Of a stretch of DNA of 64,000 nucleotides, positions 1 through 64,000 are shown one piece after another. Under the pieces are notes generated by a model. It saw nothing but the letters and a program-made list of their open reading frames with translations, had not been told where the DNA came from and ran no database searches. Numbering within the stretch: position 1 is the first letter of the stretch; every line of letters starts with the position of its first letter. Source of the stretch: Pseudomonadota bacterium (lineage in GTDB: Bacteria; Pseudomonadota; Alphaproteobacteria; Sphingomonadales; Govanellaceae); contig QEVO01000007.1 in the NCBI GenBank assembly GCA_003577275.1, positions 68,840 to 132,839 on the forward strand. The letters run 5' to 3'. The translations under genes were made by a program, and so were the position numbers.

Positions 1-81
1 AAATACCGGACGAGTGGCCGGCAAATCGGTGCGCGCGGCGGTGGCGTCAAGCTTTTTGGCCGGAGATAGGAGCGCCAGCAT
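1..81 (-). CDS. yaaA: YaaA-like (DUF328) peroxide-stress protein, N-terminal 27 codons only; the gene runs off the left edge
   Basis: A minus-strand ATG at 81..79 opens a frame to the window edge. It translates MLALLSPAKKLDATAARTDLPATRPVF, which matches the recognisable YaaA N-terminus (E. coli MLILISPAKTLD...). It is absent from the ORF track because it is truncated. Confidence 0.55.
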   Translation of the reverse strand, partial: MLALLSPAKKLDATAARTDLPATRPVF

Positions 82-297
82 ACTGGTCTTTCGTTGTTAG
101 CGTTAAGCCCTTCCTTTTCTTAGCGTTCCAATGGGGCCGTTGGCAATATCGCGGCGCATCGCTGTCGATATATTTCCCGGCAAGCCGGTGCGGAATGAGA
201 TTGTTGCGCGCTAGAGACGTTAGAAGTTGATATAAATCGCAGCCCGTCATGCCCGCCCCGGAGCGGGCATCCGGTCACATGATAAAATGAAGGCCGA

Positions 298-320
298 ATC
301 CCCGCTTAAGAAGCGGGGAT
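298..320 (-). terminator. Stem-loop downstream of the TonB-dependent receptor gene
   Basis: Perfect 10-bp inverted repeat ATCCCCGCTT-AAG-AAGCGGGGAT, 28 nt after the stop at 348. A second hairpin ATGCCCGC-N6-GCGGGCAT lies at 249..270. Only a weak T-tract follows on the minus strand. Confidence 0.5.
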
Positions 321-347
321 GACAGCTTGTGTTGCGGTTACATCGCC

Positions 348-2450
348 CTAAAACTTTACCCTGCCTTCAACGCCATAGGTTGCCGGCTGGGCGCGAAAGC
401 CGATGGCGTAATCAAGACCGGAGAAAAATGTCGGGTTGAAATCGGTGTAGTACTTCTCGCCGGTGATGTTCTTACCCCACAGGGCGACGCTCCAGTAGTC
501 GCCCTCGACGCCGGCGCGCACATTGAGCAAGTCCACCGGCTTTTGCACATCGGCGTTGTTCACCTGCCAGTATTTCTTACCGCGATGCTCATAGTCGAGG
601 CGAACCATGCCGCTCAAGCCTTCGGTAATCTCCGCACGATACTGAAAGCCGGCATTCAAGCTCCAAGTGGTGTTCTTCGGCGTGTGGTTGCCCTCGAAAT
701 TGGGAAAAGTCGCAAATTCCTTGATATCGGTATCGGTAGTGCCCAGGCCGCCGAACACTTCCAGCCCGTCCATCGGCATGGCCTGCACCTCAAGCTCCAC
801 GCCGAAGATATCAACCTTGTCGATATTGGAAATGATTTGCGAGGCCGTCAGCACGTCGACATAGAAGAACTGAAAGTCCTTGACCTTGGAGAAGTAAACC
901 GCGCCATTGAGGATCAAACGGTTATCCATCCAGGACGATTTGAACCCAGCTTCATAGTTGGTCAGATTTTCATCATCGAAAATCGGCACCGTCGCCGCCG
1001 GCGCGTTATAACCGCCGGAACGGAAGCCGGTGGAAACGGTGGCGTAAACCAGGGCATCCTCCGTGACATCATAGGTCAATGTCACCTTGGGTTGGATGGA
1101 ATCAAAAGACTTCTCCCGCGTATCCAGCGTGAAAATGTTGGTCTGTTGCCTCTTATCATAATCATAGCGCAGCGCGCCCGAGAGCGTCAGCCGCTCGGCA
1201 ATATCGAAATCGAATTGGGCAAACAACGCATAGGCATTGTTGCTGTTATCCTCACCGAGCGCGATGAGCTGCAATAAGGGATTATCGATCTGCTCCAGCG
1301 TGCCGTTAAGATCGACAAAGGCGCGGGTTAAGAGATCGCGATTGGTGTGAATGTAATAACCGCCCGCGATCCAGCGAAAAGCCTGATCATCGGGCGACAC
1401 CAGGCGCACCTCCTGGCTGATATGCTCGACGCCTAAGTCCTGCCCTTGTCCTACTTGAATGCCCAATCCTAAGAAACCGCCCGGCTTATCGACGGGATTG
1501 GAGAAATCCAGATCGCCGCGATAGTTTTCCTCCAGCTTACCATAGGCGGTAATGCTGGTCAGGGTGGCAAATCCCATGTCGGCATCGACCTTCATGGTCA
1601 GCTCCGTCACGTCGCCCCAGGTAACGCCGAGGAGGCTGGTGTGGGGATTGACCATGTCATTAGCATTGTTGCTGAAAATCATGCTGTCATAGGTCGCTCC
1701 GGCTTGAAAGTCGTTATACGAGCCGCGCAGGTCAATTCGCAGATTTTCCGTAGCATTGATTAAAAGCTTGCCGCGCACGCCGTAATCATGATCGATAAAA
1801 TCAGCGTTCTCATTCAGGTAGGTGTTCTCAATGCGGCCATTATCCTCTTTGTAAAATCCGGCAACGCGGAACAGCACTTTATCCTCTAAGACGGGGCCGG
1901 AAACACCACCGGAAATTTCCCATGCATCTCCTCGGCCGTAACTGGCATTGGCGAAACCTTCAAACTCGTTCGACGGCTGCTTGGTGACGATATTGACCGC
2001 GCCGCCGATGGCGTTGCGCCCATAAAGCGCGCCTTGCGGGCCTTTCAATACTTCGATGCGCTCGACATCGAATAAATTCTGCTTGAACTGCTTCTGGTTA
2101 TTCTGCGGCACGCCATCGACCACGATGGCCACCGGCGAATCGGCGTTATTAATCTGCGTCACGCCGCGCACCACCACGAAGCTATTCAGGTAGGTAAAAG
2201 AATGATCCAGACTCATGTTCGGCACCAAGTTGACGAAATCCTGAGTGGTGACGATGCCAGCATCCTCGATTTTCTTCGCGGTAAAAGCGGTGATCTGGAT
2301 CGGCACCGCCTGCAGGTTTTCTTCGCGCTTCTGCGCGGTGACGACAATCTCTTCAAAGCCCGTGGTCTCGGCGACGGCAGCGCCGCCTCCCGCCGCCAAG
2401 GCTAGCGCCGTGCTGGCAAGCAGCAGGTCACGATAAAATTCTCTGATCAT
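348..2450 (-). CDS. TonB-dependent receptor (outer-membrane transporter)
   Basis: 700 aa with a signal-peptide-like N-terminus. Plug motifs EEIVVTAQKREENLQAVPIQITAF and RIEVLKGPQGALYGRNAIGGAVNI. Long beta-barrel-like repeat sequence ending in a terminal aromatic residue (...GVEGRVKF). Confidence 0.9.
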   Translation of the reverse strand: MIREFYRDLLLASTALALAAGGGAAVAETTGFEEIVVTAQKREENLQAVPIQITAFTAKKIEDAGIVTTQDFVNLVPNMSLDHSFTYLNSFVVVRGVTQINNADSPVAIVVDGVPQNNQKQFKQNLFDVERIEVLKGPQGALYGRNAIGGAVNIVTKQPSNEFEGFANASYGRGDAWEISGGVSGPVLEDKVLFRVAGFYKEDNGRIENTYLNENADFIDHDYGVRGKLLINATENLRIDLRGSYNDFQAGATYDSMIFSNNANDMVNPHTSLLGVTWGDVTELTMKVDADMGFATLTSITAYGKLEENYRGDLDFSNPVDKPGGFLGLGIQVGQGQDLGVEHISQEVRLVSPDDQAFRWIAGGYYIHTNRDLLTRAFVDLNGTLEQIDNPLLQLIALGEDNSNNAYALFAQFDFDIAERLTLSGALRYDYDKRQQTNIFTLDTREKSFDSIQPKVTLTYDVTEDALVYATVSTGFRSGGYNAPAATVPIFDDENLTNYEAGFKSSWMDNRLILNGAVYFSKVKDFQFFYVDVLTASQIISNIDKVDIFGVELEVQAMPMDGLEVFGGLGTTDTDIKEFATFPNFEGNHTPKNTTWSLNAGFQYRAEITEGLSGMVRLDYEHRGKKYWQVNNADVQKPVDLLNVRAGVEGDYWSVALWGKNITGEKYYTDFNPTFFSGLDYAIGFRAQPATYGVEGRVKF

Positions 2451-2480
2451 GGCATCCTCCTGATGTTTGTTGGCGTGTAT

Positions 2481-3569
2481 CTACAAAAGCTTCTCAATCG
2501 GCGTGAACTTTTCCTTCAGGCCGAAAGCCTGCGGCCCAAAGCATGCCAAGGCTTGCGGCGTTCGCATCTGGGGCGCGGCGCTGACGCCGACCACTTTCAA
2601 GCGCTGGCCATAGCGCAGCGCTTCGGTGGTGATTGGTTCCGCCGTCTCGCGATCGACCATGGCGATAAGATCCGGCACGATGGCGCGCACGCCCTTATCG
2701 TCGCGAGCAACCAAGTGTTCATTCTGGAAAATGACTTCCATGCGACGGCTGCTGCCGTCCAAGGCTTCCATGATGCAGCGGCCGATGGAAAAGCCGCGAG
2801 TGGTTTCACGTAAAAGATCAACCACTTTGCCATCGAACAGCACGCCGCAGTGCTTGAAATAATCGGTGCTCTTCAAATAGCTGAGGAGCGCCTCAACAGG
2901 GTCACCTTCATGCCGCCCCATGGCGATCGCCCGGCCGATGCCGATCGCCAACGAGATGGTTCCCGGCACCGAGGCCCGCTTAACGTCAGCCCCGGTCATG
3001 GGATAGCCGGTGAACATCACCGCCAACCCCATGCGCATGGCCACCGCCCGGCCGATGTCCTCTGCCGATTTGGCGACTGGGGTTTCGATGACGGTGCTCT
3101 CCATATGATCGTTAGCAATCACAATGGGGCAGATGGGTACGCCGTACACATTAAATGTCGTCATCTGCACTTCAGGAAAAGCGCGCCCCATGCCATCGGC
3201 GTCGATGACGGGCAGGCCGCGCTGCGCCGCAAATGCGATCGGCAGCGTGGAGTTGACGCCGCCGATCTCCGCCGGAATGATATAGTCGGCATTGCGCCCG
3301 GTGATGCTTTCCAGCTTGGAGATTGCCAGCTCCGCATCCTTACCGTTCATCAGTTTTTCGACAATGACGGTGGGCGCGCCCATCATGGCGATGATGTAGC
3401 AAGCGGCGTCGTCCGGGACATCGGCGACGCTGACCATTTCCGGCGCGCCGTGGCGATGGATCATCTGCTCGGCAAACAGGCGGCCGCTATAGGGATCGCC
3501 GCCGCCGCCGGTGCCAAGGAATGTTGCGCCGCGCGCCAAATCCATCATGTCCGCGATGGCGATTTTCAT
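2481..3569 (-). CDS. DUF917 family protein (hydantoinase-associated)
   Basis: 362 aa. The N-terminal ARGATFLGTGGGGDPY glycine-rich motif is typical of DUF917. There is a 4-nt overlap with the upstream hydantoinase-like gene, which is the usual partner. Confidence 0.7.
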   Translation of the reverse strand: MKIAIADMMDLARGATFLGTGGGGDPYSGRLFAEQMIHRHGAPEMVSVADVPDDAACYIIAMMGAPTVIVEKLMNGKDAELAISKLESITGRNADYIIPAEIGGVNSTLPIAFAAQRGLPVIDADGMGRAFPEVQMTTFNVYGVPICPIVIANDHMESTVIETPVAKSAEDIGRAVAMRMGLAVMFTGYPMTGADVKRASVPGTISLAIGIGRAIAMGRHEGDPVEALLSYLKSTDYFKHCGVLFDGKVVDLLRETTRGFSIGRCIMEALDGSSRRMEVIFQNEHLVARDDKGVRAIVPDLIAMVDRETAEPITTEALRYGQRLKVVGVSAAPQMRTPQALACFGPQAFGLKEKFTPIEKLL

Positions 3570-5137
3570 GCCTTGGCTCCCCGACTTTCACCGCTGGCCG
3601 CAAGCTCACCCACGGCGCGCACCCGCAAGCGCACCGCGCCGCCGGGCACGTATTGCAACGGCAATTCCTCCACATCAACGATTTCGATGGTGCCAAGCGC
3701 CGCACCCGCCGCCAGCGCCCGCTCACTTGCTTCCGCCTTGGCGGCACGCAGCGCGCCGTCACGGCCCAGTTCTTCATAGGAGAACACCCGATCGACTTCG
3801 CCGCCGACCTGGGCGATGGCGGCGCCGATGGCGTTGGCCACCGCGGCGTTTTGCGGGACGAGAATGTCGCTGACGCCAGGGATTTGACGGGAAATCAACA
3901 CCGATCCGCCGCCGACCAAGATGAGCGGCGCCGCGGCGGCGCTGGATTTCATGCGATCAACCGCCTCACTAAGCAGGCGATGAATAACGTCAACCGCCTG
4001 ATCAACCATCCCCTTATCAAGATGCTCAACCAGGGATCTGTCGCCCATGTCGGCGGCGCCAGCGGCCACCGCGATATCGCTTGCGGTCAAAGTATCGCCG
4101 CCGAATGCCAGCCCCTTCTCCAGCAGCCGAAAGCCCACTGAATCCGGTCCCACCGTTACGCTGTTCTTGGCGACGCGCACCAGACTGCCGCCGCCCAGGC
4201 CAATGGCGAAAATATCCGGCATGCGGAAATTGGTGCGCACGCCGCCGATATCAACGGTAACCGAGGATTCCCGCGGGAAACCGTTGGATAGTACGCCGAT
4301 ATCGGTGGTGGTGCCGCCGATATCGGCTACGATGGCGTTCTTCGCGCCCGACAGATACGCCGCGCCGCGCATGCTGTTGGTGGGGCCGGAGGCAAAGGTC
4401 AGGACGGGATACTGTTCAACGAATTCGGCGCTCATTAACGTGCCGTCGTTCTGACTGACATAGAATGGCGCGTGAAGTCCGAGTTTTTTCAGCGCAACGC
4501 GAAACGAGTCGACGACCTTGACCGAAAGACTGGCCAGCGAGGCGTTCATGATCGCCGCATTCTCCCGCTCGATCATGCCGATGCGGCCGATGGCGTGGGA
4601 AAGCGTTATCCGCGCCTCCGGCATCTCCTGTTGCACGATTTGCGCCGCGCGATCTTCCTGCGCGGCATTGATCGGGCTGAAGATGCCGGCAATCGCCACC
4701 GCCTTCAGTCCTTTTTTGCGCATCTCTTTTGCCGCCTGAGCGATGGCGCGCTCATCAAGGGCTGAATTTTCCCGGCCGTCATACTGATAGCCGCCCGCCA
4801 CCTCATAAACATGCCGGCCCACCGCTCGCAGGAGACGCTCGGGCCAATCGCTCAAGGGCGGTATGCCCGACGCCGAGGGCAGGGACAGGCGGATAATTCC
4901 CACTTCCAACAGATGCTTGGCTTCGACGAACGCATTGGTGAAATGCGTGGTGCCGATCATCACCGCTTCGATGTCGGCCGGCTTCTTGCCGGATCTTTCG
5001 AGAATTGTCTTGATGGAGGCAATGATGCCGCCGCTGACGTCCTCGGTGGTCGGCGACTTGGTGGCGGCAAGCACCGTCTTGCCCGCCATCAATACCGCGT
5101 CCGTATTGGTGCCGCCGACGTCGACGCCAATGCGCAT
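3566..5137 (-). CDS. Hydantoinase/oxoprolinase (HyuA-like) family protein
   Basis: 523 aa with ASKHA-type phosphate motifs MRIGVDVGGTNTDAVL and ADIGGTTTDIGV, characteristic of the Hydantoinase_A family. Confidence 0.85.
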   Translation of the reverse strand: MRIGVDVGGTNTDAVLMAGKTVLAATKSPTTEDVSGGIIASIKTILERSGKKPADIEAVMIGTTHFTNAFVEAKHLLEVGIIRLSLPSASGIPPLSDWPERLLRAVGRHVYEVAGGYQYDGRENSALDERAIAQAAKEMRKKGLKAVAIAGIFSPINAAQEDRAAQIVQQEMPEARITLSHAIGRIGMIERENAAIMNASLASLSVKVVDSFRVALKKLGLHAPFYVSQNDGTLMSAEFVEQYPVLTFASGPTNSMRGAAYLSGAKNAIVADIGGTTTDIGVLSNGFPRESSVTVDIGGVRTNFRMPDIFAIGLGGGSLVRVAKNSVTVGPDSVGFRLLEKGLAFGGDTLTASDIAVAAGAADMGDRSLVEHLDKGMVDQAVDVIHRLLSEAVDRMKSSAAAAPLILVGGGSVLISRQIPGVSDILVPQNAAVANAIGAAIAQVGGEVDRVFSYEELGRDGALRAAKAEASERALAAGAALGTIEIVDVEELPLQYVPGGAVRLRVRAVGELAASGESRGAKA

Positions 5138-5223
5138 GCCCTAACCTCCGTCCCGCTGATCTTTCTGCGGCCATAGTGAACAGGCGACGGCGGAGGGTCA
5201 AAATGGCGGACGGGTGGATTGGC

Positions 5224-5269
5224 GGAAAAACGGGTAGGCTGTTAAGAAGCGGTCTTCAGCCGCCTACCC
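5224..5269 (-). terminator. Rho-independent terminator ending the oxidase/hemerythrin operon
   Basis: The minus strand reads GGGTAGGCGGCTG...CAGCCTACCC followed by GTTTTTCC. The outer stem is GGGTAGGC/GCCTACCC at 5232..5269. It lies 25 nt after the hemerythrin stop. Confidence 0.6.
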
Positions 5270-5293
5270 GAACGGGTAGTCGCCATAAATGGC

Positions 5294-5701
5294 CTAGTGG
5301 CCGAGGGAGCTATGCAGACGGGCGTCTATGGTGCTGAAATGGCGACCAAACCAGGTGGAGAGGCGGGAGGCGAGAACGTCATCGACATCGCCGCCCCCGT
5401 CTTCCTCATAAGCATCCATGATATCGCGGATTTCGTCCAAAAGACGCTCATGATCGGCCTTGTGCTCATCATAACCGGCATAATTCATGGCGCGCATCTG
5501 CTGTTCTTCCAGCGCAAAATGCGAAGCAATCTTGGCGTAGATCTCGCCAAGAAACGCCATCACCACATCCTTGCCGCCCTGCGCCTTCATTTCGGCGTGC
5601 AGTTCGTTGATGAGCGCGATGAGATGCTGATGCTCATGGTCCACCGCCGGCGACCCGGTGGAGTAAGTCTCGTTCCAGCTGAGGAGAGTCATGATAGCCA
5701 A
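5294..5701 (-). CDS. Hemerythrin-like metal-binding protein (bacteriohemerythrin)
   Basis: 135 aa. Motifs WNETYSTGSPAVDHEHQHLIALINEL, HFALEEQQM and YDEHKADHERL give the H / HxxxE / HxxxH / HxxxxD di-iron ligand pattern of hemerythrins. Confidence 0.85.
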   Translation of the reverse strand: MAIMTLLSWNETYSTGSPAVDHEHQHLIALINELHAEMKAQGGKDVVMAFLGEIYAKIASHFALEEQQMRAMNYAGYDEHKADHERLLDEIRDIMDAYEEDGGGDVDDVLASRLSTWFGRHFSTIDARLHSSLGH

Positions 5702-5705
5702 TCTC

Positions 5706-6218
5706 TTACTTCAGGATGATGAACCCGCCGCCCTCGGCGCGAAAGTCGATCACCATGCTGTGTCGCGGCCCCAAGTCCAGATCAAATGTCCGCTCGTAAT
5801 CGAAGCCGGTTTCCCGGCGGCTATCGCGCATACGGACCTCAATGTTATGCCGTCCGACAGGCAGTTTGAATTTTTGATATATTTTTGAAGGGCCGTCGCC
5901 AAAAAGCCCCGTCGGCTTAGCGCTATCACGATAAATCGTCTCGCCATCCAGCGCAAGCTCGACCACCAGAGGCACCCGACCGCGGGGGCAACTTTGCGGT
6001 TTTCGCATATTGGGCGGCAGCTTGGCCAGCTCCTCACGGCTGCGCTTGCGGCACTCCGTCACCGGCGCGCCGCCATGATTGAAGGCCAGCCGCAACAGCG
6101 CCTGATCCTCGGGGAAATGGCGATAGGCGGGCGTGGTCGCAAAATAGCCGATGAGCGCCGCCAGCGCCGCATAAAACACCCCCTGGCCGGCGAATTTAAG
6201 CACGCTTGACACCGGCAT
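5706..6218 (-). CDS. Membrane-anchored hypothetical protein
   Basis: 170 aa with one N-terminal hydrophobic helix (GVFYAALAALIGYFATT) followed by a soluble domain. It overlaps the end of the upstream gene and lies 4 nt from the hemerythrin gene. I recognise no family. Confidence 0.55.
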   Translation of the reverse strand: MPVSSVLKFAGQGVFYAALAALIGYFATTPAYRHFPEDQALLRLAFNHGGAPVTECRKRSREELAKLPPNMRKPQSCPRGRVPLVVELALDGETIYRDSAKPTGLFGDGPSKIYQKFKLPVGRHNIEVRMRDSRRETGFDYERTFDLDLGPRHSMVIDFRAEGGGFIILK

Positions 6219-7752
6219 CCTCCTCGGAATGAGCGGGCGTCATCTGCGCCAAGCGCTGACTGAAGGCTTGAAGCTCACGTTTGGCCTTGGCTTTTTCAAA
6301 TCTGCCGATCCACAGAGCGGCGATACGGTCACGCGGCACCCGCTGACGCAGATGGGGATCACGCTTGCGGTCGATCCGATCTTTCATCCACTCGACGCCG
6401 AAACGATTATAGCAGCCGCTATCCGGGCAGCCGACCAATGCTACGCCATTGGCCAGCTTCCGGCTTAACACATAATCGATGAACGATGGCGGCAGCGCCG
6501 CGATGCAAGGCAGGTCAACGACGGCGATATTCGCGTTTTCCAAATCCTTTGCCGCAACGCTGTAACGGCAGCTATAGACCAGAATACTGGACGGACCAGT
6601 CAGCCGCGCCGCCGCCTGCTCGGTATCCTGGCGCAGCACCTTGATCGGCCGGTCCGGCAGATCGATGCCGGTGATCGGCTCAACGGCGCGGCGGAACGGC
6701 GTCGAACTGGGACAGGCGCCGGCGCAGATGCCGCAACCGACGCACAGTTTCGGCTTGACCACCGCCTCGCTCGGAAACGGCTTACCGTCGCTGCGCGGCA
6801 TCATGGTGACGGCATTATAAGGGCAGTCTTCAACGCAACGGGTGCAGCCGTTGCAGTTGTCGAGGTCCACCACCGCCGCCGGAACGCGGCTGCCGCGCGG
6901 CAGCCACGGCACCACCATCAGCAAGAGGGTGGCGAGGCCGGCGAACGCCCACACCGAATTGCCGGGCCAGCTATCAAGCAGCGGAAAGAACGCCAGATAA
7001 TACCAGTCCATCGCCAGTTCGCCGGGCACCAGGGCCATATCGGCCGGCGGCTGGCTGACCGCCGGCTTGATGAACGACAACGCCAGCAGCATCAAGGTGA
7101 TGCCCGCCATCAGCCCGAACGCCGGATTGACCTTGGCGCGGCTGACGCGAACGATGTGAATCCATAAGGCAAACACCAGGAACAACGGCACGGCGATGTG
7201 CAGAAACACCAGGAGCGTAAAGAACCGATCGCTCAAGCCGGTGTTGGTGAGAAAATTGCGCGCGATGGTGCCGCCGAAAATCGGCAATAGATCAAGCCAT
7301 TCGGTGGTGTTGACGGCGATATATTGCGCCAGCTGGTCCCACACCAGCCAGTAGCCGGTAATGCCGGAAATCATTACCAGCCAGATCACCGGTGCGCCCG
7401 TTGCCCAGGAAAACCAGCGCACCCCCCGGAAGCGATCAAGGGCGAATTCCCGCAGCATGTGCAGCGCCATGACCACCACCATGCCATCCGAAGCGTAACG
7501 GTGGAAGCTGCGCATGACGCCGCCGAAGTACCACTGGTTATAGGTCAGGCGCTCCATGGAGCTATAGGCGCCATGGATGCTGGTATCAAAAAAGATATAA
7601 ATGTAAACACCGCTGGCAACGACGATCCACAGGAAGAAAAAGCCAATGGCGCCAAGCTGATAAAACGGATTCCACGCCGGGGTAAAGACCCGGGAGAGCG
7701 CTGCTTCCATAGGTTCGAAGCCACGCCGTAAGAGGGACTGTATGAACTTCAT
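6196..7752 (-). CDS. Fusion protein: dihaem cytochrome b domain + 2x[4Fe-4S] ferredoxin domain + MvhD/FlpD-like iron-sulfur domain
   Basis: 518 aa. Two H-x13-H pairs sit in predicted TM helices (FHRYASDGMVVVMALH, LHIAVPLFLVFALWIH). Two ferredoxin motifs are present (CNGCTRCVEDCP, CVGCGICAGACP). The C-terminal Cys-rich region reads ILVYSCRYS..VDLPCIAALP..VGCPDSGCYNRFG. An ATGA overlap joins it to the SCO1 gene. Confidence 0.8.
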   Translation of the reverse strand: MKFIQSLLRRGFEPMEAALSRVFTPAWNPFYQLGAIGFFFLWIVVASGVYIYIFFDTSIHGAYSSMERLTYNQWYFGGVMRSFHRYASDGMVVVMALHMLREFALDRFRGVRWFSWATGAPVIWLVMISGITGYWLVWDQLAQYIAVNTTEWLDLLPIFGGTIARNFLTNTGLSDRFFTLLVFLHIAVPLFLVFALWIHIVRVSRAKVNPAFGLMAGITLMLLALSFIKPAVSQPPADMALVPGELAMDWYYLAFFPLLDSWPGNSVWAFAGLATLLLMVVPWLPRGSRVPAAVVDLDNCNGCTRCVEDCPYNAVTMMPRSDGKPFPSEAVVKPKLCVGCGICAGACPSSTPFRRAVEPITGIDLPDRPIKVLRQDTEQAAARLTGPSSILVYSCRYSVAAKDLENANIAVVDLPCIAALPPSFIDYVLSRKLANGVALVGCPDSGCYNRFGVEWMKDRIDRKRDPHLRQRVPRDRIAALWIGRFEKAKAKRELQAFSQRLAQMTPAHSEEDAGVKRA

Positions 7753-8639
7753 GTCGAGCCGGATTCTCGTCTTTTCTTGGTGTATTTACGCAATAACCAT
7801 GCCTCGCGCACCAACACGACGGCGACCAGTGCAAGACATAGCCCACCGACGATGATTCCCACAAGCAAGGAATAGTCGAAATGATAGCGTTCGCTCCTGG
7901 GATCATAAATCGTGCAAATCAAACGCACCCGGCCGATTAGGCCATCAACGCTGGTAAGGTTCGCCTTGCCGCCGAAAATCAGTCGCTTGAGAGGATCAAC
8001 CACCATCGGCGGCTCGAAATCAGCGCCGTATACTTGGGTTGCCACCTTGCCATCGCTACTAAGAATGGTGGTTTGCGCCAAGTGATCGTAGCCCTTGGGC
8101 GAGGCGTAGAAAATAAAGCCCAGATCCTTGGCCAGCTTCGCCATGGTGTCGGCATCAGTGCTCAAGAGCGTCCAGCTTCGATGATTTGCGCCCTGCTCCT
8201 TGCCATACTGTCGCATGCGGGCAGGCGTGTCGACCGCCGTGTCGAAACCGATGGTGACGATGGAAAAGCTGTCTACGCCCAGCGCATTGCCGGCGGCCCG
8301 CGCTGAGCGGCTGAGCGCCTGGGTGATCATCGGGCAGGTATGATAGCAACTGGTGTAAATCAGGCTGATGACCAGTGGCTTGCCGCGGTATTGCGACAGC
8401 CTCACCGTGCGTCCGTCGGACGCGATGAAGCGATAGTCGCCGACCTCTCGCCCGATCGCCGCCTGACTGTAGGCTAGCGCCTGCCGTTCGTCGAATTCGG
8501 AAAATTTTGGGGCAGCCTCTTCGTGGCCGACGGCAGGATTGCCGCTATTGGCCTCGCCATGGGCAAAAGCGCCGCCGAGACTTGTCGCCAGCGTCAACCA
8601 AACCATCAGGACGCAAAGAACCAGATCCCTCTTACTCAT
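7749..8639 (-). CDS. SCO1/SenC family copper chaperone / thiol-disulfide oxidoreductase
   Basis: 296 aa with an N-terminal signal or anchor. CxxxCP copper motif (IYTSCYHTCPMITQAL), a downstream conserved His (YDHLAQTTIL) and a C-terminal TM helix. It overlaps both neighbours by 4 nt. Confidence 0.85.
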   Translation of the reverse strand: MSKRDLVLCVLMVWLTLATSLGGAFAHGEANSGNPAVGHEEAAPKFSEFDERQALAYSQAAIGREVGDYRFIASDGRTVRLSQYRGKPLVISLIYTSCYHTCPMITQALSRSARAAGNALGVDSFSIVTIGFDTAVDTPARMRQYGKEQGANHRSWTLLSTDADTMAKLAKDLGFIFYASPKGYDHLAQTTILSSDGKVATQVYGADFEPPMVVDPLKRLIFGGKANLTSVDGLIGRVRLICTIYDPRSERYHFDYSLLVGIIVGGLCLALVAVVLVREAWLLRKYTKKRRESGST

Positions 8640-9490
8640 CCGAACAACAACTTATCAACGATCGTTCCCACCAATAATAAGCTGACCTGCACCAAAGAAG
8701 CTTTAAAATTGGTAAGAGCATGGGGCTTGTCGGGAAATTGCACCAGTTGCACGTTGCGCACCAGGAACAGCGCGCCGCCGACGCCAGCGCATATTCCATA
8801 TATCCAGTTCATACCATAAATCAGCGGCAGCAGCGACAAGGGAACGAGGAGCGCGGTATGCGCCAAACTCGCCACCGCGGCAACCTTATTGCCGGCAACT
8901 ACCGGCAGCATAGGCACCCCCGCCGCGGCGTAATCGTCTTTCAAGGCAATGGCCAGGCTCCAAAAGTGCGGCGGCGTCCACAAGAACAACACCACGGCAA
9001 GGATGATGGCCTGGGGCGACAGGCCCGGATCTACCGCCGCAGCGCCGGCCAGCACCGCGAAACTGCCGGCCAGCCCGCCGATGACGATATTGAGCCAACT
9101 ACGGCGCTTCAGCCAGACCGTGTAGATCACGCCATAGGTCACCGCACCGAGAAAAACGTATAGCGCCGCCATGACATTGGTCGCCACGGCAGCCACGGCG
9201 ACCGCCGCTGCCAGCATGGCGACGATGAGGAGGGGCCAGAGAAGACTTGGCGCAAACGCGCCGGTAACAAAAGGCCGCGTGGCGGTGCGCGCCATGCGGG
9301 CGTCAAGATCGCGCTCAGCGTACTGATTGAAAGCGCCGGCAGCCGCCGAGGACGCCAGCACCGCCAGCGCCAACAGAAATGCCTGCCAACCGCCCGGCAT
9401 CGTCCCCGGCATGATCGCCATGCCGGCAAGGGCATTCAAGGTTATGGCGACACCGATCCGTAGCTTGAAAACCGAGGCGAATTGCCGCAA
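8636..9490 (-). CDS. ctaB: Protoheme IX farnesyltransferase (heme O synthase)
   Basis: 284 aa polytopic UbiA-family protein. Motifs NQYAERDLDARMARTATRPF and LWTPPHFWSLA are typical of CtaB/CyoE. The start is a TTG in the ORF track. Confidence 0.88.
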   Translation of the reverse strand: MRQFASVFKLRIGVAITLNALAGMAIMPGTMPGGWQAFLLALAVLASSAAAGAFNQYAERDLDARMARTATRPFVTGAFAPSLLWPLLIVAMLAAAVAVAAVATNVMAALYVFLGAVTYGVIYTVWLKRRSWLNIVIGGLAGSFAVLAGAAAVDPGLSPQAIILAVVLFLWTPPHFWSLAIALKDDYAAAGVPMLPVVAGNKVAAVASLAHTALLVPLSLLPLIYGMNWIYGICAGVGGALFLVRNVQLVQFPDKPHALTNFKASLVQVSLLLVGTIVDKLLFG

Positions 9491-9495
9491 CGCCG

Positions 9496-9519
9496 CCGCC
9501 CCGGACGATGCCGGGGCGG
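9496..9519 (-). other. Intra-operon GC stem-loop between oxidase subunit I and ctaB
   Basis: CCGCCCCGG-N6-CCGGGGCGG, a 9-bp perfect stem in the 72-nt gap. No T-tract follows on the minus strand, so it is not a classical terminator. Confidence 0.4.
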
Positions 9520-9562
9520 ACGGATTGATTGCGTACTCATGTCGAGACAGGGAAAAGCTCCC

Positions 9563-11263
9563 TTACCTGAGCGGCCAAACCTCGGCCAGATACTTCCAGT
9601 TGATGAAGTAGTAGAGCACGAAAGAGACGAAGAATACCGCAACCAGCACCACGGTTCCCGGGATCTTCGCATGCTCCTCGCTGCCATAGGTGGCGACCGC
9701 CGCGGCTTCTTCCTTGATGTTGGCAAGCTTTGGCCACATGACCGTGTCTTTCTCCATCTTTTTACCAAAGAAGACGGAGGCGACCACGATGATGATGAAG
9801 ACAACGCCGCCGATCGCCGCCAGAATAGCGGACAACCCATTCAGTCCCATCATCAGGAACGCCGTCGCCGGCAGGTCAATGGACATCGCCGCATCAGCGA
9901 AGGTGATGTCCCAATGCCGGCGCGGCACGCCGAGCGTCCCGGCGCCCATCATGAACAGCGAGATACCCATGGCGCCCAAGCCAAAGAGATAGGGCTGCCA
10001 TTGCGCCAGCTTTTTCATCATGATCTGGCGCCGGAAGATCAGCGGGATCAAAAGATATGTGACGGCCATGAAGGCAAGCGTGGTGCCCGTCACCACCGTG
10101 GCGTGGAAGTGACCCGGTACGTAGATCGTATTGTGCATGATCAGGTTGATCTGCTCGGTGCCCATCACGACGCCTGAAATGCCGCCAAGGAATCCGAACA
10201 TCACCAACGACATGAACATGCCGGAAAATGCCGGGTTATCCCAAGGCGCCTTGCGCAGCCATTCGAACAGCCCTTTGTTCAGCCCCTTCCGCCGTTGCGC
10301 CGCCTCAATGGAGCCGGGCACGGTCATGCCGTGGATCATGCTGCCGAGAACCGCCAGATACATGGCGTAGCTGGTGTTGAAGATCTTCCATTCCGACGAT
10401 ACGCCGGGTTCCACCAGAAGATGGTGGGCGCTGGCGAGCTGAAGGAACAGGATATAGAGGAGGAACGCCGCGCGGCTGACCTTCTCGGACAGCGGCTTGG
10501 CACCCAGCACCAGGGCGGCGATGGCATACCACACCGCAACGTGGGCGGAGACGTTGATCTGCTGCGACGAGTGCCCCATGCCCCACCAGACAATCTTGTA
10601 AACCAGGGTGTCAATGTTGGCGAGCCAGCCCAGGGACCAGAAGTAGGTGGGGATCAAAATCACCGCGCCGGAGGCGATCGTAAACACGGCGATGATCGCC
10701 GCCGTGATGGCGCCGAAGGTCACCAGCGGTACCGACCCCTGATAGGTCTTTTCGTCCTTGGCGACGACCAAGGTGCCGAAAAAGACGAAAACGGCAACCA
10801 GCGCCCCGACGGCAAACACGATCAGACCAAGATAGAAATTGGGATCGGCCTGCATCGGCGGGTAGGAGGTGAACATCACGCTGGAATTGCCTTGCAGTAT
10901 CGCGATGTTGGCCAAGATGCCGCCGCCCACCATCAAAATAAACGCCAGCCAGGCCACTTTCGGCATCGCCAGCCGGCAGCCAAGCAGCACTGAGGAGGCA
11001 AAATAGAGAACCGCCACCTCAAAAAACAGGATCCACAGCAAAAGCACGTCGGTGCCATGGGCCGTCAGCACTTGATAAAATGTCTCCGCCGGCAGCAGAT
11101 GGACCGCCGGCCAGCGGGTCAACGCCACCAGCAGCCCCAAAAGGCCGCCCACCGCAAGAGATACCACCGCCGCCACCGCATTGGCCTTAATCAGGCTTTC
11201 GGTGGTTGCGTAAACCTTCAGTCCGGTATGGTTACAGATTCTAAAGTCAGCCGCTGTCGCCAT
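9563..11263 (-). CDS. Heme-copper oxidase superfamily subunit I, B-family-like, lacking the cross-link tyrosine (candidate NO reductase)
   Basis: 566 aa, about 12-13 TM helices. It aligns by eye with Thermus ba3 subunit I: LTAHG, SYPPMQADPNFYLG, WWGMGH, SAHHLLVEPG, PWDNPAF and HNTIYVPGHFH. The ba3 motif GHPIVY is GHSSQQ here. Confidence 0.9.
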   Translation of the reverse strand: MATAADFRICNHTGLKVYATTESLIKANAVAAVVSLAVGGLLGLLVALTRWPAVHLLPAETFYQVLTAHGTDVLLLWILFFEVAVLYFASSVLLGCRLAMPKVAWLAFILMVGGGILANIAILQGNSSVMFTSYPPMQADPNFYLGLIVFAVGALVAVFVFFGTLVVAKDEKTYQGSVPLVTFGAITAAIIAVFTIASGAVILIPTYFWSLGWLANIDTLVYKIVWWGMGHSSQQINVSAHVAVWYAIAALVLGAKPLSEKVSRAAFLLYILFLQLASAHHLLVEPGVSSEWKIFNTSYAMYLAVLGSMIHGMTVPGSIEAAQRRKGLNKGLFEWLRKAPWDNPAFSGMFMSLVMFGFLGGISGVVMGTEQINLIMHNTIYVPGHFHATVVTGTTLAFMAVTYLLIPLIFRRQIMMKKLAQWQPYLFGLGAMGISLFMMGAGTLGVPRRHWDITFADAAMSIDLPATAFLMMGLNGLSAILAAIGGVVFIIIVVASVFFGKKMEKDTVMWPKLANIKEEAAAVATYGSEEHAKIPGTVVLVAVFFVSFVLYYFINWKYLAEVWPLR

Positions 11264-11272
11264 GTTGTCCCC

Positions 11273-11818
11273 CTATTGATTTTCGACGACGCGGATGCGG
11301 CCCACCATCTGGTGGTGGCCAATTCCGCAAAATTCGTTGCATACGACGCTGAACACCCCGGCGGTCGTGGGCTCAACCGTCAACACCATCTCATAGTTGG
11401 GATGGACCTGGAGATTGATGTTTTCCGGTTGCAGGGAAAACCCATGCTGCCAATCGAGCGACGCCAAGTGCAGGCGGTACTTGCGGCCCTTTTCAAGCTC
11501 CAGCACCGGATACCATTCCCATAGCCGGGCCAGCATGTAGACATCGGAATCGGCCGGCGGGCGGACCACGGGAATACCGGTATCGCCCTCCTCGCCTACC
11601 TGATACTGCTCGATCATGGCGTCAACCTTGGCGGAAAACGCCTCAGGCGAGATCTTGTAGGTTTCGTTGGACAGGTTCTGCTCGCCCACGCTGTGCCAGA
11701 AGATCATGGTGAAGAACATCACCAGACCCCAGACGAAAGCGACGGCGATCCAAATCAACTCCGTTTTCTGGACGGGCTCGTTCCACCAGACACGGGCTTT
11801 AGGCGGGAAGATAGCCAT
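11273..11818 (-). CDS. Heme-copper oxidase subunit II with CuA centre (cupredoxin fold)
   Basis: 181 aa with one N-terminal TM helix. WQHGFSL...VVCNEFCGIGHHQMVGRIRVVE aligns with ba3 subunit II VIHGFHV...IICNQYCGLGHQNMFGTIVVKE. All CuA ligands (H, C, C, H, M) are present. Confidence 0.85.
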   Translation of the reverse strand: MAIFPPKARVWWNEPVQKTELIWIAVAFVWGLVMFFTMIFWHSVGEQNLSNETYKISPEAFSAKVDAMIEQYQVGEEGDTGIPVVRPPADSDVYMLARLWEWYPVLELEKGRKYRLHLASLDWQHGFSLQPENINLQVHPNYEMVLTVEPTTAGVFSVVCNEFCGIGHHQMVGRIRVVENQ

Positions 11819-11860
11819 TGAATTCTCTCCCTCTTTACGAGTTTGCGTGTTGGCCGGAAA

Positions 11861-12028
11861 TTACTGAGCCATCGGAATGTTGGCGACTTCCACCACGCCC
11901 CATACAATATAAAGGAGCGTCGGGCTCAACACGCCGATAAACAGTAACAGGAATGGATTGTCTAAGAGCCGTTGCATAAAGGGAATTTTTTCCCCTTCGG
12001 CGCCGGAACCGTCAGCATCATTCGCCAT
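11861..12028 (-). CDS. Small single-TM protein (55 aa), first gene of the oxidase operon
   Basis: Not in the ORF track because it is under 60 aa. It translates MANDADGSGAEGEKIPFMQRLLDNPFLLLFIGVLSPTLLYIVWGVVEVANIPMAQ. A strong SD (AAGGGGAG) lies 6 nt upstream of the ATG. It is positioned like the small subunit IIa of ba3-type oxidases. Confidence 0.5.
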   Translation of the reverse strand: MANDADGSGAEGEKIPFMQRLLDNPFLLLFIGVLSPTLLYIVWGVVEVANIPMAQ

Positions 12029-12133
12029 GCGAACTCCCCTTTTTTTGAAGCGACCCGGCGCCCATTGGCGGCGCCGGCAGGAATCACTATACCCCTTAAC
12101 TTAACCGATGTAACACCTACGCAACCTTGGCAC

Positions 12134-12147
12134 TTGATCTAGGTCAA
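12134..12147. promoter_or_regulatory. FNR/NNR/DNR-type box upstream of the oxidase operon
   Basis: TTGATCTAGGTCAA (TTGAT-N4-GTCAA), about 106 nt upstream of the small-ORF start codon and intergenic. Confidence 0.6.
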
Positions 12148-12180
12148 ATGCCCCCTTTCCCAAGCCATTAGCGCCATTTC

Positions 12181-12366
12181 TCAGAATTCAAATTGTTCTA
12201 GAACGGCAAATGCCGCCAGCGCCAAGCCGAGAAGGATAGTAAAAAAAACCAGCGATCTGCCTTTAAGACGAGCGCCGTAGTAAACCTCGATGCGATTCAA
12301 TATCCAGTCCGCCATCACGTAAAGGATGACAGCGACCGCCGTGAACACAAGATATTTCATACCCAA
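12181..12366 (-). CDS. Small hypothetical membrane protein (61 aa, 2 predicted TM helices)
   Basis: MGMKYLVFTAVAVILYVMADWIL...LVFFTILLGLALAAFAVL. It lies between the nirS terminator and the FNR box of the next operon. No recognisable family, no clear SD, and it is more AT-rich than its neighbours. Confidence 0.35.
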   Translation of the reverse strand: MGMKYLVFTAVAVILYVMADWILNRIEVYYGARLKGRSLVFFTILLGLALAAFAVLEQFEF

Positions 12367-12380
12367 TATTACATAAGTAT

Positions 12381-12422
12381 GGAAAAAAAGGAAAGGCCGG
12401 GCCGTCTGCGGACGGCCCGGCC
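12381..12422 (-). terminator. Rho-independent terminator of nirS
   Basis: Perfect 12-bp stem GGCCGGGCCGTC-TGCG-GACGGCCCGGCC at 12395..12422. On the minus strand it is followed by TTTCCTTTTTTTCC. It starts 13 nt after the nirS stop. Confidence 0.8.
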
Positions 12423-12435
12423 CTCATATTATATT

Positions 12436-14244
<1,809 letters not shown>

Positions 14245-14269
14245 CTAAGTGATCCGAGGCATCTCGTAT

Positions 14270-14283
14270 TTGACATATGTCAA
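14270..14283. promoter_or_regulatory. FNR/NNR-type box in the nirS / nirI divergent promoter region
   Basis: Perfect palindrome TTGACATATGTCAA. Its centre is about 62 nt upstream of the nirS ATG (14214) and about 95 nt upstream of the nirI ATG (14372). Confidence 0.7.
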
Positions 14284-14371
14284 GTGAAGGTGCCGACTTG
14301 CAGCTTACAAGGTCGACCCGTTGACGCAGTTAGACCCTCTTGCTTTGGTCGAGCGCTGGAGGCGCCCGTAG

Positions 14372-16645
14372 ATGCGCTCATACTTGCATTGTATCCAGGC
14401 TGGTAGGCTGGGCGGTAAGCATGGGGGGGCTTGGCTGGCGGCCATTTGGATTGTGGCCGCCACCCTATTTTTGCCGGCGATGGCCCAGCCGCCGGGCCCG
14501 GTTCCACCGCTGCAAGGCGGTTTATTGACGACGATCTTCCCCGGCGCCATCCAGGCGTCGGCCATGACTGGCTCTCCGCCGGCGGCGGAAGTCCAGGTCG
14601 AGGGGGGATTTGGTGGGTACATCTTTTCGACATGGTCAGTCATCCACTCTACAGGATATTCTGGCGCGCCTATAGATATTTTGGTGGGGTTGAGCCGCGA
14701 CGGTCGGATTACCGGCGCGGTCTTACGGCAGCACACCGAACCCATCCTGGTGATCGGCATCTCGGACGCCGATCTGAAGGCGTTTGTCGCCCAATTCTCC
14801 GGGCTCTCCATTCGCGGCAAGATATCCCGCAAGGCCGGTGAGGCCGCCGGACGCCTGCCGGACGCCATCAGCGGCGCTACCGTGTCCAGCGCGGTCATTG
14901 GAGACGCCATTCTGACCTCGGCGCGGCTGGTGGCCGAATCACGGCGGCTGTTTGAGGCCGCGCCGACGGTCGCGCCCGAAATTCCCGAGGTCAAGAGCTG
15001 GCAGGACTTTATCGCCAGCGGCGCCATCGGTCACTTGCGGCTCAGCCGGGGCGAAGTGGCGGCGCGGCGCGGCGAAAAACTCGACCACGACGAGGAAGAG
15101 GACGAGCACGAGGACGATCCCTTTATTGATCTTTATGCCGGCGTGGTGACCCCGCATGCCATTGGCAGTCCGATGATCGGCGCGCAGACCTACAACAGAT
15201 TACGCGCCGAAATGGCTGCCGGCGATCAGCTATTCGCCATACTCGCCAACGGTCTTTATTCCTATAAGGGAACGCGCTATGTGCGCAGCGGCGTGTTCGA
15301 CCGCATCAGCCTGGTGCAGGGCGCGCTGACCATTCCCTTCACCCGCGACCGCTATGTCCTTATCGAGAATCTGGCGTTTCCCGACGGCGACATTCCTGAG
15401 TTTCGTGAAATCGGCCTCTTTATTCTGCCGGCAGACAGCGGCTTTGACGGGTCGCTCCCGTGGCGGCTTGATCTGCGGGTAGACGCCGATGACGCCAACC
15501 CTGTGGTTTTCTCGCTGGCCCACACGCCGCAGGCAAGCAGCGCCATCAAACCAGCGCCGGAGCCGGCGGCGGAACCGGCCCCGGCGCAGACAACACCCAC
15601 TCGGCAACCGCAGATACCATCTCAGCCGCAAGCGCATACTACAGTACAACCGCCGCCGCCACCGGCGCAAATCCAGGCAGAGGCGCAGCTCCCGACCGCG
15701 ATATCGATCGAGCCGCTGTGGAAGCGCGCTTGGACGACAAGCGTGCCGGAGATCATTTTTCTCACTCTGATGCTGACGACGCTAACCGGCATTCTGCTGT
15801 TTCAGGACTTCATCGTCCGCAAGACCCACGCCTATTTGATCGCCCGCAATATCTTTCTTGCCGTGACCTTGGTCTGGCTGGGCTACATTGCCGGCGGCCA
15901 GTTGTCGGTGGTCAATGTCCTGACCTTTGTTCACGCCCTGCGTCAGGATTTCCGCTGGGAATATTTCCTGGTATCGCCCATCATTTTCATCCTGTGGGGA
16001 TATGTGGCGGTGGCCATGCTGTTCTGGGGCCGCGGCGTCTACTGCGGCTGGCTCTGTCCATTCGGCGCGATGCAGGAACTGCTGAACGAAGCGGCGCGGC
16101 GCTTGAAGGTGCCGCAAATTCGCGTTCCCTTCGGCCTTCATGAACGGCTGTGGCCGATCAAGTACGTGATCTTTCTCGGGCTGTTTGCGATCTCGCTTTA
16201 TTCCATGGAGCTGGCGGTGATCGCCAGCGAAGTGGAGCCCTTCAAAACCGCCATCGTGCTTAAGTTCGTGCGCGGCTGGCCGTTCCTGTTTTATGTCGTG
16301 GCCATATTGGTCGCGGGATTATTCATCGAACGGTTTTTCTGTCGCTATTTCTGCCCGCTGGGCGCGGCGCTCGCCATTCCGTCGCGGCTCCATATGTTCG
16401 ATTGGCTGAAGCGGCGGCGGCAATGCGGCGCCGAGTGCAGCATTTGCGCCCAGCACTGCACCGTCCAGGCGGTTCATCCCAACGGCGCGATCAACCCCAA
16501 CGAATGCGTTCAGTGTCTGAAGTGTCAGACGCTATATTATGATGACCATACCTGCCCGCCCCTGATCGCCAGCCGCAAACGCGCCGAGAAATTGCGCGCC
16601 TCCGGCTCGCTGATCGCGGAAAAACTATCGGAGGGCAAGAAATGA
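14372..16645 (+). CDS. nirI: NirI/NosR family membrane FMN- and Fe-S-binding regulator/electron-transfer protein
   Basis: 757 aa with an N-terminal signal/TM. Periplasmic FMN-binding motif (ISGATVSS), several TM helices, CX3CP motifs (YCGWLCPFGAMQELL, CRYFCPLGAA) and a C-terminal ferredoxin-like CGAECSICAQHC...CVQCLKCQ. A GGAGG SD lies 9 nt upstream. It is divergent from nirS as in Paracoccus. Confidence 0.88.
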   Translation: MRSYLHCIQAGRLGGKHGGAWLAAIWIVAATLFLPAMAQPPGPVPPLQGGLLTTIFPGAIQASAMTGSPPAAEVQVEGGFGGYIFSTWSVIHSTGYSGAPIDILVGLSRDGRITGAVLRQHTEPILVIGISDADLKAFVAQFSGLSIRGKISRKAGEAAGRLPDAISGATVSSAVIGDAILTSARLVAESRRLFEAAPTVAPEIPEVKSWQDFIASGAIGHLRLSRGEVAARRGEKLDHDEEEDEHEDDPFIDLYAGVVTPHAIGSPMIGAQTYNRLRAEMAAGDQLFAILANGLYSYKGTRYVRSGVFDRISLVQGALTIPFTRDRYVLIENLAFPDGDIPEFREIGLFILPADSGFDGSLPWRLDLRVDADDANPVVFSLAHTPQASSAIKPAPEPAAEPAPAQTTPTRQPQIPSQPQAHTTVQPPPPPAQIQAEAQLPTAISIEPLWKRAWTTSVPEIIFLTLMLTTLTGILLFQDFIVRKTHAYLIARNIFLAVTLVWLGYIAGGQLSVVNVLTFVHALRQDFRWEYFLVSPIIFILWGYVAVAMLFWGRGVYCGWLCPFGAMQELLNEAARRLKVPQIRVPFGLHERLWPIKYVIFLGLFAISLYSMELAVIASEVEPFKTAIVLKFVRGWPFLFYVVAILVAGLFIERFFCRYFCPLGAALAIPSRLHMFDWLKRRRQCGAECSICAQHCTVQAVHPNGAINPNECVQCLKCQTLYYDDHTCPPLIASRKRAEKLRASGSLIAEKLSEGKK

Positions 16646-17637
16646 GCACGTCCATGCCGTCCCTCACACGCCGCCGGATGTTGACCATCATCGCCGCCAC
16701 GGGCGCGGCAAGCCTCTTGCCGTGGACGGGACGAGCGGCCACAGCCTACGAGGCAACCGAATGGCGCGGCTATGCCCTGGGCGCCGATGCCCGCCTGCTG
16801 CTTCATGGCCGCAGCAGGGCCGACGCGGAGCGGGCGATCGCCGTGTCCATGGCGGAAATCGAACGGCTGGAGAATGAGTTCAGTCTTTATCGCGCCAATT
16901 CCAGCTTATGCCGCTTGAATCGCGACGGCATGCTGCCGCGGCCGAGCGCCGATATGACCGCTTTGCTGCGGCTGGGTTGTCGCTTCGGCGATCTAAGCCA
17001 TGGCGCGTTCGACATTTCGGTGCAGCCGCTGTGGCAGCTTTATGCTGCGCATTTCGCCTTGCCCAACGCCGACCCGGCGGGACCGTCGGAAGATAAAATT
17101 AAAGAGACGCTTGCCAGAGTGGATTATCGGCGGATTAGGATCGACGATGACGCCATCCGGCTGGCTCCCGGCATGGCATTGACGCTTAATGGCATCGCGC
17201 AAGGATACATTACCGATCGGGTGGCCGATATCCTGCGTGATCAAGGTTGGTCGCACATCCTGGTTGATCTTGGCGAAACCCGAGCTCTCGATAGCCATCC
17301 CAGCGGGCGGCCGTGGCGCATCGGTCTGAAGGGCGGACCATCGGCCGCTGTCGCGCCGACGCTCGACATTGCCGATCGCGCCGTCGCCACCTCCGCCCGC
17401 CGCGGCTTCATATTTGATGCTGCCGGCCGCCATTGCCATCTCCTGGACCCTGCCTCGGGACATGCCGCCCAAGGCTTTGCCAGCGTCACCGTCGTTGCGC
17501 GTCGCGCCGCCGACGCAGACGCCTTATCCACGGCACTGTCGATCATGCCCCCGGCGCAAGCGGCATCACTGGCGCAACGCCTTAAGGACAGCGAAATTTG
17601 GGTCGGCGTCGATAACGGCAGCATTGCGCACCTCTAG
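16642..17637 (+). CDS. nirX: ApbE-family FAD:protein FMN transferase (NirX/NosX-like)
   Basis: 331 aa with a Tat-type signal (SLTRRRMLTIIAATGAASLL). ApbE motifs FDISVQPLWQLY and LNGIAQGYITDRVADIL. A 4-nt overlap joins it to nirI. Confidence 0.88.
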   Translation: MSTSMPSLTRRRMLTIIAATGAASLLPWTGRAATAYEATEWRGYALGADARLLLHGRSRADAERAIAVSMAEIERLENEFSLYRANSSLCRLNRDGMLPRPSADMTALLRLGCRFGDLSHGAFDISVQPLWQLYAAHFALPNADPAGPSEDKIKETLARVDYRRIRIDDDAIRLAPGMALTLNGIAQGYITDRVADILRDQGWSHILVDLGETRALDSHPSGRPWRIGLKGGPSAAVAPTLDIADRAVATSARRGFIFDAAGRHCHLLDPASGHAAQGFASVTVVARRAADADALSTALSIMPPAQAASLAQRLKDSEIWVGVDNGSIAHL

Positions 17638-17652
17638 CCGGCGTCGAGTAGA

Positions 17653-17666
17653 TTGACCTTTATCAA
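17653..17666. promoter_or_regulatory. FNR/NNR-type box upstream of a TonB-dependent receptor gene
   Basis: TTGACCTTTATCAA (TTGAC-N4-ATCAA), 16 nt after the nirX stop and about 145 nt upstream of the TBDR start at 17809. Confidence 0.5.
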
Positions 17667-17808
17667 GTATTTCCCTAGACATCTAATTTAGAATGCGTCT
17701 CATATGAAATGAGGCCGCCATGGCACGGATGAAATTGACAGGGAGAGAGCCAATGCAGGCAACGCGCCTAACGAACGACGACCACCTGCTTATCCCCACA
17801 CGATAATC

Positions 17809-19995
17809 ATGAGAGCCCGGCGTATGTCGCACGCTGCCCCCCTCTCCGCTCTGCTGCTTTTGGCCATTGCCGCCGATGCGGCGGCTGAGGAAAATCCTCT
17901 GCTCTTGGCCGCTGCGGAAGATAGCGTCCGTTGGATGGAGGAAGTGCTCGTTACCGCCCGCAAGCGCGCCGAACTGGCGCAAGACGTGCCGATTTCCCTA
18001 AGCGTGTTCAGCGGTGATGAGCTGCGGCAATCCGGCATCAATCGCGTCGGAGAACTTGCCCTGTTCGCGCCCGGTCTTTCCTTCGAGGAAACGTACGGCC
18101 GCCAGCTTGACCGGCCAGTGATGCGCGGCATGTCGACGATCCTGTCGGGTACGCAGATTGAGCAAAACATGGCCTTCTATATCGATGGCGTGTTTGTCGC
18201 CGGCGCCGTTTCGGCGACCACTCTGGATGACGTGGAGCGGGTTGAAGTGCTGCGCGGGCCGCAAAATGCACTGTTCGGCCGCACCGCGCTGTCGGGCGCC
18301 GTCAACTTCATCACCCACAAGCCGAGCAAGGAATTCGAGGGACGCATCAAGGCGACGATTGCCACCCACGACGAATACCGCGCGAACGTGATGCTGAGCG
18401 GCCCTTTGGTGGAGGAACGCCTGTTGTTTCGCCTCAATGCCGGTTATTATACCTACGGCGGCGAATACAAGAATACCGTCACCAACAAGACCATCGGCGG
18501 CGAGGAGACCAAGGCCGTCGCCACGCAGCTTCAATGGCAGATCAGCGAAAACCTATCCGCGACGGCCAAGGTGGCCTATAGCGAGGATGACGATGAGCAT
18601 CCGCCGATCCGACTGCAAGACAGCAGCTACAACAACTGCTTTCTTAACACCCCCGATCAATATTACTGCGGCAAGGTCAAGATTTTTGATGAGGTGGCGC
18701 TTAACACCGACGCCGTCGATGGCGGCGGCTTGCGACGCAAAACCTGGCGCACCAGCCTGATGATTGACTGGGACTTTGACAGCAGCCGGTTAACTTCCAT
18801 CACATCCTATAATGACGAGGAGCTTTGGGCCGGCATCGATCTCGACGGTACGGCCATCAACGCCATCAACGGCTTTTTCCAGACCGTCGATATCAACAAT
18901 TTTGAGGATTTCTCCCAGGAGGTCCGCCTGACTTCTCCTGCCGAGGCGCGGCTGCGCTGGATGGTGGGCGGATATTATTATGATTTCACCCAAGACGGCG
19001 AGAATATCAAGCCACAGCCCGGAGACAAGGCGACGGATAAAACTGAGAACTATGCTCTGTTCGGGCAGCTGCAGTTTGACTTGAGCGATGTGCTGACGGC
19101 AAACGCGGAAATGCGCGCGGCAAAGGACAAGAAATCGCTCATTCGCGCCGATGGCGTCGTCTTTCGGGAAAATTTCACGACTCTTAACCCGCGCTTGGCG
19201 CTGGAATATAAATACCGCCCGGAAATACTTCTTTACGCCACCATCGCCAAGGGCAGCAAGCCCGGCGGCTTTAATAGCAATGCCTCTTTGCCGCCCGAAC
19301 TCCGATCATTCGACGAGGAACGCGCCTGGAACTACGAAGCTGGGCTCAAGGGATCTTGGCCGGAGCGCCGCCTCAGCTACAGCTTGTCAGCCTTTTATAT
19401 TGACTGGACGAAGCAGCAATTGACCTCCAGCTTCGATAATCCCAACGGACGCCCGATCATCTACACCCAAAATGCCGGCGAGACCGAGGTTAGCGGCATT
19501 GAAGCAGAGCTTTCCGTCCAGCCCGTTGATGCCTTCTACCTGCGCGCCAATTACGCCCTGGTGAACGCCGAATTCGAGCGCTTCGATGTGGCCGAACAGG
19601 CAGCGCTGACCGGAGACCCTTCGGTGGCGGGCAACAAAACGCCGCGGGCGCCCAAACATATGGCTTCGCTATCCGGCACCTATTCCGTACCGCTGGGGGG
19701 CGACTGGCAGGGCTATGTGCACGGCGATCTGACCTATGAAAGCAAACGCTTTGCCCAAGTCCACAATCTAGCCCACAGCGGCGACAAAGTGATCGCCAGC
19801 CTGCATGGCGGCGTGGAAAGCGGCAACGTCGGCATCGATCTTTGGGTAAAGAATTTATTCAACGACAAATATGCGACATCGATCACGCGCTATCGCGATT
19901 TTGCCGGGTTCAACTCCTTCCAGGCGCCGCGGGCGTTCGTCATTACCCTACCCCGCGGTCGGCAATTCGGCGCTTCGGCAACTTATCGGTTTTAA
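17809..19995 (+). CDS. TonB-dependent receptor
   Basis: 728 aa with a signal peptide. Plug motifs EEVLVTARKRAELAQDVPISLSVF and RVEVLRGPQNALFGRTALSGAVNF. C-terminal ...GASATYRF. Confidence 0.9.
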   Translation: MRARRMSHAAPLSALLLLAIAADAAAEENPLLLAAAEDSVRWMEEVLVTARKRAELAQDVPISLSVFSGDELRQSGINRVGELALFAPGLSFEETYGRQLDRPVMRGMSTILSGTQIEQNMAFYIDGVFVAGAVSATTLDDVERVEVLRGPQNALFGRTALSGAVNFITHKPSKEFEGRIKATIATHDEYRANVMLSGPLVEERLLFRLNAGYYTYGGEYKNTVTNKTIGGEETKAVATQLQWQISENLSATAKVAYSEDDDEHPPIRLQDSSYNNCFLNTPDQYYCGKVKIFDEVALNTDAVDGGGLRRKTWRTSLMIDWDFDSSRLTSITSYNDEELWAGIDLDGTAINAINGFFQTVDINNFEDFSQEVRLTSPAEARLRWMVGGYYYDFTQDGENIKPQPGDKATDKTENYALFGQLQFDLSDVLTANAEMRAAKDKKSLIRADGVVFRENFTTLNPRLALEYKYRPEILLYATIAKGSKPGGFNSNASLPPELRSFDEERAWNYEAGLKGSWPERRLSYSLSAFYIDWTKQQLTSSFDNPNGRPIIYTQNAGETEVSGIEAELSVQPVDAFYLRANYALVNAEFERFDVAEQAALTGDPSVAGNKTPRAPKHMASLSGTYSVPLGGDWQGYVHGDLTYESKRFAQVHNLAHSGDKVIASLHGGVESGNVGIDLWVKNLFNDKYATSITRYRDFAGFNSFQAPRAFVITLPRGRQFGASATYRF

Positions 19996-22709
19996 GCCTG
20001 GATATGTAGCGCGGTATTCTTATCCCGCATCCGGCGGATGAGCTGTGAGCGTGTCGACACCGCCAGCTTGCGGTATAGATTTTTGCGGTGCCACAGCACC
20101 GTATTGATGGACATGCCGAGCGCCCTGGCGATTTCCTTGGAAGTGCAGCCGCTGGAAATCAGATCGACGATTTCGCGCTCCCGCTCGGTCATGACATGGG
20201 CCATCGACGGCGCGTCCTTGACTGTTGCGGCGCGGTGGTCATCCTCTGGCATGCCGAGCACGGCCGCCATCTGCTTTATGACCATGGCAGGCGCCGCGCC
20301 ATGGGCCATGATCGCGCTTTGAATGAGGTCCGCCTCATCGGCAAGACTTTGCAGCAGTCCGTGCTTTTTTGAAATCTCAGCCGCCCTTGCCGCCTCCTCA
20401 AGAGCCGCGGCAAAATCGCCGACGCCAAGCCGAGTGGCAGCTGTCAGCATATGGCGCGCCACCAAGTATTTCTTGCGTGCCGTTTGGCCGGTCGCCTTTT
20501 CCAAGGCTTGGCAATAAATCTGAGCCGTCTTGAAATTACGACGCTGAATCGAGTGCCTGGCCAACGCCATCAACGCCCGCACATAAAGCCGCGGATCGGC
20601 CGGCGTTCGCAGCGCCTCATCAGAAATCAGGGCCTGGATATCGGCGCGCTGCAGCAATGTCTCGGCTGCCGCGATATCTCCAGCGCGCAACAGCTCCCTG
20701 GCCGAGATGATGCCAATCAGGGTATGCAGCCGGTCCCGGCCAAGGGCGCTTCTGCCGGCATCTTTTTCTTCCAGGTAGCTCAGCGTTGACGCAAGATCGC
20801 CGCCACGGGCAGCGATTGAGGCCAGTGTCCCGTAAGCCGCCTCAAAAAGATCGAACCATCCCGAAAAGTGCTCCAGCACGGGCATGGCTTCTGATATGAG
20901 GGATGACGCCTGCGGCAAATTTCCCCGCTCATAGAGAACCTCTGCAAGAAGAATTTTGGCGGCAGCGATCTGGCCAGAGAAATTAATGGATCTGCCTTGC
21001 AAGAAACTGATGATCGACTGATAGTATCGCGCCGCGTCATCCAATCGGCCCAAGGCGAAACTGGAAAGTCCGAGATACATGGTAATATAGTTGCGTAAGT
21101 ATGCCGTCTCATCGAATTTAGCCAGCGGATGAACTTTCAAGCCAGCGTGCAATGATCGCTCATAATCACCCGCTGAGAAGGCGCTGAAGGAAAACAGTAT
21201 GCCAATGAGAATGCGCGTTTGATCGTCGATCATCGACAAGGATTCGAACTGATCCTCTACCGCCTGCACCTCTTCCACTGTGAAGGGGCGGTCTTCATAA
21301 ACGTTCATGACATATTCCATCAGGCAAACCTCCGCCCTGATATGCGGAATCATCGTCGGGGCGTCGGATCGCTGCAGGCTGTGGCGCAGGTTTTTACACA
21401 TCGCGGCGGCTGCCGATAGCTCGCCGCTTTGCATCATGGCATAGATTTGCCCTAGCCTTGTGCGAACGAACGGCTCGCACAGTGCTGAAGGTATTTCGGC
21501 TAATTGTGAGAAAATTACCCCCTCGCCGCGAACAGCAATGCGCCATCCTCCATGTTTCTCAATGATCTCCAGGGCAAGCGTCGGATTGCCGGCTTGCCGG
21601 GCGTGATATACCGCCTCCCGCAACGCCTGCTTTTCCGCAAACCACTGCGCGGATTTGCGATGAAGATCAACAATTATCTCCTGGCTGGATCTTGTTAAGC
21701 GGCCAAGCAGAAAATCCTTAAATAACCTGTGATAGCGGAACCACTGCCGATCGGCATCAATGGCGGAGATCAACAGATTACGCCGCTCCAGTTCTTCGAT
21801 GTTGCGCCACCCATCATCGCGACCGGTCAGGTAATTCATCAGATCGCCGGAAATTCTCTCCGGCACGGAGGATAGCAGCAGGAAATCCTGAAGCTCCCTC
21901 GGCGTATTAAGGAACACCTGTTCGCTCAAGTAATCCGCGCATTCGGCGCTGGTTCCCGTAAAACCGGCGGCAATGCCGCCGACGTTTCCGTTTGCCTGCC
22001 AGGTAAGCTGAAACAGGCGCAAGGCCGCTGGCCAGCCCTCCACTTTATTGATGATGGCTCCCAGATCATTATCGGATAAAGACCCGGCAAAGTATTCCGC
22101 AGCCTCATTGTGGCTGAACCGCAAATCTTTGGTGGAAAATTCCTGCAACTCGCCGCGCACGAAAAACCGTGATAGGGATAAGTTCGGACGCGTGCGGCTG
22201 GAAATGATGAACTTTAAGTTCCGGGGCGCAGATTTCAAGAAATAGTCAAAGAAATCATCAACTTTCTTGCAGCCGATCTCATGATAATCATCCAGGATCA
22301 GATGATAGTCCGAATTGTCTTTGATGATTGCGTCAAAAATCAAGCCGGTGAAATAGTAAATGGTTTTCCCAGAGACGTCACCGGTGTTCAGTTCGGAAAT
22401 TTCCGCAATCGGCAGACCTGCCTGGCGCAGGGATGCCGAAAGGTGGACCAGCAACTGTCGCGGATCCTTATCGAAGGGATCAAGGGTCAGCCATGCCGCC
22501 CTTCGCCCTTCCTCCTGTAAACGCTCGTAGGCTTGCGTCAAAAGCGTCGTTTTGCCGTAGCCGGCCGGCGCGCAAATGATACTGACGCGACACTTTCTCT
22601 CCGCGGTTAATTTGTCCAGGAGATGCGCCCGCGCCACCGCGCGTTCCGACATCGATGGCGGCGTCAATTTGCTTTGCAACAGCCAGCTGGTGGGCTTGCG
22701 GCTGCTCAC
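19992..22709 (-). CDS. LAL/MalT-type large ATP-binding LuxR-family transcriptional regulator
   Basis: 905 aa. Walker A (IICAPAGYGKTTLL), a long helical/TPR-like middle region, and a C-terminal LuxR HTH (REREIVDLISSGCTSKEIARALGMSINTVLWHRKNLYRKLAVSTRSQLI). Its stop overlaps the convergent TBDR stop. Confidence 0.9.
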   Translation of the reverse strand: MSSRKPTSWLLQSKLTPPSMSERAVARAHLLDKLTAERKCRVSIICAPAGYGKTTLLTQAYERLQEEGRRAAWLTLDPFDKDPRQLLVHLSASLRQAGLPIAEISELNTGDVSGKTIYYFTGLIFDAIIKDNSDYHLILDDYHEIGCKKVDDFFDYFLKSAPRNLKFIISSRTRPNLSLSRFFVRGELQEFSTKDLRFSHNEAAEYFAGSLSDNDLGAIINKVEGWPAALRLFQLTWQANGNVGGIAAGFTGTSAECADYLSEQVFLNTPRELQDFLLLSSVPERISGDLMNYLTGRDDGWRNIEELERRNLLISAIDADRQWFRYHRLFKDFLLGRLTRSSQEIIVDLHRKSAQWFAEKQALREAVYHARQAGNPTLALEIIEKHGGWRIAVRGEGVIFSQLAEIPSALCEPFVRTRLGQIYAMMQSGELSAAAAMCKNLRHSLQRSDAPTMIPHIRAEVCLMEYVMNVYEDRPFTVEEVQAVEDQFESLSMIDDQTRILIGILFSFSAFSAGDYERSLHAGLKVHPLAKFDETAYLRNYITMYLGLSSFALGRLDDAARYYQSIISFLQGRSINFSGQIAAAKILLAEVLYERGNLPQASSLISEAMPVLEHFSGWFDLFEAAYGTLASIAARGGDLASTLSYLEEKDAGRSALGRDRLHTLIGIISARELLRAGDIAAAETLLQRADIQALISDEALRTPADPRLYVRALMALARHSIQRRNFKTAQIYCQALEKATGQTARKKYLVARHMLTAATRLGVGDFAAALEEAARAAEISKKHGLLQSLADEADLIQSAIMAHGAAPAMVIKQMAAVLGMPEDDHRAATVKDAPSMAHVMTEREREIVDLISSGCTSKEIARALGMSINTVLWHRKNLYRKLAVSTRSQLIRRMRDKNTALHIQA

Positions 22710-22964
22710 GTCCCTCTCATCCCTCTAATCTGCGTACCGTGCGTTTTCTTTCCTATATACCACTGGTGCCGGCCTTAGCTCCAGCCCGTATATTGCCGGC
22801 CCTACTCATAACCCACCTGTTTTAGGTGGGGTGGGAAAGGCCCTATTACCGCCGGCTACATGAAAAAGTGGTTTGAGCTGTAGGCAGGCATTTGGCAGGC
22901 TCGACGACCATAAAATAATTCTACGCACAGACTAATCATAACCTTAAGGGAAGGGAGAGCGCGG

Positions 22965-25163
22965 ATGACGTCCGACCGCCATATTATTATTACCTATGCC
23001 TATCGTCCGATGATGCTGGCCTTGCTGACGGCAGCCCCGGTAGCTGCGGCAACGCCCGCCTTGGCCTCGGCGGATGCCGCGGCCGACCCGGCAGTGGGAA
23101 AACTCACAATCGAAGAGGTGATCGTCACCTCGCGCAAAAAAGAGGAGAACCTGCAGAAAACCCCGATCGCGGTCACCGCCCTGACCACCGCCGGTCTGGA
23201 AAATCGCACCATCGCCAATATCACCGATATCGCCAATTTCGTGCCCAACGTGCAGTTCCAGGCCGGACCCGCCGGCGGTTCGGGAGCCAATTTCTTCATT
23301 CGCGGCATCGGCGTCGCCGACTGGATTGCGGCGCTGGAACCGGGCGTCGGCAGCTACATTGACGGCGTCTATCTTGGCCGCACCACCGGCGGCGCTTTCG
23401 ACCTCCTAGACATCGAACGCATCGAGGTGCTGCGCGGCCCGCAAGGGACGTTGTTTGGCCGCAATACCATCGGCGGCGCGGTCAGCGTGATTACGGCAAA
23501 GCCTACGGATGCGCTGGAAGGCGAGATCCAGGGCGTGGCCGGCAGTCGGGAAAAATGGGGAGCCAAGGGCTGGATCAACCTGCCGATGGTGGAGGAGAAA
23601 CTTGCCGCCCGTCTCTTCTTCCGCGCTGAAACCCAGGATGGCTACGGCAAACGACTGTTCGATGACACCACCGCCGGCGATAAGGAAATCTGGTCGGCGC
23701 GCGCCGCTGTGCGCTGGCACGCCAGCGAGGATGTCATTATCGACCTGTCGGGCGACTACTGGAAGCGCGACGGCGGCGCGGATTTTACGCATACCTTGGC
23801 GCTCAATCAGCTGTTTTTCCCTGATACGTCGCAGTATGTGACCAGCGATCGCTACGCCACCTGGTCCGGTCTGCAGGGCGGCAATGACACCGAAATTTGG
23901 GGCATCGGCGCTACCGCCGAATGGCGCGCCGCCGATAATCTGACGCTGAAATCCATTACCGCCTACCGCAAATTGGATCAAAGCACCGGCGTTGATTTTG
24001 ACGGCACGCCCATCGCCCATGTGGACCAATTGGCGATCACCGATCAGCATCAGTTCAGTCAGGAATTCCAGATCAGCGGCGAGAATTTCGACAGCCGCTT
24101 GAACTGGCTTCTCGGCCTTTACTATTTCGAGGAAAAGATTGACCAGTTCATTCCCTTAACCTCTGTCGCCTTCTTTGGCGGCGGCACGCTGCATCAGGAT
24201 AACTACCACGATAATAAAAACGCCGCCGTGTTTGCTCATGCCACCTATGCGCTTACGGACCAACTGAACATGAGCGCCGGACTGCGCTACAGCTATGAAA
24301 AGAAACAGCAGACATTCGATCACTACTTGGATGTAGGCATCATCGTGCCGATTCTTGACAATGAATTTATTGAGGATAGCTGGAAGAAATTGACACCCAA
24401 GGTAGGGCTGGAATATCAGGCAACGGATGACGTGCTACTCTACGTTTCCTATTCGTCCGGCTTCCGCAGCGGTGGTTTTAATGGCCGCCCCATCAATACG
24501 GCATCCATCAGCAGCTATGATCCGGAAATAGCCAATGTGTACGAGGCCGGCGTCAAGTCGCAGCTTTTTGATAACCGTGTGCAGCTGAATTTGGCGGCGT
24601 TCTACAACGACTATAAGGATCTGCAATTGACCTTACCGGAAATGACGCCGTCTGGCCCGGCCATCATTGCGCAAAACGCCGCCAAGGCGCGTATTTACGG
24701 CTTCGAGGCGGAAGGCATGATGCGTCTAACCGAATCGCTCGATATCAACTTCGGCGCCGGTTACCTCAACGCAAAGTACAAGGAAGTGGACCCCAGCGCC
24801 GAATTTACCGTGGATGACCCGCTGATCACCACGCCAAAATGGTCGTTTAACGCCGGCATCCAATACGCCATGCCCCTCAGCAATCTAGGCACGCTGACCA
24901 TGCGGGCGGATTATGCGTATCGCAGCAGCTTCTATTTCTTCAGCATCGGCCCCAACGCGCGCCAAAAAGCGTACGATATCGTCAACCTGAAGGCCAGCTT
25001 CGAACCTGATAATAGCAAGTGGAAGATCGCCGCCTATGGTTTGAATGTATTTGACGAAACCTATGCGCTCTTTGCCCAGGATGCCCTGTCGACCTATGGC
25101 TTGGCGCATGAATGGGTAGCACCGCCCGCCGAGTGGGGCGTCGAGCTGACGTTCAGATTTTAA
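22965..25163 (+). CDS. TonB-dependent receptor (cassette A)
   Basis: 732 aa with a signal peptide. EEVIVTSRKKEENLQKTPIAVTAL and RIEVLRGPQGTLFGRNTIGGAVSV. C-terminal ...WGVELTFRF. Confidence 0.9.
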   Translation: MTSDRHIIITYAYRPMMLALLTAAPVAAATPALASADAAADPAVGKLTIEEVIVTSRKKEENLQKTPIAVTALTTAGLENRTIANITDIANFVPNVQFQAGPAGGSGANFFIRGIGVADWIAALEPGVGSYIDGVYLGRTTGGAFDLLDIERIEVLRGPQGTLFGRNTIGGAVSVITAKPTDALEGEIQGVAGSREKWGAKGWINLPMVEEKLAARLFFRAETQDGYGKRLFDDTTAGDKEIWSARAAVRWHASEDVIIDLSGDYWKRDGGADFTHTLALNQLFFPDTSQYVTSDRYATWSGLQGGNDTEIWGIGATAEWRAADNLTLKSITAYRKLDQSTGVDFDGTPIAHVDQLAITDQHQFSQEFQISGENFDSRLNWLLGLYYFEEKIDQFIPLTSVAFFGGGTLHQDNYHDNKNAAVFAHATYALTDQLNMSAGLRYSYEKKQQTFDHYLDVGIIVPILDNEFIEDSWKKLTPKVGLEYQATDDVLLYVSYSSGFRSGGFNGRPINTASISSYDPEIANVYEAGVKSQLFDNRVQLNLAAFYNDYKDLQLTLPEMTPSGPAIIAQNAAKARIYGFEAEGMMRLTESLDINFGAGYLNAKYKEVDPSAEFTVDDPLITTPKWSFNAGIQYAMPLSNLGTLTMRADYAYRSSFYFFSIGPNARQKAYDIVNLKASFEPDNSKWKIAAYGLNVFDETYALFAQDALSTYGLAHEWVAPPAEWGVELTFRF

Positions 25164-25175
25164 TCTGTGACTTGA

Positions 25176-25219
25176 AGCCCAGGCGGGCAGCGCAATCCCT
25201 GCTCGCATGGGCTATTTTT
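25176..25219 (+). terminator. Imperfect hairpin plus T-tract after the TBDR gene (possible attenuating terminator)
   Basis: AGCCCAGGCGGGCAG-N8-CTGCTCGCATGGGCT has 2 mismatches in the stem and is followed by ATTTTTGG. It lies 13 nt after the TBDR stop and before the Rieske gene SD. Confidence 0.4.
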
Positions 25220-25247
25220 GGACTTCTATATAGCCAGGAGAACTGCG

Positions 25248-26270
25248 ATGACGATGGCAAAGATGCGCTCGGCAAAAATAACCTCTAAGGGCCCTCACTT
25301 AGGCGATCCCATCCCGGCGGAGGGTGAGAACGGCCTTTTTTCGCAAAGCTGGTTTCCGATCTGCCGTTCCTATGACATCAGACCCGGCGAAGTCAAAGGC
25401 TTCGATTTCCTCGACGGTCGGGTGATCGTGTTTCGCGGTGAAAACGGCGTCGCATCGGTCAAAAGCGCCTACTGCCCCCATGTCGGCGCGGATTTGTCGG
25501 TGGGCAAGGTAGTGGGCAACAACATTCGCTGCGCCTTCCATCACTGGGACTATGACCAATCAGGCAAATGCGTGAAAACTGGTATCGGCGATCCGCCGCC
25601 ACCCACCGCCTGCCTGTTCAACTTTCCCACGTTGGAGCGGTTCGGCGTCATCTGGGCCTTCAACGGCGAGGAGCCGCTGTTTGAACTGCCCAGCTTCCGT
25701 CATCCGGATAACGAACTGGAAATCGGCGTCATTGCCGGCGATACCTATAATTGCGATGGCTGGGTGTTCGCCTGCAACACGCCGGATATGCAGCATTTGA
25801 AGGTGGTTCATAAAATCATGCCGCACCACGCTGATCCGCACAAAGATGTGGAATGGGATCCATGGGGCTTCCATTACAATGTCGCCGCCGCTCACGGCCA
25901 GGGGCCGGAAATCGGCTGGCGGCTGGCCATCCGTGGCACCAGCATTTTCCATCAGCAGGGCATGATTGATGACTGGTGGTTCGGCGTTATTGCGGGATTT
26001 TCCTGCCCACGGCCCGGCAAGCATCAGATCTTTCTGGCCTGCGCCACCCATCGCGGCTCCGGCTCCGTCGCCGATGTTGCCTTGGCCAAGGAACGGCTGG
26101 AACGCGGCATGATCATCATTCGGCGCACGGCGGATGAAGACCGCGATATTCTCAATACTATTCATTATCGTCCCGGCACGCTGACCAAGGGTGATACCAC
26201 CTTGGCGAAGTATCTGGACTTCTTGCGAGGATATCCGCGCGCCCATCCCAGCGCCCGGTTCATCGTGTAG
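25248..26270 (+). CDS. Rieske [2Fe-2S] non-heme-iron oxygenase, alpha-only type (cassette A)
   Basis: Rieske motif CPHVGADLS...CAFHHWDY and mononuclear iron motif DMQHLKVVH (D-x2-H-x4-H). I place the start at ATG 25248 (MTMAKMRS...), which has an AGGAG SD 8 nt upstream. The track's 25218 TTG start lies inside the upstream T-tract. Confidence 0.85.
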   Translation: MTMAKMRSAKITSKGPHLGDPIPAEGENGLFSQSWFPICRSYDIRPGEVKGFDFLDGRVIVFRGENGVASVKSAYCPHVGADLSVGKVVGNNIRCAFHHWDYDQSGKCVKTGIGDPPPPTACLFNFPTLERFGVIWAFNGEEPLFELPSFRHPDNELEIGVIAGDTYNCDGWVFACNTPDMQHLKVVHKIMPHHADPHKDVEWDPWGFHYNVAAAHGQGPEIGWRLAIRGTSIFHQQGMIDDWWFGVIAGFSCPRPGKHQIFLACATHRGSGSVADVALAKERLERGMIIIRRTADEDRDILNTIHYRPGTLTKGDTTLAKYLDFLRGYPRAHPSARFIV

Positions 26271-26289
26271 GAACAAGAGGAATATAGTA

Positions 26290-26682
26290 ATGGCCATCAA
26301 AGGAAGCGCCTATCATATTCGCGCTCTGGAGCATCAATTCCACTACTCTCAGGCCGTCAAAAGCAATGGTCGGCTTTATATCTCCGGGACCGTCAGCTGG
26401 GACATGGAGAGCAATCCCCTCCATGCCGGAGACATGCGCGGTCAAGTCAGCGCCGCTTACCAAGAACTGGAGAAAACCTTGCTGGAAAATGGCGCCGATT
26501 TTTCCAACGTCGTCAAGGAAACGGTTTACACCACCAATATAGAGGCCTTGGCCGAGGCCAATGATATCCGCATGAAGTTCTATGAAGGCGTTGACCCTCC
26601 GGCGGCGACATGGGTGGAGGTACGCCGGCTCTTGCACCCGGATTTCCTGGTTGAAATTGAACTCATCGTCGAGCTTGCATAG
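26290..26682 (+). CDS. RidA/YjgF/TdcF-family enamine/imine deaminase (cassette A)
   Basis: 130 aa from ATG 26290 (MAIKGSAY...), with an AAGAGGA SD upstream. YSQAVKSNGRLYISGTVSW, ETVYTTNIE and a C-terminal VEIELIVEL are typical of the RidA family. Confidence 0.85.
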   Translation: MAIKGSAYHIRALEHQFHYSQAVKSNGRLYISGTVSWDMESNPLHAGDMRGQVSAAYQELEKTLLENGADFSNVVKETVYTTNIEALAEANDIRMKFYEGVDPPAATWVEVRRLLHPDFLVEIELIVELA

Positions 26683-26862
26683 AATTGAAAAATGCGCTCG
26701 AATATGGGTCGTCTGATTGGAGCGGGAATCATCAGCGCCAACGCTGACAGGATGATGTTAGGATGATTCTTTACTGATGTTAATGACGCGGCCGATTCTT
26801 TACCGTTGGTAAAGCTTATTTCTCGACATGTCTGGATCGAGTTCGTCTGTCATTGAAGTGGA

Positions 26863-27858
26863 GTGCGGCACGTGACACCGACAAAATCACAGCAGCATTG
26901 GATGTATTCCCGGATGGTATTGAGCCGCGGGTATGAGGAGCGGCTGGCGGCGGCGTATATGGAGGGCAAGACGCCGCTGTTCAATATGGCCAACGGGCCG
27001 CTGCCGGGAGAGATGCATTTGTCGAACGGGCAGGAGCCCTGCGCGGTGGGGGTATGCGCGCATCTGGGGGCGGACGATGTGATCACCGCCACGCACCGGC
27101 CGCATCACATCGCCATCGCCAAGGGCGTCGACTTGCAGGCGATGACGGCGGAGATTTTCGGCAAGAAGGCCGGGTTGTCGGGCGGTCGCGGCGGCCATAT
27201 GCACATCTTTGACCCAAAGGTGAACTTCGCCTGTTCGGGGATCATCGCTCAGGGCATGGGGCCGGCGGCAGGCGCGGCCCTGGCGCGCAAACTGCGCGGC
27301 GAGCCGGGGGTGGCGGTGGCGTTCATCGGCGAAGGCGCCGCCAACCAGGGGGCGTTTCACGAGGTGATGAACATCGCGGCGCTGTGGAAGCTGCCGTTTG
27401 TGTGCGTGATCGAGGACAACGCCTGGGGCGTGTCGGTGGCGAAGAGCCAATCCACCGCGGTGGCCCGCAACGACGTGCGCGCCGCGGCCTACGGCATCCC
27501 CGGCGTCTATGTGCCGGGCAATGACCCTTACGCCATCTATGCGGCCGCCGGCGAGGCGATCGCGCGGGCCAGGGCGGGCGGTGGTCCGACGTTGATCGAG
27601 ATTGAGACCTGGCGGCTGGCGGGCCACTTCATGGGCGACGTGGAAGGCTATCGTCCGGCCGGGGAAAAGGAGGCGCTTTTTGCCCGCGACCCCATCCCCG
27701 CCATGCGTCAGCGGATGATCGCGGAAAAAACCGCGACGGCGGAGGACGTAGTGGCGCTGGAGGCGGAGGCCAAGGCCACTTTGGACGAGGTGTTCAATTT
27801 TGCCCGCGCCGCGGCGGAGCCGCAGCCCGAGGAAGCGTTGGAAAAGGTATTCGTATAA
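26863..27858 (+). CDS. TPP-dependent 2-oxoacid/acetoin dehydrogenase E1 component, alpha subunit (cassette A)
   Basis: 331 aa. E1-alpha motifs GEMHLSNGQEPCAVG, GGRGGHMHIF and IGEGAANQGAFHEVMNIAALWKLPFVCVIEDNAWG (the TPP-binding GDG-like region). GTG 26872 is an alternative start; it fits the GGAG SD and the paralog N-terminus better. Confidence 0.9.
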   Translation: MRHVTPTKSQQHWMYSRMVLSRGYEERLAAAYMEGKTPLFNMANGPLPGEMHLSNGQEPCAVGVCAHLGADDVITATHRPHHIAIAKGVDLQAMTAEIFGKKAGLSGGRGGHMHIFDPKVNFACSGIIAQGMGPAAGAALARKLRGEPGVAVAFIGEGAANQGAFHEVMNIAALWKLPFVCVIEDNAWGVSVAKSQSTAVARNDVRAAAYGIPGVYVPGNDPYAIYAAAGEAIARARAGGGPTLIEIETWRLAGHFMGDVEGYRPAGEKEALFARDPIPAMRQRMIAEKTATAEDVVALEAEAKATLDEVFNFARAAAEPQPEEALEKVFV

Positions 27859-27869
27859 AGGATAGAGCC

Positions 27870-28904
27870 ATGGCGGAACCAGCCAGACGAGACAATCGCC
27901 GCAAACGCAAGCTCACCATCGCCAAGGCCATCAGCGAAGCCATCGCCCAGGAGATGGAACGCGACAGCGGCGTTTTTGTCATGGGCGAGGATATCGCCAA
28001 GCTGGGCGGCGTGTTCGGCAATACCCAGGGACTCCTCGACAAGTTCGGACCGGAGCGAGTGCGCGACACGCCGATTTCCGAGACCGGCTTCATCAGCATG
28101 GCGGTGGGCGCGGCGGCGGTGGGGATGCGCCCCCTGGTGGAGCTGATGTTCGTCGACTTCTTCGGGGTGTGCATGGACGCCATCTATAACCTGGCGGCCA
28201 AGCAGGCCTATTTCTCCGGCGGTCATGTCAAATGCCCGATGGTGCTGATGACCTCGGTGGGCGGCGGCTATTCCGACGCCGGGCAGCACAGTCAATGCCT
28301 TTACGGCACCTTTGCCCATCTGCCGGGCATGAAGGTGGTGATCCCTTCCAACGCCTATGACGCCAAGGGGTTGATGACCGCCGCCATTCGCGACGATAAC
28401 CCGGTCATTTTCATGATGCACAAGAATTTGCAGGGCATGGGCTGGCTGGGCACCGCGCCGGGGGCCATTGTGGACGTGCCCGAAGACGCTTACGAAGTTC
28501 CCCTTGGCAAGGCGGACATCGCCCGGCCGGGCAAGGATATAACCGTCGTCGGGCTCGGCGCTACGGTGCACCAAGCCTTGGATGCCGCCGAGACATTGGC
28601 CAAGGACGGCATCGAGGCGGAGGTCATTGACCTGCGCTCCCTGGTACCGCTGGATCGCGAGGCTGTTCTGAAATCCGTGCGCAAAACCGGCCGCCTCCTG
28701 GTGGTGGATGACGATTATCATAGCTTCGGCGTCTCCGGCGAAATCATCGCCACCGTGGCGGAAGCGGGCATTACCCTCAAATCACCGCCCAAGCGCCTCG
28801 CCTATCCCGATATCCCGATCCCCTTCGCCCGGCCCATGGAGCAGTTCGCCCTGCCCAACGCCGGCAAGGTCGCAACCCTCATCCGCCAGATGTTCCAGGA
28901 GTAG
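27870..28904 (+). CDS. 2-oxoacid/acetoin dehydrogenase E1 component, beta subunit (cassette A)
   Basis: 344 aa. LTIAKAISEAIAQEM, VFVMGEDIAKLGGVFG, RVRDTPISETGF and VPLDREAV form the transketolase-like pyrimidine and C-terminal domains. Confidence 0.9.
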   Translation: MAEPARRDNRRKRKLTIAKAISEAIAQEMERDSGVFVMGEDIAKLGGVFGNTQGLLDKFGPERVRDTPISETGFISMAVGAAAVGMRPLVELMFVDFFGVCMDAIYNLAAKQAYFSGGHVKCPMVLMTSVGGGYSDAGQHSQCLYGTFAHLPGMKVVIPSNAYDAKGLMTAAIRDDNPVIFMMHKNLQGMGWLGTAPGAIVDVPEDAYEVPLGKADIARPGKDITVVGLGATVHQALDAAETLAKDGIEAEVIDLRSLVPLDREAVLKSVRKTGRLLVVDDDYHSFGVSGEIIATVAEAGITLKSPPKRLAYPDIPIPFARPMEQFALPNAGKVATLIRQMFQE

Positions 28905-28906
28905 CC

Positions 28907-29137
28907 ATGACCGACGTTCGCATCGATGAGAGCTTTTGGGAGGGCGATGACCCGGCCGCGCTGACCACTTGGTACTACAGCGACGGCGCCTACGTGGAGG
29001 CCGGCAACGTCATCGCCGAGATCATGCTGCAAAAAACCCAGATGGAAATCGAGGCCCCCGTCTCTGGCACCCTCCATCATAAAACCCAGATCGAGCAGGC
29101 CGTGCGCAAGGGGGATGTCATCGCCGTCATCGATTAG
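28907..29137 (+). CDS. Stand-alone lipoyl/biotinyl-attachment domain protein (76 aa, cassette A)
   Basis: MTDVRIDESFWEG...VEAGNVIAEIMLQKTQMEIEAPVSGTL...GDVIAVID, a single hybrid-motif domain with the candidate modified Lys in MLQKTQ. It starts 2 nt after the E1 beta stop. Confidence 0.75.
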   Translation: MTDVRIDESFWEGDDPAALTTWYYSDGAYVEAGNVIAEIMLQKTQMEIEAPVSGTLHHKTQIEQAVRKGDVIAVID

Positions 29138-29309
29138 TCTTTGTCAACAATAGCTTAAGTTAGATACCAGACCTCCCCCCTCCCTACCCCACCACAATGT
29201 TTCGCCTTGCCCACCCGGTAAAAACAGGCGATCATGACGCCATGGGAGAGGTGCGGCGGATCGCCAACCGGCACGCCCTAGCAGCCCGCTATAAACTGAT
29301 GCCCGGATA

Positions 29310-31904
29310 ATGGATCATCGAGCCAATATTGCCGATGTTACTCCGACGCCTCGCGATCTTGCCCTTGAGCAGCGCTGGCGGCGGCTGTTTAACATTCAGG
29401 GCGAGCGCTCCCAGCAGAATAAAATTTGGATCTTAAAAGCCCCGGCAGGATACGGCAAGACCACTATCCTACGAGAGATGGCGAACAATGCCAGCGCCAA
29501 CGGCGGTCGCGCCATCTGGCAGAATGGCGACAGCATCGATATTCTGTCATGGTTCAGCCTGCAGCAAGGCGGTGATTTCGGCGGGCAGCGCGGGCCTAAA
29601 TACCTGTTGATCGATGATCTGGCCATCCGTTCGCAAAACGAAGCGGAACGGCTGGTGGAAATGCTCCGTGGCGCCCTTTCCAGCGTTGATCAGGTATTCA
29701 TTACCGCCCGCAAGAATACTGACATTGAATATATATCCTACCGGCTTTTCGATCGTATTGAAATTCTCGACCAGGAAAGTTTGTCGCTTGATGAAGAGAG
29801 CGTAACGCTGCTTTTCGGCGATTACCTGTCATATACCGAGGCGCGGCAAATCGTGGAATTGACAGATGGCTGGCCATTGGCCGTCCACCTTCTGCTCGCC
29901 TGCACCAGAAGCCTGAAAGAACCGCCGCTATCGACAGCAGTCATCGAGCTTCTTCATGAACGGCTGGCGCCCATTTTCGAAAGCGAGTTTTTCTCACCCT
30001 TGGCGCCCGCGGATGCGGATTTCCTCAAACGCGCCGGCCTTTTTGAGCAGGCCGACGGGGAAGTCATCAATGAAGTACTGGCGATACCGGACGCTTGGCC
30101 GCGCCTTGATCGGCTATACCGAGAAGGAGCGCTGATGCGCAAAATCAACGGCGGTCGCGGTTATACCTGCAACCATTTGCTGCGCCACCATATTCTGCGC
30201 CATCATATTCTGCGCCATCATGCCTCGGCACTCATCGATAACCTTAGCAATTTCCATCTCATAGCGGCGAACGCCTTCAATTCCCGCGGCAAGATCTGGC
30301 AGGCCCTGGCGCATGCCGAGCGCACCGGCAAATGGCAGATCATTGCCGATATCATCGAACGGTATGGCGGCCTGCGCCTCGCTCTCGCCTCGCCTTTCGT
30401 CATCAGCAGATATTTGGATGTCATCCCCATTGAGGCCTATCGCAACTATCCCTTGATCGCGCTTGGCCAGATCTACGTCTTGATACAGCAGGGAAAGCTC
30501 GGTTACGCCTACGATCTGTTCCGGCAGTTGCAGGATAGCGGCGTTATTGACGACAATGGCATGGCATGGGTGCAAAGCCAATTGGTGCTTGAAATTCTTC
30601 GCATGTATCACGATCAGCCGATGCCGCCGGAAGAGATTGATGCCTTAGAAGCCAATATCATCAAGCGCGTCGCAATGGACCGCTTAACGCAGGCGATGAT
30701 CTATCTTTTGAAGGCTTTTTCCTATTTCCGTAGCGGAGCGGTGCATCAGGCGCTGCTTTATGCCGAGCGGCTGCGTGAGATAAATAATGATCTTAATGCT
30801 GAGCTGTTGCGTAATTATACGAATTTTCTCCTTGGATTGTGCCTTCTGAAAAGCGGCCATTTACGGCAGGCGGAATTAATTTTCGAGACCACGGTTGCAT
30901 CATCGCAAAGAAGCTTCGGCCAACATAACATTCAAGCGTTACTGGCGCTTGCTTTGCTGGCCCGAACCCGGGTCGATCGCCTGGCGACCATGGAGACAAA
31001 AGGCTTGGTCGAGCTTTTCATGGAGCCTATCGAACAAACCATACGCTGGTACGACGGCTGCGAAGCGGCCTTTTCAGCCGCCTCCTTCGTATGGTTCGAG
31101 CTGGAGGGCGCGGAGGCCGCTGCAGCCAGGCTTGACGCCATGGCGGAACGCTACCGCTCCCGCCAACTGACAGCCCTGGAAAGAGTGGTGACTGTTCTGA
31201 AAATCCGCGCTCTCATTCGCGGCGGTCTGTTTGATAAGGCGCGCACAGCTTTGGCTGAAGCAGCCATCATCAGTCTAATGGCTGAGGGCGCACGCAAGGA
31301 CCGCTGGTCGCGCCCGAGCTATTTCAAGGCCATGCTCTGCGTCATTCAGCTCGATGTTCTGCAGCATCGGGGCACGGTTGATTCCTTGACCGTGCAGAAC
31401 CTGTTCCAGGATATCAAGCAGAGCGGTGACGAGCCCTTGCATATGCGCGTGCTAATCACGCAGACGCTGATGGCAGCCGCCCAACATAATGACCAACAAG
31501 GACTTGAATTCTTGCGGGATGCGCTTCGGCTCGCCATCGCAACCGGAATCAAGCGACCGCTTTATGAGTCGTGGGCTTATCTCTCGACTATGGCGGATAG
31601 CATGCTGCAACGACGTATGTTGGGCAGCGCTGAGCAGGAGCTGGTCAGCGAACTGGCCCGTCTCTCGGCGGTTGGCACCGTCCACTCGCCGGAAGCGCCG
31701 AATTTGAGCCCCCGCGAGCGCGAGGTGCTGACCATGCTAGCCTACGGCCTGTCGAGCAAGGAAATGGCCAACCGGCTGCGCGTCTCCATCGGCACCGTGA
31801 AGGGATACCGCCGCAAGCTTTACGAAAAACTTGGCGTCACCAGCCGCTCGCAGGCGGTGAAGTCGGCGCGAGATCTAGGGCTTGCCCTGCCGACGCTGCA
31901 ATAA
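29310..31904 (+). CDS. LAL/MalT-type large ATP-binding LuxR-family transcriptional regulator (second copy)
   Basis: 864 aa. Walker A (ILKAPAGYGKTTIL) and C-terminal LuxR HTH (LSPREREVLTMLAYGLSSKEMANRLRVSIGTVKGYRRKLYEKLGVTSRSQAV). Confidence 0.9.
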   Translation: MDHRANIADVTPTPRDLALEQRWRRLFNIQGERSQQNKIWILKAPAGYGKTTILREMANNASANGGRAIWQNGDSIDILSWFSLQQGGDFGGQRGPKYLLIDDLAIRSQNEAERLVEMLRGALSSVDQVFITARKNTDIEYISYRLFDRIEILDQESLSLDEESVTLLFGDYLSYTEARQIVELTDGWPLAVHLLLACTRSLKEPPLSTAVIELLHERLAPIFESEFFSPLAPADADFLKRAGLFEQADGEVINEVLAIPDAWPRLDRLYREGALMRKINGGRGYTCNHLLRHHILRHHILRHHASALIDNLSNFHLIAANAFNSRGKIWQALAHAERTGKWQIIADIIERYGGLRLALASPFVISRYLDVIPIEAYRNYPLIALGQIYVLIQQGKLGYAYDLFRQLQDSGVIDDNGMAWVQSQLVLEILRMYHDQPMPPEEIDALEANIIKRVAMDRLTQAMIYLLKAFSYFRSGAVHQALLYAERLREINNDLNAELLRNYTNFLLGLCLLKSGHLRQAELIFETTVASSQRSFGQHNIQALLALALLARTRVDRLATMETKGLVELFMEPIEQTIRWYDGCEAAFSAASFVWFELEGAEAAAARLDAMAERYRSRQLTALERVVTVLKIRALIRGGLFDKARTALAEAAIISLMAEGARKDRWSRPSYFKAMLCVIQLDVLQHRGTVDSLTVQNLFQDIKQSGDEPLHMRVLITQTLMAAAQHNDQQGLEFLRDALRLAIATGIKRPLYESWAYLSTMADSMLQRRMLGSAEQELVSELARLSAVGTVHSPEAPNLSPREREVLTMLAYGLSSKEMANRLRVSIGTVKGYRRKLYEKLGVTSRSQAVKSARDLGLALPTLQ
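30180..30224 (+). repeat. In-frame 15-bp tandem repeat x3 inside the LAL regulator gene
   Basis: CTGCGCCACCATATT / CTGCGCCATCATATT / CTGCGCCATCATGCC, encoding LRHHI-LRHHI-LRHHA. Confidence 0.9.
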
Positions 31905-31905
31905 T

Positions 31906-32574
31906 TCACCGCTCTTCGATAGCCCTCGCCAGATCGGTGAGAAAGGCGGCGGCTGGCGCACCATCGATGGCGCGATGATCGATGGACAGCGACAAGGCGA
32001 TCATCGGCGTCACCCCAAGCGCGCCGTCGGCGCGAGCCACTGGCCTGTTGACGATGCGGCCCAGGCCTAGGATGGCAAGCTGGGGGATGTTGATGAGCGG
32101 CGTGAAGTGATCAATGCGGTAATGGCCAAGATTACTCACCGTGAAGCTGGCGCCGGTCATCTCGGCAACGGTAAGCTTGTTGGTTTTGGCGCGCGCCACC
32201 AGATCGCGGCGAGCCTCGCTTAAGCCTTCAACAGATAAAGCTTGCGCGCCCATGATCGCCGGCGCAACAAGGCCGTTCGCCAAGGCGACGGCGATACCCA
32301 AATCAATGGCCGGCCGCAGCGTGATCACCTGCTCGCTGAGCGTGCCGTTAAGCGCCGGGTGGCGGGTCAAAGTCTGCACCACGCACATCAGCAACAGGTC
32401 TTCCAGGGATGCCGCCCCGCCTTCCGCCTTGATCGCCGCGCGCCGGGCGACCAGCGCATCGGCATCGGCCTCGCTGTATAGCGTCGCCCGCGCCGTAGTG
32501 CTCACGCTTTCAGCCATCCGCGCCGCAATCATGCCGCGCAGACCCTTTAAGGGAATGCGAGTTGGTTCCGACAT
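31906..32574 (-). CDS. 2-oxoacid dehydrogenase acyltransferase (E2) catalytic domain only (cassette B)
   Basis: 222 aa. Catalytic motif SLSIDHRAIDGAPAAAFL (DHRxxDG) plus GASFTVSNLG. There is no lipoyl domain or peripheral subunit-binding domain. It abuts the upstream lipoyl-protein gene. Confidence 0.85.
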   Translation of the reverse strand: MSEPTRIPLKGLRGMIAARMAESVSTTARATLYSEADADALVARRAAIKAEGGAASLEDLLLMCVVQTLTRHPALNGTLSEQVITLRPAIDLGIAVALANGLVAPAIMGAQALSVEGLSEARRDLVARAKTNKLTVAEMTGASFTVSNLGHYRIDHFTPLINIPQLAILGLGRIVNRPVARADGALGVTPMIALSLSIDHRAIDGAPAAAFLTDLARAIEER

Positions 32575-32804
32575 TACGCGATGGCGCCGATGACCTCGCC
32601 AGGCAGCACCGTGGATTCGGCGGGCTTGGCAATCTTCAACCGGCCGGCGGCGGGAGCATTAATTTCAATCTGCACCTTTTCGATCATCACCTCCGCCACC
32701 AGCGCATCCTGGTTCACGGTATCACCGTCCTCATAAAGCCAAGTGACGATAACGCCTTCTTTATCGGCCTCCCAGAGGCCCTCTGGTATGCGAATATCGG
32801 TCAT
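32574..32804 (-). CDS. Stand-alone lipoyl/biotinyl-attachment domain protein (76 aa, cassette B)
   Basis: MTDIRIPEGLWEA...ALVAEVMIEKVQIEINAPAAGRL...GEVIGAIA. It has the same length and layout as the 28907..29137 product. Confidence 0.75.
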   Translation of the reverse strand: MTDIRIPEGLWEADKEGVIVTWLYEDGDTVNQDALVAEVMIEKVQIEINAPAAGRLKIAKPAESTVLPGEVIGAIA

Positions 32805-32819
32805 AGCTAAACTTACTCC

Positions 32820-33869
32820 TTACATCATGGCGCGCGCAGCGGCGACGATCTTCCGGACATTAGGCAGACAGTGCTGCTCCATGGGTCGCGCAAAGGGGAT
32901 CGGGATATCAGGAAACGCGATACGCTTGGGCGGGCATTTAAGCGACTTGATGTCCCGCTCGGTCACCGTGGCAATAATCTCGGCGGTGACGCCGTAGCTC
33001 AAGTAATCGTCATCCACCACGATCAACCGGCCGGTTTTTTGCACCGAACGGCAGACCGTGTCGCGATCCAACGGCGCCAGCGATCGAAGGTCAACCACTT
33101 CGGCGCTTACGCCTTCTTTCTCCAGGGTCTTGGCGGCCTCAAGGCCTTGATGCACGGTCATGCCAAGGCCGACAATGGTCACGTCCGTCCCGTCTCGCAC
33201 CACGTTGGCCTTGCCGAGAGGCACGGTGTAGCTGTCTTCCGGCACATCGACGATGGCGCCCTGGATGGTGCCGAGAAAACCCATGCCCTGCAGGTTCTTG
33301 TGCATCATGAACACCACCGGATTGTCGTCGCGGATGGCCGATGTCATCATGCCCTTGGCGTCATAGGCATTGGACGGCATCACCACCTTCATGCCCGGCA
33401 AATGGGCAAAGGTGGCGTACAAACATTGCGAATGCTGGGTGGAATCGCAATAGCCGCCGCCCACCGCCGTGGTCAGCACCATGGGCGCCTTGAAAGTGCC
33501 GGCGGAATGGTAGCTCGATTTGGCAGCCAGGTTATAGATCGCATCCATGCAGACGCCGTAAAAGTCGACAAACATCAGCTCGACAATGGGCCGCATGCCT
33601 AGATTGGCTGCGCCCACCGCCGCGCCGATGAAGGCGGTTTCCGAAATCGGCGTATCGCGCACCCGTTCTTCGCCGAATTCCGCCAACAGCCCGCCGGTAT
33701 ATCCCCACACCGCGCCCAGAATGCCAATATCTTCTCCCATGAGGAAAACGTTTTTATCGCGACGCATTTCCTGGGCGATGGCCTCGTTTAAGGCCTTGGC
33801 GATGGTCAGTTTGCGTTCATTGCGATTCTTCTGCGCCGGCTTGACGGCGGTTGCTTCCACAACGCTCAT
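32820..33869 (-). CDS. 2-oxoacid/acetoin dehydrogenase E1 beta subunit (cassette B)
   Basis: 349 aa. LTIAKALNEAIAQEM, VFLMGEDIGILGAVWG and RVRDTPISETAF. It is collinear with the 27870..28904 product. Confidence 0.9.
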   Translation of the reverse strand: MSVVEATAVKPAQKNRNERKLTIAKALNEAIAQEMRRDKNVFLMGEDIGILGAVWGYTGGLLAEFGEERVRDTPISETAFIGAAVGAANLGMRPIVELMFVDFYGVCMDAIYNLAAKSSYHSAGTFKAPMVLTTAVGGGYCDSTQHSQCLYATFAHLPGMKVVMPSNAYDAKGMMTSAIRDDNPVVFMMHKNLQGMGFLGTIQGAIVDVPEDSYTVPLGKANVVRDGTDVTIVGLGMTVHQGLEAAKTLEKEGVSAEVVDLRSLAPLDRDTVCRSVQKTGRLIVVDDDYLSYGVTAEIIATVTERDIKSLKCPPKRIAFPDIPIPFARPMEQHCLPNVRKIVAAARAMM

Positions 33870-33881
33870 GATGGCTGTTCC

Positions 33882-34868
33882 TTACACAAAGACTTTATCA
33901 AAGGCGTCTTCCGGCGCCGGTTCCGCCGCCGCGCGGGCGAAGGCAAATGCCTCATCCACTTCGGCATGAGCCCGCGCCACAATGGCGTCGGCTTCGATTT
34001 CCGTCATCACGCCAGCGGCGATCAATTTCCGACGATAGCGCGGAATGGGGTCCATCTCCGGCTTGGCGGCGATCTCCGCCTTGGGGCGGTAAACTTCGGG
34101 ATCGCCCATGAAATGGCCCTGCAATCGCACGGTTTGCAGCTCCAACAGGCTTGGCCCCTCGCCGGCGCGCGCCCGCGCCACCGCCCGGCCAACCGCGGCG
34201 AAAATATCATCAGGATCGTTGCTGATGACGCGCTCGCCCGGCATGCCGTAGGCGGCGGCGCGATCGGCGTTGGAGGCAATCGCCGTCGACTTCGATTTGG
34301 GAACCGAGACCGCCCACTGATTGTCCTCGATGACGCAAATGAACGGCAGTTTCCAGACCGCCGCCAAGTTCATCGCTTCATGGAAGCCGCCTTGGTTGGC
34401 GCCGCCCTCGCCGATACAGGCAATAGCTATGCCTGCCTCCCCTCTCATTTTCCTGGCAAGTGCGGCGCCAACCGCCGGCCCCATGTTCTGTCCGATAATG
34501 CCGCTTGACCAGAACAGCACCTCATAATCAAAAATATGAATGTGCCCGGCCCGGCCCTCGGACAGCCCCGCTTTGCGGCCCAGTATTTCCGCCGTCATTC
34601 GTTTCAAATCAACGCCCTTGGCCAACGCCTGAGCATGCGAGCGATGGTGACAAGCAAAATAATCATCCTTGGTTAGATGCGCGCCCAAACCCACCGCGCA
34701 TGGTTCCTGGCCATCCGACAAGTGCATCTCGCCGGGCAGCGGACCGTTCGCCATATTAAAGAGCGGCGATTTTCCTTCCATATAGGTCGCCGATAGCCGC
34801 GCTTCGTTGTAGCGGTTTTTGACCATCATCTCGTACATCCATAAGCGTTGTTTAGGTGTCGGTTGCAT
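33882..34868 (-). CDS. 2-oxoacid/acetoin dehydrogenase E1 alpha subunit (cassette B)
   Basis: 328 aa. GEMHLSDGQEPCAVG and IGEGGANQGGFHEAMNLAAVWKLPFICVIEDNQWA. It is collinear with the 26863..27858 product. Confidence 0.9.
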   Translation of the reverse strand: MQPTPKQRLWMYEMMVKNRYNEARLSATYMEGKSPLFNMANGPLPGEMHLSDGQEPCAVGLGAHLTKDDYFACHHRSHAQALAKGVDLKRMTAEILGRKAGLSEGRAGHIHIFDYEVLFWSSGIIGQNMGPAVGAALARKMRGEAGIAIACIGEGGANQGGFHEAMNLAAVWKLPFICVIEDNQWAVSVPKSKSTAIASNADRAAAYGMPGERVISNDPDDIFAAVGRAVARARAGEGPSLLELQTVRLQGHFMGDPEVYRPKAEIAAKPEMDPIPRYRRKLIAAGVMTEIEADAIVARAHAEVDEAFAFARAAAEPAPEDAFDKVFV

Positions 34869-34893
34869 ATTTTTTCTTCCTTCCCTCTACCCT

Positions 34894-36186
34894 TCAGCGA
34901 TAAACCACATGACTCAAGGCGGGCAGCGCCAGCCGATTGATCAGCAGCGACATCATGCCCGCAAAAGGCACCGATTTGAGCGCCATCGGCGGCACGCGAA
35001 GCCGGGCGCGATCGCCGGTGGCCATCCAATCGGCCATCTCCGTTCCCACCATAGACGCCTGGGCAATGCCGTTTCCTGAATAGCCATAAGCGGCAAAAAG
35101 CCCGGGCGACAACTCTTCGGTCTTGACCAAGGCATCCGACGGCACGCAGATATGGCCATGCCATAGGGATTGCCATCCGACCCTTTCCGGCGCATCAGGA
35201 AAGGCATTACGGAACATCCGCCAAAAGGGGCGCGCCGCGGCCGCCGGCGTAATGCCGTCTCTGAACGCCGGCAGCACCGAGGTCACCAGCCTGCCGTCGC
35301 CGTCAAAGCCGACGCCAAAGGCATCACGGGAGTCTACATCCGCCACCGCCACCCCTTGCGGTAAATAGCGCCGGCCCTGATCCGCAAACGGCTCAGAGGC
35401 GATCATGGCGATTTTGATGTGCAGGAATTTGCTCTGCATCTTGCCGAAAATCGGTGAGAAAGCGTTAGTCGCCAACAACACCTGTTGGGCCTTCACTGTT
35501 CCCATCGGCGCTGTCACGCGCCAGCCATTGCCCGCGGGCGAAAGACCGATAACCGGGCTTTGACCGTGAATGCGCACGCCAGCCCGCACCGCCGCGGCGG
35601 CCAACCCACGGCAGTAATCCAACGGCTGCAGTTGCCCGCCATCGCGGTAGATGATGCCGCCGATATAGCGATCGGTGGCGATATAGCCGCGCATGGCGGC
35701 GGCATCGATGTCATCCACCGGCGCGCCCCATTGCCGCCACGTCGCAGCCGAATTTTGAAGCTTTTTCAGCGTCTCCGGCGTGCGCGCCGCGCACACGACA
35801 CCCACTTGCCGGATGTCGCATTCGATAGCGTGGGTTGTGACAAGCTGGCTGACCAAACGGCCGGCGTCGATCATCATTTGACAGAAACGCCCACCATCCG
35901 CCTCGCCGAAACGCTCTAATGCTTTCTCCGGCGTCATCAGCGTCCAGAACGGCACCCACCAGCCGGTATTGCGGCCGGAAGCGCCGAAACCCGGCTCTTG
36001 CGCTTCAAGCACGATGACGTCACGGCCATGTGAGGCGAACCGCAAGGCTGCCGCCAGGCCGGTGTAGCCAGCGCCAATAATTGCCACATCCGCCGTGGCG
36101 TCAGCGCCAAGCGGCGGGTAGGTTGGAGCCGGGCGCGCCGTCCGCCGCCATAAGTTATCGTGCCAAGGCTCCATCGATTCCGCCAC
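34894..36186 (-). CDS. FAD-dependent oxidoreductase (DAO / amine-oxidase-like family)
   Basis: 430 aa. The N-terminal dinucleotide fold DVAIIGAGYTGLAAALRFASHGRDVIVLE followed by GASGRNTG is typical of the DAO family (PuuB/OrdL-like). Confidence 0.85.
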   Translation of the reverse strand: MAESMEPWHDNLWRRTARPAPTYPPLGADATADVAIIGAGYTGLAAALRFASHGRDVIVLEAQEPGFGASGRNTGWWVPFWTLMTPEKALERFGEADGGRFCQMMIDAGRLVSQLVTTHAIECDIRQVGVVCAARTPETLKKLQNSAATWRQWGAPVDDIDAAAMRGYIATDRYIGGIIYRDGGQLQPLDYCRGLAAAAVRAGVRIHGQSPVIGLSPAGNGWRVTAPMGTVKAQQVLLATNAFSPIFGKMQSKFLHIKIAMIASEPFADQGRRYLPQGVAVADVDSRDAFGVGFDGDGRLVTSVLPAFRDGITPAAAARPFWRMFRNAFPDAPERVGWQSLWHGHICVPSDALVKTEELSPGLFAAYGYSGNGIAQASMVGTEMADWMATGDRARLRVPPMALKSVPFAGMMSLLINRLALPALSHVVYR

Positions 36187-36218
36187 TTCTGCTCCGTATC
36201 ACGATTTGCCGATAAAAC

Positions 36219-36659
36219 TCAGGCGGCGCAGCCGAGGATCTCGGCAACGGCATCGGCGATGCTTTGCTCGGCGGCAGTGTAGAACGTCTGGAATTCGGCG
36301 GCCGTCATGCCGATGGGAACCAGCCGGCTGGAAAAGCATAAGGTCGAGGCGCGAGGTCCCGCCGGCGTTACGCATAGCTGGCCGGTGTAATCGCCGAGCG
36401 GTAAATCGCCGCAGTCGAGTACGCCATAGCGGTACCGCCGCGCCCCTTCGTCATAGCTGAGCAACACCTCGGTGAACGGCGATCCACCGGCAGTTGGCGT
36501 CATGGTGCGCGTGGCACCAATTATCGGCTCGCGGGTCGAAAAAGTTACGGCATTGAAGAAGACCTTCCCAGAAAGTCTCTCAATGCCAGCCCAGTTGACC
36601 AATGACCAAACGTCTGATGCCTTGGCGTTGATGCGAAAACCGGCATGCACTTCGATCAT
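36219..36659 (-). CDS. SRPBCC (START/Bet v1/polyketide cyclase-like) family protein
   Basis: 146 aa. The start MIEVHAGFRINAKASDVWSLVNWAGIERL resembles the Polyketide_cyc2 N-terminus. The call is tentative. Confidence 0.5.
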   Translation of the reverse strand: MIEVHAGFRINAKASDVWSLVNWAGIERLSGKVFFNAVTFSTREPIIGATRTMTPTAGGSPFTEVLLSYDEGARRYRYGVLDCGDLPLGDYTGQLCVTPAGPRASTLCFSSRLVPIGMTAAEFQTFYTAAEQSIADAVAEILGCAA

Positions 36660-36666
36660 CGCGCCC

Positions 36667-37080
36667 TCACCCGCGCACCGGCGGCAGTTCCGCCGTGATT
36701 TCCACCTCCAGCATGAAATCCTCGTTGAACAGGCGGGAAACCTGCACCCAGGTCGCCGCTGGCGGCGCCACCTGATCGTCCTTGAAAAACTTCAGCCGTT
36801 CATCCGCAGCTTCCACTACCGCCGACAGGTTGGTGGTATAAACGGTTTCACGCACCACATGGGCATAGGTCAGCCCGTAATCGCGCAAGATATTCTCAAT
36901 TTCCTTGTAGATGGTGCGAATCTGGGTGCGGGCATCACCCTTGCCGATGCAATTCGCGTTCTCATCGCAGCTGCAAATGCCGGACAGCATTAGAAAAGGT
37001 CCGGATACCACGGCCTGGGAAAACCCCACCGCTTTCTCCAGGGCCGGTCTGTAATGACGAATTTGTTTCGTGACAGCCAT
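36667..37080 (-). CDS. RidA/YjgF-family enamine/imine deaminase (cassette B)
   Basis: 137 aa. FSQAVVSGPFLMLSG, ETVYTTNLS and LEVEITAEL. Confidence 0.8.
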   Translation of the reverse strand: MAVTKQIRHYRPALEKAVGFSQAVVSGPFLMLSGICSCDENANCIGKGDARTQIRTIYKEIENILRDYGLTYAHVVRETVYTTNLSAVVEAADERLKFFKDDQVAPPAATWVQVSRLFNEDFMLEVEITAELPPVRG

Positions 37081-37094
37081 CGTACGTCCTCCTA

Positions 37095-38150
37095 TTAGCG
37101 TAGAAAATCTGCAGCCGGATGGGCCCTTGGGTAATTGCGAATATGATCGAGAAATTTCGCCAGCGGCTTATCGCTTTTGGTCAGCGTGCCTTGACGAAAC
37201 TTGATCAAGGTCAAAATGGAGTAGTCCTGCCACACGAACCGGCGTTCAACGTCTAGGGCATATTCGGATAACTCTTTGGCTTCCTTCAATGCCTTCTCCG
37301 AGCCGTCACCCTTCTTGACCGCCAGCACGAAATAAGGCTCGGTCACGCCCGGCCGCGGCATGCCCATGGGCGCCAGAATGCCGAACCAACGGCCATCGAA
37401 GGTCGAACTTTGGTAGAAGAACGTCGTGCCGTAGATGCCGACGGAATATTTCACAAATTCATTCTTCCAGTGCCGGGCGGTGAATTCGTACGTTACGTCG
37501 TGGGGCCGCCAACGAATTCTTTCGACCCCCGGCAAATCTTCCGGCGAAATATGGTGCAGGGTGATGATATGGTTCTGATCAAGGGTGTTGGCGCATACCA
37601 CCCATGGATCTGTATTCATGGAAAATACCCGCTCGGTGGTGATGATCAGTTCATCGTCCGACAAGCGTTTCCCGGCCACTGGCCCATCCTGATCGTAGAA
37701 ATCCGGCAGCTGCCACAATGGCTCCAGGCCATTGAAGGCAAAGATGATGCCCCAGCGCTCAACGGTCGGAAAGTGGAACAATCCGGTGTTCTTCGGCGCC
37801 GGATCACCGACCCCGGTCTTGCACACAAAGCCATCGCGGCCAAACTCCCAGGCATGAAATGGGCACACCACCCGGTTCTCCGTCACCCACCCCGCCGACA
37901 CGTCCGCACCAACGTGCGGGCAATAGGCGCTCAGCACCTGCGCCACGCCATCCTCGCCACGATAGACCAGCACCTTGCCATCGAGAAAATTCCGCCCGAT
38001 GACCTTGCCCTTCTCCACATCCCCCGACATGCACACTGCATACCAGGATTGGGTGAAAAGGCCGTTGTCGCCTTCCATCGGCATCGGCACCGTATAGCGT
38101 TTCGGCGCCTCCGGCTGCCGTGAGGCTGGAACTATCATCGGTTTTGACAT
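37095..38150 (-). CDS. Rieske [2Fe-2S] non-heme-iron oxygenase (cassette B)
   Basis: 351 aa. CPHVGADVS...CPFHAWEF and iron motif DQNHIITLH. The C-terminus LAKFLDHIRNYPRAHPAADF parallels the cassette A paralog (LAKYLDFLRGYPRAHPSARF). Confidence 0.85.
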   Translation of the reverse strand: MSKPMIVPASRQPEAPKRYTVPMPMEGDNGLFTQSWYAVCMSGDVEKGKVIGRNFLDGKVLVYRGEDGVAQVLSAYCPHVGADVSAGWVTENRVVCPFHAWEFGRDGFVCKTGVGDPAPKNTGLFHFPTVERWGIIFAFNGLEPLWQLPDFYDQDGPVAGKRLSDDELIITTERVFSMNTDPWVVCANTLDQNHIITLHHISPEDLPGVERIRWRPHDVTYEFTARHWKNEFVKYSVGIYGTTFFYQSSTFDGRWFGILAPMGMPRPGVTEPYFVLAVKKGDGSEKALKEAKELSEYALDVERRFVWQDYSILTLIKFRQGTLTKSDKPLAKFLDHIRNYPRAHPAADFLR

Positions 38151-38173
38151 CGGCCTTCTCCCAATCTTGAACG

Positions 38174-40459
38174 TTAGAAATTAACCTGTAACGAAGCGCC
38201 CCATTCGCGTGGGCGGCCAAATTTCGCCGTCGTGACCGCGGTGCCAAAGGGCGCCGTCTCCTCACCGAACATCTTGTACTTCTTGTCCGTCAGGTTCTGG
38301 ACAAAGAAGTGTAATTCCCATCTACCGCTTTCCGGCGCAAGCACGGCGCGGCTGTTGACGATGGAATATCCTTCCTGATGTTCGCTCGGGAAGTTCGGCA
38401 GGAAGAACTCGTGTGCGCTTTTGTAGAAATAGTCGCCGCGCAACGCCAGCGTGCCCCAATTTGACAGCGCAACCGTATACTGGGCGCCCAGCGCCACCGT
38501 CCATTTGGGCGACTGCGGCAACTGGGTGTCCGGCCGGATGGTGATGATGGCGTTAGGATCGACATCGGTGATGTTATTTTCGTTATAGCCGATGCCGATA
38601 AATATATCGAGGTCATCCATAGGCCGCGCATAACCTTCAATTTCCATGCCGTATATCTCGACGGATGCGATATTGCCGGTGGAGATTGCCAAGTTGCGCA
38701 GGGTATTGCCCTGATAATCGGTATAATCGTAGTAATAACCGCTGACATTCAGCCTGACGCGGCGCTCCATCCACTCTGATTTCATGCCCACCTCATAGGC
38801 CCAGATTTTTTCCGGATCAAAGCTTCCCGGTGGGAACGGCGTAAATTCACGGCCATTAAAGCCGCCGCTTCTAAAGCCGCGCGATGCAGATACGTAAACC
38901 ATGGCATCGTCATTGATGTGATATTCCAGACCGAATTTCGGCGACAGGTTGTTCCAGCTATCGCTGGTTTCCGCTTCGGGACGGACGTTGCCGATCGCAA
39001 ACATGCCGAAGGATGACGTGAGTTCCTTCTTTTCATGACTGTAGCGCAAGCCAACAGTGGCGCTGAATTTTTCGGTGATGGCGTAGTTCAACTGACCAAA
39101 TCCCGCATAGCTGGTGGTCTTCTGGTCAAGAACGTTCCGGAAGTCGACGCCGCCGGTAACATCGGGAACAAAGTCATAGGGGCCGGGACCGGTGACAATG
39201 ACCGGCTGGAACAGGATCGCGTGCTGATGCTCAAAAGCATCTTCCTTGAAATAAAAGCCGCCGATGATCCACTTCAGCCTGTCATCCATCGCTTTGCCGG
39301 ATAAATGAATTTCCTGGCTGATCTGGTCCTGATCGTACACGTTATCCTGTTCGACCAGGGGATAGGGCGTGGAGTCAAAGTCATAAGCCATGTGGGCGTT
39401 CAGCGCCCGGTAGGCGGTCAGTGATTTTAGCTGCACGCCGCCGAAATCCTTATTGATTTCCAGAGACGTGCCCCACACTTCGCTGAAATCTTCGTCGGTG
39501 CGTGACGATAGGCCAATGTAGGGATTATCCTGAACCATATTTTCGTCAATGATCGGCAGACCTTGCGCCGCCAGCGCCATGTTGTAGAACACGACGCCGA
39601 TGGAGCCTGGATCATCGAGGTTGACATTGACCAGCGTATCCAGACCCATATTGCCTTTGCGCCGGAACGTATCGGCGCGCAGAATGATGTCGAGTGTTTC
39701 ATCAGGCTGGAAACGGATCTGGCCGCGCACGTAATCGTTGTTGACATTGGCGGCGTCGATGCCGCTGGGCAATAAGGTGCCATAGCCGTCGCGGTTCAAG
39801 GAAGCCGCGGTTATCCGCGCCGATACCTTATCGACGATCGGCAGATTGATGGTGCCTTCCACATCGCGCCTATCATAGCGCCCCACGGTGAAGCGGGCCC
39901 GTCCTGACAACTCATCAGTGGGCTTGGGCGTGATGACCTGAATGGCGCCGCCCAAGGCATTGCGGCCAAACAGCGTGCCTTGCGGCCCGCGCAGAACCTC
40001 GACCCGCTCGATATCGAAGAGATCAAGCGCCGATCCCGCCGTGCGCGCCACGTAGACGCCATCAACATAGATGGGCACGTTGGGCTCCTGGGTGGTGATG
40101 TAATCGAACTGCCCAACGCCGCGCAAAAAGATCTGGGTGCCGGAATTGCCGCCCATGGGCGAGGCGGACATGGCGAGGTTCGGCACATTGAACGGCAGAT
40201 CGGTGATGTTGTAGATGCCGCGCCGCTCCATCTCCTTGGTGGTGATGGCAGCCACGGAAATCGGCACGTCTTGCAGACGCTCTTCAACCCGCTGGGCGGT
40301 AATGAGGACTTCTTCCAGCGCCCCCCGAGCAGGCGCCGGATCGGCCGGGGCGGCGGCCATCGCCGCCGTGGCGCAGAGTACAGTCATAGCCGTCCCGGTC
40401 AAAAGACCACGGCCATACACATCGACAAAACGGGTTGCCGTTTTCATCCGTCCCTCCAT
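38174..40459 (-). CDS. TonB-dependent receptor (cassette B)
   Basis: 761 aa with a signal peptide. LEEVLITAQRVEERLQDVPISVAAI and RVEVLRGPQGTLFGRNALGGAIQV. C-terminal ...WGASLQVNF. The start may be the internal MKTATRF. Confidence 0.9.
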   Translation of the reverse strand: MEGRMKTATRFVDVYGRGLLTGTAMTVLCATAAMAAAPADPAPARGALEEVLITAQRVEERLQDVPISVAAITTKEMERRGIYNITDLPFNVPNLAMSASPMGGNSGTQIFLRGVGQFDYITTQEPNVPIYVDGVYVARTAGSALDLFDIERVEVLRGPQGTLFGRNALGGAIQVITPKPTDELSGRARFTVGRYDRRDVEGTINLPIVDKVSARITAASLNRDGYGTLLPSGIDAANVNNDYVRGQIRFQPDETLDIILRADTFRRKGNMGLDTLVNVNLDDPGSIGVVFYNMALAAQGLPIIDENMVQDNPYIGLSSRTDEDFSEVWGTSLEINKDFGGVQLKSLTAYRALNAHMAYDFDSTPYPLVEQDNVYDQDQISQEIHLSGKAMDDRLKWIIGGFYFKEDAFEHQHAILFQPVIVTGPGPYDFVPDVTGGVDFRNVLDQKTTSYAGFGQLNYAITEKFSATVGLRYSHEKKELTSSFGMFAIGNVRPEAETSDSWNNLSPKFGLEYHINDDAMVYVSASRGFRSGGFNGREFTPFPPGSFDPEKIWAYEVGMKSEWMERRVRLNVSGYYYDYTDYQGNTLRNLAISTGNIASVEIYGMEIEGYARPMDDLDIFIGIGYNENNITDVDPNAIITIRPDTQLPQSPKWTVALGAQYTVALSNWGTLALRGDYFYKSAHEFFLPNFPSEHQEGYSIVNSRAVLAPESGRWELHFFVQNLTDKKYKMFGEETAPFGTAVTTAKFGRPREWGASLQVNF

Positions 40460-40480
40460 CTAAAATTCTGTGACTAAAAG

Positions 40481-40518
40481 TTTTTTTTAGCTTTTTTCAG
40501 TTTTTTAAAATTTTTTTT
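40481..40518. promoter_or_regulatory. Four helically phased T-tracts (intrinsically curved DNA) in the TBDR upstream region
   Basis: T8 at 40481, T6 at 40492, T6 at 40501 and T8 at 40511. The starts are spaced 11/9/10 bp apart and lie 22-60 bp upstream of the TBDR start codon. Confidence 0.35.
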
Positions 40519-40747
40519 CCGCGAACATTTCCGCGGCCGGTGTGTCATTGGTACGGGATGGGGCCCGTTGCGACAACGCCGTAAAAAGTGGGGGCTTTCA
40601 GAATGACGGGTGGGGTATGGTGGGGTGCTTAGAAACCGTCAAGTCGTCACTGCGATTAAATCTCGGTCAGCATGCCGGATTGGCAGCTAATACCTTAATT
40701 TTGCTTGGAAAATATAAGCGAGCGCAAGACTCAGGGCCGAAAATGCT

Positions 40748-41497
40748 CTAAAGGCACGTCAGCGCATTATCTACATATAGCGTGGCGCCGGTCATCGAGG
40801 CGCAGCCGCCGCGAGCCAGGAACGCCGCCACTTCCGCGATCTCCTCCGGCTGCGCCAAGTGTCGCGTCGGCGTCACCGCCAGTAGGGCTTCGCGATGAAG
40901 ATCAAGATATCCCTTGGCCGGCGGGGTTTCCACAAATCCGGGGCAGATGGCGTTGGCAATGATATTCTGCGCCCCATAATCCACCGCCACCGATTTCGTC
41001 AGCATCACCACCCCGGCCTTGGCGGCGGAATAGGCATGAAGCGCCGGCGCCACCACGGAATGGCCCACCGACGCCATGTTGATGATGGCCCCGCCGCCGG
41101 ATTGCAGCATCAGCGGCAGAGCGTATTTCATACAAAGATAAACCCCCTTCAGGTTGACTGCGATCATGCGGTCGAAATCCCCCTCGCTTAATTCATGAAG
41201 CGGCACCTCGGATACCTTCGTGCCAACCAAACCGCCGGCGACATTGCACAGCACATCCAGCCGGCCGAACTGCTTGCGTACTTTCTCAAATACCGCCGCC
41301 ACTTCCTTTGCCGAGGAGACATCGGCGCGCATGGCATAAGCCCGCTTGCCCAATGCCGCTGCTGTCTTCTCCTCATTGCCGGAGACATCCACCGCCACCA
41401 CTTTGGCGCCTTCCTGACAAAGACGCTCGGCAATGGCCTTGCCGATGCCCGATCCCGCTCCGGTCACCAGGGCTACGGATTTCGTCAAGTCACGCAT
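40748..41497 (-). CDS. Short-chain dehydrogenase/reductase (SDR)
   Basis: 249 aa. VALVTGAGSGIGKAIA (TGxxxGxG), NMASV and YSAAKAGV (YxxxK). Confidence 0.9.
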   Translation of the reverse strand: MRDLTKSVALVTGAGSGIGKAIAERLCQEGAKVVAVDVSGNEEKTAAALGKRAYAMRADVSSAKEVAAVFEKVRKQFGRLDVLCNVAGGLVGTKVSEVPLHELSEGDFDRMIAVNLKGVYLCMKYALPLMLQSGGGAIINMASVGHSVVAPALHAYSAAKAGVVMLTKSVAVDYGAQNIIANAICPGFVETPPAKGYLDLHREALLAVTPTRHLAQPEEIAEVAAFLARGGCASMTGATLYVDNALTCL

Positions 41498-41512
41498 TAT
41501 CTAAACTCCGTC

Positions 41513-42415
41513 TTAGATCACGGCAAAGGGATTGGCCACCATTTGCGTGGCGCCATAGAGGCGTGGAAGTCCCAAGCAAAACATAAATTCATGGACGCGG
41601 TTTTTATGCAGTTCCTCAAGCGTCAATAATTGCAAGTGATAGACGCCGTTCTGCGCCAGATTGAGCTGGTGTCCCGGGGCGAATGTGGCGGGATCTTCGG
41701 CGGGATGAACTTCTGTCGTCGCCTGATCGGCGCCGATGATCACGACGCCGCAGTCGGCCAGATACTGCGCCGCTTCAAGTCCGACGCCCGGTGAGGAACC
41801 AAGAAATTTTTGTCCGTCAATCTCAATCATCTTGATCCAGCCGGTGCGCAGCACCACCACGTCGCCGGACTGGATTTCGACATTCTGCGCGCTAGCGGTC
41901 GCCCTGATATCATCTACCGTGATGACCTCGCCGCCCTGCATCATGTCGACGCCCTTCCAGGCGGCAATGTCCAGCATCAGGCCGCGCGTTACGATCGGCG
42001 GCAACGCATGGGTGCCGAATTTCTTCAAGCCGGCGAAATCATAAAAATCGTTGGCGTGCGTGCCGTTATAGTAATAGTGATCGATGCCGACATGGCCCAA
42101 GCCATCCAAGTGCGTGCCAAGGCCGCCCCAAACGGACAAGTACTCATCATATCCCGTCACGCGATTGGCCCCCACCGGCATTCCAGTGCCGTTGATCGGT
42201 GCGACAATATGAATTTCATAGCGTCGTAATGTATAGCCGGGCGTCTTCGGGGTGGCGATCAGCGCCATGGAATAAGTTTTGCCGGATCTCACCAATTTCG
42301 ATGCCTGCACCATCTTCTCCGGCGTGATGAGATTGATAGCGCCCAGGGTGTCGTTCGGTCCGAAGCGCGACGGTCGTACAGGGCATTGGCTCCCGGTCAT
42401 ATTGCCATTCCTCAC
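41513..42415 (-). CDS. Putative cyclase / arylformamidase-like metal hydrolase family protein
   Basis: 300 aa. GGLGTHLDGLGHVG resembles the HxGTHxDxPxH motif of the cyclase (kynurenine formamidase/isatin hydrolase) family. Confidence 0.7.
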   Translation of the reverse strand: MRNGNMTGSQCPVRPSRFGPNDTLGAINLITPEKMVQASKLVRSGKTYSMALIATPKTPGYTLRRYEIHIVAPINGTGMPVGANRVTGYDEYLSVWGGLGTHLDGLGHVGIDHYYYNGTHANDFYDFAGLKKFGTHALPPIVTRGLMLDIAAWKGVDMMQGGEVITVDDIRATASAQNVEIQSGDVVVLRTGWIKMIEIDGQKFLGSSPGVGLEAAQYLADCGVVIIGADQATTEVHPAEDPATFAPGHQLNLAQNGVYHLQLLTLEELHKNRVHEFMFCLGLPRLYGATQMVANPFAVI

Positions 42416-42427
42416 TTAATATAACGG

Positions 42428-42919
42428 CTATAAAGGTATGGAGGAGAGATAAAAAGCTCCCTCGCTATCGATCAGGTCGATCCGTTTGGCGTGGATGCGA
42501 AAGGCGTCGCCTTGCGGTCGCAAGGTATAGCGGACCGCGCCTGCGTAAAGCGCGCGCGTCGGCTCCCCCGTTACCCGCAGGCGGAATTCATGAACGACGA
42601 GATTGGCGCGGACTTGAACGCTGCCGTCCTCGTCTTCCCCCATCACCTGGATATTGCTGATGAGGCGACAGGTGCGGGACGGCGGATGTTCGCTATAGGC
42701 ATTGGGCAATCTAAGGCGCTGGATGCGCGCCTCCATGAACGAGCGCTCTTCATCGAAATGCGCCATGCATTCTCCCCGCTCAGCAGCATCGGGAAGAACC
42801 GGCGCCCAGTAATGCGCATCCTCGTCATAAAGCTCCAGCCATTCGTCAAAACGCTTGTCGTCCAGCAGGGCTGCCTCGTGCGTCAGGAAATCTTCAATGC
42901 GGGATTTCAGGCCTGACAT
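42428..42919 (-). CDS. Aromatic-ring-hydroxylating dioxygenase beta (small) subunit
   Basis: 163 aa, NTF2-like. IEDFLTHEAALLDDKRFDEWLELYDEDAHYW is typical of ARHD beta subunits. It overlaps the alpha-subunit gene. Confidence 0.8.
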   Translation of the reverse strand: MSGLKSRIEDFLTHEAALLDDKRFDEWLELYDEDAHYWAPVLPDAAERGECMAHFDEERSFMEARIQRLRLPNAYSEHPPSRTCRLISNIQVMGEDEDGSVQVRANLVVHEFRLRVTGEPTRALYAGAVRYTLRPQGDAFRIHAKRIDLIDSEGAFYLSSIPL

Positions 42920-44211
42920 GGCGCATCTCCCGTCAGGAATTCAAGCCACACCCGGTACTGGTTGCGGATATATTCTTCGCTGGTGGCGGGCGGCGGCGCA
43001 TTGCGCCCTGCATCCGCCTCCTGGCGGTAGCCGCGCGCTACGTTGACCCAATCGGTCATGCCCCGTTCGTGCACCTGTTGCGCCCGTTCGTAAATTTCCA
43101 AATCATCAGCCACCACCGGGGAAAAACCTGAGGTGGCGATATTGCAGTAAAATACCGAATTGCGCGTCACTTCTTCCGGCGCGCCCTTAAGACGGAAGGC
43201 GTAGCCCCACACCTCGGTTTCATTGACGCTTAACGGCCGGACCACCCGGATGGTGCATTGCGCGCCATTGACGTTGGAGCTGGGATAGATCAGCATCAAG
43301 TGACGGTCGGTTTTAAGGATCTCCTCGGCCCGCGCCGCGCCATAAGCTTTTTCCAACGCGTGATAGTGATCGCCCTTGGGAATTTCCTGGTTGATAACGG
43401 AAATCAGCCCGGTGGCGTAGCTGTGCCCATAGCGGGTGATCTTGGATTGCAGCTTGGGCAGCACTGGCATCATTTTCGACGATCCGACCAGCGATTTGGT
43501 AACCGGATGCAGTTTGGCGGGATTACTGACGGAATTAATCGCAGTCGCCGCCGAGGCATGAGCGCCCATGGGGTGCAGGATGTCATTGAGATTTTCAAAC
43601 ATCATCTTCCAATTGGCGCGATAGCGATGGCCGATGGCGCCGGGAATGATCTCAATCTCACCCTCCGGCGAGCGGTCGATGATATCGTCGAAGCCGCTGC
43701 GGGCTTCGCCCAGATACGTCATCAGATCAACGCCGCCGGGTTTCAGTCTGGCGAAAATAAAGCCGCGATAAATTTCCACATCCTCAACCCGCGTCAAGTC
43801 GAACTCCGATTTAAGGCATTCCTGCGGATATTCCTCCGGGAAGGGCATGCCGAAAAACTTGCCTTTCAGCGTGAACGACCAGGCATGATAAGGACAGACG
43901 ATCCGTTTGGTGTTGCCGCGGGAATTGCCGCACAAGTGCGGCCCGCGATGAGGGCAGCGATTATGAAAGATGTTCACCTCGCCGTCATTATCCCGCATGA
44001 TGATGACATCCTGCGGCCCCAACCGAGTGGTGATATAGTCCCCCTTGTTCGGTATCTGGCTGACATGGCCGACATACATCCAGGCGCGGCTGAACAGGGT
44101 ATCCATTTCCAGATCGAATATGTCCGGATCGGTATAAATGTCGCGATGCACCCGATCCGGTTTGATCAGATCGGCGACATGTTTTTTTAAGGACTGATCT
44201 GGGGCCATCAT
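42907..44211 (-). CDS. Aromatic-ring-hydroxylating dioxygenase alpha (large) subunit, Rieske type
   Basis: 434 aa. Rieske motif CPHRGPHLC...CPYHAWSF and mononuclear iron motif NDILHPMGAH. Confidence 0.85.
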   Translation of the reverse strand: MMAPDQSLKKHVADLIKPDRVHRDIYTDPDIFDLEMDTLFSRAWMYVGHVSQIPNKGDYITTRLGPQDVIIMRDNDGEVNIFHNRCPHRGPHLCGNSRGNTKRIVCPYHAWSFTLKGKFFGMPFPEEYPQECLKSEFDLTRVEDVEIYRGFIFARLKPGGVDLMTYLGEARSGFDDIIDRSPEGEIEIIPGAIGHRYRANWKMMFENLNDILHPMGAHASAATAINSVSNPAKLHPVTKSLVGSSKMMPVLPKLQSKITRYGHSYATGLISVINQEIPKGDHYHALEKAYGAARAEEILKTDRHLMLIYPSSNVNGAQCTIRVVRPLSVNETEVWGYAFRLKGAPEEVTRNSVFYCNIATSGFSPVVADDLEIYERAQQVHERGMTDWVNVARGYRQEADAGRNAPPPATSEEYIRNQYRVWLEFLTGDAPCQA

Positions 44212-45293
44212 TGCTGCTCTCCAGCCAGAATATCGCGAAAGGCGCGGTTCAAATTTCCGCCTAAAATTTTGGCGGTATCAGTTTCGCTATAGCCGCGCCT
44301 CAAGAGCGCCGCGGCGACATTGAAGAAGCCGCGGGTATTGGAGACTTCCTTGATGTCCAGGCTGCGTTGCTTGCCGGGCGTTCGCAAGAATGGCGGCAGC
44401 GGCAGCATGTTTTGCGGCGGCAGCGCATCCCATCCCTGAATGGGGCCATCATGGCCGATGCCCACGTGGTCGATGCCGGCCACCTTCACCGCATGGGAAA
44501 TCTGGTCTATGTAATGCTCGATGGTGGTGGGGTCTTCTTCCGAGACCAGCACGCTCATGGGCGCGACGCAAAAGACGCCGCCGGTTTGGCCGATGGCGGC
44601 GATCACCTCATCGCTTTCATTGCGCTCGCTCTGCCGAATGGCGCGGGTGTTGCCATGGGAAATGATGACGGGCTTCGTCGTGACCCGGCACACATCCTCG
44701 ATGGTTTCCTCATTGGCATGGGATAGATCGATGATCACGCCGAGCTTGTTCATGCGCGCCACCACCTGCTTGCCAAACTCAGTCAGCCCGCTGCCCTTCG
44801 GCTCGCGAAAGCCAGCGCCGATCATGCCCTGGAAGTCGGAAGTGAGGAGCGATAATCGCAAGCCCATGCGGTGGAGATAGTCAACGTCATCGACGCGGCG
44901 GAAATGATCGCAACTATGAGCGCCGAGGATAATGCCGAGCCGGCCGGTGGCCACGGCGCGGTCGATGTCCTCCGGGCGAGTGATGCGCATGAGATGGGCG
45001 TCCATCTCGGCGATTTTGGCATTCCAGGCGGCGGTGCGCCTCTCAACCTCGCTAAAAAAATCCGGGCCGAAGGCGGGGTAGAAGAAGTTGCCGACATTAA
45101 GCCCGCTGCCTTCATAGGGTTTTAAATCAGCCACGCTGAGCTTTTCTGGCTCAAAGAGGATGTTCAGTTCGTTGCCTTGGCCCCAGAGAAAGACGGCGGC
45201 GCTGCTGATCACCAGGCCATCTCGAACCAACTTTTCCGCCGCTTCGCCGATGGCCTGGGGAGTGTCTGATGACTTGTGGGGAGTCACCTTCAT
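44208..45293 (-). CDS. Peptidase M19 (renal/membrane dipeptidase) family protein, non-canonical (P1)
   Basis: 361 aa. M19 core motifs GVIIDLSHANEETIEDV, PVIISHGNTRAI, GIDHVGIGHDG and LLRRGYSETDTAKILGGNLNRAF. The N-terminal DGHND zinc motif is not visible (LVISSAAV instead). Confidence 0.8.
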   Translation of the reverse strand: MKVTPHKSSDTPQAIGEAAEKLVRDGLVISSAAVFLWGQGNELNILFEPEKLSVADLKPYEGSGLNVGNFFYPAFGPDFFSEVERRTAAWNAKIAEMDAHLMRITRPEDIDRAVATGRLGIILGAHSCDHFRRVDDVDYLHRMGLRLSLLTSDFQGMIGAGFREPKGSGLTEFGKQVVARMNKLGVIIDLSHANEETIEDVCRVTTKPVIISHGNTRAIRQSERNESDEVIAAIGQTGGVFCVAPMSVLVSEEDPTTIEHYIDQISHAVKVAGIDHVGIGHDGPIQGWDALPPQNMLPLPPFLRTPGKQRSLDIKEVSNTRGFFNVAAALLRRGYSETDTAKILGGNLNRAFRDILAGEQQ

Positions 45294-45308
45294 GAAAACG
45301 TCCTGACG

Positions 45309-47678
45309 TTAGAATTGGTACATCACGCTGGCGCCAAATTCCCGCGGTCTGCCAGCTTTCTGAACGTCGTAAAAGCCAAGGGTTGCCGATCCGTCAAGAC
45401 CGGACGTGATGTAATCCTTGTTGGTCAGATTCTGACCGAATACCGCCAGCCGCCAATGTCCGGATTCATCCTCAAAGGTGATGCGCGCGTCGACCAGACT
45501 ATAGCCATCCTGGGCGATGTTTTCCGAATTGGTGGCTTCGGGGTAGAATTTGGAGCGGTAGGAATAATCACCGCGGAAGGTCAGCTTGCCCAGATTGGAC
45601 AACGGCACCGTGTACTGCGCCGCCAGATTGAGCGTCCATTTGGGCGAGCGCATGAACTCCGCATCTATGGAAATCGGCACGCCCGGGTCGAGCTCCTTGA
45701 ACTTCGTGCTCAAATAACCAACGCCGCCCGAGAGTTCAAAATTCTCCACCGGCAGCGCCTGCATTTCCAGTTCAAAGCCCTGGGTTCTCGCCTTGGCGGC
45801 ATTATCCACCAGAACGGTCACGCTGCCGTTCGGATTGACGACGCCGACGGTCATCTGAATATCCGAATAGTCGTTATAGAAGACTGCGCCATTCAGCCGC
45901 AGGCGGCGCTCAAGCCATTCCGATTTCACCCCTGCTTCATACGATAAGACTTTTTCCGGATCGAAGGAGGTGAAGGCCGCCGCGTCGAAGGAGCGCCCGT
46001 TGTATCCGCCGCTCTTGAAGCCATGCGCCACGGAGCCGTAGACCATGACATCAGGGGTAATGCGGTACTCAAGCCCGGCCTTGGGCGAGGTGGACGACCA
46101 GGTATCCTTAAGATTGGTATTGGGCGGAGCGATATTCGCGCCGCTGTTCACCCGCCGACTGAGGACGGAGAGATAGTCTTTCGTCTCCCGGGTGTGACGG
46201 ATGCCCAGCGTTACGCTGAGCTCATCGGTCAGCGCGAAGCTGCCTTGGGCAAAAGCGGCGTAGCTGTCGATCTTGATCTTGTTGACAAATAGGAAATCTA
46301 GGTCAAAGCCGACGTTATAAGGGTTGCCGGCGCCGCCCAGGCATGGCGCGGGGAAGGGCGCAGGACAGACCACGCCTGGCGCCAAGGGAATGACGGCGGC
46401 GGGCAAGGCTTCCAGCGCGTTATAAAGGCCGCCAAACACCGTGCCGTTATTAATTTCCGTTGCCGACTCATGGAGATAATAGCCGCCCACCAACCAGTTC
46501 AGTCGATCATTGAAAGACAGGCCGGAGACTTGCAGCTCCTGGCTGAACTGCTCCTGGTCCAGATCATAATCCGCGCCATTCAGCACCATTGGCGTGCCGT
46601 CCGCATCGCGGCCGACAAAGCTGTCCATCGTGCGGTAGGCGGAAATGGATTTCACCGTGACCACCCCCGGCGACCAAGTGAGTGTCAGATGGCCGCCGTA
46701 AATATCCTGATCCGAGCGGTTGGTGCCGGTGGCGTAGCTATCATACCGGCCTTCGGTGGTAAAGTCGTCGGTGAGCGGCGTGCCGGCTGGCCCACCCACC
46801 AGCATATTCCATATGCCGGCGAATGCCGCACCGGCAATATTGTTGTAGGTCACCTTGACCGGGATGCCTTGGTCGCGATTGATGGTGAAATCAAAGCCGA
46901 GATCGGCGGTAAGGGTTTCGCTCAATTCAGCGCGCAGGCCTAAGCGGCCGGTGACATCCTCGACGCCGCCGGCTTCCGCAACCTTGGCGCCATCGGGATA
47001 GGACAGCCGCTTGCCAAACCCTCCCTTGTGCTTATAGGAAAACGCCGCCTTCCCCGCCACTTTGTCGCCCAACGGGCCGGACAGGTAGCCGCGAGCCTCG
47101 TACCGTTCCCGCTCGCCGGCGATGACTTCCAGACGTCCGGTCGTCACCTTGCTGGGCGTGGTGGTGACGATGTTGAGCGCGCCGCCGATGGTGTTCTTAC
47201 CAAACAGCGTGCCCTGGGGCCCGCGCAACACTTCGATGCGCTCGATATCCATCAGATCCATGATGCCGCCGGTTGAGCGGGCGACATAGACGCCATCGAC
47301 ATAGGTGCCGACGCCGGGGTCCGTGGTAATGATGAAGTCGTAAGCGCCGATGCCGCGGATGAAGATGGAAGCAGTGCTGGGGCTGGCGCTGTTGCCGGCG
47401 CCAAGACCGATATCCAGATTGGGCACATAGCGCGCGATCTGATCCAAGGCATCCATCGTGCGATCCCTGAGCCCATCGGCGCTGAACGCGGTCACCGATA
47501 CCGGCGTTTCCTGCAAGCGTTCTTCGCGCTTACGCGCCGTCACCAGAATTTCTTCTAACGACACGCTAGCATCGGCGCTCAGCGCCGGCGTCATGGGATA
47601 AAGCGCTGCTCCAACCAGCGCGCACAACGCAACATCAGTAATATACCCACGGCGGCGATTCCGATTTATCTGTCTCAT
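45309..47678 (-). CDS. TonB-dependent receptor
   Basis: 789 aa with a signal peptide. LEEILVTARKREERLQETPVSVTAF and RIEVLRGPQGTLFGKNTIGGALNI. C-terminal ...FGASVMYQF. Confidence 0.9.
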   Translation of the reverse strand: MRQINRNRRRGYITDVALCALVGAALYPMTPALSADASVSLEEILVTARKREERLQETPVSVTAFSADGLRDRTMDALDQIARYVPNLDIGLGAGNSASPSTASIFIRGIGAYDFIITTDPGVGTYVDGVYVARSTGGIMDLMDIERIEVLRGPQGTLFGKNTIGGALNIVTTTPSKVTTGRLEVIAGERERYEARGYLSGPLGDKVAGKAAFSYKHKGGFGKRLSYPDGAKVAEAGGVEDVTGRLGLRAELSETLTADLGFDFTINRDQGIPVKVTYNNIAGAAFAGIWNMLVGGPAGTPLTDDFTTEGRYDSYATGTNRSDQDIYGGHLTLTWSPGVVTVKSISAYRTMDSFVGRDADGTPMVLNGADYDLDQEQFSQELQVSGLSFNDRLNWLVGGYYLHESATEINNGTVFGGLYNALEALPAAVIPLAPGVVCPAPFPAPCLGGAGNPYNVGFDLDFLFVNKIKIDSYAAFAQGSFALTDELSVTLGIRHTRETKDYLSVLSRRVNSGANIAPPNTNLKDTWSSTSPKAGLEYRITPDVMVYGSVAHGFKSGGYNGRSFDAAAFTSFDPEKVLSYEAGVKSEWLERRLRLNGAVFYNDYSDIQMTVGVVNPNGSVTVLVDNAAKARTQGFELEMQALPVENFELSGGVGYLSTKFKELDPGVPISIDAEFMRSPKWTLNLAAQYTVPLSNLGKLTFRGDYSYRSKFYPEATNSENIAQDGYSLVDARITFEDESGHWRLAVFGQNLTNKDYITSGLDGSATLGFYDVQKAGRPREFGASVMYQF

Positions 47679-47813
47679 TGTTCTCCCCTATCTTGGTGGC
47701 TGGATTGTCCGAAGCTCGATTTATTGATTTTTTTAGGCATTGCCGACAGCGCGCATCTTATGGCCGCGTCGCTGCACTATAGTTCATAGTACCCCAGAAC
47801 CTGAGATATGCAG

Positions 47814-47829
47814 CTGTCAGTTTTGACAG
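47814..47829. promoter_or_regulatory. lux-type box (a): CTGTCAGTTTTGACAG
   Basis: CTGTCA-N4-TGACAG inverted repeat (CTG-N10-CAG), about 136 nt upstream of the TBDR start (47678) and 44 nt after the luxR-solo stop. Confidence 0.45.
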
Positions 47830-47872
47830 ATACGGGCCTGCTCTATGGTAGGAAGCTCACGAACAGAGCCGG

Positions 47873-48604
47873 TTAATGCACCGGCCCCAGGAGGCCAAGG
47901 TAGGATGCCCGGGCGATGGCGTGAACGCGATTGGTTGCCCCCAGCTTTTCACACACCTTGCCCAGGTGGAAGCGTACGGTGCGTTCCGACAAACTCATAA
48001 TCGTGGCAATTTCATCCAGCGTCTTGCCATGGGCGGCCAGGGACAGGCATTCATTCTCACGATCAGAGAGAGGATCGGCGACCAACTCCCTCGGCGTGAC
48101 CTTCTTAATCAGGTCGGCCATGCAACGATGCGACAACGCCAGCAGGTGATTTTCATGATGCCTGTTGCGCTCCATCAATTCTTGGACAGGCAAATAGGAG
48201 GAAAATACGATATAGCCAAATCCTCCGAGCGCCGAGTGGACCGGGATAGATACCCCGGAGCGCACGCCCAGCTCCTGCACGCAACGGTTAAACAAGCTGA
48301 TTTGCATGGCGCTGGAAGTTTTGCCAAGACCAACAATTAAATTCGGCTTGGTATCATATCCCCACCACACCGGCAGCGTGGTTTGCAAACAAGCCTGGTA
48401 CACCGGGTCAAGTTTATACCATTCGTCATGCAGATAATGATCTTGCCACGACGGATCGATATTGGATTCCGCGGACATGCCGAGCATCGTCGGACGCTGC
48501 ATCGCGCCATATCTATCCCGAGCCCGCGGCGCATAGACCATGCCCGCGCCCATGAAATCCTGTGTCGATCTTTGCTGATAAAGCGTTGAGAGTGCTTGTA
48601 TCAA
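47873..48604 (-). CDS. LuxR-family transcriptional regulator with N-terminal autoinducer-binding domain (LuxR solo 1)
   Basis: 243 aa. The autoinducer-domain-like region reads EWYKLDPVYQACLQTTLPVWWGY...GVSIPVHSALGGFGYIVF. The C-terminal HTH reads LSDRENECLSLAAHGKTLDEIATIMSLSERTVRFHLGKVCEKLGATNRVHAIA. There is no luxI-type synthase in the window. Confidence 0.85.
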   Translation of the reverse strand: MIQALSTLYQQRSTQDFMGAGMVYAPRARDRYGAMQRPTMLGMSAESNIDPSWQDHYLHDEWYKLDPVYQACLQTTLPVWWGYDTKPNLIVGLGKTSSAMQISLFNRCVQELGVRSGVSIPVHSALGGFGYIVFSSYLPVQELMERNRHHENHLLALSHRCMADLIKKVTPRELVADPLSDRENECLSLAAHGKTLDEIATIMSLSERTVRFHLGKVCEKLGATNRVHAIARASYLGLLGPVH

Positions 48605-48705
48605 GACACGTCTCCAATCACCTCGTGCACATTATTTTGTTATGTTTGAGTTTGAAAAAATGCTCCCATAACTTCGTCGGAAAGTCCAGAACCCATCAAG
48701 GGTCG

Positions 48706-48721
48706 GTGTCAAAACTGACAG
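48706..48721. promoter_or_regulatory. lux-type box (b): GTGTCAAAACTGACAG
   Basis: It is the reverse complement of box (a) except for one base. It lies in the divergent region between luxR solo 1 (start 48604) and the SDR gene (start 48797). Confidence 0.45.
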
Positions 48722-48796
48722 TTGCCCATAGTGATCGATGCCCCCAGGTATATGCTCATGACCATTAGCCGATCGCAATTCATGGATAAATAATCG

Positions 48797-49567
48797 ATGA
48801 AAATCAAAGGGATAGGAGCTATTATCACCGGCGCAGGCTCGGGCATGGGAATGGCCACGGCCAAGATGCTGGCGCAGGCCGGGGCGCGCGTCGCCTTCTT
48901 GGACATCAATGAAGGCGGCATCCGCGACGCTGCCAAGGATGCGGGCGGCGTCGCCCTTCCCTGCAATGTCGCGGACCCCAAGAGCCTGGAGCGGGCCATA
49001 GCCGACGCCATTTCCGCGGTGGGACCGGCGCGCATCCTGGTGACCTGCGCCGGAGTGGGACGGATGGAGCCGCTGATCGGCAGGGATAACGCCGAAGCGT
49101 ATAGCCAAATGGTCGACACCGTCATGGTCAATCTCATCGGCACGCTCAATGCCGTGCGTCTGGTGGCCAATGATCTGGCGCGACAGCCGCCGCTTGATGA
49201 TGGATCGCGGGGCGCGATGATCATGGTGGCCTCTGGCGCGGCTTTCGATGGCGTGCCGCAATCCGTACCCTACACGGCATCCAAGGGCGCGGTCGTCAGC
49301 ATGACCTTGGCGCTGGCGCGGGAGTTCGGCGATCTTGGCATCCGCGTCAACACCATCAGCCCCGGCGCTTTCGCCACCCCCATGATCAAAGCCGCGCCGA
49401 AGGAGATGCTGGACGTCATCAAAAACACAACGCCGTTTCCAAAACGGCCCGGCGTGCCAGAGGAATTTGCGGCTCTTGCTCTTCATATCTGCGAGAATGA
49501 TTTCATGAATGGCTCCGTGTTGCGCTTGGATGGCGCACACCGAACGGGTTATTTTTCCAATGGTTGA
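48797..49567 (+). CDS. Short-chain dehydrogenase/reductase (SDR, 3-hydroxyacyl-CoA dehydrogenase-like)
   Basis: 256 aa. AIITGAGSGMGMATA, VASGAA and YTASKGAVVSM (YxxxK). Confidence 0.9.
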   Translation: MKIKGIGAIITGAGSGMGMATAKMLAQAGARVAFLDINEGGIRDAAKDAGGVALPCNVADPKSLERAIADAISAVGPARILVTCAGVGRMEPLIGRDNAEAYSQMVDTVMVNLIGTLNAVRLVANDLARQPPLDDGSRGAMIMVASGAAFDGVPQSVPYTASKGAVVSMTLALAREFGDLGIRVNTISPGAFATPMIKAAPKEMLDVIKNTTPFPKRPGVPEEFAALALHICENDFMNGSVLRLDGAHRTGYFSNG

Positions 49568-49589
49568 GAGGGCTTAATCTTGCCCTCTC
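49566..49589. terminator. Hairpin between convergent SDR and M19-like genes (possible bidirectional terminator)
   Basis: GAGAGGGC-N8-GCCCTCTC, an 8-bp perfect stem that overlaps the SDR stop codon and lies 12 nt from the M19-like (P2) stop. Confidence 0.45.
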
Positions 49590-49600
49590 TTCCATCCCGC

Positions 49601-50704
49601 TCACGCAACAAAAATTTCCTTGAAGGCGCGCACGAAATTGCCGCCTAGGATTCCGGAAATATCCTGATCGCTGTAGCCGCGGCGGATCAATCCTTCCACC
49701 AAGACCCTCACCCGATCGTGGCCGCACAACTCGGGGATATCCATGCTGCGTTCACGATTTAGATAGGATACCTGCCCGGTGACCCCTTTGACATTATTGC
49801 ATGGATCAAAGCCGATCATTGGCGTCTCAAGGCCCAAGCCCACATGCCGGGGACCAATCAGCTGACAAACGTGGTCGAAGTGATCAATCACATGTTCGAC
49901 CGTTACCGGATCTTGAGGCCGCACCATGGGCCGCCAGTACATCAACCCGATGACGCCGCCGGTTGCGGCCAACGCCTTCAACATCTCATCAGAATTATTG
50001 CGCGAGGAAGGACAAATCGCCGCGGCATTGCCGTGAGTTATCAGCACCGGCCTTGACGAGGCGTCCATTGTCTCGCGCCGAGTCTTTAGCCCACAGTGCG
50101 ACACATCCACCGCCATGCCGATACTGTTCATCCGCTCCACCACGGCGCGGCCGAAGCGGCTCAGCCCGGCATCGCGATCATCGCCTTCATCGGTAGCCGT
50201 TCCTATCCGGCTCTGCGCAAAGCAAGTCAACAGCGCATGACGCAACCCCACTTCCGAATAGAAAAAGTTGATGTCATCGAGCGTGCGGAAAATCGCGCTG
50301 GCATTATGGGTGCCCACGAGGAATCCAATACGGCCGCTTTTCTGCGCCTTATCGAACGACTCTCTCTTGGTCAGCAGCATCATGTCATCCGCATGATCGG
50401 CGACAAAGGTATTCCAGCGGCCAAATACGCGCAGCGCTTCCTGCATCGGATTGGCGACCGGGCCCATGTTGGAAAAATCAAGAAACGGCTGCGGCACCAG
50501 AATGGCGTTGTATCCTTGTTTACGCCAATCGTCGATCATAATCTCCTCCAGCGGCTCAAGGCCGGTGAAGTTCATGCGAATGCCGCCATCGACGTGACTG
50601 ACGGTGGCTTCCGTAGCATTAAATACAAATGATTCCTCAACCAGCCTGGCGGCATGGTCCCAAGTCTTGCTGCTGCTATTGGCGGCTGTCGCTGTCTTAG
50701 TCAT
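49601..50704 (-). CDS. Peptidase M19 family protein, non-canonical (P2; tandem array member)
   Basis: 367 aa. GMAVDVSHCGLKTRRETMD, PVLITHGNAAAICPSSRNNSDEML, GPRHVGLGLETP and LIRRGYSDQDISGILGGNFVRAFKEIFVA. The N-terminus reads SFVFNATEA where DGHND is expected. Confidence 0.8.
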   Translation of the reverse strand: MTKTATAANSSSKTWDHAARLVEESFVFNATEATVSHVDGGIRMNFTGLEPLEEIMIDDWRKQGYNAILVPQPFLDFSNMGPVANPMQEALRVFGRWNTFVADHADDMMLLTKRESFDKAQKSGRIGFLVGTHNASAIFRTLDDINFFYSEVGLRHALLTCFAQSRIGTATDEGDDRDAGLSRFGRAVVERMNSIGMAVDVSHCGLKTRRETMDASSRPVLITHGNAAAICPSSRNNSDEMLKALAATGGVIGLMYWRPMVRPQDPVTVEHVIDHFDHVCQLIGPRHVGLGLETPMIGFDPCNNVKGVTGQVSYLNRERSMDIPELCGHDRVRVLVEGLIRRGYSDQDISGILGGNFVRAFKEIFVA

Positions 50705-50779
50705 GATATTTCCCCGATATGCGTTAAGGGTCGAAACTATTCACGCCGACGATTCTAGGAGGCAAGGGGCCACTGGCAG

Positions 50780-50795
50780 CTGTCAGTTCCGACAA
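50780..50795. promoter_or_regulatory. lux-type box (c), degenerate: CTGTCAGTTCCGACAA
   Basis: It lies about 76 nt upstream of the P2 start (50704). The left half-site is perfect and the right half-site has 2 mismatches. Confidence 0.35.
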
Positions 50796-50836
50796 AAATG
50801 AAGCAGTCATACCCGAATGAGAGGGAAAATTCAGCG

Positions 50837-50886
50837 ATAAAAAAACGCAAAGCAGCACGGCGGTACGCTTAATTGTACCACCGTGC
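50837..50886 (-). terminator. Rho-independent terminator after the P4-P3 pair
   Basis: The minus strand reads GCACGGTGGTAC-N8-GTACCGCCGTGC, a 12-bp stem with 1 mismatch, followed by TGCTTTGCGTTTTTTTATC. It lies about 110 nt after the P3 stop (50997). Confidence 0.65.
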
Positions 50887-50996
50887 CAGATATCGTCCTG
50901 TTGGCAACCTTGCTTATTATTTTAAATGCTGACGCATAAAATCCAGGGCAAGTCCTCTTCGAATGAAGCTATGTGTCAATCTGTCGTTAATTCCAT

Positions 50997-52115
50997 TTAA
51001 GCGACAAAGATTTCCTTAAAGACTCGCACAAAATTGCCACCTAGGATTCCAGTAATATCCTGGTCGCTGTAACCGCGACGAAGCAGTCCTTCCACCAGGG
51101 TTCGCACCCGATCGGCGCCACACAGCTCGGGAATGTCCATGCTGCGAACTTGCTTTAAGTACGACACTTGCCGCGCCGGACCCATGGAATTTTCGCAAGC
51201 GTCAAAACCGACCATCGGCGTTTCAAGCCCTAATCCTACGTGCTGCGGGCCAATAAGTTGGCACACGTGATCAAAGTGATCGAGCACATGCTCGACCGTC
51301 ACCGGGTCTTCCAGCCGCACCATGGGTCGCCAGAACATCAGGCCAATGACGCCGCCAGTTGCGGCCATCGCCTTCAACATCTCATCGGAATTGTTGCGCG
51401 AGGTGGGGCAGATCGCGGCCGCATTGCCGTGGGTGATCAATACCGGCTTTGATGAAGCGTCCATGGTCTCGCGCCGGGTTTTAAGTCCGCAGTGCGATAC
51501 GTCCACCGCCATGCCGAGGGAATTCATGCGCTCCACCACGGCGCGGCCGAAACGGGTCAAGCCGCCGTCGCGGCCGTCGCCTTCATCAGCAGAGGTGCCG
51601 ATCCGATTTTGGCCAAAACAGGTTAAGAGCGCATGCCGCAGCCCCACTTCCGAATAGAAAAAATTGATATCGTCCAGTGTGCGGAAAATCTCGCCGCCAC
51701 AGTGGGTTCCCACCAGAAGACCGATGCGGCCGCTTTTTTGCGCCTTGTCAAAGGACTCCCGCTTGGTCAGCAGCATCATGTCATCGGCATGATCGGCAAC
51801 AAAGGTGTTCCAACGCCCAAACACGCGCAATGCTGTCTCCAGCGGATTAGCGACCGGTCCCATATGGGCCGGGTCAAGAAATCCCTGCGGTATCAAAATG
51901 GCGTTATAGCCCTCCTTGCGGTATTCATCAATCAGTCGGTTGGTCAAGGGCCCGCTGCCCGTGAAATCCATGATATGCTTGCCATCAATCTCATGGGCAG
52001 GGGCCTCCGTGGTATTGAACACGAATGACTGCTCAACCAGCCTGGCCGCATGGTCGCGTGTTTCATTCATGGTATCAGCAGTCGCTGCTGTCTTAGCCAT
52101 TGTACTTCCTATCAT
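50997..52115 (-). CDS. Peptidase M19 family protein, non-canonical (P3; tandem array member)
   Basis: 372 aa, collinear with P2 and P4. GMAVDVSHCGLKTRRETMD and ...ILGGNFVRVFKEIFVA. The N-terminus reads SFVFNTTEA. Confidence 0.8.
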   Translation of the reverse strand: MIGSTMAKTAATADTMNETRDHAARLVEQSFVFNTTEAPAHEIDGKHIMDFTGSGPLTNRLIDEYRKEGYNAILIPQGFLDPAHMGPVANPLETALRVFGRWNTFVADHADDMMLLTKRESFDKAQKSGRIGLLVGTHCGGEIFRTLDDINFFYSEVGLRHALLTCFGQNRIGTSADEGDGRDGGLTRFGRAVVERMNSLGMAVDVSHCGLKTRRETMDASSKPVLITHGNAAAICPTSRNNSDEMLKAMAATGGVIGLMFWRPMVRLEDPVTVEHVLDHFDHVCQLIGPQHVGLGLETPMVGFDACENSMGPARQVSYLKQVRSMDIPELCGADRVRTLVEGLLRRGYSDQDITGILGGNFVRVFKEIFVA

Positions 52116-52144
52116 CTGTTAAGTGTTTGCGCTGCGCCTAGTTT

Positions 52145-53248
52145 CTAGGCGACAAAGATTTCCTTGAAAGCGCGCACGAAATTGCCGCCCAATATTCCGG
52201 CAATATCCTGATCGCTGTATCCGCGGCGGATCAGTCCTTCTACCAGCGTCCGCACCCTGTCATGGCCGCATAACTCGGGAATATCCATACTGCGAACCTG
52301 TTTTAAGTACGACACTTGCCGCGCCGGCGTCATGGTATTCTCGCAGTTATCAAAGCCGACAACCGGCGTCTCGAACCCCAAGCCCACATGTTGCGGGCCG
52401 ATCAGTTGACAGACATGATCGAAGTGATCAAGCAGGTGTTCGATCGTCACCGGATCCTCCAGCCGCACCATGGGCCGCCAGAACATCAACCCGACGACGC
52501 CGCCCGTGGCCGCCATCGCCTTCAACATTTCATCGGAATTGTTGCGCGAAGAGGGGCAAATCGCCGCGGCATTGCCATGGGTGATCAATACCGGCTTCGA
52601 GGAGGCGTCTATGGCTTCGCGACGAGTCCTAAGCCCGCAGTGGGATACGTCCACCGCCATGCCGATGCTGTTCATGCGCTCCACCATGGCGCGGCCGAAG
52701 CGGGTCAGCCCGCCGTCGCGGTCGTCGCCCTCGTCTACGGAAGTGCCCACTCTGTTTTGCCCAAAGCAAGTGAGCAGCGCATGGCGCAATCCCATTTCGG
52801 TATAGAAAAAGTCGATATCATCCAGGGTGCGAAAAATTTCACCGGCGTGATGGGTTCCCACCAAGAATCCAATGCGACCTGTCTGTTGCGCCCTATCAAA
52901 TGATTCGCGTTTGGTCAGCAGCATCATGTCATCGGCATGATCGGCGACATAGGTATTCCAGCGGCCGAATACCCGCAAACACATCTCCCGCATGTTGGCG
53001 GCCGGACACATGTTGGAGGGATCAAGGAATCCTTGCGGAATCAGGATCGCGTTATACCCCTGCTGACGCCATTCGTCGATCAGACGCTCTTCCAATGGCT
53101 CCAGTCCAACGAAATTAACCCGTGGTTTGCCGGAGGCGTAACTGACGGATGCTTCCGTCGTGTTGAACACGAATGACTCGGCGACCAACCGCGCCGCATG
53201 TTCGCGCGCGTCACCTTCGTTGCTGCTTTTTACCGCTGCCTTGGCCAT
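52145..53248 (-). CDS. Peptidase M19 family protein, non-canonical (P4; tandem array member)
   Basis: 367 aa. GMAVDVSHCGLRTRREAID and ...ILGGNFVRAFKEIFVA. A 29-nt gap to P3 suggests co-transcription. Confidence 0.8.
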   Translation of the reverse strand: MAKAAVKSSNEGDAREHAARLVAESFVFNTTEASVSYASGKPRVNFVGLEPLEERLIDEWRQQGYNAILIPQGFLDPSNMCPAANMREMCLRVFGRWNTYVADHADDMMLLTKRESFDRAQQTGRIGFLVGTHHAGEIFRTLDDIDFFYTEMGLRHALLTCFGQNRVGTSVDEGDDRDGGLTRFGRAMVERMNSIGMAVDVSHCGLRTRREAIDASSKPVLITHGNAAAICPSSRNNSDEMLKAMAATGGVVGLMFWRPMVRLEDPVTIEHLLDHFDHVCQLIGPQHVGLGFETPVVGFDNCENTMTPARQVSYLKQVRSMDIPELCGHDRVRTLVEGLIRRGYSDQDIAGILGGNFVRAFKEIFVA

Positions 53249-53358
53249 ATGATATCCCCAATATAATATTTAACTAGGTGCTGTGCGCATTGTTCTGCCG
53301 GCTATCTCATGCGCCATGCTTGCCCGATCAATTCTAAAGAACAATGCAGTATTCACAG

Positions 53359-53374
53359 CTGTCACATCCGACAG
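53359..53374. promoter_or_regulatory. lux-type box (d): CTGTCACATCCGACAG
   Basis: It lies about 110 nt upstream of the P4 start (53248) and 36 nt after the luxR solo 2 stop. Confidence 0.4.
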
Positions 53375-53409
53375 GCTGAACAGAATGAATAAAATGAACG
53401 CAATAGAGC

Positions 53410-54153
53410 CTAGTGAATGGGCCCCAGCAGCCCGAGATAGGAAGCGCGAGCGATGGCGTGCGTACGGTTAACCGTGCCCAGCTTATCGCAGGCATTGCCC
53501 AGATGGAAGCGGACAGTGCGCTCGGAAAGGTCGAGGATAACCGCAATATCTTCCAAAGTCTTGCCATGAGCCGCCAGCGTCAAACATTCAACTTCGCGGG
53601 AAGATAATGAAATCCCCACAGGTTTTGACACTTCGACATGATTAATGATCTTGGAAAAATAGCGATGCGCCAATGACATGATCTGGTCTTGATGGTGCTC
53701 GTTGCGGTCGAGAAGTTCCTGAATAGGTATGCAAGAAGGAAAAACGATATACCCGAAACCGCCCAACGCGGAGTGGAGCGGGATCGATACGCCAGAACGG
53801 ACCCCCACTCTCTCGGCGCAGCTATGGAACAAACTGACCTGCGCGGCGCTGGATGTCTTGCCAAGTCCCACGATCAAATTTGGCTTGGTGTCATACCCCC
53901 ACCATACCGGCAACGTCGTCGTCAAGCATGCCTGGTAGACCGGATCGATTTTGTAGTGTTCGTGTTGGAGATAATAGTCGCCCCACCAGGGAGCGAGCTC
54001 GCATTGCGACGACATGGTAATAAGCGTTGGCCGCTGCATGGCGCCGGAACGATCGCGGGCGCGAGGCGCATAACTCAAACACGCGCCTTCAAAGTCCGTA
54101 ATGGCGACTTCCTCGTATAGCGATGACAGGGATTCGGTTACAATGCCGCTCAC
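53410..54153 (-). CDS. LuxR-family regulator with autoinducer-binding domain (LuxR solo 2)
   Basis: 247 aa, collinear with solo 1. HYKIDPVYQACLTTTLPVWWGYDTKPNLIVGLGKTSS is near-identical. The HTH reads LSSREVECLTLAAHGKTLEDIAVILDLSERTVRFHLGNACDKLGTVNRTHAIA. Confidence 0.85.
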   Translation of the reverse strand: MSGIVTESLSSLYEEVAITDFEGACLSYAPRARDRSGAMQRPTLITMSSQCELAPWWGDYYLQHEHYKIDPVYQACLTTTLPVWWGYDTKPNLIVGLGKTSSAAQVSLFHSCAERVGVRSGVSIPLHSALGGFGYIVFPSCIPIQELLDRNEHHQDQIMSLAHRYFSKIINHVEVSKPVGISLSSREVECLTLAAHGKTLEDIAVILDLSERTVRFHLGNACDKLGTVNRTHAIARASYLGLLGPIH

Positions 54154-54299
54154 TGCATGACCTCATCCAGCTTGTGCCCGCCCGCGCCAGCGGTCCACCT
54201 ACAGCCCGTCAAGACGGCTGCTTCAGTATCAATTTTCTCTAGCCGGCAGTAAAATGCTCACACAGCTTACCAGCATTGTCCAGATTTTATCCGGAACAA

Positions 54300-54315
54300 G
54301 TGTCAGAAGTGACAG
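54300..54315. promoter_or_regulatory. lux-type box (e): GTGTCAGAAGTGACAG
   Basis: It lies about 150 nt upstream of the luxR solo 2 start (54153) and 66 nt after the acyl-CoA synthetase stop. Confidence 0.4.
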
Positions 54316-54380
54316 GTGGGCTGCCGCCGGCCCTGGGTGTAAAATTTATATTATTATAATTCAATGAGTTATATTTATCT

Positions 54381-56204
54381 TCAAGCGAGTTCTATCACAT
54401 TCCCACCGCCGGCATAGAGTTCAGCGACCTTATCCGCCCGCCGCCGCAAGGTGGTGCGCTGGTTCAAATACCCCTTATCGGTGGTCTCGCCGGCGTCGAT
54501 GTCCGGCGGCGTCGCCAACAACAGGAGGCGGGCAATCTGGGTGGAATTTCCCGGGTATTGCCGATTATAGACGGCTGCCTTTTCCCGCAAGGCGCGTTGC
54601 AGGTCCGGGTGCCTGAGCACCTCCTCAATCGAGAGTTTCGCCTCATGATCGCCAATGAGACTACGGCAGGCCGCCACACTGGGAAACGCCAGGACGCTCA
54701 GGTCGGCTTGGTTTTCCCCCGCGATGGCCACATCCAACAAGAGCGGTGACAGCGCATTGACAAAAGCGGTGCGCACCGCGCCCACATTGACCCAGGTGCC
54801 GGATTGCAATTTGAAATTCTCGCTGATGCGGCCATGGAATTTCAGCCCAGCTTCCGGCGCATCGGGATGGCGAAATATCACGGCATCGCCGGTGCAATAA
54901 AATCCGTCCTCATCGAAAGCCTTCTTTGTCGCCTCTGGATCCTCCAGATAGCCCGAGGTCACGCTGGGGCCGCGCACGCGAATTTCCAGCCGCTCCTGAA
55001 CCAGGGCCAGCTTGATCTCCACCCCCGGCACCGGCAGGCCAATGACGCCGCTCTCATTCACCAGAAAATAAGAGGACATCGCCAGGGGACCGGTCTCCGT
55101 CGCCCCCCAGCCCGAGGTCATCGGCACCACGCGACCCAGAGTTTTCTGCGATACCGCCTGCAGGCGGTCCCACGTGGTTTGCGGCAAGGCGGCGGCGCCG
55201 TAAAACATCAATTCAAGGCGGGAGAAAAAAGTTGCCGCCAGCTCATCATCTTCCTCAAGGAACGGCAACAGCGCCTCGTAGCCGGCGGGCACATTGAAAT
55301 AAATGGTGGAAGCAATCTCTTTCAGATTATCGACCGTGGTGCGTATCAGCGCCGGCGTCGGCTTGCCGCCGTCGATGTAAAGGGCGCCGCCGTTGCGCAG
55401 CACCAGATTGAAATTATGATTGCCGCCGAAGGTGTGGCTCCACGGCAGCCAATCCACCAGAATCGGCGGACGAACTTCGACGAATGGCCAGCTGCGCGCC
55501 AGCGACTGCTGATTGGCGCACAGCATGCGCTGGCTGTTGACGACGCCTTTGGGATTGCCGGTCGATCCCGAGGTGAACAGAATTTTCGCCACCGTATCTT
55601 CGTTGACGGAACCATGCGCTCGCCGCACCCGCTCGTCATGCCCACGAGAGGAAAGAAGATCATGGAATTTCTTGCCGCCGCCGCCATCACCGCTGACAAC
55701 CGGGATCTTGGCCTCGCCGATGGCCGCCAGCGCTGCGGCAAAAGGCGCGTGAGCCTCAACATAGATAAGCCCCGGTTTGACCAAATCGACGATATGGCGA
55801 AGCTTGGCGAAATCCCTGGACATCAAGCTGTAGGCCGGCGACACCGGCGCCACGGGAATGCCCACATGCAACGCCGCCAGGGTTAGGAGCGCGTGATTGA
55901 TGCTATTGCCGGAAAGAATGGCGACCGGCCGTTCGGCGCTCAAGCCGAAATCGAGAAGGGCGCCGGCCAGCGCGACCACGATGTCCGTGGTTTCACCATA
56001 GGTCAGCCGCCGCCAGGAAGACGGCCCGTCGCGTTCAGCCAAAAAAAGCCGTTCTGGGGCTTGCCGCTGCCAACGCAACAGGTGCTCGGTCAGGGCTTTG
56101 GGGTATTCACCCATCTCCACCCGCGAACGTAAAATACAGCCGCCCTCTTTACGCGGCGTCAATTCGATATCTACCGGCGCAAACAGTCCTGCATCCTTAT
56201 GCAC
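54381..56204 (-). CDS. AMP-dependent acyl-CoA synthetase/ligase (feruloyl-CoA-synthase-like architecture)
   Basis: 607 aa. AMP-binding motif ILFTSGSTGNPKGV, followed by GWGATETGP, YCTGD and a long C-terminal extension. The substrate cannot be assigned from the sequence alone. Confidence 0.85.
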   Translation of the reverse strand: MHKDAGLFAPVDIELTPRKEGGCILRSRVEMGEYPKALTEHLLRWQRQAPERLFLAERDGPSSWRRLTYGETTDIVVALAGALLDFGLSAERPVAILSGNSINHALLTLAALHVGIPVAPVSPAYSLMSRDFAKLRHIVDLVKPGLIYVEAHAPFAAALAAIGEAKIPVVSGDGGGGKKFHDLLSSRGHDERVRRAHGSVNEDTVAKILFTSGSTGNPKGVVNSQRMLCANQQSLARSWPFVEVRPPILVDWLPWSHTFGGNHNFNLVLRNGGALYIDGGKPTPALIRTTVDNLKEIASTIYFNVPAGYEALLPFLEEDDELAATFFSRLELMFYGAAALPQTTWDRLQAVSQKTLGRVVPMTSGWGATETGPLAMSSYFLVNESGVIGLPVPGVEIKLALVQERLEIRVRGPSVTSGYLEDPEATKKAFDEDGFYCTGDAVIFRHPDAPEAGLKFHGRISENFKLQSGTWVNVGAVRTAFVNALSPLLLDVAIAGENQADLSVLAFPSVAACRSLIGDHEAKLSIEEVLRHPDLQRALREKAAVYNRQYPGNSTQIARLLLLATPPDIDAGETTDKGYLNQRTTLRRRADKVAELYAGGGNVIELA

Positions 56205-56465
56205 GTCACTTCCTCTCAGCCCTCAATTTTTCCGGCGCAATATGCACTATACCGCACTATTAATATAGCGCGTTAAGAAGCCATGCCAAGTTGGCTATAG
56301 TGACAGGCGTTCAATACAGCACGCACGACCTGCCCAGAAACCGCAAAGGAAGTCTTAATACTTTGAAAAATAACAACTTATTTTTAACATTAGCATAGGG
56401 TAACACAGCGACCCCCATCGCTTCGGCGCCAGCCGTGCAATGCTGAACCCGATAACGCCCCCGCC

Positions 56466-57677
56466 CTACCCGCAAACGTCCTCGAAAACCCGCAGCGCAT
56501 TTTCTCCCAAAATACCGCGGATCTGCTCATCGGAATAGCCGCGCTTGACCAAGCCCCGCGTGATATTGGCTAGATCGCGATAATCCTCAAACCCCACCAC
56601 ATGGTCGTCGGTATCAACCCGATCCTCCGGTCGAAAACCGATCTCGGCGAGCGAGTCTTTCATCAGCGCCGCCATCATGCCGGGGGGCAGTTGATAAGGC
56701 CAGTCTGTGCCGAGCGACACATGCCGCCACCCCACGAGATTGGCAATATAGTCGATATGATCGAGGACAATCTCTATGCTCGGCGTGGGCGTGCGCGATA
56801 TGAAAAAGGGAACCACCAGCACGCCAATGACGCCGCCGGTGTCGGCAATCGCCTTCAGGGCATCGTCGGATTTGGCCCTGGCCACCGGACTGAGGGCTTT
56901 GGCGCAAGTATGATTGGCGTTCACCGGTCGCTTGGCGACACGGCAGGCATCCATCGTCGTCGCCTGACCGCAATGGCTGACGTCAACCAGAAGGCCCAGC
57001 TCTTCGCAATGCCGCACCACGTCTACGCCAAACATGGAAAGACCGGCATCCACCCGCTCGGTGCAACCGACGCCAACATTGTCCATGCGATTGTAGGTCA
57101 GCATCAGTGAGCGAAGCCCCAGATCATAGGCGCGGTCGATGGCGCTCAATTTACGGGGGATGGGAATGGTCGGCTGCCAATGGCCGTAAAGGGCGATAAC
57201 GCCGTCTTGCTTGGCTTGGCGAATTTCCGCCGCAGTGGTAACCCGCCGCAGCCAAGGCAGCGCGTCGTAACGCCGGGCCATCTTTTCGTAGATTTCGCCA
57301 TCAGGATCACTGCCCTCATAAACGGGCATGATATAAGTGCCGCATGTCAGACCGGACTGGATGAACCAGTCCCGCACTACGTCGGAACGGCCGGCAATCG
57401 CCATCTCATAGGGCCAGAATGAGGCAATGCAGAAAGCGCTGAAGCCGGCGCCGGCCTTGGCCACCTCTTGCCGCATCTCGGCCAGCATGCCTTTCGGATA
57501 ATGCGAGAAAATATTTGAGCCGCCAATATCGGTAGACATCCAGTCAAAGATTATGCTCTGACGGTGCAGCTTCAAAGCGCGAGCTTCCTCGCTATCGCTA
57601 AGTCCGAACGGATATTGCCCGGGCTGCATGCCAATTCCTTCCGTTTCTTTGCGAAATAGCCCAACGAAAATTGCCAT
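56466..57677 (-). CDS. Peptidase M19 family protein, non-canonical (P5)
   Basis: 403 aa. GLLVDVSHCGQATTMD, PVNANHTCAKAL, WRHVSLGTDWP and LVKRGYSDEQIRGILGENALRVF. The N-terminus reads SIIFDWMST where DGHND is expected. The internal MQPGQYPF is an alternative start. Confidence 0.8.
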   Translation of the reverse strand: MAIFVGLFRKETEGIGMQPGQYPFGLSDSEEARALKLHRQSIIFDWMSTDIGGSNIFSHYPKGMLAEMRQEVAKAGAGFSAFCIASFWPYEMAIAGRSDVVRDWFIQSGLTCGTYIMPVYEGSDPDGEIYEKMARRYDALPWLRRVTTAAEIRQAKQDGVIALYGHWQPTIPIPRKLSAIDRAYDLGLRSLMLTYNRMDNVGVGCTERVDAGLSMFGVDVVRHCEELGLLVDVSHCGQATTMDACRVAKRPVNANHTCAKALSPVARAKSDDALKAIADTGGVIGVLVVPFFISRTPTPSIEIVLDHIDYIANLVGWRHVSLGTDWPYQLPPGMMAALMKDSLAEIGFRPEDRVDTDDHVVGFEDYRDLANITRGLVKRGYSDEQIRGILGENALRVFEDVCG

Positions 57678-57705
57678 GGCTTGCTCTTTCGTCTCAAGCC
57701 GCCCG

Positions 57706-58998
57706 TTAATTTACCATGCTGACATCAACACGAGAAGCACACCGGCGGTATAACCAAGCCGCCAGGATGGTAATTGGAATGCCGACCGTGGAAAGAGCCA
57801 AGCCGATGCTTGTCGGGTCTTTATAAATCGATTCTACGATCAGCGGCGGCAGAAGGGATCCGATGCCGAGACCAATGATAATGTTCAGAAAGGCCGCTAT
57901 CGAGATACCGAAGCCGCGCAGTTCGTTTGGCAGGATGTTTTGCAATGTCGTGATGCCGATCAGGCTGCTGCAGGTGGCTGAAAATTGCCAAAGGAAAAAC
58001 AACGCCAGCGCCAGGGTGCCGGAATTTGCAAAGCCGACGGCCATCGTTAGCGTGCCAAATCCGACAGCCATGGCGGCGGCCTTCAATAAGCCCTGCACCG
58101 ACCATCGCTTGATGATCCAGACAGACAATAGCCCGCCGATCAATGTTCCCAGGATGGCTGCGGTGATGACGATGGTCCCCAGCGTGCCTCCGGCCTCGCT
58201 CAAGCCAAAATTGAAGCGCCGCGTGAGGAGCGTAGGCATCCACATCATCATGCCGAATTCCATGACGCTGACGGAGGCGATCGCGGCGTAAAGCGGTAGA
58301 AGCGTGGAGCGGCGGGAGCGAACGCTATAATACATTCCCCGCAAGCTCTGCCCGGCGCCGCTGACCGCGCCGCGTCGGGCCGGCTCCGAAACGGTCCACA
58401 AAAGAATAATCAAGAGAATACCGCTAAATCCCATAACAACCAAGGCTACCCGCCATGGCGTGAGCGCCTGTAAAAATGGCCATGACTCAAAACCGCCGGT
58501 GGCGGCGATGGACAGTAAACCGCCGCCGACGATAAACGCACCGCCGCCGCCAATGATCATTCCCATGTTAAAAAGACCAATGGCAAGACCGCGACGTTCC
58601 AACGGAAACAGATCAGCGATCATGGATATCACCGCCGGCGCCAGCGACGCCTCGCCAATCCCGATGAACATCCGCGCCAGAAACAGTTCATTAAAGGAAC
58701 GCGCATAACCGCAGGCAATGGTTGCCAGGCTCCAGATGACGACGCCGACAATAACCAGATTTCGCCGCGACGTCCTGTCGGAGGCCCAGCCCAGCGGCAA
58801 ACTGGCCAGGGCATAAACCATGGCGAACGCCACGCCTTGCAACAAGCCAAGATCGGTGTCGCGCAAAGAAAGCTCAGCGCGTATCGGATCAACAAGAAGG
58901 CCCAGAACCTGACGGTCGGAGTAAGAGATGATGGCGGCCAGCACAAAGACCGCCATGGCCCACCAGGCCCGTGCAGACACGCGAGAGGTTTGATGCAT
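57706..58998 (-). CDS. MFS transporter
   Basis: 430 aa, about 12 TM helices. The MFS_1 loop motif is in LPLGWASDRTSRRNLVIVG. Confidence 0.85.
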   Translation of the reverse strand: MHQTSRVSARAWWAMAVFVLAAIISYSDRQVLGLLVDPIRAELSLRDTDLGLLQGVAFAMVYALASLPLGWASDRTSRRNLVIVGVVIWSLATIACGYARSFNELFLARMFIGIGEASLAPAVISMIADLFPLERRGLAIGLFNMGMIIGGGGAFIVGGGLLSIAATGGFESWPFLQALTPWRVALVVMGFSGILLIILLWTVSEPARRGAVSGAGQSLRGMYYSVRSRRSTLLPLYAAIASVSVMEFGMMMWMPTLLTRRFNFGLSEAGGTLGTIVITAAILGTLIGGLLSVWIIKRWSVQGLLKAAAMAVGFGTLTMAVGFANSGTLALALFFLWQFSATCSSLIGITTLQNILPNELRGFGISIAAFLNIIIGLGIGSLLPPLIVESIYKDPTSIGLALSTVGIPITILAAWLYRRCASRVDVSMVN

Positions 58999-59097
58999 CG
59001 TCGGCCTGAATCCGGATATCCAGATGAAATTCGCTCTGGGAGCGTAAATCCCTGGACGCCTCCAGACGTCAACCCTGGAGGCGTCCAGCGGGTGATA

Positions 59098-61353
59098 CTA
59101 GTTCATGCTGTAGCGGAGTATCAACATGAACATGCGGGGCGATGCTACCGTATATCTTGCGGCATCCGGCGGCACCGGCAAGCCACCGAAGTTGATGGCA
59201 TGGACCTGGAACGAATTCGTCAGGTTTTGGCCCTGGAGCTCCAGCTGGAAGGGGCCATGCCCTACGCCTAAGGCCGCGTTGACATTGGTATAGGCGTCGC
59301 GAATAGTGCGCGCATCATTGGTCGTATAGCTGGTCGGAGTAGAGCCCACGCGTTGCAGACCTGCCCTCATGAACAGTTGCAAGTCATCTTTAATCTCGCG
59401 GGTGTAGTCGGCGCCCACAGAGAAATTCGTTTTCGGCACATCAATCACTCTATCGCCAGCATTGACGCCGATCCCGACCACTTCCGGATTGATGGAGCGA
59501 ATTTCAGCGTCGTTGTAGGAAAAGCTGGCGCGCAACGCAAGGCCATCAACGGGTTTCAGCACGACTTCGCTCTCGATGCCGCGGACCCGCGCCTTGCCGA
59601 TATTTGCGATGAAAGCGCCGCAGTCGGAGCGCACCAGGCCCTGTATCTTATTCCAGTTTATTTGATAGATGGCGCTGTTGATGGACAGGACGCCGTCAAA
59701 CAGCGTGGCCTTCTGACCGGTTTCAAAGTTCCACACCGTATCGGAACCGTAGCTGGGATTGTAGGCATCGCCGAAAAGACAGGCATCCGGCGGCGCAATA
59801 AGAGCCGCGTTGCCGCCGCCCGCCCGGAAGCCTTTCGAAGCTGATGCATAGATCATCGCGTCCTCATCGATCTTGTACATGATGTTGGCGCGCGGATTGA
59901 CCCCGCTCTGCTTGCTGGTGACCGTCGGAGTGAATGGACCGGCCAGGATGCCGGTTTGAGTGATGGTGATGGTCTGCTTTAAATCATAGGCGCGCAGGCC
60001 GGCGGAGATGGAAACGCTGGGCGTCACCTCGTAGGTAAGATCAGCAAAGCCTGCGAATTGCCGATCCTTGATCGGGCTGTAATAGCCGATGATATCGCTG
60101 GTTGCGGGAATGCCGAACAGGTCTGCGAGGAAAGCGCCAAACTCTTCGCTTTCAACCACCTGATTGGTATCATTTGTGACCTTCTGGAAGAATCCGCCAA
60201 CCAGCCAGCCCAAACGCTGCTCGCCAGACGAGGCAAGCCGCAGCTCCTGGCTCCAGCTTTCAAAATTCACCGGGAAATAATTCAACGTCTGAAGCTCGGG
60301 CACATCATCAGTCGTCCCCATGATGTCCGCATAAATCTTGGCGCTCAATGCCGAATAGTCTTCTATGCTGAGCGTGTCCCGATCCACATAGGATGAGGAA
60401 GAAATCAACTCGGCGAACCCTAAGTCCTTGCTGGCCAAAAGGTTGAGGATAACCATTTCATCGGTGTATTCCGGCGTGAACTGGTTAGCATAGGTATATT
60501 TGTTGCGATTGCTGTCGCTTTGATTGTAACCGTCGACATTGGACTTCTGATAGATCACGGACGGCTGGAATTTCAGCGTCTCGCTGGGCTGCCAGGTTGC
60601 CGCCAACCGCAGGAATGTCCGCTCGTTGCGTCCATTCTCGTCATCAGTTACCGGATCGGATGCGGATGGCGCGAAATAATCCACGGGGAATACGGTCTTG
60701 GTATAGCCGGGGAATTTCTGATGGCTGACGCTGGCGCGAACGGCAAGGGTTTCGCCCACTGGCAGGTTGACCGCCGCCTTCGCGGCATATCCCTCGCCGC
60801 CGCCCTTCACGGTGCTGCCGGATGCTTCCGCTTTGAGCTGATGTTCGCCCAACGCCGCCTGGTTTTGAATGATCCTGAGGGTGCCGCCAAGCGAACTGGC
60901 GCCAAACAGCGTGCCCTGCGGGCCACGCAGCACCTCAACCCGCGATACGTCGAAGAAATCGGTATCCGAGGCGCTGGCGCGGGCATCCGTGCGAAAATCC
61001 AGCGGCGTCTCATCAATGTAGACGGAAACCGTCGGCGCCAGATTATAGGAAGAAGTGACGCCGCGGATGGATACCGTGTTCTGTCCGGGTCCGGTTTGCA
61101 CCAATGCCAGGCTCGGCGTCAGGCGCGCCAAATCCGCGGACCCCATAACGCCCATCGCCTGCAGGTCTGTCCCCGTCATGGCGGAAACCGCCAGCGGAAT
61201 ATCGCCGAGGCTTTGGTCCCGCTTCTGTGCGGAAACGATGATCTCCTCAAAATCCGAAATCGCCGTCGTAGAGTCCGCCAGTACTTGGGCCGGGATGGCC
61301 AGCAGCAAGGGCAATGTCATGCAGCTGCGCGATATCTTATTCCAATGCATCAT
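59098..61353 (-). CDS. TonB-dependent receptor
   Basis: 751 aa with a signal peptide. FEEIIVSAQKRDQSLGDIPLAVSAM and RVEVLRGPQGTLFGASSLGGTLRI. It has a beta-barrel-type C-terminal region. Confidence 0.88.
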   Translation of the reverse strand: MMHWNKISRSCMTLPLLLAIPAQVLADSTTAISDFEEIIVSAQKRDQSLGDIPLAVSAMTGTDLQAMGVMGSADLARLTPSLALVQTGPGQNTVSIRGVTSSYNLAPTVSVYIDETPLDFRTDARASASDTDFFDVSRVEVLRGPQGTLFGASSLGGTLRIIQNQAALGEHQLKAEASGSTVKGGGEGYAAKAAVNLPVGETLAVRASVSHQKFPGYTKTVFPVDYFAPSASDPVTDDENGRNERTFLRLAATWQPSETLKFQPSVIYQKSNVDGYNQSDSNRNKYTYANQFTPEYTDEMVILNLLASKDLGFAELISSSSYVDRDTLSIEDYSALSAKIYADIMGTTDDVPELQTLNYFPVNFESWSQELRLASSGEQRLGWLVGGFFQKVTNDTNQVVESEEFGAFLADLFGIPATSDIIGYYSPIKDRQFAGFADLTYEVTPSVSISAGLRAYDLKQTITITQTGILAGPFTPTVTSKQSGVNPRANIMYKIDEDAMIYASASKGFRAGGGNAALIAPPDACLFGDAYNPSYGSDTVWNFETGQKATLFDGVLSINSAIYQINWNKIQGLVRSDCGAFIANIGKARVRGIESEVVLKPVDGLALRASFSYNDAEIRSINPEVVGIGVNAGDRVIDVPKTNFSVGADYTREIKDDLQLFMRAGLQRVGSTPTSYTTNDARTIRDAYTNVNAALGVGHGPFQLELQGQNLTNSFQVHAINFGGLPVPPDAARYTVASPRMFMLILRYSMN

Positions 61354-61388
61354 TTTTTTACTCTCCCCATCGGTTGAACGTGTTAACG

Positions 61389-62396
61389 TTATTGGGCCAT
61401 AAAATCCCAGGCTCTACTTTTGCCTGCTCGTTTCGCCGCCACGGCAGCGAACATCTCGGCCACCAAGCGCGCGGCCAAGGCGCTGGTAATATGCGAGCCG
61501 CCATCCCACTCCGGCGCAACTTCGACAACATCGAAACCGGCGACGCCTCTTTCACATACAATGCGAGTCCCCATGATGATCTCGCGGCTGGTCAAACCGC
61601 CGACATCGACGCTGTTGGTGCCGGGCGCGAAAGCGGCATCCACCGCATCGATATCGACGCTGACGTAGGGTGGGCATCCTTCAGACGTTGCCAGCGCCAG
61701 CGCTTCTTCGGCCACCGCGCGCATGCCGCGCGTGTCCACTTCCGCAAGGGTGAAGATGCGAATGCCCAAGTCGCGCGCCAACGGCATCCATTCCGGCAGA
61801 TTGCGCGGGCCCTTGGCGCCGATCACGCAGACCCGCGTGGGGTCAATATGCTCAAGTTCGCAAATGCGCTTCAGCGGCGAGGCGCGGGATAACCGGTCAT
61901 TGCGATATTGTTCGCAAAGGTCCAGGTGGGTATCAAAAATGATCACGCCAAATCCCCGGCCAAGGGATTCCGTCAATCCTTTTACGGCGGGATAAGTCAC
62001 GCCGTGATCGCCGCCGAGCATGACCGGAAATGCTCCGGCCCGAACAATCTCGGCCACCGCCATCTCCAGTCGGCGATAGCTCTCGGCGGCATTGCCCAAC
62101 ACCACGTCGATGTCGCCGCAATCGGCGGCTGTTAAGTAATCGAAAACCTCGAAATCCCAGTCGAGGTTATAGCCGCCATAAAGCATGGACATTTTCCGGA
62201 TCACCGCGGGCGCATGCCGGGTGGCCCCGCCGCGCAAGGTGGCAAGACCGTCAAACGGCATGCCAAAAACCACTGCATCGAGCTTACTGAGCGCGTGAGG
62301 CGGCTGGTGGGGCAGCGCCATGAAGGATGGAACGTCGCCATAGATACGCGGCGCTTGTTCCGGATGTTCAATGACCCTTTTGAGCACTCGACCCAC
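61389..62396 (-). CDS. Ureohydrolase (arginase/agmatinase/guanidino-acid hydrolase) family protein
   Basis: 335 aa with the Mn-ligand motifs of the family: MLGGDHGVTYP, IIFDTHLDL, YVSVDIDAVDAAFAPGT and FDVVEVAP. Confidence 0.85.
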   Translation of the reverse strand: MGRVLKRVIEHPEQAPRIYGDVPSFMALPHQPPHALSKLDAVVFGMPFDGLATLRGGATRHAPAVIRKMSMLYGGYNLDWDFEVFDYLTAADCGDIDVVLGNAAESYRRLEMAVAEIVRAGAFPVMLGGDHGVTYPAVKGLTESLGRGFGVIIFDTHLDLCEQYRNDRLSRASPLKRICELEHIDPTRVCVIGAKGPRNLPEWMPLARDLGIRIFTLAEVDTRGMRAVAEEALALATSEGCPPYVSVDIDAVDAAFAPGTNSVDVGGLTSREIIMGTRIVCERGVAGFDVVEVAPEWDGGSHITSALAARLVAEMFAAVAAKRAGKSRAWDFMAQ

Positions 62397-62708
62397 CTGA
62401 CGACAAAACCACAGTCAGGGTATCACTTCCGCTCATTGCTTTGTCACCAAAGGCTGGAAGTACAGCCCAATATTTTAGTGTTATTATCTAGTAAAGTTGA
62501 ATATCATGGATTTTTTGGCTAGGTTATATTTCGCCGACAGGATTTGGGTGGTTTTCCTGACTAGAAGCGCCTCAATGCAGGAAGTAATGTCTAAGATATT
62601 GAAATATTGTAAAATATACTATAAAATAACACTATATTGTTGGAATTCTGCCTCACCGCTGTCGCATACGGCAACCGAGTCGCAGCAAAGGGGATTATCA
62701 CTAGTCTA

Positions 62709-63155
62709 ATGGAGATTGATGATTATGATCGCCGGATCATAAAGGTCCTTGCCGCCGAGGGTCGCATCAGCAACCTCGATCTGGCCGAGCGCATCGGCTT
62801 ATCCCCCACGCCCACCGCCAGGCGGGTCAAGCGGCTGGAAGACGCCGGCATCATTCGCGGCTACTCGGCGGTGATCGATACGGCGAAATTGGGCCAGGGT
62901 TTTATCGTCATGGTTGCGGTCCACTTCGACAACCATAATGTCGACATGTTCGATGAATTCATCCGGCAAATACGCCTGCGCCCGGAAGTACTGGAAGCCT
63001 ATATGATCACTGGCGTTTACGAGTGCATATTAAAGGTCGCTACGCGGGATTTGCAGGATTACAGCGATTTTCAGCGCCGGCATCTCCTGTCGATACCGCA
63101 CGTCATTCGTATTGACTCGATGTTCGTGCTGCAACAGGTAAAGCCTGAAAGGTGA
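62709..63155 (+). CDS. Lrp/AsnC-family transcriptional regulator
   Basis: 148 aa from ATG 62709. MEIDDYDRRIIKVLAAEGRISNLDLAERIGLSPTPTARRVKRLEDAGIIRGY is the HTH_AsnC region, and the RAM domain follows. It is divergent from the ureohydrolase operon across an AT-rich spacer. Confidence 0.85.
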   Translation: MEIDDYDRRIIKVLAAEGRISNLDLAERIGLSPTPTARRVKRLEDAGIIRGYSAVIDTAKLGQGFIVMVAVHFDNHNVDMFDEFIRQIRLRPEVLEAYMITGVYECILKVATRDLQDYSDFQRRHLLSIPHVIRIDSMFVLQQVKPER

Positions 63156-63726
63156 GGTTAAGGCGCGCTGACGGCATAATCTATGCCATCAACCGGCCTG
63201 CCATGGAGATCATGACCGGCGCCAATCCATCCACCTGATCCTTATTTGCGGGCTGTCAGTGTAATCTCGCCGATAGTTCCATATGGACCGGTCCGTCGGC
63301 ACGCGGCCCTCGATTATCCGCAAATCAGCGTCAGAGAGGCCGAAGTGCGAGCCCTTCGCGCAGTCGCGTCTTGCGATATTGAAGCGGCCGCGAAATCCTC
63401 GGCGTGAACTTGATCGGATGTGCGTACGACGCAGTGGCCCATGTGCCGGCCCGTCATCACAGACACACAAAAATGCGCGAAACCCCTTGCGACATGAGAT
63501 TAATGTCTACGTTAGCGTGTGCGCAGGCATATCGAATTTGTGTTCAACCTACACATGGTATCGCGCTCTATATGTCATGCTTATTCCGGGAATCTCTGGA
63601 ATCCTCAAAGGCCGATCGAGCGGCTCGGGTTGCAATATATGGCCATTGCGCCTATCAATCATAGGATCATCCGCTCGCAGTGGGATATTATATATCCCAT
63701 AACCATTATAGATAAGGAGAAGTATA

Positions 63727-64000
63727 TTGTCGGAACAGATCACACACATTAATGAAAGCAAAGCAGTTTTTAACGATATATATGTGATGAGCGATCCTCG
63801 CTCTTATTTTTCTGTACTTGGGGCTCTCGATTATATGATCCCCGATGTGGCGGAACCGGTCATTCGCCAGATTCTTGCGGCAAGAGCAGCTAGATATGGT
63901 GATAACGCTACGGTGCTCGACGTGGGCTGCTCCTACGGCATCAATGCCGCCGTGCATCGCTTTCCGGTCAATTTCGCAAGTCTGCGACAACGCTACGCGC
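63727..64000 (+). CDS. Class I SAM-dependent methyltransferase-like protein, N-terminal part (runs off the right edge)
   Basis: The frame is open from TTG 63727 to the window end, with an AAGGAG SD 7 nt upstream. It contains ATVLDVGCSYGINAA, which resembles methyltransferase motif I (VLDxGCGxG). It is absent from the ORF track because it has no stop. Confidence 0.45.
   Translation, partial: MSEQITHINESKAVFNDIYVMSDPRSYFSVLGALDYMIPDVAEPVIRQILAARAARYGDNATVLDVGCSYGINAAVHRFPVNFASLRQRYA

What the first reader, a model, noticed from the sequence alone, without database searches (positions are those of the whole stretch)
28907..32804. Split E2: free-standing lipoyl carrier proteins, one catalytic-domain-only acyltransferase, no E3
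Seen: both cassettes encode a 76-aa single lipoyl/biotinyl-type domain (candidate Lys in MLQKTQ / MIEKVQ) immediately after E1 beta. Only cassette B has an E2 catalytic domain (222 aa, DHRAIDG), and it is a separate ORF without a lipoyl or peripheral-subunit-binding domain. No dihydrolipoamide dehydrogenase (E3) gene is in the window.
Established: canonical 2-oxoacid and acetoin dehydrogenase E2 proteins are single chains of lipoyl domain(s), PSBD and catalytic core.
Inference: a dissociated carrier-protein style system, in which cassette A either borrows the cassette B acyltransferase or uses its lipoyl protein differently. Without a PSBD, how E1 and E3 dock is unclear.
Basis: partly seen in the sequence, partly recalled or inferred. 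Interest (0 to 1): 0.62.

Follow-up and report, generated by a model that had tools for sequence, protein, structure and literature searches.

The report
Naturally split, untethered E2 acyltransferase system
In this sphingomonad, the E2 core enzyme of a pyruvate-dehydrogenase-type system is encoded as a free 76-residue lipoyl carrier protein plus a bare acyltransferase with no docking domain. The split is real, conserved in many bacteria and apparently unstudied, and a second neighbouring cassette keeps its own carrier but has no acyltransferase at all.

Summary
Two paralogous cassettes each end in E1alpha, E1beta and a 76-aa single-lipoyl-domain protein with Lys43 at the hairpin tip. Only cassette B adds a 222-aa protein that is an E2 catalytic domain and nothing else. 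No E3 gene lies in the window.

It is not a frameshift. Four independent metagenome assemblies carry the junction without indels. All 19 other catalytic-only E2 genes I examined, from Alpha- and Gammaproteobacteria, follow the same order E1alpha, E1beta, ~77-aa lipoyl protein, ~230-aa E2. Their junctions differ.

These split E2s group apart from 17 fused E2s (support 100/99). They have no room for a subunit-binding domain. 118 of 121 lack the C-terminal hydrophobic helix that joins E2 trimers into 24- or 60-mer cores.

Best reading: an unassembled system resembling the glycine cleavage system. A diffusible lipoyl carrier shuttles between its own E1, a probably trimeric acyltransferase and a housekeeping E3 (three lpdA genes lie elsewhere).

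Cassette A is under purifying selection. Its nearest relative (G010) and an independently E2-less cassette (G300) lie in genomes with no split E2 at all, so the acyltransferase can evidently be borrowed.

I found no published description. This is a new variant of a known kind. All function is inferred.

The parts
28907..29137 (+). Lip_A: free-standing 76-aa lipoyl carrier of cassette A (Lys43). No E2 gene follows it.
   Evidence: Pfam Biotin_lipoyl and Biotin_lipoyl_2 only. 43% identical to Lip_B. Member of the stand-alone family A1 with invariant K43, W22 and G54. dN/dS 0.36 against the sister species. No E2 remnant downstream.
27870..28904 (+). E1 beta of cassette A
   Evidence: Transket_pyr plus Transketolase_C. 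72% identical to E1beta_B. dN/dS 0.10. Groups with the E2-less cassettes of G012 and G010, support 95/93.
26863..27858 (+). E1 alpha of cassette A (ThDP-binding subunit)
   Evidence: E1_dh, 2.3e-65. 64% identical to E1alpha_B. dN/dS 0.10.
22965..26682 (+). Upstream genes of cassette A: TonB-dependent receptor (22965-25163), alpha-only Rieske oxygenase (25218-26270), RidA-family protein (about 26191-26682; start uncertain)
   Evidence: Pfam.
29310..31904 (+). LuxR/MalT-type STAND (LAL) regulator between the two cassettes. Its stop is 1 nt from the E2cat stop.
   Evidence: GerE plus nSTAND_NTPase5. dN/dS 0.09.
31906..32574 (-). E2cat: 222-aa catalytic-domain-only acyltransferase. It has no lipoyl domain, no PSBD and no C-terminal trimer-trimer helix.
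   Evidence: PF00198 only. AF2 pLDDT 94.3, last element is helix 205-221. TM 0.9 to E2 cores. Falls in the split group, support 100/99. Tail after DHRAIDG is 17 residues against 21-25 in fused E2s.
32574..32804 (-). Lip_B: free-standing 76-aa lipoyl carrier of cassette B (Lys43). Its stop overlaps the E2cat start (TAATG).
   Evidence: Pfam Biotin_lipoyl. AF2 pLDDT 93 with Lys43 in the turn between strands 35-41 and 44-49. Best fold matches are E2o lipoyl domains. dN/dS 0.10.
32820..33869 (-). E1 beta of cassette B
   Evidence: Pfam. Nearest solved structure is G. stearothermophilus PDH E1beta, 6e-83.
33882..34868 (-). E1 alpha of cassette B
   Evidence: E1_dh, 2e-70.
34894..40459 (-). Upstream genes of cassette B: DAO-family FAD oxidoreductase (34894-36186), SRPBCC protein (36219-36659), RidA (36667-37080), Rieske oxygenase (37095-38150), TonB-dependent receptor (38174-40459)
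   Evidence: Pfam and NCBIfam. The DAO protein has no CxxxxC redox disulfide, so it is not an E3 substitute.
19992..22709 (-). Second LAL regulator, divergent from cassette A
   Evidence: GerE plus TPR_MalT plus STAND NTPase.

Best explanation
The locus encodes a naturally dissociated form of the lipoate-dependent 2-oxoacid/acetoin dehydrogenase machinery.

Proposed cycle:
1. Each heterotetramer-type E1 (alpha and beta subunits) decarboxylates or cleaves its substrate on ThDP.
2. It reductively acylates the lipoyl-Lys43 of its own free-standing 76-aa carrier protein.
3. The acyl-dihydrolipoyl carrier diffuses to a bare E2 catalytic protein, which passes the acyl group to CoA. This protein is predicted to be only a CAT-like trimer, because the whole family lacks the C-terminal trimer-trimer helix.
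4. The reduced carrier is re-oxidised by one of the three housekeeping lipoamide dehydrogenases encoded elsewhere.

Nothing is docked by a PSBD. The carrier plays the role that H-protein plays in the glycine cleavage system.

E1 is the component that must recognise the lipoyl domain, so every E1 keeps a cognate carrier. E2 and E3 act mainly on the lipoyl arm, so they can be shared. Cassette A therefore works without its own E2. It most likely uses E2cat of cassette B, 3.4 kb away, or failing that a housekeeping E2.

Shown here: gene content, domain limits, conservation of the split, group membership, purifying selection, and integrity of the sequence.

Inferred: lipoylation, trimeric state, diffusion mechanism, sharing of E2 and E3, and the substrates. 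The substrates are probably 2-oxoacids made from an imported amine or amino-acid-like aromatic compound by the Rieske oxygenase, DAO oxidase and RidA.
For: Domain content and junction.

Sequence integrity: the junction and the E2-less end of cassette A are identical, without indels, in four independent assemblies.

Conservation of the split: more than 700 short proteins matched E2cat, and the best 120 (222-257 aa, mostly 47-58% identical) carry PF00198 only. All 19 other split E2 genes examined have E1alpha, E1beta and a ~77-83-aa lipoyl gene immediately upstream. Their junctions range from a 26-nt overlap to a 20-nt gap.

Lipoylation: a lipoate-protein ligase gene lies in about 11 of 22 related loci, immediately downstream of the E2 or carrier in 9.

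Stand-alone carrier family: it has invariant K43, W22 and G54. It scores above 100 bits, against 65 or less for canonical lipoyl domains. About a third of the best 150 representative hits are proteins of 75-83 aa.

Separate group: split E2s separate from 17 fused E2s with support 100/99 on a branch of 1.13. In genome scans, split-type hits score 203 bits or more in open frames of 250-301 aa. Fused E2s score 198 or less.

Missing helix: 118 of 121 family members lack the P-x-x-hydrophobic C-terminal motif, which is present in 11 of 17 fused E2s. That helix is what builds 24- and 60-mer cores (bioRxiv 10.1101/2020.07.24.212647).

Feasibility: with E. coli E1o/E3 and E1p/E3, separately expressed lipoyl and catalytic domains support the overall reaction with no covalent link (PMC5986005).

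E3 and lipoylation supply: three E2-E3 pairs and one LipB/LplA-type gene lie elsewhere in the genome.

Cassette A:
- dN/dS is 0.10 for both E1 subunits and 0.36 for Lip_A.
- Its E1beta groups with E2-less cassettes (95/93), and a second, independent E2 loss is seen in G300.
- G010 and G300 have no split E2 anywhere.
Against: No biochemical evidence exists for any member.

- Lipoylation, oligomeric state and substrates are all inferred.
- The window itself has no lipoate ligase gene.
- Loss of the C-terminal helix predicts a trimer but does not prove one. The carrier, E1 and E2cat might still bind each other through surfaces that sequence analysis cannot see.
- The set of fused E2s in the tree is small (17) and does not include bona fide AcoC proteins. 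'Separate group' therefore means separate from those sampled.
- Lip_A evolves faster than Lip_B (dN/dS 0.36 against 0.10). This could mean relaxed constraint on cassette A.
- The one RNA-labelled run is a long contig and does not prove transcription.
Confidence: 0.72

Rival explanations
1. The Lip_B/E2cat split is a sequencing or assembly frameshift in a normal fused E2.
For: The stop and start overlap by one base (TAATG), so a single indel could join the frames.
Against: Four independent assemblies show zero gaps across the junction. A fusion would still lack linker and PSBD, since lipoyl residue 76 abuts catalytic-domain position 3. Nineteen relatives have separate ORFs with different junction geometries. 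Both genes are under purifying selection against the sister species.
Confidence: 0.01
2. The 76-aa proteins are biotinyl carriers of an unrelated carboxylase. A close homologue is in fact annotated 'biotin attachment protein'.
For: The Pfam family is shared by biotinyl and lipoyl domains. The public name of a cluster member at 90% identity or more is 'biotin attachment protein'. Biotinyl domains appear among the fold matches.
Against: There is no MKM motif. The gene always sits between E1beta and a lipoamide acyltransferase, and no carboxylase genes are in the cassettes. An LplA/B-type ligase gene lies in many related loci. The best sequence and fold matches are E2o lipoyl domains, 32-39% identical, against 14-27% for biotinyl domains. 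NCBIfam hits are all to lipoyl regions of E2.
Confidence: 0.02
3. The parts are separate genes but still assemble into a stable complex through contacts other than the PSBD. For example, the carrier might bind E2cat or E1beta tightly. The system would then be split genetically but not dissociated physically.
For: Tight translational coupling of E1beta, Lip and E2cat suggests stoichiometric co-production. The family-specific conserved N-terminal 'LW(E/D)' and W22 motif of the carriers could be a docking surface.
Against: E2-less cassettes persist in genomes without any split E2. This argues against an obligate carrier-E2cat complex. The trimer-trimer helix and the PSBD are both missing. Untethered domains are known to work in vitro.
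Confidence: 0.2
4. Cassette A is a decaying remnant that no longer functions, having lost its E2.
For: Lip_A evolves faster, with dN/dS 0.36 and 72% amino-acid identity against 95% for Lip_B. In the sister species the TBDR, Rieske and RidA genes of cassette A are deleted.
Against: E1alpha_A and E1beta_A have dN/dS 0.10 and intact frames in both species. Lip_A keeps K43 and the AEIMLxKTQMEIEAP core. The E2-less state is shared with G010, in another family of the order. It therefore appears long-lived rather than a recent breakage.
Confidence: 0.08
5. Cassette A's acyl-carrier is unloaded by a housekeeping E2 core (PDH, OGDH or BCKDH) rather than by E2cat of cassette B.
For: G010 and G300 carry E1-Lip cassettes but only canonical E2s of 415-518 aa open frame. 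In G010 the carrier gene is followed by an enoyl-CoA hydratase gene, which implies a CoA-ester product.
Against: In this genome a dedicated split E2 lies 3.4 kb away in the convergent cassette, and both species of the genus keep this arrangement. Nothing tested here distinguishes the two routes.
Confidence: 0.25

Closest known systems
Canonical E2 (dihydrolipoamide acyltransferase) of alpha2beta2-E1 complexes, e.g. Geobacillus stearothermophilus PDH E2p (1b5s, 3duf) with E1 (1w85)
   Same: Same catalytic fold and motif. The profile hit to 1b5s is 9e-52 and TM is about 0.9. DHRxxDG and the FT(V)SN(L)G region are conserved. The E1beta is closest to G. stearothermophilus E1beta. The lipoyl fold has Lys at the hairpin tip.
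   Different: Here the lipoyl domain is a separate protein. There is no linker, no PSBD and no C-terminal trimer-trimer helix. No E3 gene lies in the operon.
Acetoin dehydrogenase enzyme system AcoA/AcoB/AcoC/AcoL with sigma-54 activator AcoR
   Same: Some database names for family members are 'acetoin dehydrogenase'. Relatives outside the sphingomonads sit with an AcoR/MimR-type sigma-54 activator, a GMC oxidoreductase or an alcohol dehydrogenase. Both are alpha/beta E1 systems that depend on lipoate.
   Different: AcoC carries its lipoyl domain in the same chain, and AcoL (E3) is usually in the operon. The window's cassettes have LAL regulators, TonB receptors, Rieske oxygenases and RidA instead. 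The substrate is unknown.
Glycine cleavage system (free lipoylated H-protein shuttling between P, T and L proteins)
   Same: This is the proposed working principle: a small free lipoyl protein visits separate enzymes and is re-oxidised by the shared lipoamide dehydrogenase.
   Different: The carrier here belongs to the Biotin_lipoyl (E2-type) family, not the GcvH family. The partner enzymes are a ThDP-dependent E1 and a CAT-fold acyltransferase.
Actinobacterial trimeric E2p (Corynebacterium AceF, 6zzi) and OdhA, which borrows AceF lipoyl domains
   Same: It is a precedent that E2 can be reduced to its trimeric unit by changes at the C-terminal helix, and that lipoyl domains can be supplied in trans. 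These structures are among the best matches.
   Different: AceF keeps its lipoyl domains and PSBD in one chain. It blocks assembly by a 3-residue insertion. The family here simply ends before the helix.
Engineered split E2o and E2p of E. coli (separately expressed lipoyl and catalytic domains)
   Same: It shows that E1, a free lipoyl domain, a free catalytic domain and E3 complete the overall reaction without a covalent link (PMC5986005).
   Different: That is a laboratory construct. Here the split is natural, conserved and under selection.

Membership tests
Canonical multidomain E2 of 2-oxoacid dehydrogenase complexes | CAT-fold catalytic domain (PF00198) with the DHRxxDG active site | tested here: met
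   PF00198, 7e-64, with DHRAIDG at residues 199-205. D199, H200 and G205 are invariant in the family. TM about 0.9 to E2 cores.
Canonical multidomain E2 of 2-oxoacid dehydrogenase complexes | One or more lipoyl domains in the same polypeptide | tested here: not met
   The lipoyl domain is a separate 76-aa ORF. The separation is conserved in 19 of 19 relatives.
Canonical multidomain E2 of 2-oxoacid dehydrogenase complexes | Peripheral subunit-binding domain (E3_binding, PF02817) between lipoyl and catalytic domains | tested here: not met
   No PF02817 hit at E<=0.01 in any cassette ORF. The catalytic domain starts at residue 3. Most family members have 8-17 residues (range 5-29) before the catalytic domain.
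Canonical multidomain E2 of 2-oxoacid dehydrogenase complexes | C-terminal hydrophobic 3-10 helix mediating trimer-trimer contacts (24- or 60-mer core) | tested here: not met
   The Pfam match stops at position 226 of 232. The tail has 17 residues after DHRAIDG, against 21-25 in fused E2s. The motif is absent in 118 of 121 family members. The oligomeric state itself was not measured.
Stand-alone E1-linked lipoyl carrier family (alignment A1) | About 75-83 aa, single Biotin_lipoyl fold, invariant Lys at the hairpin, gene immediately after E1beta | tested here: met
   (125 and 109 bits, against 65 or less for canonical domains).
Stand-alone E1-linked lipoyl carrier family (alignment A1) | Lys43 actually carries lipoate | not testable with these tools
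   Indirect evidence only: LplA/B-type ligase genes in related loci, and one LipB/LplA-type gene in this genome.
Acetoin dehydrogenase enzyme system (AcoABCL/AcoR) | AcoC with a fused lipoyl domain, AcoL (E3) in the operon, AcoR sigma-54 activator | tested here: not met
   The lipoyl domain is separate, no E3 lies on the contig, and the regulators are of LAL type. AcoR-like regulators do flank relatives in other taxa.
Acetoin dehydrogenase enzyme system (AcoABCL/AcoR) | E1 cleaves acetoin or another alpha-hydroxyketone | not testable with these tools
   The E1 subunits score below the PDH equivalog cut-offs (276 and 259 bits against a cut-off of 394). Substrate unknown.
Glycine cleavage H-protein | GcvH fold and family | tested here: not met
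   Pfam places both carriers in Biotin_lipoyl. The best fold matches are E2 lipoyl domains. The resemblance is in proposed function only.
Biotin carboxyl carrier protein | (A/V)MKM biotinylation motif and linkage to biotin carboxylase or carboxyltransferase | tested here: not met
   The motifs are MLQKTQ and MIEKVQ. No carboxylase genes are in the cassettes.

The most novel reading that the evidence does not exclude
Free lipoyl carriers act like acyl carrier proteins for oxidative decarboxylation. Each catabolic E1 brings its own cognate carrier. Unloading to CoA and re-oxidation are done by whatever E2 and E3 the cell has: a trimeric split E2 where present, and otherwise the housekeeping cores. 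One acyltransferase and one E3 pool would then serve several E1-carrier pairs, with no complex and no substrate channelling. The two-cassette locus here (two E1-carrier pairs, one E2cat, no E3) would be a natural instance. It would show that the textbook megadalton architecture is dispensable for this chemistry in peripheral catabolism.
Probability: 0.4. Interest if true: 0.75.

Novelty: new variant of a known kind. Interest (0 to 1): 0.6.

Why it matters
2-oxoacid and acetoin dehydrogenases are the textbook example of a tethered swinging arm working inside a giant scaffolded complex. This locus belongs to a conserved natural family that lacks the tether, the docking domain and the core-forming helix. 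It offers a direct test of how much the architecture matters for catalysis.

It also suggests that E1-carrier modules can be plugged into catabolic operons while sharing E2 and E3. On the practical side, public annotation of these genes is misleading ('biotin attachment protein', 'acetoin dehydrogenase', 'E2'). Small untethered parts would also be convenient for pathway engineering.

Tried and rejected
- **Frameshift or misassembly:** rejected from independent assemblies and conserved separate ORFs.
- **Remnant of an E2 gene after Lip_A:** tblastn of 53 split E2s on 29050-29450 gave nothing better than E=0.18.
- **DAO-family flavoprotein of cassette B as a stand-in E3:** rejected. It has no CxxxxC disulfide, and its best family is pipecolate-oxidase-like.
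- **Apparent 60-nt patch shared by the two E1beta genes in read laying, considered as gene conversion:** rejected. The re-lay shows 8 mismatches in 60, and the longest exact match between the paralogues is 22 nt. It is ordinary paralogy.
- **A common replacement acyltransferase next to E2-less cassettes:** none found. The genes that follow differ: an LAL regulator here, an enoyl-CoA hydratase in G010, and LplA then a TBDR in G300.
- **Literature:** four full-text searches for stand-alone or split lipoyl/E2 systems found no natural example. The 'lipoyl carrier protein' LarG of Pelobacter and LbpA of sulfur oxidisers are GcvH-like and unrelated.
- **Substrate assignment from solved relatives of the Rieske and DAO proteins:** too distant to use. 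The best Rieske hit is 1.7e-13 to SxtDIOX/DdmC/KshA-type oxygenases, and DAO has no hit at 1e-10.
- **Promoter and terminator scan of 28800-32900:** uninformative.

Full report
**Observation**

- Cassette A (+ strand) reads TonB-dependent receptor, alpha-only Rieske oxygenase, RidA, E1alpha (26863-27858), E1beta (27870-28904), then a 76-aa protein (28907-29137).
- Cassette B (- strand) reads TonB-dependent receptor, Rieske oxygenase, RidA, SRPBCC protein, DAO-family flavoprotein, E1alpha (34868-33882), E1beta (33869-32820), a 76-aa protein (32804-32574), then a 222-aa protein (32574-31906).

Pfam finds only Biotin_lipoyl-type domains in the two small proteins. It finds only the 2-oxoacid_dh catalytic domain in the 222-aa protein, covering profile positions 3-226 of 232. 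No E3_binding domain appears in any ORF of either cassette. Both small proteins have the candidate lysine at position 43. The 222-aa protein has DHRAIDG. The Lip_B stop and the E2cat start overlap as TAATG.

There is one E2 catalytic domain in the window, and no remnant of another lies in the 172 bp after Lip_A. No lipoamide dehydrogenase lies on this contig.

**Not an artefact**

Contigs from four unrelated public metagenome studies (wastewater, bioreactor, sediment, soil) cover 31800-33000 and 28600-29500. They show no gaps and at most three substitutions. Two of them span both cassettes on one contig. A hypothetical one-base repair would in any case yield a lipoyl domain butted directly onto the catalytic domain, with no linker or PSBD. 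That is not a normal E2.

**A conserved family**

A search restricted to short proteins found more than 700 homologues of E2cat. The best 120 are all 222-257 aa with PF00198 alone. Most are 47-58% identical, and they come from Rhodobacteraceae, Hyphomicrobium, Halomonas, Motiliproteus and Myxococcota.

I examined the genomic context of 19 such genes:
- three from public assemblies;
- eleven from a scan of 301 genomes of the same order;
- five from a scan of 401 genomes of the phylum.

Every one follows the order E1alpha, E1beta, ~77-83-aa lipoyl protein, E2cat. The lipoyl/E2 junctions range from a 26-nt overlap to a 20-nt gap, so the two reading frames are independently maintained.

The carriers form a coherent family with invariant W22, K43 and G54 and a typical AE(I/V)M-x-(E/A/Q)-K core. 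They are sharply separated in score from canonical lipoyl domains, at more than 100 bits against 65 or less. About a third of the best 150 representatives in an exhaustive HMMER search are free 75-83-aa proteins.

The family is uncommon. It occurs in 13 of 301 genomes of the order and 6 of 401 of the phylum. A close homologue of Lip_B is publicly named 'biotin attachment protein [Sphingomonadales bacterium]'.

**Anatomy**

- AlphaFold2 models are confident. The carrier scores pLDDT 93, with Lys43 in the turn between strands 35-41 and 44-49. E2cat scores pLDDT 94.3.
- The carrier's best structural and sequence matches are E2o lipoyl domains.
- E2cat superposes on E2 cores at TM about 0.9, and its profile hits G. 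stearothermophilus E2p at 9e-52.
- In a maximum-likelihood tree, 53 split E2s separate from 17 fused E2 catalytic domains on a branch of 1.13 with support 100/99. The fused sample is modest and lacks authentic AcoC.
- Family members have only a short N-terminal stretch before the catalytic domain, 8-17 residues in most and 5-29 overall.
- After DHRxxDG they have a median of 19 residues, against 24 in fused E2s. 118 of 121 lack the 'P-x-x-hydrophobic' C-terminal motif, which 11 of 17 fused E2s show.
- That C-terminal 3-10 helix is the 'knob' that joins trimers into cubic or dodecahedral cores. Altering it leaves actinobacterial E2p as a trimer (bioRxiv 10.1101/2020.07.24.212647).

I therefore infer, and have not shown, that the split E2 is a free trimer.

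**E3 and lipoylation**

The genome has three canonical E2 genes, each followed by a full lipoamide dehydrogenase gene. It has a single LipB/LplA-type gene. In about 11 of 22 related loci an LplA/B-type ligase gene lies in the locus, immediately downstream of the E2 or the carrier in 9 of them. This is the best indirect evidence that the carriers are lipoylated. One relative (Hyphomicrobium) has an E3 gene 3 kb away. Most have none nearby.

**Cassette A**

Its E1 subunits are 64% and 72% identical to those of cassette B, and its carrier is 43% identical.

Against the sister species of the same genus, all genes show purifying selection:
- E1alpha_A 0.10
- E1beta_A 0.10
- Lip_A 0.36
- Lip_B 0.10
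- E2cat 0.15

In that sister species the receptor, Rieske and RidA genes of cassette A have been deleted.

In an E1beta tree, the window's cassette A groups with the sister's cassette A and with an E2-less cassette of another family of the order (G010), support 95/93. A further E2-less cassette (G300) arose independently. G010 and G300 have no split E2 anywhere, only canonical E2s. In G010 the carrier gene is followed by an enoyl-CoA hydratase gene, which implies that CoA esters are still made.

More divergent free lipoyl proteins also follow E1beta in other genomes of the order, with no E2 detected in the 1.5 kb of flank available. E1-carrier modules without their own E2 are thus a stable state. 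The acyltransferase step must be supplied in trans.

**Mechanism proposed**

1. E1 reductively acylates its cognate free carrier.
2. The carrier diffuses to E2cat, or to another E2, for transfer to CoA.
3. The carrier is then re-oxidised by a housekeeping E3.

This agrees with established knowledge that E1 is the component that recognises the lipoyl domain specifically (work of Perham and colleagues, cited within PMC5986005). It also agrees with the demonstration that E. coli E1o or E1p, a free lipoyl domain, a free catalytic domain and E3 carry out the overall reaction with no covalent link (PMC5986005). It explains why each cassette keeps its own carrier while E2 and E3 are dispensable locally.

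The upstream genes are an outer-membrane importer, a Rieske mono-oxygenase distantly like DdmC, KshA and SxtT, an amine-oxidase-like flavoprotein, and the imine/enamine deaminase RidA. They suggest that the E1 substrates are 2-oxoacids derived from an imported amine or amino-acid-like compound. This last point is speculative.

**Comparison and novelty**

The system works like a cross between an acetoin/2-oxoacid dehydrogenase and the glycine cleavage system. It fails three defining features of a canonical E2: a fused lipoyl domain, a PSBD and the core-forming helix. It also fails the operon features of AcoABCL.

Four full-text searches found no description of a natural split of this kind. Earlier unchecked notes of this scan report similar split or E2-less modules in other phyla, also without finding literature. 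They agree with this report but are not independent proof.

I rate it a new variant of a known kind. It is real and conserved, but every functional statement is inferred.

Noticed in passing
L040:5784-6479 (sister species G012, contig C15): In the sister species most of the LAL_A regulator and the TBDR, Rieske and RidA genes of cassette A are deleted. Only 79-aa and 90-aa remnants remain. E1alpha_A, E1beta_A and Lip_A stay intact under purifying selection.
   Followed up: partly
L044:5456-15737 (G010): This E2-less cassette reads TBDR, E1alpha, E1beta, Lip, enoyl-CoA hydratase. It is flanked by a two-subunit ring-hydroxylating dioxygenase, a class I/II aminotransferase, a UbiD-family decarboxylase, a thiolase-like protein and a TetR regulator. 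It looks like an aromatic amino-acid-like catabolic island.
   Followed up: partly
L005, L007, L009, L053-L057: Outside the sphingomonads the split module is typically accompanied by a GMC oxidoreductase, often with a small unannotated ~165-200-aa partner. It also comes with an AcoR/MimR-type sigma-54 activator and an LplA/B ligase. In Halomonas a Zn-alcohol dehydrogenase gene is inserted between E1alpha and E1beta. This suggests a diol or hydroxyketone substrate there.
   Followed up: no
L031:1492-1728, L034:1486-1722, L036:1495-1725: A second, more divergent set of free 76-78-aa lipoyl proteins with canonical ETEKS/ETDKS motifs also lies directly after E1beta genes in other genomes of the order. 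No E2 was detected in the 1.5 kb of flank available; in L031 and L034 the next gene is a TonB-dependent receptor. Free carriers next to E1 are therefore not confined to one family.
   Followed up: partly
window 31904-31906: The LAL regulator (+) and E2cat (-) converge, with stop codons 1 nt apart. No terminator-like hairpin lies between them, so convergent transcription may collide or overlap.
   Followed up: no
window 28907-29137: Lip_A is only 72% identical to its orthologue in the sister species, while neighbouring genes are 92-96% identical. Its dN/dS is 0.36 against about 0.1 for them. The Lys43 core motif is unchanged.
   Followed up: partly
window 25218-26270 and 37095-38150: Both alpha-only Rieske oxygenases have only distant solved relatives (SxtDIOX/SxtT, KshA, DdmC, CntA, NdmA; E 1e-13 to 1e-6). 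Their C-terminal catalytic domains match no Pfam family.
   Followed up: partly
public annotation of the Lip_B cluster (MBW7836475.1): A cluster member at 90% identity or more is named 'biotin attachment protein', and JGI names relatives as a full 'E2 component'. Both names are misleading for a 76-aa free lipoyl carrier.
   Followed up: yes

What the first reader, a model, noticed from the sequence alone, without database searches (positions are those of the whole stretch)
44208..57677. Five M19 (renal dipeptidase family) paralogs in 13.5 kb, all apparently lacking the canonical zinc-binding HxD and bridging Glu
Seen: P1 44208..45293, P2 49601..50704, P3 50997..52115, P4 52145..53248 and P5 56466..57677 all carry the M19 core. 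The core motifs are (V/I)D(L/V)SH, (I/N)(S/T/A)H(G/T)N, HVG(I/L)G and RRGYS-x7-GGN.
By-eye alignment to the canonical family layout shows three differences.
- The N-terminal DGHND motif is replaced by non-ligand residues (VISSAAV; FVFNATEA; FVFNTTEA twice; IIFDWMST).
- The bridging Glu in the ...VEGGH... strand appears as LGAHS / VGTH(N/C/H) / YGHWQ.
- The LTH histidine appears as LTS/LTC/LTY.
Two of the His ligands are retained.
Established: M19 enzymes are binuclear-zinc amidohydrolase-fold dipeptidases that also cleave dehydropeptides and some beta-lactams.
Inference: these paralogs form a divergent subfamily with altered metal site and chemistry. Each is embedded in a TBDR/oxygenase or transporter operon, and they have expanded massively here.
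One speculative link to the neighbouring cassettes: hydrolysis of dehydro- or unusual peptides would release enamine/imine products for RidA and then 2-oxo acids for the E1/E2 systems.
Basis: partly seen in the sequence, partly recalled or inferred. Interest (0 to 1): 0.72.

Follow-up and report, generated by a model that had tools for sequence, protein, structure and literature searches.

The report
M19-like hydrolases missing half their metal site
Five intact genes resembling renal dipeptidase have lost the residues that hold one of the enzyme's two zinc ions; four of them belong to a rare, unstudied branch that sits in operons for breaking down imported aromatic compounds rather than peptides.

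Summary
Five intact minus-strand genes at the stated coordinates match Pfam M19 (E~1e-65). Independent alignments show that DPEP1's His20 and Asp22 (alpha metal), Glu125 (bridge) and His152 are replaced. His198, His219, Arg230 and Asp/Glu288 are kept.

The five are not one subfamily.
- P5 belongs to a very large Gln125/Tyr152 branch. That branch already has a solved but functionally unassigned structure (2i5g, P. aeruginosa), and elsewhere its neighbours are peptidase-type genes.
- P1-P4 belong to a rare, monophyletic His125 clade, about ten 50%-identity clusters near the top of a search of 1.84 billion representatives. His125, His198 and His219 are invariant and position 288 is usually Glu.

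All five are under strong purifying selection. In ten independent genomic contexts, His125-clade genes lie beside IadDE-like Rieske oxygenases, LuxR/TonB-receptor pairs, hydantoinase A/B or other aromatic-catabolic genes. None lies beside a peptidase.

Best reading: active cytoplasmic hydrolases with the alpha site deleted and a remodelled, probably mononuclear beta-type site, recruited to catabolism of imported aromatic or N-heterocyclic amides, lactams or lactones. This is a new variant of a known kind. Substrate and metal content are untested.

The parts
44208..45293 (-). P1, an M19-fold protein of the His125 clade (H126/H192/H213, D282; S152; A32/V34 in place of HxD)
   Evidence: Pfam PF01244 E=1.2e-64 from profile position 64 onward. 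Ligand mapping. Its stop codon overlaps the Rieske alpha start codon (ATGA). dN/dS about 0 against the L007 ortholog.
49601..50704 (-). P2, His125 clade (H133/H203/H224, E293; C161; T31/A33)
   Evidence: Its ortholog is P0004. dN/dS 0.073.
50997..52115 (-). P3, His125 clade (H138/H208/H229, E298; C166; T36/A38)
   Evidence: AlphaFold2 model pLDDT 93.2. Best fold match is 2i5g, followed by canonical M19 structures. dN/dS 0.041.
52145..53248 (-). P4, His125 clade (H133/H203/H224, E293; C161; T31/A33)
   Evidence: dN/dS 0.017.
56466..57677 (-). P5, an M19-fold protein of the widespread Gln125/Tyr152 clade (Q168, Y195, H235, H256, R267, D325). The true start may be Met17, which would give 387 aa.
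   Evidence: Pfam PF01244 E=8.7e-68, plus a weak Amidohydro_2 hit.. The 387-aa gene call is from the near-identical MAG. dN/dS 0.080.
45309..47678 (-). TonB-dependent receptor, 15 bp upstream of P1 and the first gene of the P1 operon
   Evidence: Pfam Plug + TonB_dep_Rec. Homologous receptors (41-47% identity) precede His125-type M19 genes in L004-L006 and L008-L010.
42907..44211 (-). Rieske oxygenase alpha subunit, IadD-like, translationally coupled to P1
   Evidence: Pfam Rieske + Ring_hydroxyl_A. Best PDB hits are 7yls/8h2t/9o71, which are IadD (E=4.6e-84, residues 13-427).
42428..42919 (-). Rieske oxygenase beta subunit (IadE-like)
   Evidence: Pfam Ring_hydroxyl_B E=1.5e-36.
41513..42415 (-). 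Putative cyclase / kynurenine-formamidase-family hydrolase. IadI is annotated as a kynurenine formamidase, which is this family type.
   Evidence: Pfam PF04199 E=2e-23. Only PDB relative is 5ibz, uncharacterised. IadI annotation from 10.1101/2025.10.25.684584.
40748..41497 (-). Short-chain dehydrogenase, last gene of the P1 operon
   Evidence: Pfam adh_short_C2 E=1.5e-61.
47873..48604 (-). LuxR-family regulator with an autoinducer-binding domain
   Evidence: Pfam GerE + Autoind_bind. LuxR-TBDR-M19 triads recur in other loci.
48797..49567 (+). Short-chain dehydrogenase, convergent with P2. This is the real gene here, not the overlapping 302-aa minus-strand ORF.
   Evidence: Pfam adh_short_C2 E=3.6e-40. 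The minus-strand ORF has no Pfam hit. The same gene is called in L001.
53410..54153 (-). LuxR-family regulator (RhlR/LasR/QscR-like), upstream of P4-P3-P2
   Evidence: Pfam. PDB phmmer hits to RhlR, LasR and QscR at E~1e-13.
54381..56204 (-). AMP-binding (acyl-CoA ligase-like) enzyme, downstream of P5
   Evidence: Pfam AMP-binding E=2.5e-51.
57706..58998 (-). MFS transporter, 28 bp upstream of P5
   Evidence: Pfam MFS_1 E=1.3e-38.
59098..61353 (-). TonB-dependent receptor heading the MFS-P5 unit
   Evidence: Pfam Plug + TonB_dep_Rec.

Best explanation
All five genes encode functional, cytoplasmic enzymes with the renal-dipeptidase (M19) TIM-barrel fold. The alpha metal site (His20/Asp22) has been deleted and the bridging Glu125 replaced.

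P5 is an ordinary member of the very large Gln125/Tyr152 branch of the family. The structural prototype of that branch is 2i5g, and elsewhere it keeps company with peptide- and amide-degrading genes.

P1-P4 belong to a rare derived clade. In it, position 125 is always His, the two beta-site histidines (198, 219) and Asp195 are invariant, and the strand-8 acid is usually lengthened from Asp to Glu.

Most likely mechanism (inferred, not shown): a single divalent metal is held at the old beta position by His125, His198 and His219. It activates water, with Glu/Asp288 as general base, to hydrolyse a C-N or C-O bond in a carboxylate-bearing substrate held by the retained Arg230.

The clade has been recruited from peptide metabolism into catabolism of aromatic or N-heterocyclic compounds. 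These are imported by the adjacent TonB-dependent receptors and regulated by the adjacent LuxR-type receptors.

Two candidate roles for P1, neither tested:
(a) A deconjugating amidase that frees an aryl acid for the IadDE-like Rieske oxygenase to which it is translationally coupled.
(b) A hydrolase that opens the lactam or lactone made by that oxygenase.
For: Shown:
- Family and fold: PF01244 at E~1e-65. AlphaFold2 pLDDT 93.2, with 2i5g, DPEP1, Sco3058 and GliJ as top fold matches.
- Ligand pattern: confirmed by independent alignments.
- His125 clade conservation (47 sequences): H125, D195, H198 and H219 are 100% conserved; R230 in 43 of 47; E288 in 43 and D288 in 4.
- Phylogeny: the clade is monophyletic and nested beside the Gln125 radiation, with canonical enzymes basal.
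- Selection: dN/dS 0.00-0.08 against orthologs and 0.09-0.13 between paralogs, all ORFs intact.
- Location: no signal peptide or Tat motif.
- Operon structure: a 15-bp gap between the TBDR and P1, and an ATGA overlap between P1 and Rieske alpha.
- Partner oxygenase: Rieske alpha hits IadD at E=4.6e-84.
- His125-type contexts (ten independent): four with IadDE-like Rieske alpha/beta, four with LuxR-TBDR, two with hydantoinase A/B, two in flavin-monooxygenase/extradiol clusters, none with peptidases.
- Gln125-type contrast: neighbours are dominated by beta-lactamase-fold hydrolases (21 of 130), GNATs, S9/S15 peptidases and MR/MLE enzymes, with no Rieske family among the 25 listed.

Established knowledge:
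- In DPEP1, Zn1 is bound by His20/Asp22/Glu125 and Zn2 by Glu125/His198/His219 (PMC9305348).
- Beta-mononuclear amidohydrolases with Glu/His/His or Cys/His/His sites are active hydrolases (PMC12017989).
- The iad pathway contains a lactone 'hydration' step with no assigned enzyme, and an amidase step (10.1101/2025.10.25.684584).
Against: - No metal content, structure with metal, or activity is available. I could not read the AlphaFold coordinates or the heteroatoms of 2i5g, so the His/His/His site geometry is inferred from homology alone.
- His20 is reported to be essential in human DPEP1, so loss of the alpha site could mean loss of hydrolytic activity.
- M19 homologues without a zinc site and without catalysis exist (PvdM).
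- Characterised iad clusters contain no M19-like gene and use MarR rather than LuxR regulators. The analogy to indole-acetate catabolism therefore rests on the oxygenase, the kynurenine-formamidase-type annotation and the general logic only.
- The sample of His125-type contexts is small, about ten lineages, nearly all from uncultured bacteria.
- P2-P4 have no enzyme partners beyond a convergent SDR, so their role is the least constrained.
Confidence: 0.5

Rival explanations
1. They are still ordinary dipeptidases (or close variants such as N-acyl-amino-acid or D-amino-acid dipeptide hydrolases) that manage with one metal. The unusual ligands are a family-level variation with no change of biological role.
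For: - Arg230, Asp/Glu288, Asp195, His198 and His219 are retained.
- E125Q is the one Glu125 exchange reported not to inactivate human DPEP1 (PMC9305348).
- Neighbours of the Gln125 branch are peptidases, beta-lactamase-fold hydrolases and MR/MLE enzymes.
- All database annotations say 'membrane dipeptidase', though these are automatic.
Against: - His20 is reported essential in DPEP1.
- His152 is also lost.
- For P1-P4, none of ten independent contexts contains a peptidase or peptide transporter, and all are oxidative aromatic-catabolic settings.
- P5 itself sits between an MFS transporter and a CoA ligase, not among peptidases.
Confidence: 0.2
2. They are non-catalytic binding or chaperone proteins, like PvdM or DPEP3. 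They would hold a substrate or intermediate for the neighbouring oxygenases without doing chemistry.
For: - There is precedent. PvdM lost four of five zinc ligands and works by handing ferribactin to PvdP (PMC9305348).
- DPEP3 carries Tyr for His198 and Asn for Asp288 (alignment).
- Three of the five canonical ligands are lost here as well.
Against: - PvdM-type proteins replace the bridging residue with a hydrophobic one, lose His198 and are periplasmic.
- Here position 125 is an invariant His or Gln, His198 and His219 are invariant across both clades sampled, and Asp/Glu288 is nearly so.
- The proteins lack export signals.
- That pattern of conservation, concentrated at catalytic positions, is what an active site shows.
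Confidence: 0.1
3. They use the barrel for metal-independent or non-hydrolytic chemistry (isomerase, decarboxylase, hydratase or lactonase without metal), as some other amidohydrolase-superfamily members do.
For: - The superfamily has a recognised metal-independent subset (PMC12017989).
- Distant fold matches include LigI-like 2-pyrone-4,6-dicarboxylate hydrolase and the LigW and gamma-resorcylate decarboxylases.
- P5 has a weak Amidohydro_2 hit.
- One His125-type locus has two Amidohydro_2 genes beside it.
- The aromatic-catabolic setting suits such reactions.
Against: - Those fold matches are weak (TM 0.4-0.5) and reflect only the shared barrel.
- Three invariant histidines at positions that bind Zn2 in DPEP1 are more simply read as a metal site.
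- There is no direct evidence for any specific non-hydrolytic reaction.
Confidence: 0.15

Closest known systems
Canonical M19 dipeptidases: human renal dipeptidase DPEP1 (1itq) and Streptomyces Sco3058 (3id7)
   Same: Same Pfam family (PF01244, about 220 bits) and the same predicted barrel (Foldseek E~1e-23, TM about 0.76). They share Asp195, His198, His219, Arg230, Asp234, Asn329 and Arg332.
   Different: His20 and Asp22 (alpha metal), Glu125 (bridge) and His152 are all replaced. Asp288 is Glu in P2-P4. The genomic setting is oxygenase and transporter operons rather than peptide metabolism.
2i5g, 'amidohydrolase from Pseudomonas aeruginosa' (325 aa; probably PA5396, first gene of the dimethylglycine dgc operon)
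   Same: It is the best sequence and fold match in the PDB: subfamily profile E=8e-63 against 4e-45 for Sco3058, and Foldseek rank 1. It shows the same loss pattern, with GFQNAH (Gln at 125) and QMCYN (Tyr at 152), so it is the same type as P5.
   Different: P1-P4 have His, not Gln, at 125, a small residue instead of Tyr152, and mostly Glu288. 2i5g has no assigned function. PA5396 is still called a 'putative dipeptidase' (PMC13492115). The identity of 2i5g with PA5396 rests on matching length and my memory, and was not shown here.
PvdM (3b40), the pyoverdine-maturation M19 homologue
   Same: An M19-fold protein that has lost the dipeptidase zinc site. It is the published example that 'dipeptidase' annotations in this family can be wrong (PMC9305348).
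   Different: PvdM keeps only His219, which is dispensable. Its bridging residue is hydrophobic, and it is membrane-anchored, periplasmic and non-catalytic. The proteins here keep His198 and His219, have His or Gln at 125, and lack export signals.
Human DPEP3 (6vgo)
   Same: An M19 family member with a crippled active site.
   Different: The opposite residues are affected. DPEP3 keeps HxD and Glu125 but has Tyr for His198 and Asn for Asp288 (alignment).
Beta-mononuclear amidohydrolases: NagA-type subtype IV (Glu/His/His) and D-aminoacylase/OngB subtype V (Cys/His/His)
   Same: Working analogy. These enzymes hold one metal at the beta position with a strand-3/4 residue plus the strand-5 and strand-6 histidines, use a strand-8 acid as base, and hydrolyse N-acyl amides (PMC12017989).
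   Different: They belong to different sequence families (Amidohydro_1/3). The ligand at the first position would here be His (P1-P4) or Gln (P5), a set not among the subtypes named in that paper. Metal binding here is untested.
Variovorax iad (indole-3-acetic acid degradation) locus
   Same: P1's operon partner is a close structural relative of IadD (E=4.6e-84) with an IadE-like beta subunit. The operon also has a putative-cyclase (kynurenine-formamidase-family) gene, matching the annotation of IadI, and a dehydrogenase. An AMP-forming ligase lies nearby.
   Different: No M19-like gene is reported in iad clusters. iad uses MarR regulators and an ABC transporter, whereas this locus uses LuxR-type regulators and TonB-dependent receptors. 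No thiolase or IadC-type reductase was seen in the P1 operon. The substrate is probably different.

Membership tests
Peptidase family M19 (Pfam PF01244 / renal dipeptidase fold) | Significant match to the family HMM above the gathering score | tested here: met
   219-229 bits against a cut-off of 26 for all five. The matches begin only at profile positions 41-76.
Peptidase family M19 (Pfam PF01244 / renal dipeptidase fold) | (beta/alpha)8 barrel superposable on DPEP1 and Sco3058 | tested here: met
   AlphaFold2 model of P3 with pLDDT 93.2. Foldseek to 1itq and 3id7 gives E~1e-23 and TM 0.73-0.77. This is a predicted structure, and only P3 was modelled.
Catalytically canonical M19 dipeptidase (binuclear zinc) | HxD on strand 1 (His20, Asp22) binding the alpha metal | tested here: not met
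   The residues are A/V (P1), T/A (P2-4) and M/T (P5). The same loss is seen in all 120 nearest relatives.
Catalytically canonical M19 dipeptidase (binuclear zinc) | Bridging Glu125 | tested here: not met
   His in P1-P4 and Gln in P5.
Catalytically canonical M19 dipeptidase (binuclear zinc) | His198 and His219 (beta metal) | tested here: met
   Invariant in all five paralogs and in all relatives aligned (126 of 126).
Catalytically canonical M19 dipeptidase (binuclear zinc) | Asp288 on strand 8 and His152 near the scissile bond | tested here: not met
   Asp288 is kept in P1 and P5 but is Glu in P2-P4. His152 is S, C, C, C and Y in P1 to P5.
Catalytically canonical M19 dipeptidase (binuclear zinc) | Dipeptidase activity and two zinc ions per subunit | not testable with these tools
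   Needs purified protein, ICP-MS and substrate screening.
Gln125/Tyr152 branch of M19 (2i5g-like) | Gln at 125, Tyr at 152, Asp at 288, no HxD, and closer to 2i5g than to canonical enzymes | tested here: met
   Met for P5 only (Q168, Y195, D325). P1-P4 have His125 and no Tyr152, so they are sister to this branch rather than members of it.
PvdM-like non-hydrolytic M19 homologues | Periplasmic or membrane-anchored; bridging residue hydrophobic; His198 lost | tested here: not met
   No N-terminal signal, transmembrane segment or Tat motif was found by hydropathy scan. Position 125 is His or Gln, and His198 is invariant. Criteria are from PMC9305348.
Beta-mononuclear amidohydrolases (mechanistic class, not a sequence family) | Three ligands at the beta positions (strand 3/4 residue plus strand 5 and 6 histidines) and a strand-8 acid | tested here: inconclusive
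   The positions are occupied by metal-competent residues, His/His/His plus Glu or Asp in P1-P4. They lie at or just after strand ends in the model: strand 131-137 then H138, strand 203-205 then H208, H229 within strand 225-230, strand 293-295 then E298. Side-chain geometry and metal occupancy could not be examined.
iad-type indole-3-acetate degradation cluster | IadD/IadE Rieske oxygenase with IadC reductase, a MarR regulator, and IadF/G/H/I/J | tested here: not met
   IadD/E-like subunits and a cyclase-family gene are present. There is no MarR, no thiolase and no reductase in the operon, and the regulators are LuxR-type. So this is a related oxygenase module, not an iad locus.

The most novel reading that the evidence does not exclude
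The His125 clade is a previously undescribed class of amidohydrolase-superfamily enzyme. It would have a three-histidine mononuclear site at the beta position of an M19 barrel, evolved from peptidases to hydrolyse aryl-acyl amides or the lactam/lactone products of IadDE-like Rieske oxygenases. With a dedicated TonB-dependent receptor and a quorum-sensing-type LuxR receptor that senses the substrate, it would form a recurrent three-part module for scavenging N-heterocyclic or conjugated aromatic compounds in freshwater and marine Proteobacteria.
Probability: 0.3. Interest if true: 0.65.

Novelty: new variant of a known kind. Interest (0 to 1): 0.5.

Why it matters
Thousands of proteins are automatically labelled 'membrane dipeptidase' on the strength of the M19 domain. 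This locus shows that a large share of the sequences nearest to it lack the residues that define the binuclear zinc mechanism.

One rare clade has moved into aromatic-compound catabolism. If its three-histidine site binds a metal, that would add a new ligand set to the catalogue of amidohydrolase active sites. It would also supply a missing hydrolytic step next to IadDE-type oxygenases.

The finding also offers a genetic handle for assigning a function to the long-orphaned 2i5g/PA5396 branch. The recurring LuxR-TonB receptor-hydrolase arrangement suggests how uncultured aquatic bacteria sense and import scarce aromatic substrates.

None of this changes a major concept. It is a well-defined enzymology lead.

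Tried and rejected
- NCBIfam gave no hit for any of the five, so no curated subfamily name exists.
- An exact-sequence look-up of P3 found nothing, probably because gene callers chose a later start. The near-identical MAG was reached through P0004 instead.
- The Cummings/Raushel paper on cog2355 and Sco3058 (PMC2808448) is not held. I could not check whether ligand-less subgroups were discussed there.
- Literature searches for 2I5G and PA5396 found no functional assignment.
- The single metagenome scan with a His125-only alignment returned almost only Gln125-type loci, 2 of 80 being His125. It was useful as a contrast set but did not enlarge the His125 sample.
- Considered and set aside: the proteins as acyl-homoserine-lactone lactonases, because of the LuxR neighbours. 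The only support is a weak barrel-level fold match to a lactonase, and a TonB-dependent receptor is not expected for such small diffusible signals.
- Considered and set aside: Glu37 of P3 (position 21, Glu in 33 of 47 clade members) as a substitute for Asp22. It is absent in P1 and variable in the clade, and by alignment it occupies the position between the two lost ligands.
- Considered and set aside: Cys at position 152 as a fourth ligand. It is not conserved within the clade (C/T/A/N/S/G/V).
Those genes form a separate operon at 31906-38150.
- AlphaFold coordinates and PDB heteroatom records are not exposed by the tools, so I could not measure the site geometry or see whether 2i5g holds a metal.

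Full report
WHAT IS THERE

Each matches Pfam PF01244 (Peptidase_M19) at about 220 bits. The matches begin only at profile positions 41-76, so the part of the model that contains the HxD motif is not aligned. No NCBIfam model recognises any of them. P2, P3 and P4 are 77-81% identical to one another, while P1 and P5 are about 30-35% identical to everything else.

ARE THE LIGANDS REALLY MISSING?

I verified a reference first. My recalled human DPEP1 sequence is 100% identical to PDB 1itq_A over 369 residues. It contains His20, Asp22, Glu125, His152, His198, His219, Arg230 and Asp288 in the expected motifs. The roles of the five metal ligands are restated in PMC9305348: Zn1 is bound by His20/Asp22/Glu125 and Zn2 by Glu125/His198/His219.

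Several alignments give the same register:
- phmmer of P3 against DPEP1 and Sco3058
- a HMMER profile of 27 subfamily members against Sco3058, where the consensus 'vidalev' pairs with 'VVDGHND', 'glqn' with 'GAEG' and 'llty' with 'TLTH'
- MAFFT alignments with 120 and 150 relatives
- hmmalign

The outcome is as follows.

| DPEP1 position | P1 | P2 | P3 | P4 | P5 |
|---|---|---|---|---|---|
| His20 | Ala32 | Thr31 | Thr36 | Thr31 | Met47 |
| Asp22 | Val34 | Ala33 | Ala38 | Ala33 | Thr49 |
| Glu125 | His126 | His133 | His138 | His133 | Gln168 |
| His152 | Ser152 | Cys161 | Cys166 | Cys161 | Tyr195 |
| His198 | His192 | His203 | His208 | His203 | His235 |
| His219 | His213 | His224 | His229 | His224 | His256 |
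| Arg230 | Arg224 | Arg235 | Arg240 | Arg235 | Arg267 |
| Asp288 | Asp282 | Glu293 | Glu298 | Glu293 | Asp325 |

The AlphaFold2 model of P3 is confident (pLDDT 93.2, pTM 0.91). It places these residues at or just after the ends of barrel strands, as expected for amidohydrolase active-site residues. Small corrections: the RRGYS...GGN spacing is 8 residues rather than 7, and P5 departs from several of the quoted motifs.

THE LOSS IS A FAMILY TRAIT, AND THERE ARE TWO KINDS

All 120 closest database relatives of P3 lack His20, Asp22 and Glu125 and keep His198 and His219; Arg230 is kept in 119 of them.

An exhaustive search of 1.84 billion representative proteins with P1 gave 10,338 hits at E<=1e-3. 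Among the best 150:
- The dominant pattern is no HxD, Gln125, Tyr152, His198, His219, Arg230, Asp288.
- Only about nine carry the canonical His-Asp-Glu set.
- About ten carry His125.

This ranking is by similarity to P1, so it does not give proportions for the whole family.

A neighbour-joining tree places the canonical enzymes basally. The Gln125 sequences form a broad radiation that contains P5. The His125 sequences form a single clade that contains P1 in one sub-branch and P2-P4 in another. Within 47 His125 sequences, His125, Asp195, His198 and His219 are invariant, Arg230 is present in 43, and position 288 is Glu in 43 and Asp in 4, the latter being the P1 sub-branch.

A SOLVED STRUCTURE OF THE GLN125 KIND ALREADY EXISTS

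The subfamily profile hits 2i5g ('amidohydrolase from Pseudomonas aeruginosa', released 2006) at E=8e-63, against 4e-45 for the best canonical dipeptidase. The aligned 2i5g sequence reads GFQNAH and QMCYN, which is Gln125/Tyr152. 2i5g is also the top Foldseek match of the P3 model.

Its length of 325 aa equals that of PA5396 (978 bp), the first gene of the dimethylglycine (dgc) operon. PA5396 is still called only a 'putative dipeptidase' in a 2026 paper (PMC13492115). The identification of 2i5g with PA5396 is my inference. I found no functional assignment for either.

THE GENES ARE FUNCTIONAL

- Against orthologs in a related MAG (L007), dN/dS is 0.00-0.08.
- Between the tandem paralogs, dN/dS is 0.09-0.13 with dS above 1.
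- P2, P3 and P4 each have their own ortholog in other genomes (P0004, P0001, P0002), so the triplication is old.
- None has an N-terminal signal peptide, transmembrane segment or Tat motif.
- The whole 21-kb arrangement is about 100% identical in GCA_039794145.1 and 91-100% identical in a second MAG.

CONTEXT

In the window, P1 lies 15 bp after a TonB-dependent receptor. Its stop codon overlaps the start codon of a Rieske oxygenase alpha subunit (ATGA). After that come the beta subunit, a putative-cyclase/kynurenine-formamidase-family hydrolase and an SDR.

The alpha subunit's best solved relatives are 7yls/8h2t/9o71 (E=4.6e-84 over residues 13-427). These are IadD of the Variovorax indole-3-acetate degradation locus. 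According to 10.1101/2025.10.25.684584, that pathway runs as follows:
- the IadCDE oxygenase produces a lactone
- the lactone is hydrated, with no enzyme assigned to the step
- IadJ acts as a dehydrogenase
- IadF is an AMP-forming CoA ligase
- IadI, annotated as a kynurenine formamidase, acts as an amidase

No M19-like gene is reported in iad clusters.

P4-P3-P2 follow a LuxR-type receptor (RhlR/LasR/QscR-like) and face a convergent SDR. P5 follows a TonB-dependent receptor and an MFS transporter and precedes an AMP-binding enzyme.

Elsewhere, I could examine His125-type genes in ten independent contexts.

| Context | Loci |
|---|---|
| Adjacent to IadDE-like Rieske alpha/beta | window, L008, L016, L017 |
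| LuxR - TonB receptor - M19 | window, L004 group, L008, L009 |
| Fused in an operon with hydantoinase A/B | L004; L103/104, with a 4-bp overlap and a downstream amidase |
| Flavin-monooxygenase / extradiol-dioxygenase / CoA-ligase clusters | L105 (Streptomyces), L106 |
| ADH and enoyl-CoA hydratase | L018 |

None of the ten contains a peptidase.

In contrast, a Pfam census of 130 immediate neighbours of Gln125-type genes is headed by beta-lactamase-fold hydrolases (21), GNAT acetyltransferases (8), DUF3471 (7), S15 and S9/DPP-IV peptidases and MR/MLE-family enzymes. No Rieske family appears among the 25 listed (examples).

HOW IT MOST LIKELY WORKS

Shown: the alpha-site ligands are gone. The residues at the three positions that hold Zn2 in DPEP1 are His/His/His in P1-P4 and Gln/His/His in P5, and they are invariant within each clade. 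The strand-8 acid and the carboxylate-binding Arg230 are retained.

[quoted passage not shown] Beta-mononuclear enzymes with Glu/His/His (NagA type) or Cys/His/His (D-aminoacylase/OngB type) are efficient amide hydrolases (PMC12017989). E125Q is the one Glu125 exchange reported not to inactivate human DPEP1, whereas His20 is essential (PMC9305348).

Inferred: the proteins are beta-mononuclear hydrolases. The Gln125 branch probably still acts on peptide-like amides. The His125 clade has been recruited to aromatic or N-heterocycle catabolism, acting on a carboxylate-bearing amide, lactam or lactone.

From memory of the Sco3058 work, which I could not check here, Asp22 also anchors the substrate's free amino group. 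Losing it while keeping Arg230 would fit N-acylated substrates over free dipeptides. Two concrete roles for P1 are possible: deconjugation before the oxygenase, or ring opening after it. I cannot choose between them.

RIVALS

- Ordinary dipeptidases using one metal. This is plausible for P5 and unlikely for P1-P4, given their contexts.
- PvdM-like non-catalytic binders. Unlikely, because His198, His219, Asp/Glu288 and residue 125 are strictly conserved and the proteins are cytoplasmic, whereas PvdM lost His198, has a hydrophobic bridging residue and is periplasmic.
- Metal-independent or non-hydrolytic barrel chemistry. This cannot be excluded.

NOVELTY AND VERDICT

The fold, the family and the general idea that M19 homologues can lose zinc ligands (PvdM, DPEP3) are known. 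The Gln125 branch even has a structure. What appears undescribed is the following:
- the His125 clade with its His/His/His + Glu arrangement
- its consistent placement beside Rieske oxygenases, hydantoinases and LuxR/TonB-receptor pairs
- four copies in one 9-kb stretch

I rate it a new variant of a known kind, of moderate interest to enzymologists of the amidohydrolase superfamily.

Noticed in passing
window 47873-48604 (-) and 53410-54153 (-): Two full-length quorum-sensing-type LuxR receptors (autoinducer-binding + GerE domains; best PDB matches RhlR/LasR/QscR at E~1e-13). No LuxI was seen among the window genes scanned. The LuxR - TonB receptor - M19 order recurs in several unrelated MAGs, which suggests these 'solos' sense the imported substrate rather than an acyl-homoserine lactone.
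   Followed up: partly
window 48632-49540 (-) versus 48797-49567 (+): The 302-aa minus-strand ORF has no Pfam hit. The overlapping plus-strand ORF is a clear short-chain dehydrogenase and is the gene called in the near-identical MAG. The minus-strand ORF is probably spurious.
   Followed up: yes
window 44208-57677 compared with L007: Synonymous divergence from the L007 orthologs varies 25-fold within 13 kb: P1 dS 0.024, P2 0.21, P4 0.28, P5 0.44, P3 0.62. This suggests recombination between strains or gene conversion among the paralogs.
   Followed up: no
L007 (JACFMS010000010.1) versus L001 and L008-L011: The closest species-representative genome is labelled 'Sphingomonadales bacterium', while every other close relative is labelled Gammaproteobacteria. 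One of the MAG taxonomic labels is probably wrong.
   Followed up: no
window 31906-38150 (-): A separate operon: Rieske protein (351 aa), RidA-family protein (36667-37080), SRPBCC/polyketide-cyclase-like protein (36219-36659), DAO-type flavoprotein, 2-oxoacid dehydrogenase E1 alpha and beta, and an E2 consisting of the catalytic domain only (222 aa, no lipoyl domain detected). A second E1 alpha/beta pair and another Rieske protein lie at 25218-28904 (+).
   Followed up: partly
window 348-2450, 17809-19995, 22965-25163, 38174-40459, 45309-47678, 59098-61353; 19992-22709 and 29310-31904: Six TonB-dependent receptors and two large STAND/MalT-type LuxR regulators in 64 kb, in addition to the two QS-type LuxR regulators. 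The window is a dense island of receptor-headed catabolic modules.
   Followed up: partly
window 6196-11263 and 14372-17637; L018 1337-6573: A cytochrome b/4Fe-4S/FlpD fusion protein, a COX1 oxidase subunit, and a 757-aa Fer4_5 protein followed by ApbE (possibly a NosR/NirI-like pair). The cytochrome b/4Fe-4S/FlpD fusion and a COX1 oxidase gene also lie next to a His125-type M19 gene in an unrelated metagenome contig (L018).
   Followed up: no
window 56466-57677 (-): The P5 ORF is 403 aa from the first ATG, but the gene call in the near-identical MAG is 387 aa, starting at Met17 (MQPGQ...). The first 16 codons are probably not translated.
   Followed up: partly
L004 295-5618; L103 4826-9728: In two unrelated lineages, a His125-type M19 gene is immediately followed by hydantoinase A and B (ATP-dependent lactam- or hydantoin-opening enzymes). 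The genes overlap by 4 bp in L103, where an amidase also lies downstream. This points to cyclic-amide chemistry for part of the clade.
   Followed up: partly

What the first reader, a model, noticed from the sequence alone, without database searches (positions are those of the whole stretch)
47814..54315. Two LuxR solos and five copies of a CTGTCA-N4-TGACAG box: a candidate quorum- or signal-controlled catabolic regulon
Seen: two paralogous regulators with autoinducer-binding-type N-domains (47873..48604, 53410..54153) and no LuxI/HdtS/LuxM-type synthase in the window.
Within the same 6.5 kb, and only in intergenic DNA, there are five related 16-mers.
- (a) 47814 CTGTCAGTTTTGACAG
- (b) 48706 GTGTCAAAACTGACAG, the reverse complement of (a) but for one base
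- (c) 50780 CTGTCAGTTCCGACAA
- (d) 53359 CTGTCACATCCGACAG
- (e) 54300 GTGTCAGAAGTGACAG
They fit the minimal lux/las-box geometry CTG-N10-CAG (established). They sit upstream of the TBDR-M19-dioxygenase operon, in the luxR1/SDR divergent promoter, upstream of P2, upstream of P4-P3 and upstream of luxR2.
A 9-position core (TGTCA-N4-NGACA) is expected well under once per window by chance.
Inference: the solos autoregulate and control uptake and catabolic genes in response to an acyl-HSL or another, possibly non-AHL, ligand.
Basis: partly seen in the sequence, partly recalled or inferred. Interest (0 to 1): 0.68.

Follow-up and report, generated by a model that had tools for sequence, protein, structure and literature searches.

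The report
LuxR-solo operator boxes controlling catabolic genes
Five copies of a 16-base palindrome in this Sphingomonadales genome are very probably the DNA-binding sites of two neighbouring quorum-sensing-type (LuxR) receptors that have no signal synthase nearby and that switch on uptake and breakdown genes resembling a bacterial auxin-degradation pathway, a use of this receptor type not found in the literature searched here.

Summary
TGTCA-N5-GACA occurs at five sites in 64 kb, where chance predicts 0.22 strand hits. All five lie within 6.5 kb of intergenic DNA, at the stated coordinates.

The boxes behave as operators of the two LuxR-type regulators:
- A matrix built only from unrelated metagenome loci ranks the window's boxes 1-4 and 6.
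- Orthologous loci keep the same gene order and boxes at the same promoters.
- A sister clade of the regulator uses CTGACA-N4-TGTCAG, so both half-sites changed together with the protein.
- At the TBDR and M19 promoters the box ends exactly 22 nt before a TAnnnT hexamer. That centres it near -42.5, the lux-box position.
- At the luxR promoters the box lies about 60 nt upstream of a promoter that has its own -35 and extended -10.

The proteins have the quorum-sensing receptor fold. They keep five of the six hallmark pocket residues (WYDPW, with Gly changed to Ser). No LuxI gene is present in the window or in the neighbourhoods I examined.

The regulated oxygenase is closest to Variovorax IadDE, the auxin-degradation enzyme, and the operon also holds an IadI-type hydrolase and SDRs. 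The ligand is unknown. I favour a substrate or pathway intermediate over a quorum signal.

Verdict: real, and a new variant of a known kind.

The parts
47814..47829 (.). Box a, CTGTCAGTTTTGACAG. Proposed operator of the promoter for the TBDR-M19-Rieske-cyclase-SDR operon.
   Evidence: Top PWM score of 23.4 bits. Conserved in L002, L001 and L010.
47786..47791 (-). Putative -10 hexamer TACTAT of the TBDR operon promoter, 22 nt after box a.
   Evidence: It lies in a block conserved with L002 and L001. No transcription start site has been mapped.
48706..48721 (.). Box b, GTGTCAAAACTGACAG, in the divergent luxR1/SDR promoter region.
   Evidence: PWM score 21.1 bits. Orthologous intergenic regions in L002, L001, L005 and L008 carry one or two boxes.
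50780..50795 (.). Box c, CTGTCAGTTCCGACAA. Proposed operator of the promoter of M19-like gene P2.
   Evidence: PWM score 14.9 bits. It is followed, in gene orientation, by 22 nt and then TAGAAT.
50752..50757 (-). Putative -10 hexamer TAGAAT of the P2 promoter.
53359..53374 (.). Box d, CTGTCACATCCGACAG. Proposed operator of the P4-P3 operon promoter.
   Evidence: PWM score 19.8 bits. It is followed by 22 nt and then TAGAAT.
53331..53336 (-). Putative -10 hexamer TAGAAT of the P4-P3 promoter.
54300..54315 (.). Box e, GTGTCAGAAGTGACAG, upstream of luxR2. The box ends 17 nt before a TGGACA -35 hexamer, which is followed by an extended -10 (TGTGAGCAT).
   Evidence: PWM score 20.6 bits. The same layout is seen at luxR1 and in L002 and L001.
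56291..56306 (.). Possible sixth, degenerate box (reverse complement CTGTCACTATAGCCAA), 23 nt upstream of TATATT and ahead of the acyl-CoA synthetase gene. This promoter also has a good -35 of its own (TTGGCA).
   Evidence: (10.3 bits, within the shuffle range). Weak evidence: treat it as a candidate only.
47873..48604 (-). luxR1: a LuxR-type regulator with an autoinducer-binding domain and a GerE helix-turn-helix domain.
53410..54153 (-). luxR2: a paralogue 65% identical to LuxR1, with a nearly identical recognition helix.
45309..47678 (-). TonB-dependent receptor, first gene of the operon downstream of box a.
   Evidence: The luxR-to-TBDR gene order is kept in L002, L007 and L008.
44208..45293 (-). 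M19-like (2i5g-like) amidohydrolase-fold protein in the TBDR operon.
42907..44211 (-). Rieske oxygenase alpha subunit. The closest solved relative is Variovorax IadD.
   Evidence: Score 286 bits against 180 bits for the next-best solved structure.
42428..42919 (-). Rieske oxygenase beta subunit. The closest solved relative is IadE.
41513..42415 (-). Cyclase / kynurenine-formamidase-family hydrolase (PF04199). By annotation this is the same family as IadI.
40748..41497 (-). Short-chain dehydrogenase, last gene of the operon.
   Evidence: It occupies the same position in L002.
48797..49567 (+). Divergently transcribed SDR, resembling type II 3-hydroxyacyl-CoA dehydrogenases. It is the most constant neighbour of this LuxR clade.
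   Evidence: The divergent SDR/luxR pair is present in L001, L002, L005 and L008.
49601..50704 (-). M19-like paralogue P2, downstream of box c.
50997..52115 (-). M19-like paralogue P3, second gene of the P4-P3 operon.
   Evidence: The gap to P4 is 29 bp.
52145..53248 (-). M19-like paralogue P4, downstream of box d.
50853..50888 (-). Intrinsic terminator (14-bp stem followed by a T-run) that ends the P4-P3 operon just upstream of box c. P2 therefore needs its own promoter.
54381..56204 (-). Acyl-CoA synthetase, a possible additional regulon member and possible IadF analogue.
   Evidence: Regulon membership is uncertain.

Best explanation
The five 16-bp palindromes (consensus CTGTCA-N4-TGACAG) are lux-type operators bound by dimers of LuxR1 and/or LuxR2. 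These are two paralogous receptors of the autoinducer-binding LuxR family with no adjacent signal synthase.

At the three catabolic promoters (the TBDR operon, P2 and P4-P3) the box directly abuts a poor -35 region and ends 22 nt before the -10 hexamer. Its centre is therefore near -42.5, and the liganded regulator would recruit RNA polymerase as a class II activator, as LuxR does at the lux operon. At the two luxR promoters the box lies about 60 nt upstream of a promoter that has its own -35 (TGGACA) and an extended -10. This suggests class-I-type autoregulation.

The regulon covers outer-membrane uptake (TBDR), an IadDE-like Rieske oxygenase, an IadI-type hydrolase, SDRs and four M19-like amidohydrolase-fold paralogues. 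It looks like a pathway related to the Variovorax iad (indole-3-acetate) route for an indole- or aryl-carboxylate-type compound or its amide conjugates.

The effector is most likely the substrate or an early pathway intermediate, not a self-made quorum signal.

Shown here: the sites, their statistics, their conservation, the change of both half-sites with the regulator clade, the spacing, the protein fold and the pocket residues. Inferred: binding, activation, the substrate and the ligand.
For: Statistics:
- Five sites where chance predicts 0.22 strand hits, all in the 10% of the window that is intergenic.
- A PWM built only from sites in L001 and L002 ranks the window boxes 1-4 and 6, at 14.9-23.4 bits. 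The shuffle maximum is 15.6 bits.

Conservation:
- Gene order SDR<->luxR->TBDR->(M19, Rieske alpha/beta, cyclase, SDR) is kept at 71% and at about 49% regulator identity.
- Boxes sit in the same intergenic regions.
- In the TBDR promoter alignment only the box and the -10 block are conserved.

Co-variation:
- Clade A regulators go with half-site CTGTCA.
- Clade B regulators (45-50% identical) go with CTGACA in about six independent loci, and never with T at position 4.
- The recognition helix differs between clades: ERTVRFHLG against TSTVRFHLR.

Spacing:
- TAnnnT sits at offset 22 in 5 of 5 clade A TBDR/M19 promoters and at offset 23-24 in 5 of 5 clade B promoters.
- The background rate is 0.0069 per position.
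- The lux box is centred at -42.5 (PMC3376562).

Protein:
- Autoind_bind plus GerE domains.
- Best PDB sequence matches are RhlR, LasR, QscR, CviR and TraR.
- The AF2 model has pLDDT 85, and its best fold matches are QscR, LasR, TraR, RhlR, SdiA and CviR.
- The residues equivalent to TraR W57, Y61, D70, P71 and W85 are conserved.

Solo status: no synthase domain in the window or in any neighbourhood examined.

Pathway:
- Rieske alpha/beta are closest to IadD/IadE.
- The iad pathway composition comes from bioRxiv 10.1101/2025.10.25.684584.
- Even a 35%-identical relative sits next to MFS-M19-cyclase.
Against: - No binding or expression data exist, and no transcription start site is mapped. The -42.5 and -60 positions rest on predicted -10 hexamers.
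- The SDR-side promoter has a different spacing (27-28 nt to a -10-like hexamer).
- Box-to--35 spacing at the luxR promoters differs by 4 nt between the window and L002/L001.
- The pocket keeps both AHL hydrogen-bonding residues, which on current cartography rules argues for an AHL ligand (PMC8546723).
- Identity to IadD is only about 45%. Sphingomonad clusters of that similarity have been called 'fragmentary iad-like', and in Sphingopyxis Root154 the iad-like operon was not IAA-induced (PMC11630574).
- The M19-like proteins lack canonical metal ligands, so their chemistry is unknown.
- Only 64 kb of the genome could be scanned for further sites.
Confidence: 0.72

Rival explanations
1. Classical or eavesdropping quorum sensing. 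The solos bind an acyl- or aryl-homoserine lactone made by a LuxI encoded elsewhere in the genome or by neighbouring species, so the catabolic regulon is controlled by population density. The operators and promoter architecture are as in the best explanation, and only the ligand differs.
For: - The equivalents of TraR W57 and D70, which hydrogen-bond the lactone carbonyl and the amide NH, are kept, as are Y61, P71 and W85 (role of these residues from PMC8546723).
- The fold matches AHL receptors.
- The box has the CTG-N10-CAG geometry shared with the CviR-type 16-mer.
- Sphingomonads often carry luxI genes (PMC4288048).
Against: - This small clade is always embedded in the same catabolic gene set and never sits next to a synthase in the independent loci examined. 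That pattern is typical of pathway-specific regulators.
- The equivalents of LasR Y56 and S129 are I/L and V.
- The equivalent of TraR G113 is Ser, and the equivalent of LasR A127 is Tyr. Both would narrow the acyl tunnel (the steric effect is my inference).
- A conserved insertion of about 10 residues follows the WW motif.
Confidence: 0.2
2. The palindromes are not LuxR sites. They would instead be operators of another regulator encoded elsewhere, or RNA/DNA hairpins (terminators or repeat elements) that happen to flank the luxR genes.
For: - Three boxes (a, d, e) lie 36-66 nt downstream of the stop codon of the preceding gene.
- A symmetric change of both arms would also preserve a hairpin.
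- A6-to-G variants keep G-U pairing on the sense strand.
- Three of the six folds are more stable than shuffled controls (z from -2.2 to -3.7).
Against: - The hairpins are weak and inconsistent, at -3.9 to -13 kcal/mol. Two fold worse than shuffles, none has a T-run, and the terminator scan flags none of them.
- Specific bases, not merely pairing, are conserved.
- Box b and the L001 site at 12924 lie in divergent promoter regions, where no upstream transcript reads through them.
- The fixed 22-nt spacing to -10 hexamers has no hairpin explanation.
- The half-site type tracks the LuxR clade and its recognition helix.
- A luxR gene of this clade is the only regulator present at every locus that has the boxes.
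Confidence: 0.05
3. The two LuxR proteins act without a ligand or as apo-repressors (EsaR/ExpR style). They would bind the boxes without ligand and be released by it, or act as constitutive activators whose level is set by autoregulation.
For: - LuxR-family members of this mode are known (my own background knowledge).
- The boxes at the luxR promoters are not at the class II position.
- A second box lies in the 5' untranslated region of the TBDR gene in L001 and L002, where a bound protein would block transcription rather than activate it.
Against: - The catabolic promoters have poor -35 hexamers (CTGnnn) directly abutting the box. This is the layout of activator-dependent class II promoters, not of repression.
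- The pocket residues are under strong conservation across the clade, which argues for a ligand.
Confidence: 0.1

Closest known systems
LuxR / lux box of Vibrio fischeri, and class II LuxR-type activation generally
   Same: - An inverted repeat with CTG...CAG ends.
- Centred near -42.5 and overlapping a weak -35 (lux box position from PMC3376562).
- A receptor with an autoinducer-binding domain plus a GerE helix-turn-helix domain.
   Different: - No adjacent luxI.
- A 16-bp core (CTGTCA-N4-TGACAG) rather than the 20-bp lux box.
- The targets are uptake and catabolic genes.
- Identity to classical receptors is about 35% at most.
CviR box of Chromobacterium (CTGNCCNNNNGGNCAG)
   Same: The same 16-bp length and CTG-N10-CAG frame with a 4-bp centre. 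The motif string is present in the literature.
   Different: The inner half-site bases differ: TCA/TGA (or ACA/TGT in clade B) instead of NCC/GGN. CviR is paired with CviI and binds C6/C10-HSL.
Plant-associated-bacteria LuxR solos (OryR, XccR, XagR, PsoR, PipR) that regulate the adjacent pip peptidase gene
   Same: A solo LuxR with a conserved gene neighbourhood, activating an adjacent hydrolase gene in response to a non-self compound (PMC3824090; PMC8546723).
   Different: - Those solos have substitutions at W57 and Y61. This clade keeps both.
- The neighbours here are TBDR, an IadDE-like oxygenase, M19-like proteins, a cyclase and an SDR, not pip.
- It is a different clade: only 13 cluster representatives reach E<=1e-30 among 17,270 LuxR-type hits.
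Variovorax iad auxin-degradation locus (IadCDE, F, G, H, I, J) under the MarR repressor IadR
   Same: - The Rieske alpha/beta subunits are the closest solved relatives.
- A kynurenine-formamidase-family hydrolase, dehydrogenases and an acyl-CoA synthetase are present in both.
   Different: - Identity is only about 45%.
- There is no IadC reductase, thiolase or ABC binding protein here.
- Uptake is by a TBDR.
- M19-like paralogues are an addition.
- The regulator is a LuxR-type activator instead of a MarR repressor.
QscR and SdiA (AHL-binding solos)
   Same: Best fold matches. Both are solo receptors that regulate a small linked or dispersed regulon.
   Different: They respond to AHLs from other systems. 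Their gene contexts and boxes are unrelated to those seen here.

Membership tests
LuxR-type quorum-sensing receptor family (autoinducer-binding domain plus GerE HTH) | N-terminal PF03472 domain and C-terminal PF00196 domain in a protein of about 250 aa | tested here: met
   Both proteins pass the Pfam gathering thresholds for both domains.
LuxR-type quorum-sensing receptor family (autoinducer-binding domain plus GerE HTH) | Three-dimensional fold of solved AHL receptors | tested here: met
   AF2 model with pLDDT 85. The top 33 Foldseek PDB matches are full-length QscR, LasR, TraR, RhlR, SdiA and CviR chains, at E from 1e-13 to 1e-9.
LuxR-type quorum-sensing receptor family (autoinducer-binding domain plus GerE HTH) | Six hallmark pocket residues (TraR W57, Y61, D70, P71, W85, G113) | tested here: inconclusive
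   Five of six are kept: W53, Y57, D66, P67 and W81 in LuxR1. The Gly is Ser124 in nearly the whole clade.
LuxR-type quorum-sensing receptor family (autoinducer-binding domain plus GerE HTH) | Binds an N-acyl homoserine lactone | not testable with these tools
   This needs ligand-binding or reporter assays.
LuxR solo (orphan) | No cognate luxI adjacent to the gene | tested here: met
   No PF00765 hit in the window ORFs scanned or in the precomputed Pfam lists for about 10 kb on either side in the related loci.
LuxR solo (orphan) | No luxI anywhere in the genome (strict definition) | not testable with these tools
lux-type box (operator of LuxR-family activators) | Dyad-symmetric site of 16-20 bp with CTG...CAG ends | tested here: met
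   Two of the five are perfect at both ends, and three have one end changed.
lux-type box (operator of LuxR-family activators) | Located about -42.5 at activated promoters, overlapping the -35 | tested here: inconclusive
   There are exactly 22 nt from the box to TAnnnT at the three catabolic promoters and their orthologues. The start sites are predicted, not mapped.
lux-type box (operator of LuxR-family activators) | Bound by the cognate LuxR protein | not testable with these tools
   Only indirect support is available: the half-site type co-varies with the regulator clade.
iad (Variovorax-type) indole-3-acetate degradation locus | IadD/IadE-type Rieske oxygenase | tested here: inconclusive
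   IadD and IadE are the closest solved structures (286 and 77 bits). Identity is only about 45%, the range called 'moderate' or 'fragmentary iad-like' in PMC11630574.
iad (Variovorax-type) indole-3-acetate degradation locus | Full gene set iadC-K2 with a MarR regulator | tested here: not met
   No reductase, thiolase, ABC binding protein or MarR was found in the region. A cyclase-family hydrolase, SDRs and an acyl-CoA synthetase are present.
Peptidase M19 (renal/membrane dipeptidase) | Binuclear zinc site: N-terminal HxD, bridging Glu and two His | tested here: not met
   Pfam matches start at profile position about 41-76, so the HxD region is not matched. The bridging Glu of human DPEP1 aligns with His. 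The two distal His are kept. The closest solved protein is the uncharacterised amidohydrolase 2i5g.

The most novel reading that the evidence does not exclude
This rare LuxR clade may be an AHL-receptor fold converted into the dedicated sensor of a catabolic pathway. Its ligand would be a lactone- or lactam-bearing indole derivative, for example the lactone that IadCDE-type oxygenases make from indole-3-acetate, or an auxin-amide conjugate.

The retained Trp and Asp would then grip a ring carbonyl and an NH just as they do in an AHL.

That would link the quorum-sensing receptor family to auxin or indole turnover. It would also give a second, activator-based regulatory solution for iad-like pathways alongside MarR repressors.
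Probability: 0.18. Interest if true: 0.8.

Novelty: new variant of a known kind. Interest (0 to 1): 0.55.

Why it matters
The ligands of most LuxR solos are unknown, and few solos have a defined regulon.

This clade comes with several things already in hand:
- a clean operator motif;
- a natural specificity switch (T:A to A:T in both half-sites, together with three changes in the recognition helix);
- a compact target set;
- a strong hint about the chemical class of the effector.

That makes ligand discovery tractable: test the promoters with pathway substrates against AHLs. It would also show that the AHL-receptor fold has been recruited as a pathway-specific catabolic activator.

Separately, it flags a family of M19-like proteins with altered metal ligands. 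These are co-regulated with an IadDE-like oxygenase and are candidates for a new amide- or lactam-cleaving activity.

Tried and rejected
1. Terminator or hairpin reading of the palindromes. Rejected: the folds are weak and inconsistent, there are no T-runs, some sites are untranscribed, and the promoter spacing is fixed.

2. A seventh site at 58052 inside the MFS gene (15.9 bits). It has no -10 hexamer at the right offset and lies in coding DNA, so it is probably chance.

3. The first genome-collection query, with the 17-sequence alignment, failed for lack of a conserved stretch. The narrower alignment found only the window's 93%-identical twin MAG and one distant gammaproteobacterial locus among 185,579 species. 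The family is therefore absent from cultured references, and no annotated record could be used.

4. The metagenome scan added only six short loci.

5. tblastn against plasmids found only classical LuxRs at 35% identity or less.

6. Literature searches turned up no description of this clade or regulon.

7. L019, the locus of the 35%-identical relative, showed no recognisable box. The contig is too short to include the first promoter.

8. NCBIfam gave no specific name for the M19-like proteins or the cyclase.

9. Comparison with the 93%-identical L010 is too close to be informative, beyond showing that changes fall only in box spacers.

Full report
**Observation.**
- The core TGTCA-N5-GACA gives eight strand hits, which are five sites. 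Dinucleotide-preserving shuffles give a mean of 0.22 and a maximum of 2.
- Allowing up to three mismatches to CTGTCA-N4-TGACAG, no other site in the 64 kb has fewer than three.
- All five sites are intergenic, although only 10.2% of the window is intergenic.
- Both regulators carry Autoind_bind plus GerE domains and are 65% identical to each other.
- Pfam scans of about 48 long ORFs across the window found no autoinducer synthase.

**Gene map.** All genes listed are on the minus strand except the SDR at 48797.
- Box a, then TBDR (45309-47678), M19-like (44208-45293), Rieske alpha (42907-44211), Rieske beta (42428-42919), cyclase-family hydrolase (41513-42415) and SDR (40748-41497).
- Box b lies between luxR1 (47873-48604) and the divergent SDR (48797-49567). 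That SDR resembles type II 3-hydroxyacyl-CoA dehydrogenases.
- Box c precedes M19-like P2 (49601-50704).
- Box d precedes M19-like P4 then P3 (52145-53248 and 50997-52115). This operon ends at a strong terminator at 50853-50888.
- Box e precedes luxR2 (53410-54153).
- A degenerate half-box at 56291 precedes the acyl-CoA synthetase gene. I treat it only as a candidate.

**Independent support from relatives.** The regulator family is small.
- The word-indexed search gave 22 proteins.
- A full phmmer pass over 1.84 billion cluster representatives gave 17,270 LuxR-type hits, of which only 13 reach E<=1e-30.
- Among 185,579 species genomes, only a 93%-identical Sphingomonadales MAG (BROCD004) and one distant gammaproteobacterial MAG were found.

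Metagenome contigs nevertheless supplied independent lineages.
- L002-4 and L017 (71% identity) have SDR<->luxR->TBDR->M19->Rieske alpha/beta->cyclase->SDR.
- L001 (71% by BLASTP, 73% in the multiple alignment) has SDR<->luxR.
- L008/9 (about 49%) have SDR<->luxR->TBDR->Rieske alpha/beta->M19.
- L005/6 (48%) have SDR<->luxR plus two further paralogues, an M19 gene, hydantoinase-type genes and a TBDR.
- L007 (42%) has SGL->luxR->TBDR.
- L019 (35%) has MFS-M19-cyclase-luxR.
- The 33% relative, P0022, is a genuine TraR with TraM and tra genes. It marks the edge of the clade.

Boxes occur in the same intergenic regions in all loci that have enough sequence. A weight matrix made only from the L001 and L002 sites ranks the window's boxes 1-4 and 6, at 14.9-23.4 bits. 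The best score in shuffled windows was 15.6 bits.

**Half-site and regulator change together.**
- In clade A (the window, L001, L002) every clear half-site is CTGTCA or a close variant, with T at position 4.
- In clade B (L005, L008, L012, L014, L015, L016) it is CTGACA, or CTGCCA, and never T. The full site there is CTGACA-N4-TGTCAG.
- Both arms therefore changed together while the CTG...CAG frame stayed fixed.
- The recognition helix differs between the clades at three positions: SERTVRFHLG against STSTVRFHLR.
- A symmetric change would also preserve a hairpin, so I tested that alternative. The RNA folds are weak and inconsistent, and two of six fold worse than shuffles. None is called terminator-like. 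Several sites lie in divergent promoter regions, upstream of the predicted start sites.

**Promoter architecture.**
- Read towards the downstream gene, the box at the TBDR, P2 and P4 promoters is followed by CTGnnn, a poor -35. After exactly 22 nt comes TACTAT, TAGAAT and TAGAAT respectively.
- The orthologous TBDR promoters of L002 and L001 have TATCAT at offset 22.
- Five clade B promoters have TAnnnT at offset 23-24.
- The background frequency of TAnnnT is 0.0069 per position.
- With a -10 hexamer at -12 to -7, the box spans -50 to -35 and is centred at -42.5. This is the position of the lux box (PMC3376562).
- In the three-lineage alignment of the TBDR promoter, only the box (plus CTG) and the block GTAyyATGAAyTATAnTGCA are conserved.
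- The luxR promoters differ. The box is followed after 17 nt (window b and e) or 21 nt (L002, L001) by TGGACA, then 14 nt, then TGn-GAGCAT. This is a promoter with its own -35 and an extended -10, which puts the box centre near -60 or -64.
- I read this as class II activation of the catabolic genes and class-I-type autoregulation. Start sites are predicted, not mapped.

**The receptors.**
- The best sequence matches in the PDB are RhlR, LasR, QscR, CviR and TraR.
- An AlphaFold model (pLDDT 85) matches only AHL receptors at the top of a Foldseek PDB search.
- From the LasR alignment and the family alignments, the residues equivalent to TraR W57, Y61, D70, P71 and W85 are conserved. G113 is Ser.
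- LasR Y56 and S129 correspond to I/L and V, and LasR A127 corresponds to an invariant Tyr.
- A conserved insertion of about 10 residues follows the WW motif.
- Both AHL hydrogen-bond residues are kept. By the cartography rules of PMC8546723 this favours an AHL-like ligand, but the Ser and Tyr would narrow the acyl tunnel. That last point is my inference.

**What the regulon does.**
- The Rieske alpha and beta subunits are closest to Variovorax IadD and IadE. The alpha subunit scores 286 bits against 180 for the next solved structure, at about 45% identity.
- In Variovorax, IadCDE oxidises indole-3-acetate to a lactone. IadJ and IadH are dehydrogenases, IadF is an acyl-CoA synthase, and IadI is a kynurenine-formamidase-type amidase. 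The locus is repressed by a MarR (bioRxiv 10.1101/2025.10.25.684584).
- The window operon has the oxygenase, a PF04199 hydrolase and SDRs. An acyl-CoA synthetase and a 3-hydroxyacyl-CoA-dehydrogenase-like SDR lie nearby. Sister loci place boxes in front of SGL-type lactonase genes.
- Caution is needed. 'Fragmentary iad-like' clusters of this similarity are known in sphingomonads, and in Sphingopyxis the iad-like operon was not induced by IAA (PMC11630574).
- The five M19-like paralogues lack the HxD region and have His in place of the bridging Glu. Their best solved relative is an uncharacterised amidohydrolase, so 'dipeptidase' is not a safe label.

**Comparison and verdict.** This is a LuxR-solo system with lux-type operators, which is a known kind. 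PAB solos that activate the adjacent pip gene are the nearest conceptual parallel (PMC3824090). The following features are new relative to what I could find:
- a rare, well-delimited clade with a WYDPWS pocket;
- its constant coupling to TBDR, an IadDE-like oxygenase, M19-like proteins, a cyclase and an SDR;
- the paired operator and recognition-helix switch between sub-clades;
- the dual promoter architecture.

The ligand is undetermined. I put about 0.2 on an AHL or quorum signal. Most of the rest goes to a substrate or pathway intermediate. That includes about 0.18 for the specific idea of a lactone- or lactam-bearing indole derivative.

Noticed in passing
window 44208-45293, 49601-50704, 50997-52115, 52145-53248, 56466-57677: Five paralogues of an M19-like protein lie within 14 kb. 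Pfam matches omit the N-terminal HxD metal-binding region, and the bridging Glu of renal dipeptidase aligns with His. The closest solved structure is the uncharacterised amidohydrolase 2i5g. P2, P3 and P4 are close tandem copies, about 77% identical at the nucleotide level.
   Followed up: partly
window about 47770-47792; L002 8741-8762; L001 12960-12980: A block of about 20 nt, GTAyyATGAAyTATAnTGCA, covers the predicted -10 and start region of the TBDR promoter. It is conserved across three lineages, which is more than a -10 hexamer needs. It might be a second operator or an initiation-region element.
   Followed up: no
L002 8794-8809; L001 13015-13030 (compare window about 47705-47725): Relatives carry a second box, ATGCCAnnTTTGACAG followed by TTATCC, in the 5' untranslated region about 45 nt before the TBDR start codon. 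In the window only a degenerate half (CGGACAATCC) remains. This is a possible repression or roadblock site.
   Followed up: partly
window 19992-22709 (-) and 29310-31904 (+): Two large MalT/STAND-type LuxR-family regulators (NTPase plus TPR plus GerE) lie next to further TBDR, Rieske and 2-oxoacid-dehydrogenase genes. The window is a dense catabolic island with six TBDR genes.
   Followed up: no
window 5706-17637: A respiratory and denitrification cluster: cytochrome cd1 nitrite reductase (12436-14235), a haem-copper oxidase subunit I, a UbiA-family prenyltransferase, SCO1/SenC, a fused cytochrome b / 4Fe-4S / FlpD-like protein (6196-7752), and ApbE.
   Followed up: no
window 58052-58067: GTGCCAAATCCGACAG inside the MFS transporter gene scores 15.9 bits with the external matrix, just above the best shuffle. 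It has no -10 hexamer at the expected offset. It is probably chance, but an internal promoter for the downstream M19-like gene is not excluded.
   Followed up: partly
L005 10823-11665 and 13395-14219: The clade B locus carries three LuxR-type paralogues beside an M19 gene, a glyoxalase-fold gene and hydantoinase A/B (oxoprolinase/caprolactamase-type) genes. This is another set of ring-amide-opening enzymes under the same box type.
   Followed up: partly
L011 10695-10710: Next to a 32%-identical LuxR in a Gammaproteobacteria MAG lies CTATCAGACCTGATAG. This is a third symmetric variant on the same 16-bp frame.
   Followed up: no
window 61389-63155 compared with L008 160-2842: An arginase-family gene with a divergent AsnC/Lrp regulator flanks the cluster both in the window and in the clade B locus L008. 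This suggests a wider conserved neighbourhood.
   Followed up: no
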